Of a stretch of 64,000 bases of DNA, positions 1 to 64,000 are shown in pieces. Source of the stretch: a bacterium (GTDB lineage Bacteria > UBA10199 > 2-02-FULL-50-16 > JAJFLM01). The stretch's first letter is position 1, and the number at the start of each line of letters is the position of its first letter. The stretch lies in contig CBDCFN010000016.1 in NCBI GenBank assembly GCA_965216315.1, positions 768,001 to 832,000 of the forward strand, read 5' to 3'. The notes beneath the pieces were generated by a model. That model searched no databases. It had not been told where the DNA came from and saw only the letters and a list, made by a program, of their open reading frames with translations. The position numbers and the translations under genes were made by a program.

Positions 1-99
1 CGTCGATACCATGAAAAAAATGATCAAGAGAAAAACGACATCGATCAACGGCGCAAGAGGGGGGCGCATATCTTCATCGAAAGAGTTAAGGAAGCGCAT
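1..99 (-). CDS. exbD: Biopolymer transporter ExbD/TolR, N-terminal part (runs off the window)
   Basis: Manual translation MRFLNSFDEDMRPPLAPLIDVVFLLIIFFMVST contains the PLIDVVFLLxIFFM signature; start overlaps the exbB stop. Confidence 0.9.
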   Translation of the reverse strand, partial: MRFLNSFDEDMRPPLAPLIDVVFLLIIFFMVST

Positions 100-820
100 T
101 GTTTGATCCGGGATTCCATTGTTCGATTAATTCAAAGACGATTGATTCCATTTCATAAGAGAGGCGCTCTGCACGACCTTTAAAGTAATGATAGGTCGCA
201 AGGGCAGGGATGCCTACGAGTAAACCGGCAGCCGTTGTAATAAGGGCTTCGGTGATGCCCGCGGCGACAAGACTGGGGTTGCCCGTACCGTACTGAGAAA
301 TCATGAAGAAGGCCTTGATCATTCCGATAACCGTGCCAAGTAGGCCGAGCATCGGTGCGATTCCGGCTATAGCACCGAGTGCGCGAAGATTGATCGTAAG
401 GGCAGTACTTTCATGTTGTCCGACTGCCTCAAGGGCACGTTCACGCACCGGGATTCCTTGCTGGGCTTTTCGAAGGCCGGTCGCAAGGATGCCGGCGAGT
501 GGAGTCTTGAAATGAGCGCATAATTCGAGCGCTTGACCATATTTCTCATTCATAGAAAGAAAACGGATTTGTTCGACCAAGTCAGAGGGAATAATCCGAC
601 GTCGACGCAAAGAGTAAAAACGCTCCAATGTGATCGCAAGCCCGATGATCGAACAGAGAAAAATAGGGTACATAATCGGTCCGCCTTTGCGGAACCAGCC
701 CCATGCCTGATTGTTCATAATGGATCGGGCCTCGAAGGCAAACGTGACGTTGGTTTCCCAAGCCAAAGCTCCAGTGAGGAGGAAAATAAAGAGAAGAATC
801 AGAGTGATCGCTTTCTTCAT
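86..820 (-). CDS. exbB: MotA/TolQ/ExbB proton channel protein
   Basis: APMLGLLGTVIGMIKAF and GITEALITTAAGL motifs; start placed at MKKAITL (ORF is open to 880). Confidence 0.9.
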   Translation of the reverse strand: MKKAITLILLFIFLLTGALAWETNVTFAFEARSIMNNQAWGWFRKGGPIMYPIFLCSIIGLAITLERFYSLRRRRIIPSDLVEQIRFLSMNEKYGQALELCAHFKTPLAGILATGLRKAQQGIPVRERALEAVGQHESTALTINLRALGAIAGIAPMLGLLGTVIGMIKAFFMISQYGTGNPSLVAAGITEALITTAAGLLVGIPALATYHYFKGRAERLSYEMESIVFELIEQWNPGSNNALP

Positions 821-889
821 GATTGCTTGCCGCGCAGTATAGATGTCTTGGCTGGACTTTCCAAATATAATCCGCATCACGGAGACGGT

Positions 890-2563
890 TTATTCATTGC
901 TCGTCTGAGGCGAAGTCACCAAGGCGCTCTCAAACAATGCCTCTTGTTCGGGTTCCAATAAAAACCCTCTCAATGCCGTGACAAAGGCCTTATTCGCGGA
1001 GAACAGGACCCGATTAAAGTTTAAAATGGTAGAGAGGTCAATGTCTATGATTTTTGTCCGTGGACTTTCCGAATAGATTTCATTTAATAATTCATCGTGG
1101 AAGTGCTGGGCGTTTTTCATGAGTTCCAAGAGACTTTCAAAATAAATTTGTTCGTGTTCATCACTTAGCAGTTCTATTGTTTGTTCGTAGAACGATTCGA
1201 TGAAAGAACGCATGCGCTGATAGATTTTTCTCAAGGGTTCTTGTGTCGATTCGCGAAATCGCTTGATGTCATGTTGAATGTCTTTCATGCATTTAGCGGA
1301 ATGAACGGCATTGCGGACAGCTAAATTGATTTGCCGAAGCCTTTTTGATTCATTTTCGTCTATCTCGCAGCTAGCGACTTTTGCCGTATATAAGAGGATA
1401 TCTCCCTCCAGTTCCTTTAATTGCTCATACATATCTAGAATATTTTTTTTGCGCCGATAACAGACTTTTACCGCTATATTGCTTAAATCGAATGAATGAA
1501 GATTGTGAGCCATAACCCGATTCAATAGGCTCGCCTCTTCATTTTTGAGGGCCTCGAGGGCGGCATCGGTCACTTGTGGATCGACTTTCGAGATAAACGG
1601 AGAGATGAAGGCCTCTTCTTTCTTGAAACGCTTTTCCAGCTGAATTGAGAAGGGTCTAGTGAGTGGAAGAAAAATGAATACGCCTATGAGGTTGAAGAGG
1701 CTGTGAAAGAAAACCAGGCTGATCAAGGGGTCTTGAATACTTAGGATGTCAGTCGCTAAATGCAATAAGGGTCGAAGGAGTGCAAAGGCAATGACTGAGC
1801 TGACGAGATTAAAGGTAACGTGTGCTGCGGCCACGCGCTTTTTGTCCGGTTTGCCTTTGAGACTTCCGATCACGACGGTGATAGTCGTGCCTAAATTCGC
1901 CCCAATGACAACGGATGCAGCGGATTCTAAATCGATGATTCCGGCGTAAAGTGCGCTGATAGCGATCATCACCGTAGCGGAACTTGATTGAATGACAGCC
2001 GTCAGAAGAATGCCTCCGACAAGGAATATCAGTAAAGGCTGTTGGGAGAGTGCTTGAATGTCAACTTGTTGTGCCAGCGTTTCCGTGCTGGCTTTCATGT
2101 AGACGAGGCCTAAGAGCAGAAAACCGATTCCGGCGACGAGGCGACTGACCGAGTGAAGGCGGACATGCTTTTGTAAGGTAAGGAGTCCCAAGCATCCAAG
2201 GCCTAGCAGCGGAAAGGCCAGCTGTTTCAGGTTGATCTTGAAGCCGATCGTCGCGACGATCCAGCCGGTAAAGGTCGTCCCCAGATTGGAGCCAAAAATG
2301 ATGCCGAGGGCATTGTATGTCTTCAGAATGCCGGCACCGACGAAGGCGAGAACAATAAGAGAGACTAATGAGCTACTCTGAAAGAGGGCGGTCGAAATCG
2401 TCCCGACAAAGGCTGATTTAATGGGATTTTGCGTGTGATGACGTAGAAATAGTTTAAGGGTGCGACTGCCCAGCTCTTGGAGGGCTGTCTCCATTTGGAG
2501 CATGCTGAACAAGAAAATGCCCAGTCCAGCAAACAACTGCCACAAATCGAAGGCGCCCGGCAC
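890..2563 (-). CDS. Na/Pi cotransporter family protein
   Basis: Duplicated QSSS...G(S/A)NLGTT motifs and a soluble PhoU-like C-terminus. Confidence 0.9.
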   Translation of the reverse strand: MPGAFDLWQLFAGLGIFLFSMLQMETALQELGSRTLKLFLRHHTQNPIKSAFVGTISTALFQSSSLVSLIVLAFVGAGILKTYNALGIIFGSNLGTTFTGWIVATIGFKINLKQLAFPLLGLGCLGLLTLQKHVRLHSVSRLVAGIGFLLLGLVYMKASTETLAQQVDIQALSQQPLLIFLVGGILLTAVIQSSSATVMIAISALYAGIIDLESAASVVIGANLGTTITVVIGSLKGKPDKKRVAAAHVTFNLVSSVIAFALLRPLLHLATDILSIQDPLISLVFFHSLFNLIGVFIFLPLTRPFSIQLEKRFKKEEAFISPFISKVDPQVTDAALEALKNEEASLLNRVMAHNLHSFDLSNIAVKVCYRRKKNILDMYEQLKELEGDILLYTAKVASCEIDENESKRLRQINLAVRNAVHSAKCMKDIQHDIKRFRESTQEPLRKIYQRMRSFIESFYEQTIELLSDEHEQIYFESLLELMKNAQHFHDELLNEIYSESPRTKIIDIDLSTILNFNRVLFSANKAFVTALRGFLLEPEQEALFESALVTSPQTSNE

Positions 2564-2651
2564 AATCGAAATAAACAGGAAGATCAGGTCCTTGTCAAAT
2601 GTCGCCGTCCCGAGCTTGACCCAGGCTTCCTTTGAGGATATTTAGTTGTTC

Positions 2652-3248
2652 ATGAATGAAATACTCCCCAACATTTTTACCTGGCCCTACTTCTCCGAAG
2701 AAAAGGGTTTTAATTTCAACGGGCACTATGTCGTTACCGATGCCGGAGCCTTTTTAATCGATCCGGTGTTGCCGACCGATGAAGTATGGCAGGCGATTGA
2801 AAGCCGTGCAGTTCCGAGTGCCATTTATCTCACGAACAAAGACCATACCCGCAAGGCGATGGATTTTAAGGAGCGGTTTAATTGCCCGATATGGATCCAT
2901 GAGGCCGATAAGGATTTAGTGGATCTGCCGATGGATCAAACTTTCGGCGATGGCCAGGTTCTCGCGGGTGGCTTTCGCGTCATTCAATTGGCGGATTCAA
3001 AGTCACCAGGTGAGTCAGCTTTCTTATTAGAGCGCGACGGTGGCATTCTTATTGTCGGCGATGCCATGATAGGCAATCCACCTGGAGAATTAAATCTACT
3101 CCCACCGGCAAAGATTCCGGTGCCCGAAAAGGCGAAAGAGGGGCTTCGTAAGCTATTGGCTTTTGAGTTTGATGCGCTTTTGCTTGGCGATGGCCAGTCC
3201 TTTCCCAAGGGCGGGCGCCAAGCCGTCGAATCCTTTCTTGCTACGTAA
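2652..3248 (+). CDS. MBL-fold metallo-hydrolase-like protein
   Basis: LIDP, degenerate metal motif LTNKDHTR, WIHEAD, GDA. Confidence 0.75.
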   Translation: MNEILPNIFTWPYFSEEKGFNFNGHYVVTDAGAFLIDPVLPTDEVWQAIESRAVPSAIYLTNKDHTRKAMDFKERFNCPIWIHEADKDLVDLPMDQTFGDGQVLAGGFRVIQLADSKSPGESAFLLERDGGILIVGDAMIGNPPGELNLLPPAKIPVPEKAKEGLRKLLAFEFDALLLGDGQSFPKGGRQAVESFLAT

Positions 3249-3263
3249 TCCAGTGAGCAATTT

Positions 3264-4007
3264 TTATTTTGGTTCGTAGGCGCGGAGATCGAGCGAGATC
3301 TCCGCTGTATCCGAAATCTTCAGCCCCACGACACTGAGGGCCTTGGCAAGAAAAGTTCCGGTGGCATCACGTGGTTTGACGTCATGTTCTTTCAGGGACA
3401 CCAGCATAGGAGAAAGGGTGCGAATAAAGGCGAGCCGCTTGGCCTCTTTATATCGCTTGCCGCTTTTATTGACATCGTAGATAACGACGTTGAGTTGGAC
3501 CGTCTTGGGTTTGGTGATTCCATGAACGGTCAGGTCGCCGACCGCCGTGATTTGGAAGCTTTTGGCCGTGCCGATTTCATCCTTATGCGCCGGAGCGGTC
3601 TCAACGCTCTTTGGTGAAACGGCCTCAATGCTTTTGATCTCAAATGTCGCCCATTGAAACTTTTTTCGCGTCTCTTCGCTGACATTAGGTCCGATTTCAA
3701 ACCAGTTTTTCATATGTTCGGTTTGTTTGTTATTTTTACCGGAGTCGCCGAAGGTGAGGGCCTGAATCGCGGAAAGGTCAATCTTGATGGTCCCGCGTGT
3801 CTTGCTGAGATCGGCCAGATCAATCGATAAGTTGCCGGCAATGCGATCATCCTGAAAGCGCGTCGTTTCGATAGGTGCCGGGATCTCACCTCGCATCATA
3901 TTGAGTGCGATGCTGTTATCGAATTTGAAATTAGCTGTCGCGGCAAAGGCACTTGCCGGAACCATTAAAATAAGTGCAACAAGTGCTTTTAATTTCATTC
4001 GAGTCAT
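3264..4007 (-). CDS. YceI-like exported ligand-binding protein
   Basis: Signal peptide (ASAFA) and GDLTVHGITKP motif; start overlaps the upstream stop. Confidence 0.75.
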   Translation of the reverse strand: MTRMKLKALVALILMVPASAFAATANFKFDNSIALNMMRGEIPAPIETTRFQDDRIAGNLSIDLADLSKTRGTIKIDLSAIQALTFGDSGKNNKQTEHMKNWFEIGPNVSEETRKKFQWATFEIKSIEAVSPKSVETAPAHKDEIGTAKSFQITAVGDLTVHGITKPKTVQLNVVIYDVNKSGKRYKEAKRLAFIRTLSPMLVSLKEHDVKPRDATGTFLAKALSVVGLKISDTAEISLDLRAYEPK

Positions 4008-4852
4008 GTCGAACTCCTTCCCGACAGGGTCATTCCAATAACGATTCCTTTTTGTAGCAAAGTCTCAATCATTTGAATAGCTTCTTTGAAGAAATTTTGT
4101 TGCTCCTCAGCTGGAATATTATTGTGAGTTGCTAGTTCGCTCAATAGGTCGTGCAAGGTTGATGTTCCCGGAATCACTAGTTTGATGAGCTCTGCTAGTT
4201 GAGGATTTGCTTCTATGCAATGCGCCTGCAAAGTCTTGGGATGGCGGTAAACAATTAATGGATAGTGTCCCTTGGTAAGCTGGTTTAGTTGTGTCTGGTC
4301 GGACCCAATTTGATGAACCGGCCAAGTATATGTCCGTAGTTCCAAGAGTGGATTCAAGACAGGGACTAATGACGCTGCGTCTGCAGACGCAGTCGTTACC
4401 CATTCTTTATCCATTGAGATGTCGGGGGCGAAAATGAGTTTCATGTCGAGTTGTTCGTACTCGCCTAATTCCTGAAGAAAAGGAAATTTGCCGAGGAGGC
4501 TACCCTGATAGTCCTTCAGGTAATCGCCAAAGGCGAAAATTACATCCCGTGAGACGGGGGAGCGATTGTATCCGGCGAGAAAGAACTCATTCATCATCTC
4601 GGCCCATTCTTCTTCAGTCAGGATGGAGCGAAGGACTGGAAAACCTAAGTCCAGCCAGTCGAAAAGGCCGATTGATATGTGGCGCCGATAGGTGGCAAAT
4701 CTCTCATGATTATATCGAGCGAGAAAGTCGCGATCGCTTTGCTTCGCAAAATACCGTGCAAGAATTTCGTCGCGATCTTTGTCCATTTCGGCCAGAGTTT
4801 TAGGATTAGACATCAGATCGAAGAAAAATTTTTGACTCTCAGCTAGCGACAT
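4004..4852 (-). CDS. DUF2063-type MNIO partner protein (HvfC/BufC-like)
   Basis: RFATYR...FPVLRSILTEEEW...F, PFLQELGEYE and YTWPVHQI motifs; directly downstream of DUF692. Confidence 0.85.
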   Translation of the reverse strand: MSLAESQKFFFDLMSNPKTLAEMDKDRDEILARYFAKQSDRDFLARYNHERFATYRRHISIGLFDWLDLGFPVLRSILTEEEWAEMMNEFFLAGYNRSPVSRDVIFAFGDYLKDYQGSLLGKFPFLQELGEYEQLDMKLIFAPDISMDKEWVTTASADAASLVPVLNPLLELRTYTWPVHQIGSDQTQLNQLTKGHYPLIVYRHPKTLQAHCIEANPQLAELIKLVIPGTSTLHDLLSELATHNNIPAEEQQNFFKEAIQMIETLLQKGIVIGMTLSGRSST

Positions 4853-5696
4853 GTTGCTCCTTTATACGCCACTTAGCGACGAGATCATTGAGTCGCCGTA
4901 ATTCCGACACGAGTTCCGGAAGAGGGGGGATATTATAATCCCGCTCGATCATGATTGAATGGATGGGTGCCAATTGCATCAGCGTTTGAGTGAGTTTCCA
5001 TACCGGATCGGCGATGGTTTCGCCATGGGTATCGAGAACGAAATCATCAGCTTTGCGGAAATGGCCGGCCGTATGCACATAGCCAATTTTATCAAGTGGC
5101 AGCGCTTGTAAGTGTGCAACGGGGTCGAATCCATGATTGACTGAATTGACATAGACATTGTTGATATCCAGTAAAAACCACGCGCCAGATTCTTCAATGA
5201 CGGCACGGATAAAATCCGCTTCAGACATTTCGGGGGCTCCGGCTGGGACGTAGTAAGACACGTTTTCTACGCCAAATGGAATTTCTAAGATGTCCTGTAC
5301 TTCTCGAATGCGCTTGGCAATATGTCGAACCGCTTCCTCGGTAAAGGGGAGCGGGACCAAGTCATTGAGGTAAATGTTTTGATAAGAAGAAAAACTTATG
5401 TGGTCACTGGCGAGGGGGATATTGTGTTGCCGAATGAATTTTCTGAGTCGTTTAAGATAGTCTCTATTGAGCGGGTCAAGACTGCCAAGGGAGAGGGCAA
5501 TGCTATGGAGTGTTATGGGCCGGATTTCGCGAAGTGCACAAAAATCCCGATAAACCCAGCCGCCGATATCAATGTAGTTCTCAGGCGCAACTTCAAACCA
5601 CTCAATTTCTTCAGGGACCGACCTAAGAAGGGCGCCAAAGTGCGCCCTCCTTAGACCGAGTCCGGTTCCGAGGCTAGAGATATTCGTAGAACTCAC
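4839..5696 (-). CDS. DUF692 multinuclear non-heme iron oxidative enzyme (MNIO; HvfB/BufB-like)
   Basis: GLGLRR, EVAPENY, SDH, DLVPLP, ENVSYY, LLDINNVYVN, HTAGH, DTH, ERD; GTG start placed immediately after the precursor stop. Confidence 0.95.
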   Translation of the reverse strand: MSSTNISSLGTGLGLRRAHFGALLRSVPEEIEWFEVAPENYIDIGGWVYRDFCALREIRPITLHSIALSLGSLDPLNRDYLKRLRKFIRQHNIPLASDHISFSSYQNIYLNDLVPLPFTEEAVRHIAKRIREVQDILEIPFGVENVSYYVPAGAPEMSEADFIRAVIEESGAWFLLDINNVYVNSVNHGFDPVAHLQALPLDKIGYVHTAGHFRKADDFVLDTHGETIADPVWKLTQTLMQLAPIHSIMIERDYNIPPLPELVSELRRLNDLVAKWRIKEQHVAS

Positions 5697-5697
5697 T

Positions 5698-5973
5698 TCA
5701 CTTCTTTTCTTTATCCTTTTTGTCGCCACAGCTACCTTCTCCACAGGAACCCTCACCGCAGGAGCCTTCGCCGCAATTACCTTCTTTATCCTTTTTGTCT
5801 TTGTCGTCAGTTCCACTGAGAGAGAAATGATAACCGGATTGGACATCGTTTAGTTGGAAGTATTTCCCGTTTGCGGTAGAGGCACTCGTGGCGGCTGATG
5901 CCGTTCCACTCATGAGCAGTCCAATAACTGCGCCGCCGATAATAAGACCTGTTTCTTTGGTTGATTTTGCCAT
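5698..5973 (-). CDS. RiPP precursor, HvfA/oxazolin-like, with four EG[N/S]CG repeats
   Basis: Sec-type signal (..GTASA), FQLNDVQSGY segment, EGNCG-EGSCG-EGSCG-EGSCG; AGGAG/GAGGG RBS-like sequence upstream; first gene of the DUF692 operon. Confidence 0.9.
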   Translation of the reverse strand: MAKSTKETGLIIGGAVIGLLMSGTASAATSASTANGKYFQLNDVQSGYHFSLSGTDDKDKKDKEGNCGEGSCGEGSCGEGSCGDKKDKEKK

Positions 5974-6133
5974 TGCCCTCTATCTCCTTGATTTGTGGTT
6001 CTTAGAATGAGGTCGCTTTCTGCAACCGACAGTGTGATAGATGTCCGTATGAGCGAAACGTCTTAACAAAATGAAGAGAATTGGGCTAAATGTGGAAATA
6101 GCCGTAACTAGCTAAAATATAATAGAAAATAGC

Positions 6134-8476
6134 TTAAATTTTAGTGCCAGCGACGGGACGGGGGAGGGATAGTTTAGGGAGCCCCAATACTTTCCTCAGT
6201 CGAGGTATCATGGCTTCGAGCCGGCTACTGGTCCGCTGATGCTTGTCTAAGACGGCGTGGAATTCATAAATAAATTCATCGGTAGAATGGAGTTCTTGCT
6301 GTAACATATTGAGCACATCGGCGATCCAGAATAAGGCCCTATAGTGAATGAAGAGGGTATCGGGATCGAGTTGATGAATCGTTTGCTTGTCAAGATGGCG
6401 GCAGTATCGACTGGCGGCGCTCATCCATTCATTGAGTTGCTTACGTAAAAAGTCCGCATATTGTTTCGGTGTATCCGGTGGCTTGGATAGGCCGTTCGCC
6501 TGAGTGCGAAGTTGGCGTAACGTATTCAGTGAGAGCCCATTCCAGCTCGGAGGATAGGCCCTGGGAATATTGGCCGCCTTATCCACGAAAACTGGATAAC
6601 GAGGCTTGATTGCGTTAAGAGCGCGAACTCCTTCAATTAGATCAGGGAGATGATGACGGGTGACAGTATTGAGGCGTTGCCAAAAAAGGCGCCCTAATTC
6701 GGTGCCCTGATGGTGTTCGTTCATCATGGCGCGCAATATGTCGCACACATAAAAGAGTTCCTCTTCGAGGCTTTCAATGTCTTCACTCGTATAGGAATCA
6801 AGTTGGTTCTTTTTATGTTTTTCTAGGTAGAGCATAATGCCAAAAAGCCAGTTGCCGATTCGGTCTTGAATCCAACGTACGTGTTCTTGGTCGGATAAAA
6901 TGATTTCCGGGAGCAGGTGCTGCTCTCGAAAAAAGTCCAGTAGGACTGATTTTGTTTTAGCGTGAAGTTTGTCCCACTCAGGCGGATAAGAGGCCTTTAG
7001 TAACTTTGTCCAGCCTGGATATTCCGGATGCAGCCAAAAACGCACGCGATACTTCTTCTTCTTTTCTTCGCCGTGATATTTAAGAAAGGCCTCGCCGGCA
7101 TGGAGGCCATTGTCGAGCCGAAAATCAACGAGCTCCCAGGCATACCGGATGCGCCGGATTCGACTCAACTCACCCGGAGATAAACGGTGAGCTTTCTCTT
7201 GTAGATACTCAATAAAACGGATGAGCATAGTGTCCCGCGTGATCGTGTCGGCAAAGTCAAAGCCGAAACGGGGCCATATATGGGCCCCCGTATCACTGGC
7301 GCCAAATTCAAGGATGTCGACACCTAGGTGATAGAACAGCGCCATGAATCGTTGCGTCACTTCACGTCCTATACCTTTACCCTGCAACTCCGGATTGGGA
7401 ATTTGAAATCCGTCACCGTAAGCAATCCACGGCTTTCCGGGTTTAGGTGGTGCCGGCAGACAACGACTGAATATGCCGATTTCCTCTCCCGCAGTATTTT
7501 CTATTCTGCCGGTAAAGCGGAGCCCGTCTTCGGGGTAGGGCGAAAGAGTTAATCGGCTGACACGAAAACCGTCGATATCGATATGGCAGGCAGCGTTTAA
7601 GTCTTGCATGGTGATGGATTGGCCGTAACGTTGGGCTGTAAGGCGCTGTAGTTCATTCGGTTGCAAGACTTGCACGGCATCGCGGGCCTGTGGGATCGGC
7701 CGATAGTCTAATGTGAAAATAGGCTCCGGATCGGGGCTGCGACGGAGTCGCTCGAGGGTTCGGTTGATTTCGTTGGCGCCGGCGCGAGCGACGAGCCATT
7801 GAACAGTATTGTCCGTGACTTCACGTGGGTTGTTTGGCTCGGGCAACGAGGGGACTAAATGCTTTGGAATGGGCCCATATCGGACATAGTAACCCTGGCT
7901 GATTAGCCTGCTTGCAATGCGATCTGTTTCGCTGCGTTGAGGAATAAACTGATGCTGCTCTTCACTTCGGCCTGGCCGATCGAGCTGGAACGACCACTTT
8001 TGGAGGAGTTCATGGGCCTGTGGTCCGCGTTGCCAGAGACTGTGGAGAATAGGTCCGAATTGGGTGATCAGATTAGGAGTTCTTTTTAAGGCGAAAAAAG
8101 TATGGGGCCCGGCATCAACGCGGCGCTGCGGACTGATCGTATTAGAAACTTCGTCGTCAGAGACCAAAAACGACACATTTTCTAGCGCTATTTCAAGTTG
8201 TTCACGGTGCTCATGTAATGACGCAATCATTTCTGGCGCTATGTGACTCAGGCTTTCATCGCTCAGGAGATCTATTTCTGCAGCGATGGCATATTGTAGA
8301 TCACTCAGCCCGGCGGAAGTCGCCGCATCAGCAAGTGACGTGAGAGAGATGTACCGATCCAGTTTATGGATGCTGCCGAGGTCGGCGACCATCAGGTCAA
8401 AATTCATCGCGCCGCTCGCGAGCAGGGAGCTGGTCCCGGTTTGCAAACCCAGGCTGAGAGTGTTGAGAGTGAGCAT
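6134..8476 (-). CDS. Orphan protein with GNAT-like core and two C-terminal PPxWxxL helical repeats (array member 1)
   Basis: 780 aa; LQGKGIG...GAHIWPRFGFDF; aligns by eye with 8573..9865 and 10846..12465. Confidence 0.7.
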   Translation of the reverse strand: MLTLNTLSLGLQTGTSSLLASGAMNFDLMVADLGSIHKLDRYISLTSLADAATSAGLSDLQYAIAAEIDLLSDESLSHIAPEMIASLHEHREQLEIALENVSFLVSDDEVSNTISPQRRVDAGPHTFFALKRTPNLITQFGPILHSLWQRGPQAHELLQKWSFQLDRPGRSEEQHQFIPQRSETDRIASRLISQGYYVRYGPIPKHLVPSLPEPNNPREVTDNTVQWLVARAGANEINRTLERLRRSPDPEPIFTLDYRPIPQARDAVQVLQPNELQRLTAQRYGQSITMQDLNAACHIDIDGFRVSRLTLSPYPEDGLRFTGRIENTAGEEIGIFSRCLPAPPKPGKPWIAYGDGFQIPNPELQGKGIGREVTQRFMALFYHLGVDILEFGASDTGAHIWPRFGFDFADTITRDTMLIRFIEYLQEKAHRLSPGELSRIRRIRYAWELVDFRLDNGLHAGEAFLKYHGEEKKKKYRVRFWLHPEYPGWTKLLKASYPPEWDKLHAKTKSVLLDFFREQHLLPEIILSDQEHVRWIQDRIGNWLFGIMLYLEKHKKNQLDSYTSEDIESLEEELFYVCDILRAMMNEHHQGTELGRLFWQRLNTVTRHHLPDLIEGVRALNAIKPRYPVFVDKAANIPRAYPPSWNGLSLNTLRQLRTQANGLSKPPDTPKQYADFLRKQLNEWMSAASRYCRHLDKQTIHQLDPDTLFIHYRALFWIADVLNMLQQELHSTDEFIYEFHAVLDKHQRTSSRLEAMIPRLRKVLGLPKLSLPRPVAGTKI

Positions 8477-8484
8477 TTCATCCC

Positions 8485-8511
8485 TCTTCGGCAGGGGAGA
8501 GAAAAAGTTGC
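8485..8511 (-). promoter_or_regulatory. Shared promoter-like motif GCAAC-N15-CCGAAGA
   Basis: 8 nt upstream of ATG 8476; same spacing as four other copies. Confidence 0.75.
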
Positions 8512-8572
8512 AATTCCGGAATCACCTTTTAGAAATAGCGCATTAAACCCCTGAAACCTAAAGGGATTCGTT

Positions 8573-9865
8573 TTAGGCCGGTGGGGCTGGATTGCGAAAT
8601 AAGGCGCCGAGACGACCACTGTGCGCATAGCGGGCGAGGCTGGCTTCGAGGGCGGTGACCGGGAGTCCTTCCCAGCCCCGAGGGATGAAGAGGTAGTCCC
8701 AGCCCTTAAAACGGCTATCCAGGTGAAAACGCAGATCGTAGGACTCGGCGAGACGTGCGGGGCTGCGGTCGAGCAGGAACTCACGGCCGACCGCGCGATC
8801 GCCGCTCGTGAATTCCGTCAGCTCCCAGGCATGCCGTATGCTAAAGAGTCGCTGCTCGTCGTCCGCTGTCATCGGAATGCCCCGCTCCCGCAAGTGTTCA
8901 GCCAGGCGAATCAACATCACCTCACGCGTCGTCTCATCGGCAAAATCGAAACCCATTCGCGGCCACGCCCAACGCCCGACCTGTTGCGCCGTCAGTGAAA
9001 AATGAGGGTAGTCCAGTTGGTGCAAGAGGCTCAAGTAGCGCTGCGTTGCCCTCCGTCCTATTCCGAGACCGTGATTCTCACTCTTGGTTTGGCGACGGTC
9101 ATCTGCATAATCGAGAGCATAACGGTTGCTGTGGGCGCTACGTGGAAGCTTGTCCGCATCAATGGACATGAAGAAACGATGGAACTCCCCGATGCTTGCT
9201 TCCGTGCTCGAGTCAATGATGCCGGCGAGATCCAGGGAATATTTGCGTAGATAAATACCTAACGATGTCACACTGTATCCGGGGATATCCAGCTGACAGC
9301 CTGCTTGTATTAGATCATAGGGGACGGCGCGACCAAAAAAACGCCAGGCATCTCGTTCGAAACGTGCGGCGTCGAATTTTTCGGGCTTGCCAAGGACTTT
9401 GTATTGGATTGTTTCAATCGGTTCGCAGGTTCGTTGAAGCAAGCTCTGTGTCATCTGTCGCAGGGAAACCTCGGTAAAATGAGATGACGAAGGAGATGCC
9501 GGTTGGGCTTGAGCTTGCCTGAGTCTCGTGGAGACATTTTGATAGCGCTCTAACGGAACACTATCAGTCAAGACAGTTTCCAGTAGAGGGGTCTTGTCTT
9601 CGACAAAGAGGGTGAGTTCTTCGGGATCGGGAAGTCTGGCTTCGACATGGGCGACGATACGGTGGACATGGTCCGCCAAGGCCACGTGGAGGCGACGCAG
9701 ATCGTTGTTGTCATCGATTCCTTCCATCAATGTGATCCCAGCGCGGTACTGATCGATGAGCGAAGCGCTCGCAATCCCATCACGCAGGGGTGTGACGGCC
9801 GAATGAGCAGCGAGGAGGCCCGTGCAATTCAATAGTCCTGTTGAGCTGAGTCCAAAAGTCACCAT
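8573..9865 (-). CDS. Orphan protein with GNAT-like core (array member 2)
   Basis: 430 aa; NHGLGIGRR...VGRWAWPRMGFDFADETTREVMLIRL matches member 1 WPRFGFDFADTITRDTMLIRF. Confidence 0.7.
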   Translation of the reverse strand: MVTFGLSSTGLLNCTGLLAAHSAVTPLRDGIASASLIDQYRAGITLMEGIDDNNDLRRLHVALADHVHRIVAHVEARLPDPEELTLFVEDKTPLLETVLTDSVPLERYQNVSTRLRQAQAQPASPSSSHFTEVSLRQMTQSLLQRTCEPIETIQYKVLGKPEKFDAARFERDAWRFFGRAVPYDLIQAGCQLDIPGYSVTSLGIYLRKYSLDLAGIIDSSTEASIGEFHRFFMSIDADKLPRSAHSNRYALDYADDRRQTKSENHGLGIGRRATQRYLSLLHQLDYPHFSLTAQQVGRWAWPRMGFDFADETTREVMLIRLAEHLRERGIPMTADDEQRLFSIRHAWELTEFTSGDRAVGREFLLDRSPARLAESYDLRFHLDSRFKGWDYLFIPRGWEGLPVTALEASLARYAHSGRLGALFRNPAPPA

Positions 9866-9873
9866 GGAGTGGT

Positions 9874-9900
9874 TTATCGATCATTTATGCGAAAGGTTGT
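9874..9900 (-). promoter_or_regulatory. Shared promoter-like motif ACAAC-N15-TCGATAA
   Basis: 8 nt upstream of ATG 9865. Confidence 0.75.
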
Positions 9901-9923
9901 GGCCTAAACGTGAGATCAAAGTG

Positions 9924-18829: not shown

Positions 18830-19693
18830 ATGTCGGAAGCACCTATCGGTATCATCGGAGGTAGCGGTCTCTATCAAATAGATGCCGTAAAAATTGAAGA
18901 AGAGATCACCGTTGATACGCCTTTTGGGGCACCATCCGATCAGCTTATGCGCGGGACTCTGTCAGGACGCCAAGTCATTTTTCTTGCCCGTCATGGACGT
19001 GGACATCGCATCGCGCCGTCGCAGCTGAATTACCGTGCGAATATCTATGCCCTCAAGCAGCTGGGGGTGGATTATATTATTTCCGTCGGAGCGGTTGGAA
19101 GTATGCGCGAAGAGATTGTGCCCGGACATGTCGTGGTGATCGATCAATTTTTCGATCGAACCCGTGAGCGACCCTCAACTTTTTTTGATGAGGATGTGGT
19201 CGTGCATGTGACTTTTGCCCATCCTGTTTCCGAAAGTCTGCGTCGCATTCTTATTGAGGCTGCAGAGGCGGCGGGGGCGACAGTTCATAAATCGGGGACT
19301 TATCTCTGTATGGAAGGCCCACAGTTCTCGACTCAGGCGGAATCTCACATTTATCGGCAGTGGGGAGTCGATGTGATTGGGATGACCAATTTGCAAGAAG
19401 CCAAGCTCGCACGCGAGGCAGAGATTGCCTATGCGACGCTTGCCATGTCGACGGATTATGACTGCTGGCATGAGGATCACGATGCCGTGACGGTTGATCA
19501 AGTGATTGCTGTCTTGGAACAAAATGCGCATCTTGCGGCAGAGATTATTAAATTGGCTGTACCGAAGGTGCCATCTGAGCCCGACCCTGTTGCGAGCAAT
19601 GCATTGAAAAATGCAATTATTGGAGATAAGGCACTGGTCTCAAAGGAGACAGTTCAAAAATTAAAGCCTATTCTGGGCAAATATTTTTTATAG
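18830..19693 (+). CDS. mtnP: S-methyl-5'-thioadenosine phosphorylase
   Basis: IGIIGGSG, ARHG, EGPQFST, VIGMT, TDYDCW. Confidence 0.95.
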   Translation: MSEAPIGIIGGSGLYQIDAVKIEEEITVDTPFGAPSDQLMRGTLSGRQVIFLARHGRGHRIAPSQLNYRANIYALKQLGVDYIISVGAVGSMREEIVPGHVVVIDQFFDRTRERPSTFFDEDVVVHVTFAHPVSESLRRILIEAAEAAGATVHKSGTYLCMEGPQFSTQAESHIYRQWGVDVIGMTNLQEAKLAREAEIAYATLAMSTDYDCWHEDHDAVTVDQVIAVLEQNAHLAAEIIKLAVPKVPSEPDPVASNALKNAIIGDKALVSKETVQKLKPILGKYFL

Positions 19694-19702
19694 GAGACTT
19701 TT

Positions 19703-20623
19703 ATGTCGTTACTTTGTGTTGGGTCGGTGGCACTTGACTCTGTGGAGACGCCTTTTGGCAAACGTGACAATATTCTTGGAGGGTCGGCGACGCATTTTTC
19801 GGTAGCGGCATCTTTTTTTACCGAGGTTAATCTTGTTGCTGTCGTGGGGAGTGATTTCCCTGAAGAGCACTTAGAGTTTTTACGTTCTCGCAATATTGAT
19901 TTGACCGGATTAGAAGTGGCAGACGGGGAAACATTTCGTTGGTCAGGGCGTTATGGCTTCGACCTCAATAATGCGGAAACCCTGGAGACTCAGCTAAATG
20001 TGTTTGCCGAATTTGCTCCGAAAGTGCCTGCTGCGTGGCAACGGCCACAAACGCTTTTTCTGGCGAATATCCATCCAAGCCTGCAAAGTCAGGTGCTGGA
20101 GAGCGTTCAAAGGCCGTCCTTGGTTGCTTTGGATACTATGAACTTTTGGATCGAAGGGGAACTAGAGGCTCTTAAGCAGACAATTAGTATGGTTGATTTG
20201 GTCATTATTAATGAAGCGGAGTGTCGGCAGTTGGCGAAAGAATCAAGTTTATTGAAGGCGACGCGTAAGATTCTTTCCTGGGGACCCAAAACGGTTGTTG
20301 CGAAGCAGGGTGAATATGGGGCCTTGCTCTTTCATGGAGACGGTATCTTTTCAGCTCCCGGATTCCCTCTGGAGCAAGTATTGGACCCCACCGGGGCCGG
20401 CGATAGTTTTGCCGGTGGCATGATTGGCTATCTCTCGCGAAGGGATAATCCGACATTTGAGGACTACAAACAGGCGGTTATATGTGGCAGTGTCATGGCT
20501 TCTTTTAATGTTGAGGATTTCAGTTGTGATCGTTTAAGGCAACTCGATATAAAGGAGATCGGACGGCGCTATGACTCATTTAGAAAACTTGTCAACTTTG
20601 AGTCAACGTCGATGAATTTATAA
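19703..20623 (+). CDS. PfkB family sugar/nucleoside kinase
   Basis: LGGSA and DPTGAGDSFAGG. Confidence 0.92.
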   Translation: MSLLCVGSVALDSVETPFGKRDNILGGSATHFSVAASFFTEVNLVAVVGSDFPEEHLEFLRSRNIDLTGLEVADGETFRWSGRYGFDLNNAETLETQLNVFAEFAPKVPAAWQRPQTLFLANIHPSLQSQVLESVQRPSLVALDTMNFWIEGELEALKQTISMVDLVIINEAECRQLAKESSLLKATRKILSWGPKTVVAKQGEYGALLFHGDGIFSAPGFPLEQVLDPTGAGDSFAGGMIGYLSRRDNPTFEDYKQAVICGSVMASFNVEDFSCDRLRQLDIKEIGRRYDSFRKLVNFESTSMNL

Positions 20624-20626
20624 ATC

Positions 20627-20998
20627 ATGACGATGGAAACTTTGGGTGCTTATCTAAGAAGGGAGCGCGAGTTCCGGAAGATATCGATTGAAGATATCGC
20701 GTTAGATACACGCATAAGTATTGCTTGTATCAAGGCACTCGAAAGAGATGCTTTGGATGAATTGCCGGCAGTCGCCTTCGTTCGAGGGTATCTTAAAGCT
20801 TACGCTGAGCATGTGGGCCTTGATGTTGCAGACGTATTGCTTCGCTACGAACAGTGTCTCACCGACAAACGGGAGTCCGCGGCAGCGGACGAAAAAAATA
20901 ATAAGCCGCCATGGCGTTGGAAATGGAAATATTTGTGGATTGCAATGATAATCGGGGCTATCGTTGCCTTGGCGGCCTACCTTAGCCAACTACAATGA
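20627..20998 (+). CDS. RodZ-like HTH protein with C-terminal TM helix
   Basis: LGAYLRRERE, FVRGYLKAYA. Confidence 0.85.
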   Translation: MTMETLGAYLRREREFRKISIEDIALDTRISIACIKALERDALDELPAVAFVRGYLKAYAEHVGLDVADVLLRYEQCLTDKRESAAADEKNNKPPWRWKWKYLWIAMIIGAIVALAAYLSQLQ

Positions 20999-21744
20999 CC
21001 AAGCATACAACCGATGGTATTGTCCTGCGGGTAACTGAATTTAGAGAATCCGATCGGATAGTTCTTTTTTATACACGCGACTTCGGTAAAGTGAGCGCGC
21101 TTGCGAAACATGCGACCAAGAGTCGGAAGCGTTTTGGAACCCAGCTTAATGTTTTTCAGCTGTTACGTCTGCATCTCAAACAAAAGCCAAATCGATCATT
21201 GGCTTTGCTTGAACAGGTGAAACCGGTGACGACCCTTAGCGGCATCTATAAAGATTGGCGGCGTATTGCTGCTGCCTGTGTTGTGGCGGATATGGCGAAT
21301 GAAATGACTCGAGAGGGAAGTGCCAACCCCAAAGTATTTGATGCCTGCCAAGAGGCATTGATCCGTCTCCATGAGGGGCGTGACTGGCAAGCTGCCCTGG
21401 GTTTTTTTGAATACGATCTTTTGAATGCCTCCGGCTATCGTCCGGCTGTGCGCGCTTGCGTTTCATGTCGTCGTGCTTGGGGTGAAGACGAGAGTGCCTA
21501 CTGGGTGCATAGCGCAGGGGGATCGCACTGCCGCGAATGTCTGCCGCATGGGTCAAGCTTTGAGATTCTTCGTCCGGAAGTGCTCAGGCGCCTGACTCAA
21601 ATCGCTTCGGGTGCCGCCGAGGACCAAGCGATGGCTCAATGTGCGACCTTACTCTATGATTTTATTCGCTATCATCTCGGCCGTCCCGTCCGCAGCTGGC
21701 AGTTTTTGCAGGAGATGGGCTTGCTGGATTCCGCCTTGCACTGA
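20995..21744 (+). CDS. recO: DNA repair protein RecO
   Basis: GIVLR...ESDRIV...GK...KSRKRFG; CxxC...CxxC zinc motif. Confidence 0.93.
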   Translation: MTKHTTDGIVLRVTEFRESDRIVLFYTRDFGKVSALAKHATKSRKRFGTQLNVFQLLRLHLKQKPNRSLALLEQVKPVTTLSGIYKDWRRIAAACVVADMANEMTREGSANPKVFDACQEALIRLHEGRDWQAALGFFEYDLLNASGYRPAVRACVSCRRAWGEDESAYWVHSAGGSHCRECLPHGSSFEILRPEVLRRLTQIASGAAEDQAMAQCATLLYDFIRYHLGRPVRSWQFLQEMGLLDSALH

Positions 21745-21776
21745 TGGCGGGAATACGCTAGTATTTTCGCTTACTT

Positions 21777-23426
21777 ATGCGCCAAATCCCTCGTTTCTTA
21801 AAAGCCTACCGGATGACCTTCAAGGTTTTGGCTTCCTATCTCTGGCTCCTGCTCCTCATTAAATTTTTTGGCAGCGAGCGGACGCGTGAACGCCAGGAGG
21901 CGTGTCATCGTCGGAATGCACAACGGATTGAAAAGACGATTTCAGAATTGAAGGGCCTATTTATCAAGGTGGGGCAGACCCTTTCGATCATGACTAATTT
22001 TTTGCCGGATCCTTTGACGCAAGGGTTGGAAGGGCTTCAGGATAAAGTTCCGCCGCACGCTTATGACGAGATCCAGGCTCGATTTGTTCAAGAGTTTGGC
22101 AAGTTACCCGAAGATATTTTTAAAGATTTTGAGTCGGAGCCGATTGCCTCCGCTTCACTTGGTCAAGTTCATCGAGCGCGTCTTCAAGATGGGACAGTGG
22201 CAGCCGTTAAAGTGCAGTACCCGGAAGTTGATAAGATCGTTGCGATTGACCTAAAAGTGTTGAAGCGCATCTTTTGGCTGCTCCATTTATTTTTTTCCGG
22301 CTATGGCATGAAAGAGGTTTATCTTGAGATAGCCGATATGGTGCAGAAAGAATTGGATTATCAATATGAGGGGAAGAATTTAGAGACACTTAAAGAAAAT
22401 TTTAAAGATGAAAAAGACTTTTTGTTTCCGGATGTTTTTTGGGATTACTCTACGAGTAAAGTGCTGACCCTTCGGTTTATGGAAGGTATCAAGATTACCG
22501 AAGTCAAGACTTTGCAGCAGAAGAATGTTGATTTGCGGGATTTAGCTGAAGTTTTGATTCGCGGGTACTGCAAACAGATCTTTGTGGATGGCGTCTATCA
22601 CGCTGATCCACACCCCGGTAATTTGTTGGTGAGCGTCCAGGCCGATGGCCGGTATCAGATTATACTGGTCGATTTTGGCGCAACAGCGCGCATTAGTGAG
22701 CAGATGCGCGAGGGGATTAGCCTTTTTGCTGAAGGACTGATTAAAAAAGATACGCGCATGATTGCGAATTCGCTGCGCCGGATGGGTTTCGTGGCGCGGG
22801 AAGGCGAAGAAGAAGCCTTCGATATGCTCGTCGAATATTTTTATTCAAAGTTGTCAGGGCTGAAATTAGAAAATTTCAAGAATCTGGATATAAGTCAATT
22901 TCACAATATTGAAGATTTGATCGAGCTCAAGAAGCTCAATATCAGTTTTCGGGATCTAATGAATTCATTTCATGTTCCCCGCGATTGGGTCCTGTTGGAA
23001 AGAACCCTTTTATTGGCCCTGGGTATAACCAGTCACTTAGACCCTAAATTAAATCCGATTGAGATTATTCTGCCGTACGCTGAAAAATTCGTACTTAAAG
23101 ATAAGTCGTTGGCAGATGTTGTCGTCAACATTTCTAAGGAAGTCATACTTTCTTACGTCATGTTGCCCAATGAAATTCAAAAAACTCTTAAGGCCCTTAA
23201 TAAGGGAGAGTTGGAGATTAGAAACCGTGATACGCGGATGCAAACAGAGCGGCTTGCGGCCTTGGGTCGCCAGGGTATTTTTGCCTTTTTAGGTGTGAGT
23301 GCGTTGGCTTTGGGGCATTGGTTGTCCCGAGAAGGGCAGGGTGCTATGAGCACATACCATTATTATGGCGCTGCGGTCTTTGGTGTGGCATTCTTAGTAA
23401 GTTTTCTAAGGAAAAGGAAAAGATAA
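21777..23426 (+). CDS. AarF/ABC1/UbiB family kinase
   Basis: IKVGQ, ASASLGQVH, AVKVQYP, HADPHPGN, DFG. Confidence 0.93.
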   Translation: MRQIPRFLKAYRMTFKVLASYLWLLLLIKFFGSERTRERQEACHRRNAQRIEKTISELKGLFIKVGQTLSIMTNFLPDPLTQGLEGLQDKVPPHAYDEIQARFVQEFGKLPEDIFKDFESEPIASASLGQVHRARLQDGTVAAVKVQYPEVDKIVAIDLKVLKRIFWLLHLFFSGYGMKEVYLEIADMVQKELDYQYEGKNLETLKENFKDEKDFLFPDVFWDYSTSKVLTLRFMEGIKITEVKTLQQKNVDLRDLAEVLIRGYCKQIFVDGVYHADPHPGNLLVSVQADGRYQIILVDFGATARISEQMREGISLFAEGLIKKDTRMIANSLRRMGFVAREGEEEAFDMLVEYFYSKLSGLKLENFKNLDISQFHNIEDLIELKKLNISFRDLMNSFHVPRDWVLLERTLLLALGITSHLDPKLNPIEIILPYAEKFVLKDKSLADVVVNISKEVILSYVMLPNEIQKTLKALNKGELEIRNRDTRMQTERLAALGRQGIFAFLGVSALALGHWLSREGQGAMSTYHYYGAAVFGVAFLVSFLRKRKR

Positions 23427-23920
23427 TGGTTGCTGAAAATGATACAACATCGCGAAATGTAAGTGATTCGTCCGTGGAGGCGACACATCTTGTCTTGCCG
23501 TCGGATGCAAATGCGTTGGGCACGATCTTCGGGGGGAAGTTGATGAGTTGGATTGACCTCGCTGCAGCGATTGCAGCGAGTCGTCATAGCCATAATGTTT
23601 GCGTGACGGCGTCGATGGATCGACTTGATTTCCATCATCCCATTCGGATCGGTGATATTGTTAATTTGAAGGCGAGTGTTAATTTTACCGGCAGGACGTC
23701 GATGGAAGTAGGGGTCCGTGTCGAAGCAGAAGACCCGCATACAGGAAAACGGATAAGGGCAGCGACTTCTTATTTGACCTTTGTTTCTTTGGATGAGGCT
23801 GGGCGACCCGTGCCAGTGCCCAAGGTTATTCCAGATACTCCGGATGAGCAGCGGCGCTATGAAGCGGCCCAAGTGAGACGCGCTCAGCGCTTGGCGGAAG
23901 CGAAAAAGAAAAAGTCATGA
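23426..23920 (+). CDS. Hotdog-fold acyl-CoA thioesterase (YciA-like)
   Basis: DANALGTIFGG, GRTSMEVGV. Confidence 0.93.
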   Translation: MVAENDTTSRNVSDSSVEATHLVLPSDANALGTIFGGKLMSWIDLAAAIAASRHSHNVCVTASMDRLDFHHPIRIGDIVNLKASVNFTGRTSMEVGVRVEAEDPHTGKRIRAATSYLTFVSLDEAGRPVPVPKVIPDTPDEQRRYEAAQVRRAQRLAEAKKKKS

Positions 23921-26280
23921 GTGATGATCAATCGTTGATTCTGGTTGAGGGGAAGCAACCCCCTAATCTTTTTATTTTACCGCTCCTTAATGTCGTGCCG
24001 CTTCCGGGGATGGTTTTTCCAATTGGTATTCGGACGGAGCGACCCAAGGAGACCATCGAGCGCTCTCTGGGTCAGGACGAACTTCTGGGCCTGTTTTATT
24101 CGGAACAGCGAGATCAAGGCAAAGGCTCAATAGACGTTGCGAAAGTCGATGACTTACATTCTATTGGTGTCAGTGCCCGTATTCTGAGACGAGTGAAATT
24201 GCCGGATGGTAATTGGACCATTTTTGTTCAGTGTTTTCAACGAATTCAACTTGAACGGGTTGTTCGAGAGCAACCGTTTATTCTGGGTCGCGTCGAGTAT
24301 CTTCGCGATGAAGTAAAAGACTCAAAGAAATTGCAGGCGCTCATGCGGAATGTGGGCCAATTGATCGCGCAATACATTAAATTTTCTCCCAATCTCACAG
24401 ATGAAATCAGCATGTCATTGATGAACATACAAGAACCGGGGGCGCTCAGCGATTTTATCGTGGGTCATTTGCCCGTCGGAATAGAAGAACGATTAAAATT
24501 ATTAGATACATTGAATGTGACGAAACGATTGGAGCGGGTTTCGTCGATTCTGCTGAAGGAGATTGAGCTCGCAAAGTTGGGCACTAAAATGAATGAGGAT
24601 CTCTCCGAGAAAATAGAGGAGAGGCAAAAAGAATTTATGCTTCGTGAGCAGATCAAGTTGATCCGTAAAGAACTCGGTGAAGAAAAGGACGAAAGAGAGG
24701 AGCTCCGTGAAAAATATGAAGCGAAGATCAAGGAATTGGAGATACCGGAAAAGGTCGTGGAGAAAATACACTATGAGATGAAACGCATCTCAACGATGAT
24801 TCCGGAGGCGGCCGAATATCATGTGATACGCTCGTATCTGGATTGGCTGACGAGCTTGCCCTGGAATGTCATGACGGAAGATCAACTCGATTTGAAGCGG
24901 GCACAGCAAGTGTTGGACGAAGATCATTACGGCTTGGAGGATGTTAAAGAGCGTATTCTGGAATTTCTCGCCGTTCGCAAGATTAAGCCGGACCGAAAAG
25001 GATCCATTCTGTGTTTTCTCGGACCTCCCGGAGTCGGTAAGACGTCGCTGGGGCGATCCATTGCGCGTGCCCTTGGTCGTAAGTTCTATCGATTTTCGCT
25101 GGGGGGGATGCGCGACGAGGCGGAAATTAAAGGGCATCGTCGGACCTATATTGGCGCCATGCCCGGTAAAATTATCCAAGCCATTAAGTCAGCCGATACA
25201 CGAAATCCCGTCCTCATGCTGGATGAGATTGATAAGGCGGGGTCCGATTGGAGAGGCGATCCTTCTTCGGCACTTCTCGAGGTCTTAGATCATGAACAGA
25301 ATAATGCCTTTGTCGACCACTATCTTGACGTCCCGTTTGATCTTTCCGATGCCTTTTTTATAGCGACGGCTAACGTAGCCGATACGATTCCCCAGCCCTT
25401 GCTTGATCGGATGGAGGTCATCGAAATTCCCAGTTATCTTCCCGAAGAGAAGATTGAGATTGCGAGACGCTATCTGTTGCCGCGCCAATTGGAAAAACAT
25501 GGCCTGAATAAAAAACATCTAGGTATTTTGCGAGCTGCGATGAAGTGCATCGTGACGCAATACACTCGTGAAGCGGGTGTGCGCGGTTTGGATCGAGAAA
25601 TAGCGCGTGTCTGCAGGAAGGTTGCGATGAAAGTCGCCGGCGGGCGCAAAAATACGGTTGTTACGTTGCGCAACGAGAAAGATGTCCAAAAATATTTAGG
25701 TCCGCCGAAGGCAGGCGAAGATTTTGATAACCGCGTGAAACGCCCAGGAGTTGTCCTCGGACTGGCCTACACATCAGTAGGCGGGCAAGTTCTTTGCATT
25801 GAGGTCTCACGTATGAAGGGCAAGGGTCGTCTCCAGTTAACGGGCCAGCTGGGCGATGTGATGAGTGAGTCCGCTCAGCTCGCCGTCTCCTTTATAAGGG
25901 CACACGGTAGGGCTTTTGGGTTGGCTCCTGATGTGCTTGAAGGTTGGGATGTGCATATTCATTTCCCCGCCGGGGCGGTAAAGAAAGATGGCCCGTCAGC
26001 CGGTATCACGATCGTGACAGGACTTATTTCGATGCTGAAGGGGAAACCGGTCAAGGCAAGACTTGCGATGACGGGGGAGGTAACCTTAACGGGTAATGTC
26101 CTGCCGGTCGGAGGCTTGCGCGAAAAGGTCGTTGCGGCACGCCGTTATGGCATGAAAACGGTGATAGCGCCTGCCGCGAATAAAAAGGATATCGCTGAGT
26201 TAAAACCGGACCTTACCAAAGGGCTTAAATTCGTTTATGCTAAGACCTATAAAGATGTCTACAAAGAGGCCTTTCGATGA
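23917..26280 (+). CDS. lon: ATP-dependent protease Lon
   Basis: GPPGVGKTS, GHRRTYIGAMPG, KDGPSAG. Confidence 0.97.
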   Translation: MSDDQSLILVEGKQPPNLFILPLLNVVPLPGMVFPIGIRTERPKETIERSLGQDELLGLFYSEQRDQGKGSIDVAKVDDLHSIGVSARILRRVKLPDGNWTIFVQCFQRIQLERVVREQPFILGRVEYLRDEVKDSKKLQALMRNVGQLIAQYIKFSPNLTDEISMSLMNIQEPGALSDFIVGHLPVGIEERLKLLDTLNVTKRLERVSSILLKEIELAKLGTKMNEDLSEKIEERQKEFMLREQIKLIRKELGEEKDEREELREKYEAKIKELEIPEKVVEKIHYEMKRISTMIPEAAEYHVIRSYLDWLTSLPWNVMTEDQLDLKRAQQVLDEDHYGLEDVKERILEFLAVRKIKPDRKGSILCFLGPPGVGKTSLGRSIARALGRKFYRFSLGGMRDEAEIKGHRRTYIGAMPGKIIQAIKSADTRNPVLMLDEIDKAGSDWRGDPSSALLEVLDHEQNNAFVDHYLDVPFDLSDAFFIATANVADTIPQPLLDRMEVIEIPSYLPEEKIEIARRYLLPRQLEKHGLNKKHLGILRAAMKCIVTQYTREAGVRGLDREIARVCRKVAMKVAGGRKNTVVTLRNEKDVQKYLGPPKAGEDFDNRVKRPGVVLGLAYTSVGGQVLCIEVSRMKGKGRLQLTGQLGDVMSESAQLAVSFIRAHGRAFGLAPDVLEGWDVHIHFPAGAVKKDGPSAGITIVTGLISMLKGKPVKARLAMTGEVTLTGNVLPVGGLREKVVAARRYGMKTVIAPAANKKDIAELKPDLTKGLKFVYAKTYKDVYKEAFR

Positions 26281-27077
26281 ATAAACGTAACAAAAGAAAA
26301 CTTCCCTTATTCCTCCTCTTTTCGCTTCTCTTTCATGCCCTCTTAATCCTTTTTATTGCGACCAAGCCAGCTGAACGTGAAGCGGAAAAGCTAGCCCCAT
26401 TAGACGTTGAGATTCTCCAGCCCAAACAGATTGCCGATATACAAAAGCCGAAAGAGCAAAAACGGCCTCAAAAGGCCAAATTTATTGGGCAGTATGACAG
26501 TACGGTCAAGGAAGAACGGGTAGCGGTGACACCGCCGAAAAAGGGGACTCCCAGGCCCCAGCGGGCAATTGAACGGCCGAAGCAAGTAGAGAAACCCGAG
26601 AAAAAACCGGATAAGTTGGCCGCGCTGTTTGCGAAAAAAAAAGAACAGGCACAGAAGAAGAGTTCGGGTAATCGAAAGGCCGCGAAACGTTTTGGCGAAT
26701 TGCCACAGGATTTTTATCCCGATTATAAGATCGGGCCGCACACTTATTTGAATGTACTGCGCTTCCCCGATGTGCAGTACTTTGTGCGGCTTAAACGCAT
26801 TTTTAAGCTGACCTTCAACCCGGTGCCGGTCCTGCGTCAGTATGTCTATGCCAATCAAGTTTCACGTGGCCATGTAGAGGTCGTGCTTGGTGTCGTTGTC
26901 GCCCCGAGCGGCCGGTTAGCCCGTCTCTTTGTGATTCGCGGTTCCGGGTTTGGTAAATACGACCAGGAGGCGCTCAGAACCGTGCGTGATAGTTCCCCTT
27001 TCACAAAGCCACCCGCCAAGTTATTAGGCCCCGACGGTCAGCTCCGCATGAGTTGGACGTTTACGGTTTATTTGTAA
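26277..27077 (+). CDS. TonB/TolA-like energy transducer
   Basis: SLLFH TM motif, K/P-rich linker, C-terminal GSG..YD..AL...SPF..PP. Confidence 0.8.
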   Translation: MNKRNKRKLPLFLLFSLLFHALLILFIATKPAEREAEKLAPLDVEILQPKQIADIQKPKEQKRPQKAKFIGQYDSTVKEERVAVTPPKKGTPRPQRAIERPKQVEKPEKKPDKLAALFAKKKEQAQKKSSGNRKAAKRFGELPQDFYPDYKIGPHTYLNVLRFPDVQYFVRLKRIFKLTFNPVPVLRQYVYANQVSRGHVEVVLGVVVAPSGRLARLFVIRGSGFGKYDQEALRTVRDSSPFTKPPAKLLGPDGQLRMSWTFTVYL

Positions 27078-27081
27078 AAAA

Positions 27082-28566
27082 TTATTTTTCGTAACGGAGC
27101 TTGAGTTCTTTGACGGCCTTGGCTTCGTCTAGTAACCCGATCTGGGTGTTATGAGGTGCAGAATGAACGAGTTCAGGATTACTCGCAGCTTCTTCCGCGA
27201 TCGCGAGCATCGCATCGCAGAAACGATCGATAGCTTTTTTGCTCTCCGTTTCAGTCGGTTCAATCATGAGGGCCCCGGGCACGATTAAGGGGAAGTAGAT
27301 AGTCGGGGGATGAAAGCCATAATCCATCAAACGTTTGGCGATTTGTAAGGTCTTGACGCCATGGGCATTTTGTTTCTTGTCTGAAAAGACGACTTCGTGC
27401 ATCGATTGCTGTTGGTAAGGCAATTCATAGGCATCACTCAAGAGGGCGCGAATATAATTAGCATTCAGTACTGCAAGTTCGGCGACGCGTCTTAGCCCTT
27501 CGGCACCCATTTCAAGGATGTAGGTATAGGCGCGGACGAGGATGCCGAAATTGCCATAGAAAGACTGCAAGCGACCGATGCTCTGTTCGTATCCTTCATT
27601 CCATTTATACTCGTCACCTGCTTTTTCAATGCGAGGAATGGGCAAGAAAGGTTCTAAGACTTTTTTGACGGCGACAGGTCCGGCGCCGGGACCGCCACCC
27701 CCGTGCGGTGTCGTGAAGGTCTTGTGTAGATTCATGTGGAGGACGTCGACGCCCATGTCGCCAATCAATGTTTTGCCAAGGAGTGCGTTGAGGTTGGCGC
27801 CATCACAGTAAACGAGCCCACCGTGTTCGTGGACAATGTCGCAGATTTCCTTGATGTGAGGTTCGAAGATGCCCAAAGTATTCGGGTTGGTCAGCATGAT
27901 CGCTGCGACTTCATCATCGATAACAGCGCGCAGAGCATCTGGGGTCAGAATCCCTTTGGCGCCGGTTTTTATTTCGACAACCTTGTAACCGCTCATGGCG
28001 CAACTGGCTGGGTTCGTGCCGTGCGCGCTATCGGGAATCAATACCTTTTTGCGGGGATTTCCCTGCGTCTCATGGTAGGCGCGTATCATTAAAATGCCCG
28101 CCAATTCGCCTTGGGCGCCGGCAGCCGGTTGGAGCGTGATCGCGTCCATTCCAGTAATGGCGAGGAGGGCTTCTTGTAAGCCGTACATCAGTTCGAGATT
28201 CCCTTGCGCCGTTTCATCGGGTTGTAATGGATGGGCGTGAGCAAAGCCCGTATAAGCGGCAACCTCTTCATTGATCTTCGGGTTATATTTCATCGTGCAG
28301 GAGCCGAGGGGGTAAAAATTAGTATCGATGGAAAAATTCCACTGGGAGAGGCGGGTGTAATGGCGCATGACTTCCGGCTCAGAGACTTCGGGAAGTTTGG
28401 CTTCATCAGTTCGACGCAGTTCTTTGGGAAGAGAGACGTCAATGTCCGCAGAGTTGAAACTGTAGCCGATGCGACCTGGGCGAGAACGTTCAAAAATTAA
28501 GGGCTCGCGCCAACTATGGCCACTCGTTCCCGAAAAGGTGCGCGTCTTAGTCTTGCGCGAGGGCAT
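27082..28566 (-). CDS. gcvPB: Glycine dehydrogenase subunit 2
   Basis: PLGSCTMKYNP, HKTFTTPHGGGGPG. Confidence 0.96.
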   Translation of the reverse strand: MPSRKTKTRTFSGTSGHSWREPLIFERSRPGRIGYSFNSADIDVSLPKELRRTDEAKLPEVSEPEVMRHYTRLSQWNFSIDTNFYPLGSCTMKYNPKINEEVAAYTGFAHAHPLQPDETAQGNLELMYGLQEALLAITGMDAITLQPAAGAQGELAGILMIRAYHETQGNPRKKVLIPDSAHGTNPASCAMSGYKVVEIKTGAKGILTPDALRAVIDDEVAAIMLTNPNTLGIFEPHIKEICDIVHEHGGLVYCDGANLNALLGKTLIGDMGVDVLHMNLHKTFTTPHGGGGPGAGPVAVKKVLEPFLPIPRIEKAGDEYKWNEGYEQSIGRLQSFYGNFGILVRAYTYILEMGAEGLRRVAELAVLNANYIRALLSDAYELPYQQQSMHEVVFSDKKQNAHGVKTLQIAKRLMDYGFHPPTIYFPLIVPGALMIEPTETESKKAIDRFCDAMLAIAEEAASNPELVHSAPHNTQIGLLDEAKAVKELKLRYEK

Positions 28567-29905
28567 TGCCGAGTTTTCTGCTGAAGGTTGCGATTTCTTC
28601 ATCTGTATTCATTTCGGTTACACTTACAAGTAAGTAGTTTTCCAATTGAGGATACCATTGTCTTATGGCGACCCCGCCAAGTATGCCTTCGTTGCGCAGG
28701 GCTTCTAAGAGACTTGCCGGTTCACGGGGGACTTTGATGACAAATTCATTAAAGGTTGCACCGGTGAATGGGAGGCTGATGCCCGGTATCTGCGCGAGCT
28801 GTTGCTTGGCCAGCTCTGATTTCTTGAGATTGTCGGATGCGATATGACGAAAACCGCGGCGGCCGAGGAGCGACAAAGTGATAGTGGCGGCGAGTGCGCA
28901 GAGGCTGACATTTGTGCAGATGTTTGATGTCGCCTTTTCACGCCTTATGTGTTGTTCCCTTGTCGCAAGCGTTAATACGTATCCTCTTTCTCCATTGCAA
29001 TCGACCGTTTCGCCGACGAGACGACCTGGTACTTGCCGCGCGTATTTTTTATGGGTTGCGAATAGACCTAGCGAGGGGCCTCCGTATTGAATGGCATTGC
29101 CGAACGATTGGCCTTCAGCCGTGGCAATATCGGCTCCCATTTCGCCGGGGGACTTGGCGAGCGCTAGGGCCCAAGGTTCAGCTGTACTCGTGATAAGGAG
29201 CGCTCCGGCTTGATGCGTTTGTTCGGCGACATCTTCAAAATTTTCTAAGATGCCAAAAAAGTTAGGGTATCCGACAACGACGCAACTGACATCGTCTGCC
29301 AAGGCCTCACTAAGAGCCTTTCGATCAAGTCGGCCACTTTGACTTTCAAAAGGGACCTCTTCGATCGTGACATCTGAAAAACGTAAGTAGGTGTTAACGA
29401 CTTGGCGATACTCTGGCGGCAAAGTTCGTGCGATGAGAATGCGTCGGCGTTTATTGATACGCATCGCGGTGAGAATGGCTTCGGCGACAGCGCTGGCGCC
29501 ATCGTAATTGGAAGCGTTAGCGATTTCGAGGCCGCAGAGCTCGGAAACCATCGTTTGGAATTCATAGAGGGCCTGAAGGGTTCCTTGGCTCACCTCGGGC
29601 TGATAGGGTGTGTAAGCGGTTGCGAATTCGCTGCGACTTACCAAGGTTTTGACGGCACTCGGGACATAATGTCGATAGGCCCCCGCGCCTAAAAAATTAA
29701 TCCAATCATTTCCGTGCGCATTCCGGCGACTGAGGCGCCTGAGTTCTTCGCGCAATTCCAACTCCGTGTATGGAGGGGGGAGTTGGAGGTTTTCTTTAAG
29801 TTTTAGTTCAGGGGGAATGCAGGTAAAGAGATCATCGATTGATTTGACGCCAATCACCTGCAGCATTTGATCAATGTCATCAGGGGTATGAGGCAGATAG
29901 CGCAT
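28547..29905 (-). CDS. gcvPA: Glycine dehydrogenase subunit 1
   Basis: AYTPYQPEVSQG, TREQHIRREKATSNICTN. Confidence 0.96.
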   Translation of the reverse strand: MRYLPHTPDDIDQMLQVIGVKSIDDLFTCIPPELKLKENLQLPPPYTELELREELRRLSRRNAHGNDWINFLGAGAYRHYVPSAVKTLVSRSEFATAYTPYQPEVSQGTLQALYEFQTMVSELCGLEIANASNYDGASAVAEAILTAMRINKRRRILIARTLPPEYRQVVNTYLRFSDVTIEEVPFESQSGRLDRKALSEALADDVSCVVVGYPNFFGILENFEDVAEQTHQAGALLITSTAEPWALALAKSPGEMGADIATAEGQSFGNAIQYGGPSLGLFATHKKYARQVPGRLVGETVDCNGERGYVLTLATREQHIRREKATSNICTNVSLCALAATITLSLLGRRGFRHIASDNLKKSELAKQQLAQIPGISLPFTGATFNEFVIKVPREPASLLEALRNEGILGGVAIRQWYPQLENYLLVSVTEMNTDEEIATFSRKLGNALAQD

Positions 29906-29910
29906 TAATT

Positions 29911-30300
29911 TTAGACAGTTTCTTCTTTCACGTAAGCTTCATATTCTTCTGCGGTCATGAGTTGATCGAGTTCGTTTTGGTTGAGGATTTCAGCCCGGAT
30001 CAGCCAGCCTTCTCCATAGGGGTCGTCGTTGAGCGTCTCGGGACTGTCTGTGACGGGATCATTGGCTTCGCGGATGATGCCTGTAAAGGGAAGGAAGACA
30101 TCGCTGACTGATTTTACTGACTCGACGACGCCAAAGGCTTCGCCATTTCCGAATTCCTCGCCTTCTTGAGGGAGCTCAACAAAGACAATTTCGCCCAGTT
30201 GATCTTGCGCGTAATCGGTAATGCCAATCAACGCCGTATCACCATCGATACGCAGCCACTCATGCTCTTTGGTATATTTAAGTTCCTCAGGAATATTCAT
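29911..30300 (-). CDS. gcvH: Glycine cleavage system H protein
   Basis: HEW, GITDYAQ, VESVKS lipoyl-Lys. Confidence 0.97.
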   Translation of the reverse strand: MNIPEELKYTKEHEWLRIDGDTALIGITDYAQDQLGEIVFVELPQEGEEFGNGEAFGVVESVKSVSDVFLPFTGIIREANDPVTDSPETLNDDPYGEGWLIRAEILNQNELDQLMTAEEYEAYVKEETV

Positions 30301-30319
30301 AACTGCTTCGAACCCTCCC

Positions 30320-31411
30320 TCAAGCCGCTGGAGTTAAATAAAACGGCTGCTTTACGACCGCTGCTATTCTTTTTTTGCCGCGAATGTCAATGGCAATTTT
30401 AGTGCCTATTTCAGTGGCAGTGCCGGGGAGGTAGCCCGTTCCAATCCCTATATCGAGGGAAGGTGAAAGGGTCCCGCTGACGACATGACCGACAGCCTGA
30501 TCGTCCAGGCATATCGGATAGCCTTGGCGTGGAATGCTTCGATCGGTCATGCGAAAGGCGACAAGGTGGCGCTGAATTCCAGCGGCCTTAACCCGTTGGA
30601 GCGTCGCTTTTCCAATAAAATCATCACCATCCAGTTTCACAATCCAGGCGAGGCCAGCCTCGAAGGGGTTGGTTCGGTCATCGATTTCGTGGCCGTAGAG
30701 AGGATAATTGACCTCGAGGCGCAGCGTGTCTCGAGCCCCTAAGCCACAGGGAAGCAAGCCATGTGGGGACCCGGTCTGGATAAGTTGGTGCCATAGATCC
30801 GTTGCCAGTTGTGCCGGTCCATAAATTTCGAATCCATCTTCACCGGTGTAGCCTGTCCTTGAGATGAGCAGGTCCTGGCCTTGGTACCGGTAAGTCGTGA
30901 ATCGGAAGCGTTCCAATTGAGTTGGAGCCTCATCAAACGCAGTTTGCATGGCGGTGCTGGCTAGAGGGCCCTGAAGTGCGAGTTGGCACCAGGTATCAGA
31001 CTCGTTCCTAACGCTGACGGCTCCGTCACTGTGAGATTGAATCCATTCATAATCCTTGTCGATATTGCCGGCATTGACGCAGATAAGAATTTTTTCGGGG
31101 GTGAGCGGATACACGATTACGTCATCAACAAACGTGCCGTCCGAGGTGAGTAAGGCCGAGTATTGACACTGATTGACTTTAAGCCGTTTGAGATCATTGC
31201 AAGTGAGTCGTTGCGCAGCCGCCAGCGCGTCGGGGCCTTCGATAATGATCTCTCCCATGTGGGAGACATCAAAGAGCCCAAGACGTTTGCGGACGGCGTG
31301 GTGTTCCTCCCGTATGCTTGAGTACTGAACGGGCATTTCCCAGCCGCCGAACTCAACGATGCGGGCGCCGAGTTGTTGGTGTGTTTCAAAGAGAGGAGTA
31401 CGGTTAGCCAT
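30320..31411 (-). CDS. gcvT: Glycine cleavage aminomethyltransferase T
   Basis: [30 protein letters not shown]. Confidence 0.97.
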
Positions 31412-32261
31412 CCACCGTTCTCTTTGCGGCTTCAAGGGTGTTCCACAATAGCATGGCGATTGTCATCGGTCCGACACCCCCGGGGACCGGCGTGATGTAA
31501 GCGGCGCGTTCGGCGCACGACTCAAAATCAACGTCGCCGCAAAGAGTTCCGTCTTCGAGCCGATTGATGCCAACATCTAAGACAACCGCGCCCGCTTTGA
31601 TCCATTCGCCGGGGACCATTTTGGGCCTCCCGACGGCGGCAACAAGTACATCCGCCTGTCTAATCTTGTCGGCCAAGTCTTGGGTGCGGGAATGACATAG
31701 GGTGACAGTTGCGTGACGCTCGAGCAGAAGTAAGGCAGCCGGCTTACCGACAATATTGCTGCGACCCAGAACAACGGCATCCTTGCCGGTCAGATCGTAG
31801 TTAATAGACTCGAGTATGCGAATCAGTCCAAAGGGAGTACAGGGTCGCGGACCGGGGAGTCCTGTCAGTAAACGACCCTGATTGACGGGATGAAAACCAT
31901 CAACATCTTTGTCGGGATCAATAGCCTGAAGAATGCGCTGTTCGTCTAAGTGATCCGGTAAGGGGAGCTGAACGAGAATGCCATGAATCGTACGATCCTT
32001 ATTGAGGCGGTCGATGAGGCTCAGTAAATCCGCTTCGCTGGTCGATGCCGGCAGATCATGTTGCTCGGCGTGAAACCCGGCCTTGGCACAGGCGCGCTCC
32101 TTGTTGCGAACGTAGATCTTAGATGCCTCATTGTCGCCCACGAGGACCACGGCCAGGCCCGGTTTGATAGCGGACTGCTCCAAGAGGGTCGCGGCCTCGC
32201 GACCAATCTCTTCACGAATCTTGAGGGCCAGTGCCTTTCCATCGATGATTTGGGCGGTCAT
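31404..32261 (-). CDS. folD: Methylene-THF dehydrogenase/cyclohydrolase
   Basis: [23 protein letters not shown]. Confidence 0.97.
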
Positions 32262-32434
32262 AAATACTCCGCAAATTCTCCATTACATTACGAAGACGAA
32301 GGGCTTATCGCTACCGTGGCAGCAGAGCTCTGTCAATATTGCCCGAAAAATCGATGGGAACTTGTTTATTTACAGTACATTGAAAATATTATACTTTCAC
32401 GAATTGTCAGTACAGTAAGGGGGAGTACGACGCA

Positions 32435-34063
32435 TTGCGGCGTATACTATTAAAAGTCCTGTTGGTTTTACCGATCCTGCTCGCGTCTCAACCCGTGATG
32501 GCGACTCCGAGCTATAATGGCAATAATCTGGTACCGACGACGGATAACGGTCCCTACCTGAATACGCATTCAACGCGACAATTGAGAAAATATAAATGGA
32601 CGGTCGGAACGACCCTCAATTATGCCCATCGTCCTTTGGAGCTCGAAGGGCCTTCAGGAGGGCGCGTCAGTGGTGTGCTCGAAAACTTATTGGTGATGCA
32701 TCTTCTTGGTGCATTCGGAATCACCGATTGGGTTCAGATTGGTCTCGATGTGCCGATTGCCATCGTTGACCGGACAATTGATACAGCGACGGGTAATCCC
32801 AGCTTTCATACGCGCATGAGCGATATTCGACTCGAAGCCAAATTTCGCCTCTTGGATCCAGACAACCCGGATTATAAGGGGTGGGGAATTGCCGCGATTC
32901 CATTTATTAATTTTCCCACCGGATCGGGTACGCGCTTGGTCGGCAACAAGACCTTTGCGGGCGGCGCTAAGTTAGCCTTTGAATCACCTGACATCAGTGA
33001 TGTCGTCCGGATTGCCCTCAACGTGGGGTATGAAATGCGTGAATCGACCATTCTGTTTGGTACTGAAGTGGATGATTGGTTCATGTATTCTTTAGCTGCC
33101 AACTTCAGGGTTGCCGACTACTTTGAGATCGTTCCGGAAATCTGGGGCAAGACACTCGCCGGTGATATGTTTGAGCGTGAATCTCAAAGCCCATTGGAGT
33201 TGGGAGGCGTCTTTCGGGTTTTTCTCGCCGATAAAAAGTTGGCGCTTGATTTCGGGGGAAGCGGGGGATTGATGTCGGGTGTGGGGGCTCCGGTGTGGCG
33301 CGGTATTCTGAGAATTGCCTATAAGCCGCTGCGTCGCGATAATGAGTCTCAATATGATCTGCCTTTGCCGGTTGAGTTGACGGCCGAAGATTACTATCTA
33401 TTAGCCCAGAAATGTCCGCCGGATCCGGCTGACTTTGATGCAACAAAGCATGACGAAGCGTGTGATAAACTTTACGAACTCCGTGCTCTCCAGGGGCAAT
33501 GTCCCGATCCGGAAGAGTTTGATGCCAGTAGGCATGATGAAGCTTGCGAAAAAATCTATGAGTTACAGGGCTTCGATCATGACGGCGATGCCGTAGCCGA
33601 TTATCTCGATCGCTGTCCGGACCAGCAGGGCCCCATCGAAAATGACGGTTGCCCGACGCATGGAATTGTCGTGCTTGACTGGAGTGAGGGTCGGGTTAAG
33701 TCGGATAAAATCCTTTTTGAATTTAATAGTGCCGATCTAACTCCCGCGTCGCGGGATATTGTGAGGCGCATTGCGGAACAATTGATGGCCCATGTTGATT
33801 TCATCCAGCACATGACAGTCGAAGGCCACACGGATAGCGTTGGTCTCCGCGAATACAATCGAGTGCTTTCCGTCCGGCGGGCCCAGTCCGTTAGGAGTGC
33901 GTTAATCGACTACGGCGTGCCTGCACATAAAATGAATGCGGTCGGTTTTGGCCAATCACGCCCGGCAGTCGGCAATGAAACGGAAGAAGGCCAACAGCAA
34001 AATCGTCGGGTGGAGATTCGCTTTAGGGGGTCGTTGCCGGATTATCTTGGAACGACGCAGTAA
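32435..34063 (+). CDS. OmpA-family outer membrane protein (beta-barrel, Cys/Asp repeats, OmpA_C)
   Basis: Signal peptide; DHDGDAVADYLDRCP; VEGHTD...N..LS.RRA..V; NRRVE. Confidence 0.88.
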   Translation: MRRILLKVLLVLPILLASQPVMATPSYNGNNLVPTTDNGPYLNTHSTRQLRKYKWTVGTTLNYAHRPLELEGPSGGRVSGVLENLLVMHLLGAFGITDWVQIGLDVPIAIVDRTIDTATGNPSFHTRMSDIRLEAKFRLLDPDNPDYKGWGIAAIPFINFPTGSGTRLVGNKTFAGGAKLAFESPDISDVVRIALNVGYEMRESTILFGTEVDDWFMYSLAANFRVADYFEIVPEIWGKTLAGDMFERESQSPLELGGVFRVFLADKKLALDFGGSGGLMSGVGAPVWRGILRIAYKPLRRDNESQYDLPLPVELTAEDYYLLAQKCPPDPADFDATKHDEACDKLYELRALQGQCPDPEEFDASRHDEACEKIYELQGFDHDGDAVADYLDRCPDQQGPIENDGCPTHGIVVLDWSEGRVKSDKILFEFNSADLTPASRDIVRRIAEQLMAHVDFIQHMTVEGHTDSVGLREYNRVLSVRRAQSVRSALIDYGVPAHKMNAVGFGQSRPAVGNETEEGQQQNRRVEIRFRGSLPDYLGTTQ

Positions 34064-34071
34064 AACTTGAC

Positions 34072-34962
34072 TCAATCACAGGTGATGCGGTTGCGCCCGC
34101 TATTTTTAGAGGCGTAGAGGCACTTGTCGGCTCCGCTAATGAGGTCTTCCTCGGTTTCATAGCTGTCTTTGTCAAGAGTCGCTACGCCGACACTGACGGT
34201 TACGGGGATGACCTGACCTTCAAAGACGAATTCGTGTTCTTCGATCAGGCTCCTCAGCCGCTCGCCTAATACTTCGGCGCCTTCTTTGCCCGTATCTTTA
34301 AGAACAATCGTAAATTCTTCGCCCCCGTAACGGGCAAATAAATCTTCATCACGTATGATGGACTGGGCCAGTTTGGTCAGGCGCATCAGTACGAAATCCC
34401 CAGCGGGGTGACCATAAGTGTCATTGACGTTCTTGAAATGATCGATGTCGAACATGATAAGCGAGAGCGGGACTCCTTTGCGTTTTGCAAAACTGAATTC
34501 ACCGCAGAGTCGATCGAGTAAATGACGTTTATTATAAATGCTGGTGAGAGGGTCGAGATGACCCATGTTGTAAAGTTCTTGTTGAGTAGATTCATCGAGC
34601 TTATCGGCATAAATGTATTTAATCATCGTGGAGCTCGATATTTGAATCTTATCTTCATGAGTGAGTGTAAACGTCGTAATACGTTCACCATTCACGTACG
34701 TTCCATTGGTGCTATTAAGGTCCGTTGCTATCGTCTTGCCGCTATTATAATGAAGTTTGAGATGTTTTCGCGAGATGCCTTCGTCGTTGATAACGATGTC
34801 GGCATCTTCAGAGCGACCTAAGACGACGCTTCCCGTCTGCAGGAGTACCATTTTACCGAAGAGGGGCCCTTGCTGAAAGAGGATGTATGGATGCTTCTCT
34901 TGCTCATCGGCCTGAAGTTCAGGAACAGAGGTGACTATCGTATGATCCGTCGTATCATCCAT
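34072..34962 (-). CDS. FHA-domain diguanylate cyclase
   Basis: FHA (GR, SRKH, STNGT) plus RYGGEEF with RxxD I-site. Confidence 0.93.
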   Translation of the reverse strand: MDDTTDHTIVTSVPELQADEQEKHPYILFQQGPLFGKMVLLQTGSVVLGRSEDADIVINDEGISRKHLKLHYNSGKTIATDLNSTNGTYVNGERITTFTLTHEDKIQISSSTMIKYIYADKLDESTQQELYNMGHLDPLTSIYNKRHLLDRLCGEFSFAKRKGVPLSLIMFDIDHFKNVNDTYGHPAGDFVLMRLTKLAQSIIRDEDLFARYGGEEFTIVLKDTGKEGAEVLGERLRSLIEEHEFVFEGQVIPVTVSVGVATLDKDSYETEEDLISGADKCLYASKNSGRNRITCD

Positions 34963-35010
34963 AATGCTAAGGCTCTATCATAGCGGCAAAGCGGCCTGGA
35001 GACAAGTTCA

Positions 35011-36849
35011 CTATTTTCGGAGGGTTGCCCGGATGACGCTGGTTTTACCAGCGAAGATTTTAACGGTCTGCTCCCAGGTCCTGTAGCCGGGGAGCTCAAC
35101 GCGAATCGTGTGTTCGCTGCCGGGTTGCAACCGGGGAAGGCGTAAAGGGCTCGTTCCCTTATCGATGCCATCGATAAAGATTCGCGCTTTCGGTGGTTGA
35201 GAGGTGATGCGTAACGCACCGTAGTTAATGCGTAATTCCGCTTCTATTGTCGTGGGCGTGTCGCCGGACACCTGGGCCTTGCCAGCCCAATAGGTATGAT
35301 TTTTGAGGAAAAGTCCTATGTTGTAGGTCTGGCCAAGTTTTAATTTTTCGAGTTCGGCCGGTGTTTGCAGCCCGGTGTCGCGATCATTGATGAAAATTCT
35401 GGCCCCTGCTGGTTGTGAGCGGATGAGTAGCGTCCCAAATTCGGCAACTGGCGGGGTTGGTTTGGGCACCGGCGTGGGGACGGGCTTGGGTGGTGATACT
35501 ATTTTAATGGGTTTTGGCTGTGTGACCGGTGGTTCCGGTGCCGGTTCTGAATGGAAATACTCAACAACGTGCGGGGCAACCTTGTACCCGGCATAGGCCA
35601 GTGTGGCGAGAAGGACGCCGATCAGGACCCATCGATTCAAAATCATGCGGCGCCACGGGATGCGCCCGAGCCATTGACGCCAGGGAAAGGGTTTGCGTTG
35701 GGGAGTTGGCGCCGGTTCTTCAGGTTCAGGCGCTTCATCTGGCGCAGAGGCTTCGTCATCGGCTTTATCAACGTTTAAATTGTATGTTTCCAATTCGGTT
35801 AGGCGTCTTTGGAGTATGCGTGGGTCCGCGAGTGCGGTCACTTCCATTTCGTTGTCGACAATGGTGGGAGCCTCTTGGGAGATTGTTTGTCCGACGATCG
35901 TTGGTTCTTCATCGGCGCGGTCAGCAAACAAATTATTAAGATAGTCCTGCAGGTTGCGTGGGGCAAAATCAGGGTATCGCTGCACGAGCGTACGGATTAA
36001 ATCGAGTTGAAAATCATGGGCTGATTGGTAGCGATTTTTTTTATTCTTAGTTAAGGCCTTCTTGAGTATCTTATCCACTTCTTTTGGGATATCTTCTCGG
36101 TAGCCTTGCGCCGAAGGGACGCGGCAACGCTTGACGCGTTGGATCGTTTCACGATTGTTTTTTCCTTTAAAGAGGCGTTGGTTCGTTAGTAATTCCCACA
36201 GTATGACCGCGAGCGAAAAGATGTCGGTGCGACCATCCAGCTTTTCTCCACCGACATGCTCGGGAGACATATAGGCGAACTTCCCTTTTACCACTCCCGA
36301 ATCTGTGGTTGAGACCTGGGATGTCGCCTTCGCGATACCAAAGTCGATAATCTTAACCGTTCCGGACCAAGAAATGATGACATTTTGCGGGCTGATGTCG
36401 CGGTGAACGATGTTGAGTGGGTTTCCCCGGCTATCCGTTTTTTGATGCATGTAGGTGAGGCCATTAGCGACCTCCGAGATAATATAGAGGGCGATCGGAA
36501 CCGGCATCCATTCATTGTTTTGGCGTAAGTGGCGTGCGATACGGCTCAGGCTCTCGCCGTCGACATATTCCATTACCATGAAGTAATCATCGTCGATGCG
36601 TCCCAGGTCGAAGACTTGGGCGATATTGCCGTGTGAGAGTTGCACGGCCAGTTTGGCCTCTTGGACCAACATCTCGACGAAATCCTCATCGGCGGCAATC
36701 TGTGGGAGGATGCGTTTAATCACGACCGGTCGTTCCAGCCCACCCGGATCAATGGCCCGGCCCTTGAATATCTCGGCCATGCCCCCTTGGGCGATCTTTT
36801 CGTCGATGACGTATTGCCCTAATTGCTGGTCTTCAGCGGGGAGTCCCAT
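35011..36849 (-). CDS. Membrane Ser/Thr protein kinase with two PEGA domains
   Basis: GGMAE, HRDISPQN, DFG, YMSPE; TM helix; SQP.GA/KARIFI PEGA repeats. Confidence 0.93.
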   Translation of the reverse strand: MGLPAEDQQLGQYVIDEKIAQGGMAEIFKGRAIDPGGLERPVVIKRILPQIAADEDFVEMLVQEAKLAVQLSHGNIAQVFDLGRIDDDYFMVMEYVDGESLSRIARHLRQNNEWMPVPIALYIISEVANGLTYMHQKTDSRGNPLNIVHRDISPQNVIISWSGTVKIIDFGIAKATSQVSTTDSGVVKGKFAYMSPEHVGGEKLDGRTDIFSLAVILWELLTNQRLFKGKNNRETIQRVKRCRVPSAQGYREDIPKEVDKILKKALTKNKKNRYQSAHDFQLDLIRTLVQRYPDFAPRNLQDYLNNLFADRADEEPTIVGQTISQEAPTIVDNEMEVTALADPRILQRRLTELETYNLNVDKADDEASAPDEAPEPEEPAPTPQRKPFPWRQWLGRIPWRRMILNRWVLIGVLLATLAYAGYKVAPHVVEYFHSEPAPEPPVTQPKPIKIVSPPKPVPTPVPKPTPPVAEFGTLLIRSQPAGARIFINDRDTGLQTPAELEKLKLGQTYNIGLFLKNHTYWAGKAQVSGDTPTTIEAELRINYGALRITSQPPKARIFIDGIDKGTSPLRLPRLQPGSEHTIRVELPGYRTWEQTVKIFAGKTSVIRATLRK

Positions 36850-36945
36850 AGAGGCAAAATTATAGGGATAACGTGAATAAATCAATGAATTATGGTAACT
36901 TAGGGGCGCACCTGGAAGGGGATTTGTGCCGATACTTTATTATAT

Positions 36946-36980
36946 TCCCCCTCTCCTAAGCCTCTCCCCGAGGGGAGAGG
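36946..36980. repeat. REP-like palindrome CCTCTCCCC-GA-GGGGAGAGG
   Basis: Perfect inverted repeat preceded by CCCCCTCTCC, in the sctU/flhB 5' region. Confidence 0.6.
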
Positions 36981-37004
36981 TAGGCTAAGGAATAAGAGCG
37001 TTCT

Positions 37005-38090
37005 ATGGCTGAAGAAAAAGGCGGACAGGAAAAAACCGAAGACGCGACGCCCAAGCGGATGCGTGAGGCGCGCAAAAAGGGGCAAGTGGCCAAGAGTAAA
37101 GACCTCGTCACGGTCGCTATCCTGATCATTACCTGCGGGACGATTGCCGTCATGGCGGGGAATATCGGGGGACAGCTGCAAAACTTCCTGGAGATGGCCT
37201 TTGATATTCCTCAGGATGTGCGATCAATTTTTTCCGAACATGTTGGCGTTGTCGGCAAGGCAGGGGTCTTGGTCCTGGCAAAGGCGACCGGCCCGATTTT
37301 ATTGGCGGCCTTTCTGGCGGCGGCGGTGATCGGATACTTGCAGGTCGGCGCGCTTTTTAGCCTCGATCCGCTGATGCCTCAACTCAAGAAACTCAATCCC
37401 ATTGAAGGCCTCAAAAACATGGTGAAGATGCGCGTCTTCATTGAGCTGGTCAAAAACCTGATCAAGGTTTCGGCGATTATGTTTCTCGCCTTTCTTGCGA
37501 TAAGGAAATATCTACGCCCGTTCCTTCTGACGACAACGACACCTATTGATGAAGGCATCAAAGTAGGTGGCTTGATTCTCTTATATTTTTTGGCGCTCGT
37601 GTTTATTGTTTTTATCTTGGTCGCGGTAGCAGACATCATGCTGCAGAAAAAAGAACATGCGAAAAACCTTAAAATGACCAAAGACGAGGTGAAGCGCGAG
37701 TATAAGGAGGATGAAGGCGATCCATTAATTAAGGGCCAACGGAAGCAATTGCATCGTGAGATGGCTATGAGTGATGTCGCCCAACAAGTTTCTAAATCGG
37801 ATGTTGTCGTCACGAATCCGACGCACATAGCTATAGCGATTAAGTATGATGCTGCCGAAATGATTGCGCCGGAGATTATGGCGAAAGGGCAGCGACTTTA
37901 TGCCCAACGCATTCGCGAAATAGCTGAGCAGCAGGACATTCCTATCATGCGCAACATTCCCTTGGCATGGGCCCTCATTGAGCTAGAGATCGGCGATGAA
38001 ATCCCCGAAGATCTCTATCAGGCCATTGCGGAGGTGCTGGCCTTTGTCTACCGGCTCAAGGCCGAAAAAGAGCGTGCCCAATACCTTTAA
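37005..38090 (+). CDS. Type III export switch protein, SctU/FlhB family
   Basis: EKTEDATPKR, KMTKDEVKREYKEDEGDP, NPTH autocleavage motif, IPEDLYQAIAEVL. Confidence 0.93.
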   Translation: MAEEKGGQEKTEDATPKRMREARKKGQVAKSKDLVTVAILIITCGTIAVMAGNIGGQLQNFLEMAFDIPQDVRSIFSEHVGVVGKAGVLVLAKATGPILLAAFLAAAVIGYLQVGALFSLDPLMPQLKKLNPIEGLKNMVKMRVFIELVKNLIKVSAIMFLAFLAIRKYLRPFLLTTTTPIDEGIKVGGLILLYFLALVFIVFILVAVADIMLQKKEHAKNLKMTKDEVKREYKEDEGDPLIKGQRKQLHREMAMSDVAQQVSKSDVVVTNPTHIAIAIKYDAAEMIAPEIMAKGQRLYAQRIREIAEQQDIPIMRNIPLAWALIELEIGDEIPEDLYQAIAEVLAFVYRLKAEKERAQYL

Positions 38091-38560
38091 TGCATCTTAT
38101 GGCCAAAGTGTCCCATCTGGGGTTTGACCATCGCATGCCAGTGAGAATATTTCATTCGTATGGCATCTTGATGCGATCCCGCATGAAATTCGATTTCCTT
38201 GTCGTCGCTCAACGACGTCTCGGCATAGACCGGCATCTGGTAGAGCATGCCGAATGGGGGCATGGCGCCTACTTCACAATCCGGGAATAACGTGGCCAGT
38301 TCGCTTTCAGGGGCCAGTGTTATCTCAGGGTTGCCGATTGTCTCTCGAACCGCGCGGAGGTCGAGCTGGTAATCTGCCGGCAGCACCATCATGTAATAGT
38401 GCTCGGAATCCTTCAGGATAACGACCTTGGCGACTTCATGGGGATTAATGTTCTCCGCTTCGGCCAGCTGGAGTGCTGTCATGCTCCTGGAATGGTGCCG
38501 GACCAGATGCGGGGCTTGGACTTCTTCAAGATAGCTCTCTAATTGGTCAGAGGGACCCAT
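38087..38560 (-). CDS. YbaK/EbsC aminoacyl-tRNA deacylase-like protein
   Basis: AKVVI, FPDCEVGAMPPFG, AGSH. Confidence 0.9.
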   Translation of the reverse strand: MGPSDQLESYLEEVQAPHLVRHHSRSMTALQLAEAENINPHEVAKVVILKDSEHYYMMVLPADYQLDLRAVRETIGNPEITLAPESELATLFPDCEVGAMPPFGMLYQMPVYAETSLSDDKEIEFHAGSHQDAIRMKYSHWHAMVKPQMGHFGHKMH

Positions 38561-38734
38561 ATATTACTCCTGTTTAGTTGCCTTCATTTTAGTATAATGT
38601 GCCCCATCAAACCAGCGATAGCTGGCTCTGGGGGGCTATTTGAGGCCTGAAAGCCCTTGCAATGTCCAGACCCCTATGATAGCAACGGGCCTCGCTAAAG
38701 AGGGGGCTAGTTTGTCTAAAGAGTTCAATAGGTT

Positions 38735-39670
38735 ATGTCAGATAGTGTAGGAGTAAAAATGCAAGATTTGTTGGCCGCAGGAGTTCATTTTGGGCACCAG
38801 ACCCAAAAGTGGGATCCGCGCATGAAGCCGTTCATTTTCGGGGCTCGACGCGGAATTCACATCATCAATTTGGAGCATACCGTTCCCCTCTTCGAAAAGG
38901 CCTGTGCCTTCGTGAAGGAAATAGTCACTTCCGGAGGCGATGTCCTCTTTGTCGGGAATAAGCGCCAAGCGCAGCCTGTCATTGAGGAAGAGGCGAAGCG
39001 ATGTAAAATGCACTTCGTCAATAGCCGTTGGCTCGGCGGGACCCTCACTAATTTTTCGACGATTAAAGCTTCGATTGATCGCCTCAAAGATCTCGAAACG
39101 AAGATGGCAGAAGGGGTCTACGAGACGCTGAAAAAGAAAGAACGACGCCAGATTGAACGTGAGATCGAGAAACTGTCTAAGGCGTTAGGTGGAATCAAAG
39201 ATATGGAGTCTTTGCCGGCACTCCTCTTCATTATTGACCCCAACAAAGAACAGATTGCTCAAAAAGAGGCTAATCGACTCGGTATTCCCGTAGTTGCGGT
39301 GACGGACACGAACTGCAATCCGGAGGGAATTGATTATGTTATTCCCGGTAACGATGATGCCATCAAGGCCATCCGAATTTTTGCCAGCCGTATAGCTGAT
39401 TCAGTCCTGCAAGGATTGGAACAGCGTCAAGAGAGGATTCGTGAGGAAGTCGCTGCTGAAAAGGAAAAAACTCCTGAAGCGCCTAAAATCGAGGAGATGG
39501 TTCCGGAACAAAGTCGTTCCTATGTGAGCAAGGCGGTTAAAGAAGAGAAAGTTGCCATTGAAGAAACCGCGCCGGTTGAGGCTGCAGCCGAGCCGGCTTC
39601 TGAGCCGGCACCAGAACCCGCCGCACAACCAACCGAAGAAACGAAGCCAGCGGAGAAAGCCGATGGCTAG
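38735..39670 (+). CDS. rpsB: 30S ribosomal protein S2
   Basis: [24 protein letters not shown]-rich tail. Confidence 0.98.
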
Positions 39671-40514
39671 CGCGGAACAGGTTAAAGAACTCAGAGCGCG
39701 AACCAATGCGGGCATTATGGAATGCAAGAAGGCCCTCTTAGAGTCTGGCGACGATATAGAGAAGGCGATTGAATTCCTGCGTAAACAAGGGACCATTAAG
39801 GCGGCTAAGAAGTCGGGGCGTGACACCCAAGAAGGGCTTGTCAATATTGCGCTTGGTTCCGGCGGTGAACGTGCTGCCATGGTGGAGGTGAATTGCGAGA
39901 CGGATTTTGTCGCGCGCAACGAGGACTTTCAAAAGTTTGTTGCGGATCTGGCGGCACATGCACTGGAAGTCGGCGGAAACGACTTGCCGCAGTTGTTAGA
40001 TAGCAAGATGGGTGACAAAACCGTTTCCGAAGCCCTTCAGGCGACCGTTGCCGTTATAGGCGAAAATATGAGCATTGCCCGTTTTGAAGTTTGCTCCCGG
40101 GAGCAACCAAACGAAAAGCTCGCCAATTACGTCCATGCAGGGAATCAGATTGGCGTTATTCTCAAGGTTGCAGGTGAGAAGGTTCCTCAAGATACGCTTA
40201 AAGATGTCGCGATGCACATTGCGGCGATGCATCCTTTGTATGTAGACGCTGATTCGGTGCCGGCCGAAGAGGCTGAGAAAGAACAGGAAGTCCTGCGTTC
40301 CTCCCCTGATCTCCAGGGCAAGCCGGACGAGGTTGTTGAAAAAATGATCGCCGGGAGGTTCCGCAAATTCTTAAGTCAAGTGTGTTTAGTTGATCAGGTC
40401 TATATTAAGGACCCCCAAGGTAAACAAACAGTAAAAGATTATTTGAAGAGCTTGGATCCTGATTCTCGCGTGGTTAGTTTTGTGCGATTCCAGGTTGGGG
40501 ATAAAGCATCATAA
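39663..40514 (+). CDS. tsf: Elongation factor Ts
   Basis: [26 protein letters not shown]. Confidence 0.97.
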
Positions 40515-40540
40515 TGGGGGCCCTGGCGAGCCTCTATTGA

Positions 40541-41260
<720 letters not shown>

Positions 41261-41291
41261 CTATTCGAAATGACTGCCAATGGAGGGTGAC

Positions 41292-41852
41292 ATGAGTATA
41301 GACGATATTTTAACCAAAGCTCACTCGAAAATGGAAAGCATACTCGGTGGCGTTCAAAAAGATTTTACGCGCATTCGTACAGGTAAAGCCTCGATAGATT
41401 TATTGGATCATTGTGTTGTTTCTGCCTATGGGAGTGACATGCCGCTTAATCAAGTGGCAACGCTTTCTGTTCCAGAGCCGCGAACGATAGTTATCGCGCC
41501 TTGGGATAAGAGTACGATCCCTGCCATTGAAAAATCCATTCAGTCTTCTGATCTTGGTCTGACTCCCAGCAACGATGGGAAAGTTGTTCGGATTAATTTG
41601 CCCCCATTGAGCGAGGAGCGGCGCAAAGAGCTTGTTAAGGTCGCACGCAATGCCGCGGAAGAAGGGCGTGTCCATGTAAGAAATGTGCGTCGCGATGCAA
41701 ATGAGCACCTTAAGAAGTCTCAAAAAGATAGCGAAATCAGCGAGGATGAGCTGAAACGCGCCGAAGTTGAAGTTCAAAAACTGACCGATGAGTTTATCAA
41801 GAAAATAGATGAATCTCTGAGCCGTAAAGAGACCGAAACTCTCGAAGTTTAA
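41292..41852 (+). CDS. frr: Ribosome recycling factor
   Basis: IRTGKA, PPLSEERRKELVK. Confidence 0.97.
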   Translation: MSIDDILTKAHSKMESILGGVQKDFTRIRTGKASIDLLDHCVVSAYGSDMPLNQVATLSVPEPRTIVIAPWDKSTIPAIEKSIQSSDLGLTPSNDGKVVRINLPPLSEERRKELVKVARNAAEEGRVHVRNVRRDANEHLKKSQKDSEISEDELKRAEVEVQKLTDEFIKKIDESLSRKETETLEV

Positions 41853-41868
41853 TGGCAAGTCTTGCGCA

Positions 41869-42600
41869 ATGAACTTAGATCCCAAAAAATTACCCAAGCA
41901 CATTGCTATCATCATGGACGGCAACGGGCGTTGGGCACGTGCACGTAACCTTCCCCGCGTTGAGGGGCATCGCCGTGGTAGCGAAACAGTTGAAGAGATT
42001 ATCGAAGCGTGTCGTGAAATAGGGGTTCCCTACCTTACGCTCTATGCGTTTTCGATGGAGAATTGGGCGCGACCTAAGGAAGAGGTTGATGCCCTGATGT
42101 CATTGTTGAAGGAGTTCCTCAAGATTAAGCGAAAAAAGCTGATAGCGAATGAGATCCGTCTTGAGACGATAGGGGATACAACACGTTTGCCGGGGGATGT
42201 TCTTGAGGTCCTCAATGAAACGAAACAGCAAACGGCACATCTTGATAAAATGACTCTCTGTCTTGCACTGAGTTATGGCGCACGTGATGAGATTGTCCGT
42301 ACAGTCAGAAAAATTGTTGCCGATTGCCAGGCTGGTGAATTAAAGGCCGAAGATATTACGGCAGAACTTGTGAATAAGAAACTGGACACCTGTTCCTTGC
42401 CTGACCCGGATTTATTGATTCGAACCAGTGGAGAGTCGCGGACAAGTAACTTTCTCTTGTGGCAGACGGCCTATTCCGAATTCATCTTTACCGAAACGCT
42501 GTGGCCCGATTTTCATCGGGAGAATCTGATGGATATGTTGCTCGAATATCAACAGCGTGAACGCCGCTTTGGCCAAACCTCCGATCAGTTAGAGAAATGA
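41869..42600 (+). CDS. uppS: Undecaprenyl diphosphate synthase
   Basis: IIMDGNGRWA, FSMENW, IRTSGE. Confidence 0.97.
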   Translation: MNLDPKKLPKHIAIIMDGNGRWARARNLPRVEGHRRGSETVEEIIEACREIGVPYLTLYAFSMENWARPKEEVDALMSLLKEFLKIKRKKLIANEIRLETIGDTTRLPGDVLEVLNETKQQTAHLDKMTLCLALSYGARDEIVRTVRKIVADCQAGELKAEDITAELVNKKLDTCSLPDPDLLIRTSGESRTSNFLLWQTAYSEFIFTETLWPDFHRENLMDMLLEYQQRERRFGQTSDQLEK

Positions 42601-43403
42601 TAAGGCGAATACTGACTTCATTGGCGATGGCTCCACTGCTCATTGGCGCCATTATTTACCCAAACCCCTTCCTGTTTCAGTTGCTTTGTTGGCTCTGTCT
42701 GGGCGTTGCGTTGCTGGAGTACTTTAATCTCACTTGGTCTAAATACCCTCTGTGGCAAAGATATTTCGGAGCCCTCTTGGGTATGGTGTGTTCCGCTCTT
42801 TGGATCATGGGCGTGAATCAGTACATCTCGGGCGTGACACTGACGTCGCTGCTTGTCGGGATTGCTTTTCTTTTCTTTGTATTTCAAGGGCAGTCGGAAG
42901 AGGCGCATAATCGCTTGGGGCATCTCGTCTTTGGCGTTCTTTATGTTGCGGGGCTTGGGACTCATGTGGCGCTCATGCGCGGACTTGATCACGGGGTGTT
43001 TTGGATTTTTGTAACGCTCGCGGCGACGTGGTTGAATGATACCGGTGCTTACTTTGCGGGTCATAAATGGGGCCGGCACCGCTTGGCTCCGGCCATAAGT
43101 CCGGGAAAAACTTGGGAAGGCTGGGTGGGCGGCATTCTCGGCTCGGCGGCAGGGGTCTATGCCTTATGGTATTTGCTGCCAAACCCATTCACGGCGCAGC
43201 AGTTAGCCGTGCTGATTCCCCTGGCCGCTATTTTTGGCCCCTTAGGGGATCTTTCAGAATCTTTGTTGAAGCGATCGACCGGTTTCAAGGACTCGGGACA
43301 TGTGATTCCAGGCCACGGCGGCATGCTGGATCGTATTGACGCTTTACTTTTCGTAGCGCCGTTGTTCTATTATTACGCTCTTTATTTATCCCGCCCCGTG
43401 TAA
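42597..43403 (+). CDS. cdsA: Phosphatidate cytidylyltransferase
   Basis: SPGKTWEG, KDSG..IPGHGGMLDRID. Confidence 0.96.
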   Translation: MIRRILTSLAMAPLLIGAIIYPNPFLFQLLCWLCLGVALLEYFNLTWSKYPLWQRYFGALLGMVCSALWIMGVNQYISGVTLTSLLVGIAFLFFVFQGQSEEAHNRLGHLVFGVLYVAGLGTHVALMRGLDHGVFWIFVTLAATWLNDTGAYFAGHKWGRHRLAPAISPGKTWEGWVGGILGSAAGVYALWYLLPNPFTAQQLAVLIPLAAIFGPLGDLSESLLKRSTGFKDSGHVIPGHGGMLDRIDALLFVAPLFYYYALYLSRPV

Positions 43404-43432
43404 AAGCGGGAGTTCGGGAGGATTTAAGTTGT

Positions 43433-44596
43433 ATGAGTAAAAAAATTTCCATACTTGGCAGTACCGGTTCTATTGGCGTTTCAACGCTTGATGTTATTGC
43501 GCGTCATCCGGGTCGTTTCGATGTGGTCGGGTTGGCAGCGGGACGCAATATCGATCTATTGGCACAGCAGGTCATAGCGTTCCAGCCGCAGAAAGTCTCG
43601 GTGTCTGCTGCTGAAGATAAACAGGCGTTGCAAGATCGCTGCGTTGGTTGGTCAGGGGATATCCTGGTAGGAGAAGCGGGTGCTGCCGAAGTCGCTGTCG
43701 AGGTGGAAGCTGATTTAGTTGTTTCGGCGATCGTCGGCGCCGCCGGTTTGGTCCCGACTCACAAAAGTCTGCAGGCTGGAATTGACGTGGCTCTCGCTAA
43801 TAAGGAGAGTCTTGTCATTGCGGGTAAGGTGATGACGGCAGCTGCGCAACAAAATGGAGCGAAGTTTTTTCCTATTGATAGCGAGCATAGTGCCATTTTC
43901 CAGTCTCTTGCTGGCAACGACCCTAAGACGGTTCGTCGTGTCGGGTTGACGGCATCGGGCGGTCCGTTTCGGCTGACCCCTAAGCAGGATTTTGAAAAAG
44001 TGACGCTTGAGCAGGCACTCAAGCACCCTAATTGGTCTATGGGCAATAAAATCACAATTGATAGTGCGACCATGATGAACAAAGGCTTGGAGTTAATTGA
44101 GGCGACGTGGCTCTTCAATTATCCGCCGGAGATGATTGAAATTCTGATCCATCCACAGAGCATCGTGCATTCGATGGTCGAATACGTTGATGGTTCGGTG
44201 ATTGCACAACTCGGCGTTCCTGATATGCGCTGTTGTATTGGCTACGCTTTGGCCTATCCTGATCGTGTTGAGACCGGTGTGGATCGGCTTAATTTATTTG
44301 AAGTGAGGGATCTGAATTTTTACGAGCCGGATTATGATAAGTTTTCCACTTTGATGCTGGCCCGTGAGGCTGCCAAACGAGGTGAGTCCTATTTTGCAGT
44401 TCTTAATGCAGCTAATGAGGTGGCCGTTGAAGCTTTTTTAAAGAAGAAGATAAAATTTTCGGATATCTTTCGCCTGCTTCAGTCAACTTTTGACCGGCAC
44501 AAGCCGTTCGTCATTAATTCGATTGCTGATGTTCTCGAAGCTGATCGGTGGGCCCGCGAGGAAACGAGGAGTGCCTTAGCAAAGGTAGCAGCGTGA
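43433..44596 (+). CDS. dxr: DXP reductoisomerase
   Basis: LGSTGSIG, LANKE, PIDSEH, HPNWSMG. Confidence 0.97.
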   Translation: MSKKISILGSTGSIGVSTLDVIARHPGRFDVVGLAAGRNIDLLAQQVIAFQPQKVSVSAAEDKQALQDRCVGWSGDILVGEAGAAEVAVEVEADLVVSAIVGAAGLVPTHKSLQAGIDVALANKESLVIAGKVMTAAAQQNGAKFFPIDSEHSAIFQSLAGNDPKTVRRVGLTASGGPFRLTPKQDFEKVTLEQALKHPNWSMGNKITIDSATMMNKGLELIEATWLFNYPPEMIEILIHPQSIVHSMVEYVDGSVIAQLGVPDMRCCIGYALAYPDRVETGVDRLNLFEVRDLNFYEPDYDKFSTLMLAREAAKRGESYFAVLNAANEVAVEAFLKKKIKFSDIFRLLQSTFDRHKPFVINSIADVLEADRWAREETRSALAKVAA

Positions 44597-44600
44597 TCCT

Positions 44601-45962
44601 ATGAGTATATTATATTTTATTATCGCCTTAGGCGTGCTGATTTTCATCCATGAGTTAGGCCATTTTATTATGGCAAAGCGTGCCGGTGTCCGCGTTGAAA
44701 CCTTTTCGCTGGGCTTTGGTCCGCGCCTCATTGGGTTTCGGAAGGGTGAAACACTTTACAAGATCTCAGCATTGCCGCTGGGTGGCTATGTTAAGTTGAC
44801 GGGTGAGGATCCGGCATCGGAAGAGGCGTCGCACCCCAAGTCATTTGCGGGCAAAAGTATTTCAGCACGACTCGGTGTCGTTGCAGCGGGCCCGATCATG
44901 AATCTTGTCTTGGCGGCTTTAATAATGCCGCTTGTATTTATGTTGGGCCGACCCGTTCCGGCCTACTTAGATAAATCACCCGTCGTGACGGGGTTGTTGC
45001 CTGATTCTCCGGCGGCTGAGGCGGGTCTTTTGCCCGGCGATAAAATCATTTCCGTGGGTGGCGAATCGGCTGAGACCTGGGGAGATTTAATCCGCATCGT
45101 CCTGTTGCGACCAAACTCGGAGGCTGTGCTCAAGTGGGAACGCGACGGAGCCGTGCTCGAAGAGACGGTCATGATCCAGACGACGGGTAAGGGGCAGCAA
45201 GCTTATTTGGGAATCGAGCCATCAAGGCTCGCTCTCGAGTCAACACGGATTGATGACGTGGCGTCGAAGGGAGCTGCCGCGCAGGCGGGTCTTCAGGCGG
45301 GAGACCAAATCACCTCAATTAACGGCGAAGCTGTTGCGACCTGGAGTCAGATGTCGGCAAAAGTGCAGGCGAGCGAAGGTAAGCCGCTTACCGTTGAGGT
45401 TGAACGTAATGGCAATAAGGTAACGGCTACTTTGACGCCGGCTTGGGACGAGGGGCTCGATCGATATTTGTTGGGGGTTCAGAAGAGCGGTGCCATTCCG
45501 GATGGAGAAGTCATCATTAAGAAGTTCCCTTTTTGGCAGGCGATTGTAGAGGGAACTAAAGAGAATGTGCGGTTGGCCGGCTTGACCTTTCAGGTGGTGG
45601 GCCGTCTGGTTACCTTTCAGCTTTCTTATAAGTCATTAGGTGGGCCGCTCCGAATTGCTCAGGCATCAGCTGCTGCAGCCCGTTCAGGTGTAGCGGATTT
45701 CCTTTTCTTTATGGCATTTCTCAGTATGCAGCTCGGGGTGCTGAATCTGTTGCCGATTCCCGTGCTGGATGGGGGGCACCTCCTCTTCTTAGGAATCGAA
45801 GCGATACGTCGCAAGCCTGTCAGTCAACGTGTCCAAGGGATTGCCATTCAGCTGGGGCTTTTTCTTCTGCTCTCAGTGATGTTGATCGTGACCGTCAATG
45901 ACATTGATGTCATTTGGGACTGGTCAGCACTTCTTGATAAGCTGAAGTCGGTTTTTTCTTAA
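44601..45962 (+). CDS. rseP: RIP metalloprotease RseP
   Basis: HELGH, two PDZ domains, NLLPIPVLDGG. Confidence 0.96.
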   Translation: MSILYFIIALGVLIFIHELGHFIMAKRAGVRVETFSLGFGPRLIGFRKGETLYKISALPLGGYVKLTGEDPASEEASHPKSFAGKSISARLGVVAAGPIMNLVLAALIMPLVFMLGRPVPAYLDKSPVVTGLLPDSPAAEAGLLPGDKIISVGGESAETWGDLIRIVLLRPNSEAVLKWERDGAVLEETVMIQTTGKGQQAYLGIEPSRLALESTRIDDVASKGAAAQAGLQAGDQITSINGEAVATWSQMSAKVQASEGKPLTVEVERNGNKVTATLTPAWDEGLDRYLLGVQKSGAIPDGEVIIKKFPFWQAIVEGTKENVRLAGLTFQVVGRLVTFQLSYKSLGGPLRIAQASAAAARSGVADFLFFMAFLSMQLGVLNLLPIPVLDGGHLLFLGIEAIRRKPVSQRVQGIAIQLGLFLLLSVMLIVTVNDIDVIWDWSALLDKLKSVFS

Positions 45963-45972
45963 GCAGTCAAAC

Positions 45973-46272
45973 TTATATGCTCACGCATTGAGCTGCTTTC
46001 CCGTCCGCCGTCATCTTACATGTCTGGCCTTCAGGGCAGGTTTTGTGTACTTGGTATTTGTACTTGCTGTACGAGGAGCAAAAGAGCGTCTTATTTCCTT
46101 CACAAGCGAGTTTGCCTTCCATCGGCCCGATTCCTTCGCATGAAGAACCAACGGTGATTTTTCCGCTGCTACCAGTAGCTTCAGCCTTGTCTCCACCATC
46201 GGAGCACGCTATAAAGCCGACTAAAGAAATAACCAGTGCGAGTTGGATTGAGAATAAAGTGGCTTGTTTCAT
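45973..46272 (-). CDS. Small Cys-rich lipoprotein
   Basis: Lipobox FIAC, six further Cys, GGAGG RBS. Confidence 0.7.
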   Translation of the reverse strand: MKQATLFSIQLALVISLVGFIACSDGGDKAEATGSSGKITVGSSCEGIGPMEGKLACEGNKTLFCSSYSKYKYQVHKTCPEGQTCKMTADGKAAQCVSI

Positions 46273-46377
46273 TGATCCCTCCAGGAAGTTAGATGGGCGT
46301 TACAAGATCGAGGGAGTAGATCATTGTGTTGAGACGATGTCAATTTATGCGTATTTATCTGTAACCTGGCGGATGCA

Positions 46378-47016
46378 ATGAAGTTATTGGCGATCGAAAC
46401 AAGTTCCGCGAATGGTGGAATTGCCTTATTGGATGGCGAAAACGTCATGGGCGAACGGCCGTTGCAGCTCTCAAGGACGGCATCGACGCTCTTGTTGCCA
46501 GCGATTTCGGAGTTGTTCGAGACCGTCGCGTGGCCGCTCGCATCACTGGATGCAATCGCGGTCAGTATTGGCCCCGGTTCATTCACCGGCGTCCGGATTG
46601 GGGTGGCCACCGCTCAGGGTTTGGCGTCGGCCGCGGGATTGGGTGTTTACGGGGTGCCTTCATTACTTGCTTTGGCCGCGCAGGCGACAACGGAAGACCC
46701 GCGAATTGCCGTCGTGAAGTCGGCGCCGGCCGGAGAATTTTTCTTCACCGCGTATGAAGGTGGGTCAATGCAACCCGCAGTCCTTGCCGCGGAAGGGCGC
46801 TACCAACCAAGCTATATCCTTGAAATGATTGAAAAAATATCCCCACTCCATGTTGTGTGCGAGGGAGGTGGTTTTGAGGGATTAGTGGCCGAGGAGGTTG
46901 GGGCGCGTGCCAGCGCGCTGGGTCGCGTGGCGCAGGGCATGGGGCCGGAAGCTCTGTGCCCGGCAGGAGTGAGTCTGGAGGTTCGTCATTACGCCCCCGA
47001 GTATCGTCAGATTTGA
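46378..47016 (+). CDS. tsaB: t6A biosynthesis protein TsaB
   Basis: LAIETS, GPGSFTGVRIG. Confidence 0.93.
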   Translation: MKLLAIETSSANGGIALLDGENVMGERPLQLSRTASTLLLPAISELFETVAWPLASLDAIAVSIGPGSFTGVRIGVATAQGLASAAGLGVYGVPSLLALAAQATTEDPRIAVVKSAPAGEFFFTAYEGGSMQPAVLAAEGRYQPSYILEMIEKISPLHVVCEGGGFEGLVAEEVGARASALGRVAQGMGPEALCPAGVSLEVRHYAPEYRQI

Positions 47017-47032
47017 AATTGGCCATAGGCCC

Positions 47033-47060
47033 TTGACATGAAAGGGTTTTTCGCTATCAT
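47033..47060 (+). promoter_or_regulatory. sigma70-type promoter of the ilv-leu operon
   Basis: TTGACA-N16-TATCAT. Confidence 0.65.
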
Positions 47061-47069
47061 GTTCCGATA

Positions 47070-47141
47070 ATGACACAACGAGTCCTTACACACCTTCGAG
47101 TTACCGTGCCCCTCCTTCGCGGGAGGCCATCGGCACCGTAG
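47070..47141 (+). CDS. Putative ilv-leu attenuator leader peptide MTQRVLTHLRVTVPLLRGRPSAP
   Basis: 23 codons including 3 Val, 4 Leu and 3 Thr; lies between the promoter and a terminator upstream of ilvB. Confidence 0.75.
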   Translation: MTQRVLTHLRVTVPLLRGRPSAP

Positions 47142-47172
47142 TGTTTAAGGATCATTTTTGTAAAACCTTAAA

Positions 47173-47212
47173 GGCCGCGGGCTGATCATGATGAGAAGCC
47201 GCGGCTGTTTTT
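47173..47212 (+). terminator. Attenuator terminator hairpin
   Basis: GGCCGCGGGCT...AGCCGCGGCT followed by GTTTTT. Confidence 0.75.
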
Positions 47213-47228
47213 GTATATAGAGGTTAGG

Positions 47229-48935
47229 ATGGAATTAACCGGCGCCCAAATATTTGTGAAGACACTTCAGGATTTAAATGTGGATACCGTATTTGGTTAT
47301 CCGGGTGGAGTGGTCTTATTTATCTATGACGAAATTTATAAGCAGGATCAGTTTAAGCATATTCTGGTCCGCCATGAACAGGCCGCTGTCCACATGGCGG
47401 ATGGTTATGCCAAGGTAACGGGTAAGCCGGGAGTGGCGTTAGTGACTTCAGGGCCAGGAGCAACGAATACCGTAACCGGATTGGCGACGGCCTATATGGA
47501 TTCTGTGCCGATGGTTTGTTTTACAGGGCAGGTACCGGTCGCCATGATTGGTAATGATGCTTTCCAGGAGGCGGATGTCATTGGCATTACGCGGCCTTGC
47601 ACAAAGCACAACTTCTTAGTCAAAGACGTCGCCGATTTAGAGCGTATTATCCATGAGGCCTTTTATATAGCGAGCACCGGTCGTCCCGGTCCGGTTGTTG
47701 TTGATATTCCAAAAGATGTCACGACCAATATGGCGGAATATAAAGGCATTAAGTCTGTATCTATGCGTGGGTATAAACCGGATCGGCTGAAGCCGGAGCC
47801 GGGTCCGGTAGCTCAAGCGATCGAAATGATTTTTAAGGCACGCAAGCCGGTGTTGTATGTTGGGGGCGGAATAGTCGCTGCGGGAGCCGAAAAAGAGCTG
47901 CGTGCACTAGCGGATAAACTACAGATTCCCGTAGGAATTACATTGATGGGTTTGGGCGGATTTCCGGGGGCGCATCCGCTTTCGATGGGAATGTTGGGGA
48001 TGCATGGCGGCTATTGGTCCAATATGGCGATGAGTGAATCGGATTTGCTTATCGCGTTGGGTCCGCGTTTTGATGATCGTGTTACCGGTAAGCTGGATCA
48101 ATTCTCACCGAATTCCAAGCGAATTCACTTGGATATTGATGCGACATCCATCGGTAAGAACGTGGCCGTGGATTGCGGTATTGTGGGTGATGCCAGGTAT
48201 GTGATTCAGATGATGCTGGACAATCTGGAGAAACAGCCGCCGGAACGAATTGAGGCCTACGTTAATGAATTGGCGCCGTGGCGTGACCAGATCAACCAGT
48301 GGCGCGCGGATCACCCCATCAGTTATGAGCAGGACCCCGAGGGTGACATATTGCCGCAGTATGTGATCGACAAGATTGCAGAGCTGACGGATGGCAATGC
48401 GATCATTACGACTGATGTGGGCCAGCATCAGATGTGGGCCGCCCAGTTCTATCCGTTTAATCAGCCGCGTCGTTGGTGTACGTCAGGTGGATTGGGTACA
48501 ATGGGTTACGGATTTCCGGCGGCGATCGGCGCCCAATTTCCTTGCCCCGATGAAACGGTTATCTGTATCTCAGGGGATGGAAGCATCATGATGAATATTC
48601 AAGAGATTGCGACCGCCGTTCAGTACGATACACCGGTCATTGTCGCGATCCTTAATAACTCCTATTTGGGAATGGTGAGGCAGTGGCAGCAATTCTTTTA
48701 TGATAAGCGCTATTCGGAATCGAGTATGGCGCCGTTGCCCGATTTTGTTAAATTGGCTGAGAGTTTTGGGGCGGTCGGATTTATGGTCGACAAGGTTAAA
48801 GATGTTGAGCCGGTACTTAAGCAAGCTATCGAAGTACGTAAGCCCTGCATCATCGACTTTCGCGTCTCTCCTGAGGAGAACGTGTTTCCGATGATACCGG
48901 CGGGTAAAGGCCATCACGAAATGTTGTTAGCATAA
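47229..48935 (+). CDS. ilvB: Acetolactate synthase large subunit
   Basis: FGYPGG, RHEQ, TSGPGATN, GDGS, GMVRQWQ. Confidence 0.97.
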   Translation: MELTGAQIFVKTLQDLNVDTVFGYPGGVVLFIYDEIYKQDQFKHILVRHEQAAVHMADGYAKVTGKPGVALVTSGPGATNTVTGLATAYMDSVPMVCFTGQVPVAMIGNDAFQEADVIGITRPCTKHNFLVKDVADLERIIHEAFYIASTGRPGPVVVDIPKDVTTNMAEYKGIKSVSMRGYKPDRLKPEPGPVAQAIEMIFKARKPVLYVGGGIVAAGAEKELRALADKLQIPVGITLMGLGGFPGAHPLSMGMLGMHGGYWSNMAMSESDLLIALGPRFDDRVTGKLDQFSPNSKRIHLDIDATSIGKNVAVDCGIVGDARYVIQMMLDNLEKQPPERIEAYVNELAPWRDQINQWRADHPISYEQDPEGDILPQYVIDKIAELTDGNAIITTDVGQHQMWAAQFYPFNQPRRWCTSGGLGTMGYGFPAAIGAQFPCPDETVICISGDGSIMMNIQEIATAVQYDTPVIVAILNNSYLGMVRQWQQFFYDKRYSESSMAPLPDFVKLAESFGAVGFMVDKVKDVEPVLKQAIEVRKPCIIDFRVSPEENVFPMIPAGKGHHEMLLA

Positions 48936-48945
48936 GGTTAAAACG

Positions 48946-49452
48946 ATGAGCGAATTAGTACGACATACAATATCTGTTTTGGTAGAGAACGAGTTTGGGG
49001 TTCTGGTCCGGGTGGCTGGTCTGTTTTCAGGGCGAGGTTATAATATTGATAGTCTCACGGTTTCACCGACCTTAGATCAATCCGTTTCCAGAATGACAAT
49101 TGTGACGGCAGGAAATGAACAAATTGTCGAACAAATTTTGAAGCAGCTGAACCGATTGATAAACGTGATTAAGGTAGAAGACCTGACGGACGGATCGTTC
49201 CTGGAACGAGAATTGATTTTAGTCAAGGTGCGACGTGAAGAGTCAACGCATGGAGAATTGTTGCAGGTCGTCGAATTGTTTGGGGGCCGCATTGTTGGCG
49301 ATGAAGAGTCGACTTATATGTTAGAATTTACTGGAGATGAAAAAGCCTTAGAGCAGATACTCGATAAGCTGAGGCCTTTTGGAATATTAGAGTTTGTTAG
49401 CTCAGGAAGTATTGCGATTGGGCGGGGAACTCATACTCTTGAGGAGTCTTAG
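48946..49452 (+). CDS. ilvN: Acetolactate synthase small subunit
   Basis: ACT domain, LFSGRGYNIDSL. Confidence 0.96.
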   Translation: MSELVRHTISVLVENEFGVLVRVAGLFSGRGYNIDSLTVSPTLDQSVSRMTIVTAGNEQIVEQILKQLNRLINVIKVEDLTDGSFLERELILVKVRREESTHGELLQVVELFGGRIVGDEESTYMLEFTGDEKALEQILDKLRPFGILEFVSSGSIAIGRGTHTLEES

Positions 49453-50100
49453 ATGGCTGAATCAGTAAGAGTGCCTATTGCGCGGGAAGGATACCCCTTT
49501 ATAGGGATTGCCGCCTTTTTAGCCGTGACGAGCTGGGCCGTCGGTTGGGAGCGGATCGCCGCGATTTTTTTCGTACTTACGGTGTTTGTGATTAGTTTTT
49601 TTCGTGACCCGGATCGAAAGATTGTTGCGGAAGATGGCGATGTCCTGTCTCCGGCGGATGGGCGAGTTTTGAATGTGGAAACGATAAAAAAGAGTCCCTA
49701 TAATGATACGCCTTGCCAAAAAATTGTCATATTTATGTCCGTATTCAATGCGCACATAAATCGCATACCATTTTCGGGCACAGTACGCTCGATTCGGTAT
49801 GCGCCAGGGCGTTTTCTGATGGGTTTTTCTGAGAAAGCGTCATTGGAAAATGAACAGAATGCCGTACGCATCGAGGATGAAAAGGGGAGGGCTCTTACCA
49901 TGGTGCAGATAGCGGGGCTCGTGGCTCGGCGAATCATCTGTTATCTGGAAGAGAATGCTAAAGTTCGTGTCGGGGAGCGGTTTGGCCTGATTCGTTTCGG
50001 GTCACGCGTTGATGTCTATTTGCCTGAGGACGCTGAGGTATTGGTGGTTCCGGGTGATCGCGTCAAGGCGGGTTTAAATAAAATCGCTCGCATGAATTAA
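49453..50100 (+). CDS. psd: Phosphatidylserine decarboxylase
   Basis: FFRDP, SPADG, RFGSRVD. Confidence 0.95.
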   Translation: MAESVRVPIAREGYPFIGIAAFLAVTSWAVGWERIAAIFFVLTVFVISFFRDPDRKIVAEDGDVLSPADGRVLNVETIKKSPYNDTPCQKIVIFMSVFNAHINRIPFSGTVRSIRYAPGRFLMGFSEKASLENEQNAVRIEDEKGRALTMVQIAGLVARRIICYLEENAKVRVGERFGLIRFGSRVDVYLPEDAEVLVVPGDRVKAGLNKIARMN

Positions 50101-50113
50101 TGAGGAACGTAAT

Positions 50114-50947
50114 ATGAAAAAACGTGTCGGGGAGTTGAAAAAGATTTATCTATTGCCAAATCTTGTAACAACCTGTTGCCTTTTTGCAGGTTCCTTTTCG
50201 ATCATGCAGTCATTGGACGGTGATTTTACGGCGGCTGCTTGGGCGATACTGATTGCTTCGGTCTTTGATTCTCTAGATGGGCGTTTAGCCCGCTTGACAG
50301 GGAGTGAGAGCTCTTTTGGCGTTCAGTATGATTCACTGTCTGATTTGACGAGTTTTGGTGTGGCGCCGGCTATCCTGGTTTATAGTTGGACACTGCAAAA
50401 CTTTTCCCGACTGGGCATTGCCGTAGCATTTCTATATGTCGCCTGCGCGGCACTGCGATTGGCGCGATATAATGTTCAAATATCTCGGGTCGAAAAAAGC
50501 TCTTTTCAAGGGCTTCCCGTTCCTGCAGCGGCCTGTATGTTGGGCACTATGGTAATTTTTTATAATCATATTTATGGGCCGATTCGCGTAGAAAGCTATT
50601 TGTGTATGGCGGTGACTTTTATTTTAGCCGCCTTAATGGTGTCGAGTTTTCGCTACCCGTCATTTAAAGGGATAGATTTTCGGAGTCGTCGCTCATTCCA
50701 TTACTTAGTGTGGGGAGTAGGCCTGATTGTTGTAATAGCGTTAGAGCCGCGGATTACTTTATTTTTACTTGCCGTTATTTATGTAGCTTATGGTTTATTT
50801 GAGCGAGTCATCTTCATGCATAGAAAATCGATGGCACGACAAGCGGTTGAAGTGGCAACGCGGGCTAAAAAGAAGTCAGGTAATGTTCAAGTGCTGCAAA
50901 TAAATCGCGAAGTTAACTCAAAAGTGGATAGCAATGAGCAGCCTTAA
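50114..50947 (+). CDS. pssA: CDP-diacylglycerol--serine O-phosphatidyltransferase
   Basis: DSLDGRLAR...G..YDSLSD, RLARYN. Confidence 0.95.
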   Translation: MKKRVGELKKIYLLPNLVTTCCLFAGSFSIMQSLDGDFTAAAWAILIASVFDSLDGRLARLTGSESSFGVQYDSLSDLTSFGVAPAILVYSWTLQNFSRLGIAVAFLYVACAALRLARYNVQISRVEKSSFQGLPVPAAACMLGTMVIFYNHIYGPIRVESYLCMAVTFILAALMVSSFRYPSFKGIDFRSRRSFHYLVWGVGLIVVIALEPRITLFLLAVIYVAYGLFERVIFMHRKSMARQAVEVATRAKKKSGNVQVLQINREVNSKVDSNEQP

Positions 50948-50964
50948 TTGATGAAGTCGTTGAT

Positions 50965-52491
50965 ATGGATAAAGTAATTATATTCGATACATCTTTGCGC
51001 GACGGGGAGCAGTCTCCGGGATTCAGTATGAATCTGGAGGAGAAGTTTCAGATGGCAAAGCAGCTGGCTCGACTTAAAGTCGATGTCATTGAGGCGGGGT
51101 TTCCCGTAGCCAGTCCTGGTGATTTTGAGGCCGTTGAATACCTGGCGAATCATGTGGAAGGTCCGGTGATTGCCGGACTGTCTCGTGCCAAAAAAGACGA
51201 TATTGATGTTTGTTGGCGTGCGATACAAGGAGCTAAGCGGACTCGAATTCACACCTTCATTGCATCGTCCGATATTCATTTGAAATACAAATTTAATGCG
51301 TCGCGTGAGGAAGTATTGAAAATGGCCGTCGATGCGGTTGAGCATGCCAAAAAATATACGGATAATGTTGAATTCTCAGCAGAAGATGCGACGCGTAGTG
51401 ATCGCAAGTATTTAGCTCAGTTAGTGGAGGCAACGATTGAAGCGGGCGCAACGACTGTAAACATTCCTGATACAGTTGGTTATACGATACCGAGTGAGTA
51501 CGGGAGCCTGATTCGCTACTTAAGAGAACATGTGAAGAATATCGATCGGGCCGTTATCAGTGTTCATTGTCATAATGATCTAGGGCTGGCGGTGGCTAAT
51601 TCATTGGCGGCTATCCAAAATGGTGCGCGGCAAGTTGAATGTACGATTAACGGTATCGGTGAGCGAGCGGGCAATGCTTCAATGGAAGAAATTGTAATGG
51701 CTTTAAAGGTGCGTGAGCAAACACTGAACCTTGATACAGGCATTGATACGGAGCAGATTTATTCGACGAGTAAACTGTTGAGTCATATTACGGGGATTAA
51801 AGTTCAGCCCAATAAGGCCATTGTGGGCGCGAATGCCTTTGCCCATGAATCGGGCATCCACCAGGACGGACTACTTAAATCCGAAATGACTTATTCCATT
51901 ATGACGCCTCAATCGATTGGTTTGAGTGAGCATCAGATGGTGCTTGGTAAACATTCAGGTCGTGCGGCATTGCGTTCAAAGTTGCAGGACATGGGTTATG
52001 ATCTGAGTGAAGATGATTTTATGAGTTTCTTTAATCTGTTTAAGGAGCTGGCAGACAAAAAGAAAGAAGTTTACGATGATGATATTCACGTGCTCGTTGC
52101 ATCCATGTCGCAGGATGTAAAGGACCGTTTTCAGTTGGGTGAGGTGGAGATTAGTAGTGGGACTCACAAGATGGCTGAGGCGCGTGTGCAAATTTCTATC
52201 GATGGATCGTTGCAAGAGGGGCAGGGGCAGGGTGATGGGCCCGTTGATGCGATATTTGCCGTTATTCGCAAGTTAACCGGCTTTACCGGGCGTTTGAACC
52301 GTTTCTCGGTTAATGCTATTACCGGAGGGGCGGACGCTCAAGGGGAAGTAACGGTAGAAGTTGAAAGAGATGGAAGAATTGTGCGTGGAGTCGGTTCGCA
52401 CACGGATATAGTCGTTGCTTCTGCGAAGGCTTATGTCAATGCTTTGAATCGGCTGGAAACGGCTGCGAGAGAAGTCGAAGTGCATATGTAA
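50965..52491 (+). CDS. leuA: 2-isopropylmalate synthase
   Basis: [22 protein letters not shown]. Confidence 0.97.
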
Positions 52492-52540
52492 TAAAAGTTT
52501 CATGTCTCCCGTGTCAGGGGTTATCAGAAGGAATGTAATA

Positions 52541-53638
52541 GTGAGCGACAATTATAAAATACTTGTATTGCCCGGCGATGGTATCGGTCAGGAAGTAACG
52601 GAGCAGGCGTTGCGCGTACTGCATCATGTCTGTGAGCAGCAGAACCTGCGTCTCGAAGTGGAAACGGATTTAGCGGGTGGCGCTTGTTTGGATGTTCATG
52701 ATGTCCCGCTTCGTCCGGAGACGTTGGAAAAAGCCCGGTCGGTGGATGCCGTATTGTTAGGGGCTGTTGGTGGGCCTCAATGGGATTCGCTTCCGCATGA
52801 GCGCCGCCCTGAGCAGGCGCTGTTAAAGTTACGTTCGGGCTTGGAATTATTTGCCAACCTAAGACCGGTCCGAGTTTTTGCACCGCTTGCGGATAGCTCA
52901 ACGCTGCGACGTGACGTCATTGATGGAGTCGACCTTCTTGTGGTTCGTGAATTGACGGGAGGAATCTATTTTGGCGAACCACGCGGCAGCGAGGGAGAAA
53001 AAGGGTCGCGACGCGCCTATAATACTTTGGGCTATTCGGAAGATGAAATTATTCGTCTTGCCCGTCGTGGGTTTGAAATAGCGCAACTGCGCCGCAAGAA
53101 ATTACATAGCATCGATAAGGCGAACATACTCGAGAGCTCGATTTTGTGGCGCGAAGTTGTCAATGAAATTGCCAAAGATTATCCTGATGTAACGGTTGAG
53201 CATATGTATGTGGACAACTGTGCGATGCAGTTAGTGCGGAATCCAGCTCAATTCGACGTGATTGTGACCAACAATATGTTTGGAGATATATTAAGTGATG
53301 AGGCGGCGATGCTGACAGGGTCCATCGGGATGCTCCCGTCGGCATCGATTGGAGCGCTCTCTAATAGTTCGGGGAAGCCTTTGGGGATGTATGAGCCCGT
53401 CCACGGGTCAGCCCCTGATATTGCCGGACAAGGGTTAGCGAATCCTCTTGCCACTATTATGTCCGTCGCGATGTTGCTTCGGTATTCACTGGGCAATGAA
53501 GCGGGTGCCCGCGCGATCGAGGCGGCGGTTGAAAAAGTGCTGGCGGATGGTTTTCGGACTGCAGATTTGGCAAAATCGGGAGAAACGGGGCTCTCAACGG
53601 TCGAGATTACGGAACGGGTACTGGAGAATCTGTCATGA
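52541..53638 (+). CDS. leuB: 3-isopropylmalate dehydrogenase
   Basis: [33 protein letters not shown]; start uncertain. Confidence 0.96.
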
Positions 53639-54657
53639 AGAAAGAGAAGTATAACGTTGCTGTCGTTGGGGCGACCGGCGCGGTGGGTCGTGAAATGTTG
53701 GCTGTCCTCCAAGAGCGGAAATTTCCGGTAGCTGAGTTGCGCCCGCTGGCCTCGGAGCGGAGCGTGGGGACCGAGTTATCTTTTCAGGGCCAAGATGTTC
53801 CGGTGCAGGTGCTGGATGAGCGATCATTCCAAGGGATCGATATCGCGCTTTTTTCCGCCGGCGGTTCGATCAGTCAGGAATTTGCACCCATTGCGGCGAA
53901 AGCGGGAGCGGTGGCCATCGATAATACGAGTGCCTTCCGGCTGGATCCTGAGGTGCCTTTGGTCGTGCCTGAGGTTAATCCGGAGGCCATTGCCGATTAT
54001 GGAACTAAAGGGATTATCGCTAACCCTAATTGTTCGACGATCCAGATGGTTGTGATGTTAAAGCCTATTCAAGACGCCGTGGGTCTAAGGCGAGTCGTTG
54101 TCTCTACTTATCAGTCAACCTCCGGTGGTGGGCAAAAAGCCGTTGATGAGCTTTCCAAACAGGTTCGAGCCCTTTTTAATCAAGAATCGATCGAGTCGGA
54201 AGTGTTTCCGCACACGATCGCATTTAACTGTATTCCACATATCGATGTCTTTATGGAGTCAGGTTATACCAAAGAAGAGATGAAGATGATTTTGGAGACC
54301 CGTAAGATCCTGGCTGATGAGGATCTTCGCATTACGGCGACCTGTGTCCGGGTTCCGGTTTTTCATAGTCATGCCGAGTCGGTCAATATTGAGACGAACA
54401 AGAAATTGTCTGCGGCGGAGGCGCGAGAGTTGCTGTCTCAGGCTCCAGGTGTTATCGTGAGAGACAATACCGCCGAAAATGAGTATCCGTTGGGGTTGGA
54501 TGCCGGTGGTCGCGATGAAGTCTTTGTTGGGCGTATTCGTGAAGATGAGTCCATTGATAACGGCCTTAATGTGTGGGTGGTCGCAGATAATCTGCGCAAG
54601 GGAGCGGCCCTGAATGCAGTACAAATCGCTGAAGTCCTTATTGAAAAATATATTTAG
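53635..54657 (+). CDS. asd: Aspartate-semialdehyde dehydrogenase
   Basis: [21 protein letters not shown]. Confidence 0.97.
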
Positions 54658-57175
54658 TGCCTTCCCGGTACTTGTAATCGTCGTCGTCGTGTACGGAATG
54701 GTGCACGCTTTTCCGGATACGGAGCGAGCTCCCGCTACATTGACGGAACCCCCGCTTAATATTCTCAGTGACCAGCCTAATGATTTCGTTGTAACTAATG
54801 ATAATCGTTACGTATTTTTTGCCGTCGGTAATCAGATCCTTAAAGTGGATTTGGCGAGTTGGGAGCTGAGTTCCGATCAGATTTCTGCGCTTTCCGGGAC
54901 GGCAGATAATGAAGATGACCCGGATGAAGGGGGGAATATCAAGGGTATCGCCATTTTGGGTAATGAATTGTTTGCCAGTCAGGATGATGGCGACCTGTTG
55001 ATTTTTGATCTTGATGATCTTTCGGAAGCACCTACGCTGGTGAAACTTACGGATACGGATCTGGGCCCGATTGTTGCCGACACGGAAGGGTTTCAGGATG
55101 AAGATAAGCTTTATATCGCGGATGTCGGGGGTCATCATATTCTTGTCTATGATCGTTCCGAAAATTCCGTGGAGTTCTTTATTCCTTTGACGAATAACCT
55201 GGGCGATGATGTTGATCCCGTCGACATTGATTTAGCTCTCGTCGAGAACGCGTTGGATAAGCTCTATGTGACGACGAATGAAGGCATTCTTTTTTCAATC
55301 CTTGAAAATAGCGGTACAGCAACGCGTATTGAATCGGCTTCAACGAGCGGGAATGATTTGGTCGCGATCTCCGCAACTCCCGAGGGTGATTTTGTTCTCT
55401 TTGTGGACCAAACCGATTCTTTAATCCATGTCCTCGATACCAGCACGGATACGTCGGTTGTCATTACTGATGTGATTCCCGTAGACCTTCAAGATAGTAA
55501 TGCAAGTCCACGCGACATTGTCGTGACCCGAGTTTCGAATCCAACCGATATCTATGCTTACGTGGCCGGGCCGGAGGGCCTGACCGTGCTTGATCTCGAC
55601 ATCACCGGGGGATCGATGGATGATATTGATATCCTTGATATGGATACAGGAGGGGGTGCGGATGATGATCCGCTCGTCTTAACGAGCGCCCCGAATCGAG
55701 TTTTTACCGCTTCCGAGGAATATATTCTTACCGTCAATGGCAACGCTGAAAACTCCGTAGTGACTGAGAATCCTTTTGTGACGATCACGGACAATTCTCT
55801 CGATGGTGGATTGTTGGTTGAAGGGGGCGATTTTACGCTGACCTTTGAGTCGGATGTCGCGGGGACCTATAGCGTCCGTTTGGGCGGTGGGCTGAACGCC
55901 GATGGCATCGAGTTGGATTCTGGGGATGTTCCAACTGAAAATACGGCGGTGACAACCAATACAATATCCCATACCAGTGACTTTAAAGAAGGCGGGAATG
56001 ACATCTTTGTTTTTGTGACGGATGCATCCGGAAATCGCGGGCGTGATTTAACGGAAGTGACCATCGATAATCCACCGCCCATCGTCGTACTCAACTCAAC
56101 CGGCTTTGGCGATCAACGGGTGTTCATCAACTTTAACCGGCTTGATATAGAGGATATCAGTCATTACAACTTGTACGTCGCGACGGATGCCTCGACGGCC
56201 TTGGGCAAGGCAGAGGTCGATGCCACTGCGGATCAACCCGGTAGTGGCTCCCAAGTGACCGGGACGATTGCCGGGCTGACGAATGGCACGACGTATTTTA
56301 TTGCCGTCGAGGCCGTTGATGAGGGCGGCGCCGTGGGCCCGCGTAACGGCACTTTGGATAACGGCGTGCAGGCATCGGCGATTCCTCAGAAGACGGTCGG
56401 ACTGGTCGGGCGGACCGGGGAGACGGGATGTCAATTACTGCGCATGAGTACAAACCGGACGCAGGGCGTGGCATGGCTCAGTCTGGCGTTTATTATTTTA
56501 CTGCTGGGATCTCTTCGGTGTCGATTGTGGCCCCGACTTTTTAGCCTCCATTTATTCCTTTTGGCGGGCTTGTTTTTTTTTAGCGCCACTGGTTCCGTAG
56601 CCGCGGAAGAAACGAGTCCGCAGTGGTTTTCCTTTGAGATCAAGACAGGTAATTTTATTCCGACGAATGGGACCACTAAGGATGCCCTGTCAAAATGTTG
56701 TAATCTGCGGACGGAGATTGAATTTGGCTTTCTCTATGATTCAAAGTACGGCGTTGAGCTTGGGACCGGCTTTTTGATTGTCAATCGAACGGCGATTGGG
56801 TCGGTGACCAACGTGGGCAGTCAGGACCGTTTCAATTTCATGCTGATTCCGATGCAGCTTAATCTGACCTATCGTGCTGACTATAAGGAAAATCAGCTCC
56901 TGGTTCCGTTTGTGAAAGTAGGGCCGGATGTCGTGTTTTTCCGAGAAAATATCCAGGGGAGCGTGACGAAGGGCCTTAAGTATGGATTGCATGGAACGGC
57001 CGGTTTGCAGATCTTGCTGGAGTTTTGGGGTGAGGGCGAGGCGATGGAGCGCATGGGTGTCAATGACGTCTACTTCATCGTCGAAGGGGAGTATGCGTGG
57101 ATCAATAGTTTTGGCGCCAGTGGTTTGGACCTCTCCGGTTTTACGGTTTCGGGTGGATTATTGTTTGAATTCTAG
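54614..57175 (+). CDS. Large acidic surface protein: propeller-like and Ig/FN3-like domains, Cys+TM segment, C-terminal beta-barrel
   Basis: GLTNGTTYFIAVEAVD (FN3-like); GETGC followed by hydrophobic helices; barrel-like tail ending in Phe; start uncertain. Confidence 0.65.
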   Translation: MQYKSLKSLLKNIFSAFPVLVIVVVVYGMVHAFPDTERAPATLTEPPLNILSDQPNDFVVTNDNRYVFFAVGNQILKVDLASWELSSDQISALSGTADNEDDPDEGGNIKGIAILGNELFASQDDGDLLIFDLDDLSEAPTLVKLTDTDLGPIVADTEGFQDEDKLYIADVGGHHILVYDRSENSVEFFIPLTNNLGDDVDPVDIDLALVENALDKLYVTTNEGILFSILENSGTATRIESASTSGNDLVAISATPEGDFVLFVDQTDSLIHVLDTSTDTSVVITDVIPVDLQDSNASPRDIVVTRVSNPTDIYAYVAGPEGLTVLDLDITGGSMDDIDILDMDTGGGADDDPLVLTSAPNRVFTASEEYILTVNGNAENSVVTENPFVTITDNSLDGGLLVEGGDFTLTFESDVAGTYSVRLGGGLNADGIELDSGDVPTENTAVTTNTISHTSDFKEGGNDIFVFVTDASGNRGRDLTEVTIDNPPPIVVLNSTGFGDQRVFINFNRLDIEDISHYNLYVATDASTALGKAEVDATADQPGSGSQVTGTIAGLTNGTTYFIAVEAVDEGGAVGPRNGTLDNGVQASAIPQKTVGLVGRTGETGCQLLRMSTNRTQGVAWLSLAFIILLLGSLRCRLWPRLFSLHLFLLAGLFFFSATGSVAAEETSPQWFSFEIKTGNFIPTNGTTKDALSKCCNLRTEIEFGFLYDSKYGVELGTGFLIVNRTAIGSVTNVGSQDRFNFMLIPMQLNLTYRADYKENQLLVPFVKVGPDVVFFRENIQGSVTKGLKYGLHGTAGLQILLEFWGEGEAMERMGVNDVYFIVEGEYAWINSFGASGLDLSGFTVSGGLLFEF

Positions 57176-57988
57176 ATGAAACAACGTTTTAAGTTAATCC
57201 TGGCCTACGATGGCACGGCCTACGTCGGCTGGCAGCATCAACAGAATGGAATCTCCATTCAAGAAAAGCTCGCTAATGCCCTGCGAAAAATTAATAAATC
57301 CGCGATTCGCCCGATAGGTTCGGGTCGCACCGATGCGGGAGTTCACGCGCTCGCGCAAGTTGCCCACGTGGATCTCGAGTGGCGGCATACTGCGGAGGAG
57401 CTTCGTAAAGCCCTCAATAGCCTGCTTCCGGCAGATATACAGATTCATAATGTTGAGGCGGTCACTAAGGATTTTCATGCGCAGAAGAGTGCCCGTGAGA
57501 AGTGGTATCGTTATGCGATTTATCAGCCGGGTAGGGCGCAGCAAGCGGCGCCCCTACTGTTTGAGCGGGCTTATGCCTGGCAAGTCGACTACCCCCTGAA
57601 GATAGCGGCGATGCGCCAGGCGGCAAGGATTCTCATGGGGCGCCACGACTTTGCGAGTTTTCAGGGTTCCGGGGCGTCGGTCAAGACGACGGTGCGTCAT
57701 TTAAAGCGTATCAAGATAACGCGGGCGAAACGATTGCCTTGGCCACGCCTGACTGTAGGGGCGCCGCTTGCTGCGCCCATGAATGGTGGTCACTGGTTAT
57801 TTTTCGATTTTATTGGTGAAGGTTTCCTCAAACAGATGGTCCGCAATCTCGTCGGAACCCTCGTCGAAGTCGGGCAGGGAAAGTTAAATACAAGTGATGT
57901 GAAACGAATTTTAAAGGCGAAAGATAGAAAAAAGGCGGGGCATTGCGCCCCGCCTCTTGGCCTTTATTTGATGAGAGTCTCTTATTAA
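57176..57988 (+). CDS. truA: tRNA pseudouridine(38-40) synthase
   Basis: YDGT, GRTDAGVHA, FLKQMVR, APPLGLYL. Confidence 0.97.
   Translation: MKQRFKLILAYDGTAYVGWQHQQNGISIQEKLANALRKINKSAIRPIGSGRTDAGVHALAQVAHVDLEWRHTAEELRKALNSLLPADIQIHNVEAVTKDFHAQKSAREKWYRYAIYQPGRAQQAAPLLFERAYAWQVDYPLKIAAMRQAARILMGRHDFASFQGSGASVKTTVRHLKRIKITRAKRLPWPRLTVGAPLAAPMNGGHWLFFDFIGEGFLKQMVRNLVGTLVEVGQGKLNTSDVKRILKAKDRKKAGHCAPPLGLYLMRVSY
57754..57778 (+). repeat. GTAG-type REP-like element inside truA
   Basis: TGTAGGGGCGCCGCTTGCTGCGCCC; 24/25 identical to 60871..60895. Confidence 0.75.
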
Positions 57989-57990
57989 AT

Positions 57991-60573
57991 TTAAACTCCG
58001 CCTTCGCCTGGATCTTCAGGGATAGGCTCTTCTTCCTCTTCATCGCCGAGGCCACCGTCGCCGGCGAGAGGATCAAAGCCGCCCGAGGTGCCGCCGAGCA
58101 TGTCGCCTTCGATGATATCGCCGTAGTTATCGACCATCTGGCGGATCTTCGTCTTGATCATGTCGAGGTTTTCACTTTCAAAAATGTCGCGGAGATCATC
58201 GATCATCTGTTGTTTTTCATCTGCTGTCAGAGAAGCAAATTCATCTCCATCGACGAGACTAATAATATCTTCAATGCTCGCGGTGGCATCCATGATCTCG
58301 TCGGAGGTATATTCAACGTTGTCCTCGACGTGGATGCCGCTGCCGGCCTCGTTTTGACGCGCTACGTTGGTGCTATCTTTACCCGTTCCGCCATCGAAGG
58401 TTCCCGTGCCGCCGAAGACACCAAAGTCGTCACCGCCGCCACCGATAAGGTGATCGTCTCCCATTTGACCGTTCATGACGTCATCGCCGGAACCACCGTC
58501 GATCACGTCATTGCCGGCGCCGCCCGAGATAAAGTCGTCACCGTCTCCACCGTAAATGTGGCCCGAAGAGGTGATGTGGTCATTACCCTTACCGCCGTAG
58601 ACGTCGTTGTTCATGCCTTCACCGGTCTTGATCAGGTCGTCACCGGTACCACCGACGACGCGGAGGTCCATCGACACTTCTTCGGCGTTGAAATACTGAC
58701 CCGTCAGCAGGCCGGCATTGTTATATTCACCAATAGGTGAGGTCCAGCCATCGGCCAGATTAATGGTTCCGCGAGGGTTGCCGCCGCTCAGCCAGTTGGC
58801 TACGCCGTCTTTCAAGACGATCTTTTTGACGGTCTTCGTCGTACTGTCTTTCAGGTAGAAGACGATGTCGCCGCCTTCTTCCTTCATCTCGATAAACTTG
58901 ATCAGGACGCCTTCGTAGTCCGCCGGGAAGTTGATGTCGAACTGGGACGAGCCCGGCTTCAATTGATAGGTCTCGACGACATATTGCGAATCGCCTTCAT
59001 AATCCAGGTAAGGGTCTTCGGTCTGTTCGAGCACGGAACTCGGAATCACGTTGCCGTCCGCGTCCGTGAAAGTATCATGGATGATCCAGACGTTGTCGAT
59101 GCCGGTCGGTTCCGGTTCGGTCTCTTCTGCCGGGGCCTCTTCTTCGGGCGCTTCTTCCCAGAGCGCGCCCGGTTCGACGTCTTCAGACTCATCGGCAGTC
59201 GAATTGATCGGCACGTTGACACCACCCTTGTCCACGAAGATACCGGAAACCCACTTGTGCTCACCGCCGACCGCTTGGGTCCGTCCGTTGCGCACGTCGA
59301 TGGAGAGACCCTTCATGACGACAGAGTTGGCATTCCCTGCAATGAAGATCAGACGCAGGGCGCCGTCTTTTATAATAAGTTTCTTTTTGACTTCGCCGTT
59401 GTCGGAGTAAACGACCAGATCATTCCCGTCCTGCACGATGAGAATGTCGCCGCCGTCGGCGTTAATGGAAACCGGGGGATATTCGGTTTCGCTTCCGTTT
59501 AAATTGGCTTCGATCGTCTCCTCGACGTCATTGACCTGGTTTTCGAGACGTTCGGCGATCTCGGATTGCGTTTCATCCGTGCCATCGCCGGCTGCCTGCG
59601 TGCCCATGTTGCCGTTGGTTTCATTAACCTCTTCATTGTCGTTTTCAGCACTGCCGTCAGCAACGGCATCGGCTTCGCTGTTAATCGTCTGGGCGCCCAT
59701 GCCGTTGACACTCTCCGTGCCGGCTTCGCCGCCCTCGTCGGTAGAACCGAGATCGACTTCGATGGCATCGTCACCAGGCGTCGGGCCGGTCGGGGTCGGA
59801 ATGCCACCGTCCGTGCCGCCGGTCGAAGAAGAATCACTGCCAGAACCCGGAACCGAACTCGGGAAATTGTCGCTGCCAAAAGGGTCGCCACCGCTGCCAC
59901 CGGCTCCGCCCATGGATTTGGTGCTAAAAGGACGCTCGATGCTCAGTTCATCAAAAATATCGGCGATTTCGACGTGAAATTTGTCATAGTCGGAAATACC
60001 ATTGCCGGCCGTGTCATACTTGGTGCCATCGGATGCTAAGCCATTGACGCTGGCCATGTGCTCGGCGAAATCGGTGAGGCCATCGCCATCGGTATCGATG
60101 TTGTAAATGTCGGTGCCCCGAATCTTTTCCTGCTCATCCGTGAGTCCGTCACCGTCCTTATCCATGTCGTTACCGTAGGCGGTGGCCATATCATATTGGA
60201 AGGCGACGCTGTCGTGGTCGCGCTTCATCTTGGCAATAATCTTGGTGCCGTTGATCAGGGCCTCGCGGATGAGCGCCTTTTGCTCGCTACCGACGCCTTC
60301 CATGTTCAAGAAGGCCTCCAGTTCGGCGAGGATGCGCTCGGCCTCGGCGATTTTAATCTGCTTGTCGGCGAGATCGCCCTCGAGTTGGCTTAAGAATTCA
60401 TCATAAGAAGGAATGGCCGAACCGTCAGCCCCGGCTCCCGCTCCGCCGGCATAGTCCTCGGCTGCAGGGTTTTCGACCTCTTCGGACATCGTCTGGGCCT
60501 GGTTGATCAGGCTTTGGATTTCCTCGGTCGCTTGGGCGTTCTGAGTGCCTATGTTTGAATTGATTCTCATCAT
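57991..60573 (-). CDS. Acidic Gly/Asp-rich Ca-binding protein with DxDGDGLTD and RTX-like GGxGxD repeats
   Basis: DKDGDGLTD, DTDGDGLTD; GGTGDD, GGKGND, GGDGDD, GGAGND, GGSGDD. Confidence 0.8.
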   Translation of the reverse strand: MMRINSNIGTQNAQATEEIQSLINQAQTMSEEVENPAAEDYAGGAGAGADGSAIPSYDEFLSQLEGDLADKQIKIAEAERILAELEAFLNMEGVGSEQKALIREALINGTKIIAKMKRDHDSVAFQYDMATAYGNDMDKDGDGLTDEQEKIRGTDIYNIDTDGDGLTDFAEHMASVNGLASDGTKYDTAGNGISDYDKFHVEIADIFDELSIERPFSTKSMGGAGGSGGDPFGSDNFPSSVPGSGSDSSSTGGTDGGIPTPTGPTPGDDAIEVDLGSTDEGGEAGTESVNGMGAQTINSEADAVADGSAENDNEEVNETNGNMGTQAAGDGTDETQSEIAERLENQVNDVEETIEANLNGSETEYPPVSINADGGDILIVQDGNDLVVYSDNGEVKKKLIIKDGALRLIFIAGNANSVVMKGLSIDVRNGRTQAVGGEHKWVSGIFVDKGGVNVPINSTADESEDVEPGALWEEAPEEEAPAEETEPEPTGIDNVWIIHDTFTDADGNVIPSSVLEQTEDPYLDYEGDSQYVVETYQLKPGSSQFDINFPADYEGVLIKFIEMKEEGGDIVFYLKDSTTKTVKKIVLKDGVANWLSGGNPRGTINLADGWTSPIGEYNNAGLLTGQYFNAEEVSMDLRVVGGTGDDLIKTGEGMNNDVYGGKGNDHITSSGHIYGGDGDDFISGGAGNDVIDGGSGDDVMNGQMGDDHLIGGGGDDFGVFGGTGTFDGGTGKDSTNVARQNEAGSGIHVEDNVEYTSDEIMDATASIEDIISLVDGDEFASLTADEKQQMIDDLRDIFESENLDMIKTKIRQMVDNYGDIIEGDMLGGTSGGFDPLAGDGGLGDEEEEEPIPEDPGEGGV

Positions 60574-60611
60574 ATTAATTGGCCTTTGCTAACTCTCTCA
60601 CCAGCTAATAA

Positions 60612-60627
60612 TGCAACTGCCGTGCCA
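60612..60627 (-). promoter_or_regulatory. sigma54 (-24/-12) promoter
   Basis: TGGCAC-GGCAG-TTGCA matches the consensus, 38 nt upstream of ATG 60573. Confidence 0.85.
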
Positions 60628-60822
60628 GCACGCCTCAATAGGGGCTTCATGGCGGGAACGGCCTTTAACGTATTGGAATTACTAATATAATCCATAAAAC
60701 TTAATCGAGGCCTTAAACCGGCTTGGACAGGACTGTCAGGGAAATTTGAGGTCTTCAGGCCCCATTTGGGCGGCTGTCGCCCCCACCTGGGGTCTCCAAA
60801 CAGGGTATAGGACTCCAGATAG

Positions 60823-60851
60823 TTATCGGATCAGGAGGGGGATTGAGTTGC
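60823..60851 (-). promoter_or_regulatory. Variant of the shared motif, GCAAC-N17-CCGATAA
   Basis: Both boxes match but the spacer is 17 nt rather than 15. Confidence 0.4.
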
Positions 60852-60870
60852 TCCGTGCTTTGTCGAATGT

Positions 60871-60895
60871 TGTAGGGGCGCCGCTGGCTGCGCCC
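60871..60895 (+). repeat. GTAG-type REP-like element downstream of ahcY
   Basis: TGTAGGGGCGCCGCTGGCTGCGCCC, with GGGCG...CGCCC stem. Confidence 0.75.
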
Positions 60896-60905
60896 GGATC
60901 CATTC

Positions 60906-64000: not shown

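Follow-up and report, generated by a model that had tools for sequence, protein, structure and literature searches.

Type III secretion signals are Ser-rich, lack early acidic residues, and are aliphatic at positions 3-4, and the classical ones have no conserved motif. The effector N-termini of Pseudomonas syringae show all three traits; its Hop signals likewise lack a conserved motif and are not entirely free of charge, and its type III secretion system (T3SS) includes both a pilus and a secretin. Its dispersed effector genes are preceded by a two-block promoter that depends on HrpL, an ECF sigma factor with a box different from the one described below. In the flagellar class 3 scheme, sigma-28 drives the late export substrates and not the apparatus genes. 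A “Myxo” group of non-flagellar T3SS has been recognized (Abby & Rocha 2012, PMC3459982). Needle-less T3SS* machines are required for prey lysis by Myxococcus, and their cargo is called only “potential” effectors in the portions of the two reports drawn on here (PMC12075869, PMC12428579). In the attack phase of Bdellovibrio bacteriovorus, a FliA CCGATA -10 element is found at 92 of 140 promoters (Karunker et al. 2013, PMC3627812), in a paper that nowhere uses the word “leaderless”.

The window (the whole stretch of DNA analysed, 64,000 nucleotides) belongs to an uncultured bacterium whose DNA is found in four runs of one study, according to the run listing; a search for RNA or proteome sets gave none. 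It contains five genes, A to E, whose products begin with an uncharged leader, and one gene of a type III apparatus:

6134-8476, (-) strand: gene A, 780 aa, 26-residue D/E/K/R-free leader coded by 8399-8476
8573-9865, (-) strand: gene B, 430 aa, 27-residue leader coded by 9785-9865
9924-10775, (-) strand: gene C, 283 aa, 37-residue leader coded by 10665-10775
10846-12465, (-) strand: gene D, 539 aa, 34-residue leader coded by 12364-12465
16280-16876, (+) strand: gene E, 198 aa, 24-residue leader coded by 16280-16351; orphan
37005-38090, (+) strand: sctU (FlhB/YscU family), intact, with an NPTH motif; no second copy was found in the genome

The original prediction took these five proteins for effectors of a dispersed type III system with a shared promoter and a lone SctU, and its reading of their N-termini is accurate. 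All five start with at least 22 residues free of D/E/K/R (26, 27, 37, 34, and 24 for A to E), the patches LLASG, LLAAHS, LLAASSG, MLASSG, and ALASAA are present exactly as quoted, and there is no K or R near the start, i.e., no Sec-type basic n-region. The composition check that it called for shows that the bias is real and genome-wide: with gene calls from a crude custom ORF finder, the leader is found on 111-149 genes of the 2.96-Mb genome. It is a detachable N-terminal module of ~20-40 residues with zero charge, in which Ser, Thr, Ala, and Leu are abundant (2.6-, 1.9-, 1.8-, and 1.7-fold over the proteome, respectively; D/E/K/R nil), with a motif, [LVA]-L-A-[AS]-[SGA], near residues 15-22. 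At a looser leader threshold, a Na+/H+ exchanger at 14315-16099 is one false positive of the window.

The leader is specific to the N-terminus and is selected as a peptide. At the same score, the motif is N-terminal in 111 genes and occurs at 15 internal positions, although the internal search space is far larger, and its L, A, and S residues draw on all synonymous codon families, including both AGY and TCN for Ser. The strict form of the leader was seen solely in the bacterial family of the window. Outside this family, at least 18 uncharged residues are present in 2 of 20 leaderless-promoter genes sampled from four genomes, and in none of the further real ORFs checked.

Most leader proteins are either orphans or additional copies of enzymes that depend on nucleotides. 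No Pfam family is assigned to 51 of the 80 that were scanned, and the recognizable enzymes include Ser/Thr and histidine kinases (among them hybrid histidine kinases with receiver domains), helicases, RtcB, and PFK. For PFK, RtcB, and Aminotran_5, leader-bearing paralogs exist beside leader-free housekeeping copies, and the leader rides on an N-terminal extension of 35-85 residues that precedes the enzyme domain. In several LamG paralogs the leader is followed, 40-70 residues on, by a lipoprotein signal peptide.

Genes A, B, and D are paralogs, D being divergent (phmmer against A, 2.3e-10), and the profile family built on A comprises 397 proteins. Gene A has zero matches in Pfam and NCBIfam; a word-indexed protein search returned A itself and one fragment at 43% identity, nothing more, and a metagenome scan with A alone as query gave zero matches. 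The P0005 metagenome scan returned 15 matches on unrelated contigs, all 23 residues long and judged spurious. The AlphaFold2 model of B (pLDDT 87, pTM 0.86) has residues 1-19 disordered, an N-terminal helical domain, and a GNAT-like domain, and its top Foldseek matches are nearly all GNAT acetyltransferases (probability ~1.0, E 0.014-0.04), with TM-scores on the target of 0.33-0.47 and a best E of 0.014. The PDB matches include the Legionella effector VipF. The B core superposes on GNAT enzymes, as by homology does that of A; B and A differ from these enzymes in their large extra helical domains and in having no Pfam GNAT match. Gene A adds to the leader, helical region, and core a long C-terminal helical region. 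At the place where GNAT enzymes bind acetyl-CoA, the B/A core has a G-x-G-I-G-R-R stretch, and PF00583 on 20% of one Atlas cluster gives a weak lead in the same direction. A and B are thus predicted to have a GNAT-like fold, and D by paralogy. The core of C is possibly GNAT-like as well (best fold matches are acetyltransferases, E >= 0.018), its model being too uncertain to carry weight (pLDDT 52.6); two paralogs of C elsewhere in the genome both bear leaders. Gene E has no paralog in the genome and no Pfam or NCBIfam family. Both C and E were rejected as members of the A family (profile probability 0.2 and 1.9).

The SctU/FlhB gene at 37005 is as first described (PF01312, 376.8 bits, plus NPTH; TIGR01404 SctU, 357.1 against a cut-off of 358) and is not the only T3SS gene of the genome, which has a complete export gate, ATPase, and sorting platform. 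These lie in a cluster 430 kb from the window and 445 kb from sctU, at 339-360.5 kb of contig C16, that contains SctV, J, L, N, O, P, Q, R, S, and T with FliG/FliM/FliO-like genes. Export gate proteins SctR, S, T, U, and V all exceed their cut-offs (PF00813, PF01313, PF01311, PF01312, and PF00771), the SctN ATPase scores 625.8 bits with TIGR01026, and the sorting platform and ring are represented by FliH/SctL, YscO-like, FliK/HpaP, FliM/FliN, YscJ_FliF, and FHA+YscD_cpl proteins. The cluster retains the flagellar order fliF-G-H-I-J-K-M-N-O-P-Q-R and includes a sigma factor gene; judged by this content, the apparatus looks functional. The epithet “dispersed” therefore applies to sctU, whose placement is kept in a related MAG (kinase-sctU-ybaK-rpsB-tsf order, 75% identity), and not to the other apparatus genes. 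A scan of a genome collection with SctU found one relative only. Each of the 30 relatives searched in the class encodes both SctV and the sigma factor, with the two on one contig in 13 of the 30. The T3SS, the sigma factor, and the promoter are class-wide.

The apparatus is not an injectisome of the classical kind. The best match to the SctF needle, PF09392, reaches 14.1 bits (E 0.14, cut-off 29.4), short needles being easily missed. Of the two secretin (PF00263) matches in the genome, one is a 988-aa protein that was considered as SctC and rejected as the GspD of a type II system (T2SS), being encoded among gspC-M; the second, a 253-aa ORF (27.6 bits), is distant from the T3SS cluster. With needle and own secretin not found, the apparatus resembles the needle-less T3SS* of Myxococcus. 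Flagellin (PF00669) has no match in the genome, which is 98.3% complete. Two proteins encoded past sctT, of 717 aa (with an HEAAH motif) and 491 aa, were rejected as translocon-like for want of a hydrophobic segment.

Each of A to E has a CAAC-N16-CGA(T/A)(A/G)A site directly upstream, scoring 18.7-22.5 with a position weight matrix (PWM) trained on the upstream regions of leader genes:

8484..8512, (-) strand: promoter of A, TGCAAC...CCGAAGAG, PWM 22.3; with the CGA 14 nt ahead of the ATG, a leaderless mRNA is predicted
9873..9901, (-) strand: promoter of B, PWM 22.5, leaderless geometry
10785..10813, (-) strand: promoter of C, PWM 19.1, leaderless geometry
12475..12503, (-) strand: promoter of D, PWM 18.7, leaderless geometry
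16222..16250, (+) strand: promoter of E, PWM 20.6, followed by a 5′ leader of ~30 nt with an AGGAG Shine-Dalgarno sequence

The pattern GCAACTTT-N11-GCCGATAA precedes 79 of the 111 leader genes and 103 of 2,329 others (odds ratio 53, Fisher p ~1e-70). With the first regular expression, a spacer of 15 gave 311 matches in the genome and eleven other spacers 106-212; at PWM >= 14 there are 293 sites, and a codon-shuffled control gives 33. The consensus is CGCAACTTTT-N10-GCCGATAAG, the -10 element lying 11 nt past an 8-nt -35 block. This -10 element is identical to the FliA consensus, and the -35 block is unlike the sigma-28 TAAAGTTT. By sequence, the promoter of A to E and of the other leader genes is of the sigma-28 family. 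Among the 79 leader genes that have it, 40 are predicted to be leaderless, since the promoter is so close that the transcript should begin at the ATG, and the other 39 have a 5′ leader in which a Shine-Dalgarno sequence is often present, as in E.

The FliA-like sigma gene of the apparatus cluster is the best of five matches to TIGR02479 in the genome (133.5 bits, cut-off 189.6), and we infer that its product reads the leader-gene promoter. No apparatus gene of the cluster has a PWM site; the only two strong sites in the cluster precede the two genes just past sctT, both of which encode leader proteins. In two genomes of the window's family the first of these genes has orthologs that retain leader and promoter. 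A 162-aa ORF past the sigma gene has no family, and a complex predicted for it with the sigma factor, on the idea of a FlgM-like anti-sigma, scored 0.01. A shared promoter, as first proposed, is thus borne out, with its family and the location of the sigma gene, and is not specific to leader genes: the leader is present on at least 120 of 274 promoter-bearing genes, and the remainder include Sec proteins and lipoproteins. With at least as many promoter genes lacking the leader, the promoter points to co-regulation with a broad programme and not to secretion as such.

We propose that the leader would be the export signal of late substrates of a flagellum-derived, needle-less type III apparatus of which sctU is one part. 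The FliA-like sigma factor of the cluster would read the cargo-gene promoters, following flagellar logic, and transcripts of about half of the promoter-bearing cargo genes would begin at the ATG. The cargo would consist of orphans and extra copies of enzymes that use ATP/GTP or CoA (the GNAT-like A and B, kinases, helicases, RtcB, and PFK), and, because such enzymes need a cytoplasm, its destination would most likely be a prey or host cell. That the leader proteins are T3SS cargo we regard as an evenly balanced proposition. It is favored by (i) the presence of the apparatus and of NPTH in SctU, (ii) a leader that is confined to N-termini, selected as a peptide and unlike a Sec signal, with a composition that fits the type III signal rules, being a disordered, Ser/Thr-rich N-terminus without early acidic residues, (iii) the leader and promoter on the two genes past sctT, (iv) a -10 element equal to the FliA consensus in a layout like the TTAAG-N16-CCGATA of Bdellovibrio, (v) the extra paralogs with the leader on an N-terminal extension, (vi) the many leader proteins without a Pfam family, and (vii) the disordered leader ahead of a confidently predicted fold in B. 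In addition, rival routes for N-terminal signals were not found: TssC is not found in the genome, and the T6SS was dropped; the C39 peptidase (PF03412) has no match there, and export by a double-glycine leader/ABC system was dropped too.

The connection of the leader with the T3SS is circumstantial and not direct, and other observations pull away from this cargo reading. With needle, own secretin, and translocon-like protein not found, no conduit into another cell is visible. Several further features also suit a second explanation, in which the leader would serve for sorting or control, apart from the T3SS, as a tag for another export route, for polar or membrane localisation, or for a protease or chaperone, while the sigma-28 programme merely marks one life-cycle phase, like the Bdellovibrio attack phase. 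A conserved motif is present in the leader and not in classical type III signals, so another receptor could be meant; the strict form of the leader was seen in one family only, whereas the T3SS is class-wide; and the promoter serves many genes without it. Hybrid histidine kinases with receiver domains would be odd cargo, and these, PFK, and RtcB are of a cytoplasmic type, while the LamG proteins with both leader and lipoprotein signal do not suit T3SS export. Bdellovibrio FliA moreover runs a broad attack-phase programme without an injectisome, as far as the cited text goes (PMC3627812). Such a tag is nevertheless somewhat unlikely: the candidate machinery (TssC, C39 peptidase) was not found, divergent extra copies with N-terminal extensions fit exported paralogs better than phase-specific housekeeping, the two genes adjoining sctT bear the leader, and its composition matches type III signals.

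A Sec-related element is improbable, whether a weak signal peptide lacking a basic n-region or an extension of the N-terminus acting ahead of Sec export, akin to the extended signal peptide region of autotransporters. The L-L-A-S/A-S/G patch does look like the last part of a signal peptide or a Cys-less lipobox, and the leader of the LamG proteins precedes a true lipoprotein signal. The leader is not a Sec signal, however, given its low hydropathy and the few TM-like segments among leader proteins: the peak 10-residue hydropathy (1.63 ± 0.34) equals the proteome average (1.60) and is far below that of Sec-like signals (2.91 ± 0.30), with only 2 of 111 leaders above 2.4; a TM-like segment is present in 15 of 111 leader proteins, compared with 678 of 2,440 in the proteome, and none in the other 96. 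Basic residues are absent, and the domains that follow need ATP, GTP, or acetyl-CoA, which the periplasm lacks. That the bias is a by-product of first-codon constraints in leaderless translation is hardly credible despite the predicted leaderless genes, as nearly half of the promoter-bearing leader genes have 5′ leaders, the bias spans 20-40 codons and is largely missing where other families of the class have leaderless genes with this promoter, and conservation of the motif as amino acids through synonymous codons largely refutes the idea.

Returning to export by the type III apparatus, we infer that the leader is its signal and the T3SS its route, and advance as a tentative possibility the full statement that L-L-A-S/A-S/G is the address label of a needle-less, secretin-less type III machine with its own sigma factor and largely leaderless mRNAs. 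If so, a cargo of more than 100 proteins (~5% of the proteome) would be defined from sequence alone, and a class of T3SS whose substrates are undescribed even in Myxococcus would gain a list of candidates, a short peptide for reporter fusions, and a promoter/sigma pair suited to in vitro tests. Unusual either way are a conserved peptide motif within an apparent type III signal, a sigma-28 regulon that comprises ~250 promoters in a genome where a flagellin gene was not found, and ~100 genes with a promoter so near that the mRNA should begin at the ATG. A literature search found no description of this leader motif, of a flagellin-less sigma-28 regulon, or of the leaderless layout.

Compared with the HrpL regulon, the system here likewise has an alternative sigma factor in the T3SS cluster and a two-block promoter, shares the N-terminal traits named for P. 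syringae effectors, and differs in its FliA-like sigma factor, conserved motif, and wholly uncharged leader. With the FliA regulon of Bdellovibrio it shares a sigma-28-type promoter, the CCGATA -10, similar spacing, and a large non-flagellar gene set; the -35 is TTAAG there and GCAAC here, where flagellin was not found, the sigma gene lies in the T3SS cluster, leaderless mRNAs are predicted for many genes, and the leader is borne by half of the products. By gene content, the closest likeness in machinery is to the Myxococcus T3SS* and the “Myxo” group, which also have export apparatus, ATPase, and sorting platform with secretin, needle, and translocon absent, FHA-domain proteins in the cluster, and a deltaproteobacterium-like bearer. 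The Tad/Kil partner of the Myxococcus system was not found here (the one PF00437 ATPase over the cut-off is the GspE of the T2SS), and the fliF-to-R flagellar order, the sigma gene in the cluster, and the detached sctU set the present apparatus apart. As for flagellar class 3, a FlgM-like anti-sigma was not identified here, and the arrangement is otherwise the same, with apparatus genes free of a PWM site and leader genes past sctT preceded by one.

Five open reading frames of the window, here genes A to E, encode proteins that begin with an uncharged leader (no Asp, Glu, Lys or Arg). The original prediction took them for type III secretion (T3SS) effectors on the strength of these leaders, a shared promoter and an SctU/FlhB gene. 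All three elements are borne out: the leaders carry the five quoted patches, a CAAC-N16-CGA(T/A)(A/G)A site lies immediately 5′ of every gene, and the SctU/FlhB gene is full-length. Genes A to D are arranged head to tail, and none of the five products matches a Pfam or NCBIfam family. The features are listed in window coordinates, except for the last, which is on the whole contig (C16).

6134-8476, minus strand: gene A, 26 uncharged leading residues, patch LLASG
8573-9865, minus strand: gene B, 27 uncharged leading residues, patch LLAAHS
9924-10775, minus strand: gene C, 37 uncharged leading residues, patch LLAASSG
10846-12465, minus strand: gene D, 34 uncharged leading residues, patch MLASSG
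16280-16876, plus strand: gene E, 24 uncharged leading residues, patch ALASAA
37005-38090: sctU/FlhB, PF01312 at 376.8 bits, with the self-cleavage motif NPTH
C16:339-360.5 kb: T3SS cluster of type III export genes, about 430 kb from the window

Uncharged leaders recur throughout the genome, where 149 of the 2,440 called ORFs of at least 100 aa start with at least 20 uncharged residues. An ungapped motif search of 145 ORFs (the 165 with at least 18 such residues, less 20 that contain a hydrophobic, membrane-like segment) settled on x-x-x-x-[LVA]-L-A-[AS]-[SGA], with the L present in 99 and the A in 106, and L-A mostly at residues 15-22. When the start codon is free to shift within the first 40 codons, the motif is N-terminal in 111 genes at ≥10 bits and in 149 at ≥8 bits, against 15 and 48 internal occurrences in a much larger search space; the looser set contains some membrane proteins, such as the Na+/H+ exchanger of the window. 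The predicted compositional bias is likewise genome-wide, with Ser, Thr, Ala and Leu at 2.6, 1.9, 1.8 and 1.7 times their proteome frequencies.

The promoter consensus, derived from 85 sites at 84 genes in the regions upstream of leader genes, is CGCAACTTTT-N10-GCCGATAAG. It consists of an 8-nt block, 11 nt, and then GCCGATAA, the −10 block being the FliA (sigma-28) consensus, and the layout matches that of E. coli FliA promoters. At the right spacer the genome holds 311 matches, compared with 106-212 at eleven other spacers, and a position weight matrix (PWM) finds 293 sites of ≥14 bits, a count inflated by about 20 repeat artefacts, versus 33 in a codon-shuffled control. The motif is thus present far beyond chance. 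Weak PWM matches (~14.3-14.4) strung along C16:684718-691441 (plus strand) are repeat artefacts: they lie within the coding sequence, itself highly repetitive, of a giant protein that bears acidic TSP3-like repeats.

In genes A to D the CGA lies 14-16 nt 5′ of the ATG and no Shine-Dalgarno sequence is present, so that, as judged from promoter geometry, their transcripts should start on the ATG or immediately beside it. Gene E, unlike these, has a 5′ leader of ~30 nt with AGGAG. Genome-wide, the distance from promoter to first long ORF start peaks sharply at 13-17 nt, and the leaderless geometry applies to 113 of the 274 promoter-bearing genes.

Peptide leader and promoter are strongly associated. 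A PWM site of ≥14 bits lies within 150 nt of 79 of the 111 leader genes and of 103 of the 2,329 others (odds ratio 53, p ~1e-70); by geometry, 40 of the 79 are leaderless, 29 have a 5′ leader of 19-60 nt, and 10 a longer one. Conversely, 120 of the 274 promoter-bearing genes encode a peptide leader, which is a slight underestimate, as several “misses” plainly have a leader when read from their true, later ATG. Promoter-bearing genes without a leader include those for lipoproteins and Sec-signal proteins. Because the overlap is not exclusive, the promoter marks a broad programme of ~250 promoters, about half of them for leader proteins.

The leader proteins themselves are diverse. A, B and D belong to one group of paralogs, which has two more members in the genome. 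A profile search with the A family returns 397 proteins at E ≤ 0.001 among 1.84 billion, some of them giant multi-copy proteins; the nearest also start uncharged, two of these being from a sister-genus genome. The predicted structure of B (pLDDT 87) has a disordered leader followed by a helical and an alpha/beta domain, and the best structural matches of the latter are nearly all GNAT acetyltransferases (probability ~1.0; E 0.014-0.04), and a weak Atlas lead points the same way. Two paralogs of C also carry leaders, and the poor model of C (pLDDT 52.6) lands on acetyltransferases but is not counted as evidence. E is an orphan.

The retrieved loci contain 84 genes of the 149-gene set, and their 80 products of ≤1,200 aa were scanned against Pfam. 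No family is assigned to 51. Among the remaining 29 are hybrid histidine kinases, Ser/Thr kinases and helicases (two of each, one helicase being fused to sigma-70 region 4), together with RtcB, PFK, cysteine dioxygenase, a class V aminotransferase, an acyltransferase, a methyltransferase, an AMP-binding enzyme, a DAG-kinase-like protein, and FHA, HEAT and TPR proteins. ATP synthase subunit c is a clear false positive of the scanned set. The leader-bearing PFK, RtcB and aminotransferase are divergent and additional to copies that lack the leader, and their leaders sit on extensions of 35-85 residues before the domain.

Two other loci of the window stand apart. An 860-aa acidic protein (57991-60573, minus strand) has RTX calcium-binding repeats, a TSP3 repeat and flagellin-start-like first residues, MMRINSNIGTQNAQ; upstream of its gene lies TGGCAC-N5-TTGCA, a canonical sigma-54 promoter. 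At 4004-5846 (minus strand), an MbnB/TglH/ChrH (DUF692) enzyme (310 bits) adjoins DUF2063/NGO1945-like and YceI-like proteins, a pairing typical of RiPP-type peptide-modifying systems, of which this may be one.

The original prediction hinged on further T3SS or flagellar export genes in the genome (2.96 Mb, 98.3% complete), and a cluster with SctV, J, L, N, O, R, S and T is present, with SctV, SctJ, SctN and SctR occurring once each. The cluster begins with SctV, two FHA/YscD-like proteins, TPR proteins, SctJ, two small ORFs, a sigma factor and a 162-aa ORF, and continues with FliG-like, SctL, SctN, SctO, FliK/SctP-like, FliM-like, FliN-like, FliO, SctR, SctS and SctT. Apart from the inserted sigma gene, the order is that of the flagellar genes fliF-G-H-I-J-K-M-N-O-P-Q-R. 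Five small ORFs of the cluster match no family.

The inserted sigma factor is the best FliA/WhiG match of the genome (133.5 bits, below the equivalog cut-off of 189.6). Within C16:339-364.4 kb, strong promoter sites occur only before the two genes just after sctT, whose 717- and 491-aa products are both leader proteins, and no apparatus gene of the cluster has one; the pattern resembles flagellar class 2/class 3 logic. A 16.5-bit site ~5 kb upstream of sctV precedes an unrelated ORF. The 717-aa protein (C16:360590-362743, plus strand) has an HEAAH motif like that of zinc proteases, no hydrophobic segment and no Pfam match; its orthologs are found only in the family of the window, where leader and promoter are kept in two genomes.

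The detached SctU scores 357.1 bits against TIGR01404 (cut-off 358) and 328.8 against TIGR00328 FlhB (cut-off 349). The genes around sctU, namely those for a Ser/Thr kinase and a ybaK-like protein, rpsB and tsf, recur beside it, at 75% identity, in a related MAG that bears the label Deltaproteobacteria bacterium. Just upstream of sctU (34072-36885, minus strand) lie the Ser/Thr kinase, which has PEGA domains, and an FHA-GGDEF diguanylate cyclase; the same MAG keeps the kinase next to sctU, and FHA and PEGA domains are found in the T3SS cluster too. A strong sigma-28-type site at 39270-39298 (minus strand, PWM 17.5), antisense within rpsB and directed at the ybaK-like gene and sctU, may be a chance match or an antisense promoter.

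Each of the 30 relatives searched, which span 17 families of one class and sizes of 1.6-3.7 Mb, has SctV and the sigma factor, with the two genes on a common contig in 13. Of 31 genomes, 24 contain the promoter-plus-ATG pattern, 76 times in all, versus 2 for the reversed control; in five chosen genomes it is found 78 times versus 0. The peptide leader, sampled in 1-7 genes per relative, is narrower in distribution: it is present in five of six sampled genes of the sister genus, while at least 18 uncharged residues start two of 20 sampled genes from four genomes of other families and none of the real ORFs in a separate sample from outside the family. The N-termini of these genes outside the family still have fewer K+R in residues 2-25 (1.71 vs 3.03, p ~1e-5) and more Ser/Thr, the background being the window's own genome. 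A genome from another family encodes three A-family homologs whose first 18-24 residues are uncharged and which lack the L-L-A-S motif; two have the leaderless promoter geometry and the third a longer 5′ leader. We read this as a loose, class-wide N-terminal bias whose strict, motif-bearing form arose in the window's family alone.

That the leader proteins are T3SS cargo has about an even chance of being right. In its favour are the composition and disorder of the leader and its lack of Sec character, the extra-copy, orphan-rich and nucleotide-dependent nature of the cargo, the sigma gene inside the T3SS cluster, the leader genes adjoining sctT, and the failure to find another candidate route: the genome has no detected T6SS sheath protein or C39 peptidase. 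Against it stand the lack of a physical link between leader and machine, the breadth of the promoter programme, the want of a visible outer-membrane conduit, a conserved motif that is absent from classical signals, and the restriction of the strict leader to one family. A tag independent of the T3SS is a less probable, though serious, alternative.

A Sec-related element is improbable, as leader hydropathy averages 1.63, compared with 1.60 for the average N-terminus and 2.91 for Sec-like signals. Several LamG-domain paralogs (C16:444170-456124, minus strand) carry an uncharged L-L-A-S-type leader and, 40-70 residues past it, a lipoprotein signal of the classical type, complete with basic n-region and G-C lipobox; this arrangement weighs against T3SS cargo, and no reading explains it. 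A by-product of translation is more improbable still: the motif residues use all synonymous codons (Leu TTG/CTG/CTC/CTT/TTA, Ser AGT/AGC/TCN, Ala all four), so that selection acts on the peptide, not the RNA.

No flagellin gene, no needle protein (best match 14 bits) and no secretin belonging to the T3SS were found in the genome, which has a single T2SSE-type ATPase. A 988-aa secretin was considered as SctC and rejected, since it is the unusually long GspD of a complete T2SS cluster, gspC-D-E-F-G...J-K-L-M (C16:970011-984801), which follows a PilS-like histidine kinase; the other secretin match is a 253-aa ORF at the cut-off. As the only large secretin in the genome, this GspD is conceivable as outer-membrane partner of the needle-less T3SS.

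This machine resembles the needle-less and secretin-less “Myxo” systems of Abby and Rocha (PMC3459982) and also the Myxococcus T3SS*, but is without a Tad/Kil partner. The T3SS* is required for prey lysis, and its cargo is described as only “potential” so far (PMC12075869, PMC12428579). The Bdellovibrio attack-phase promoter TTAAG-N16-CCGATA has the same layout as the promoter described here (PMC3627812). No description of the leader, promoter and T3SS together was found in a search of mainly open-access literature. The parts are of known kinds, namely a type III apparatus, a sigma-28 promoter and an N-terminal signal. What looks new is how they are combined: an uncharged leader with a motif on ~5% of the proteome, sigma-28 promoters with often leaderless mRNAs (as predicted), and a needle-less T3SS in a genome with no flagellin gene found.
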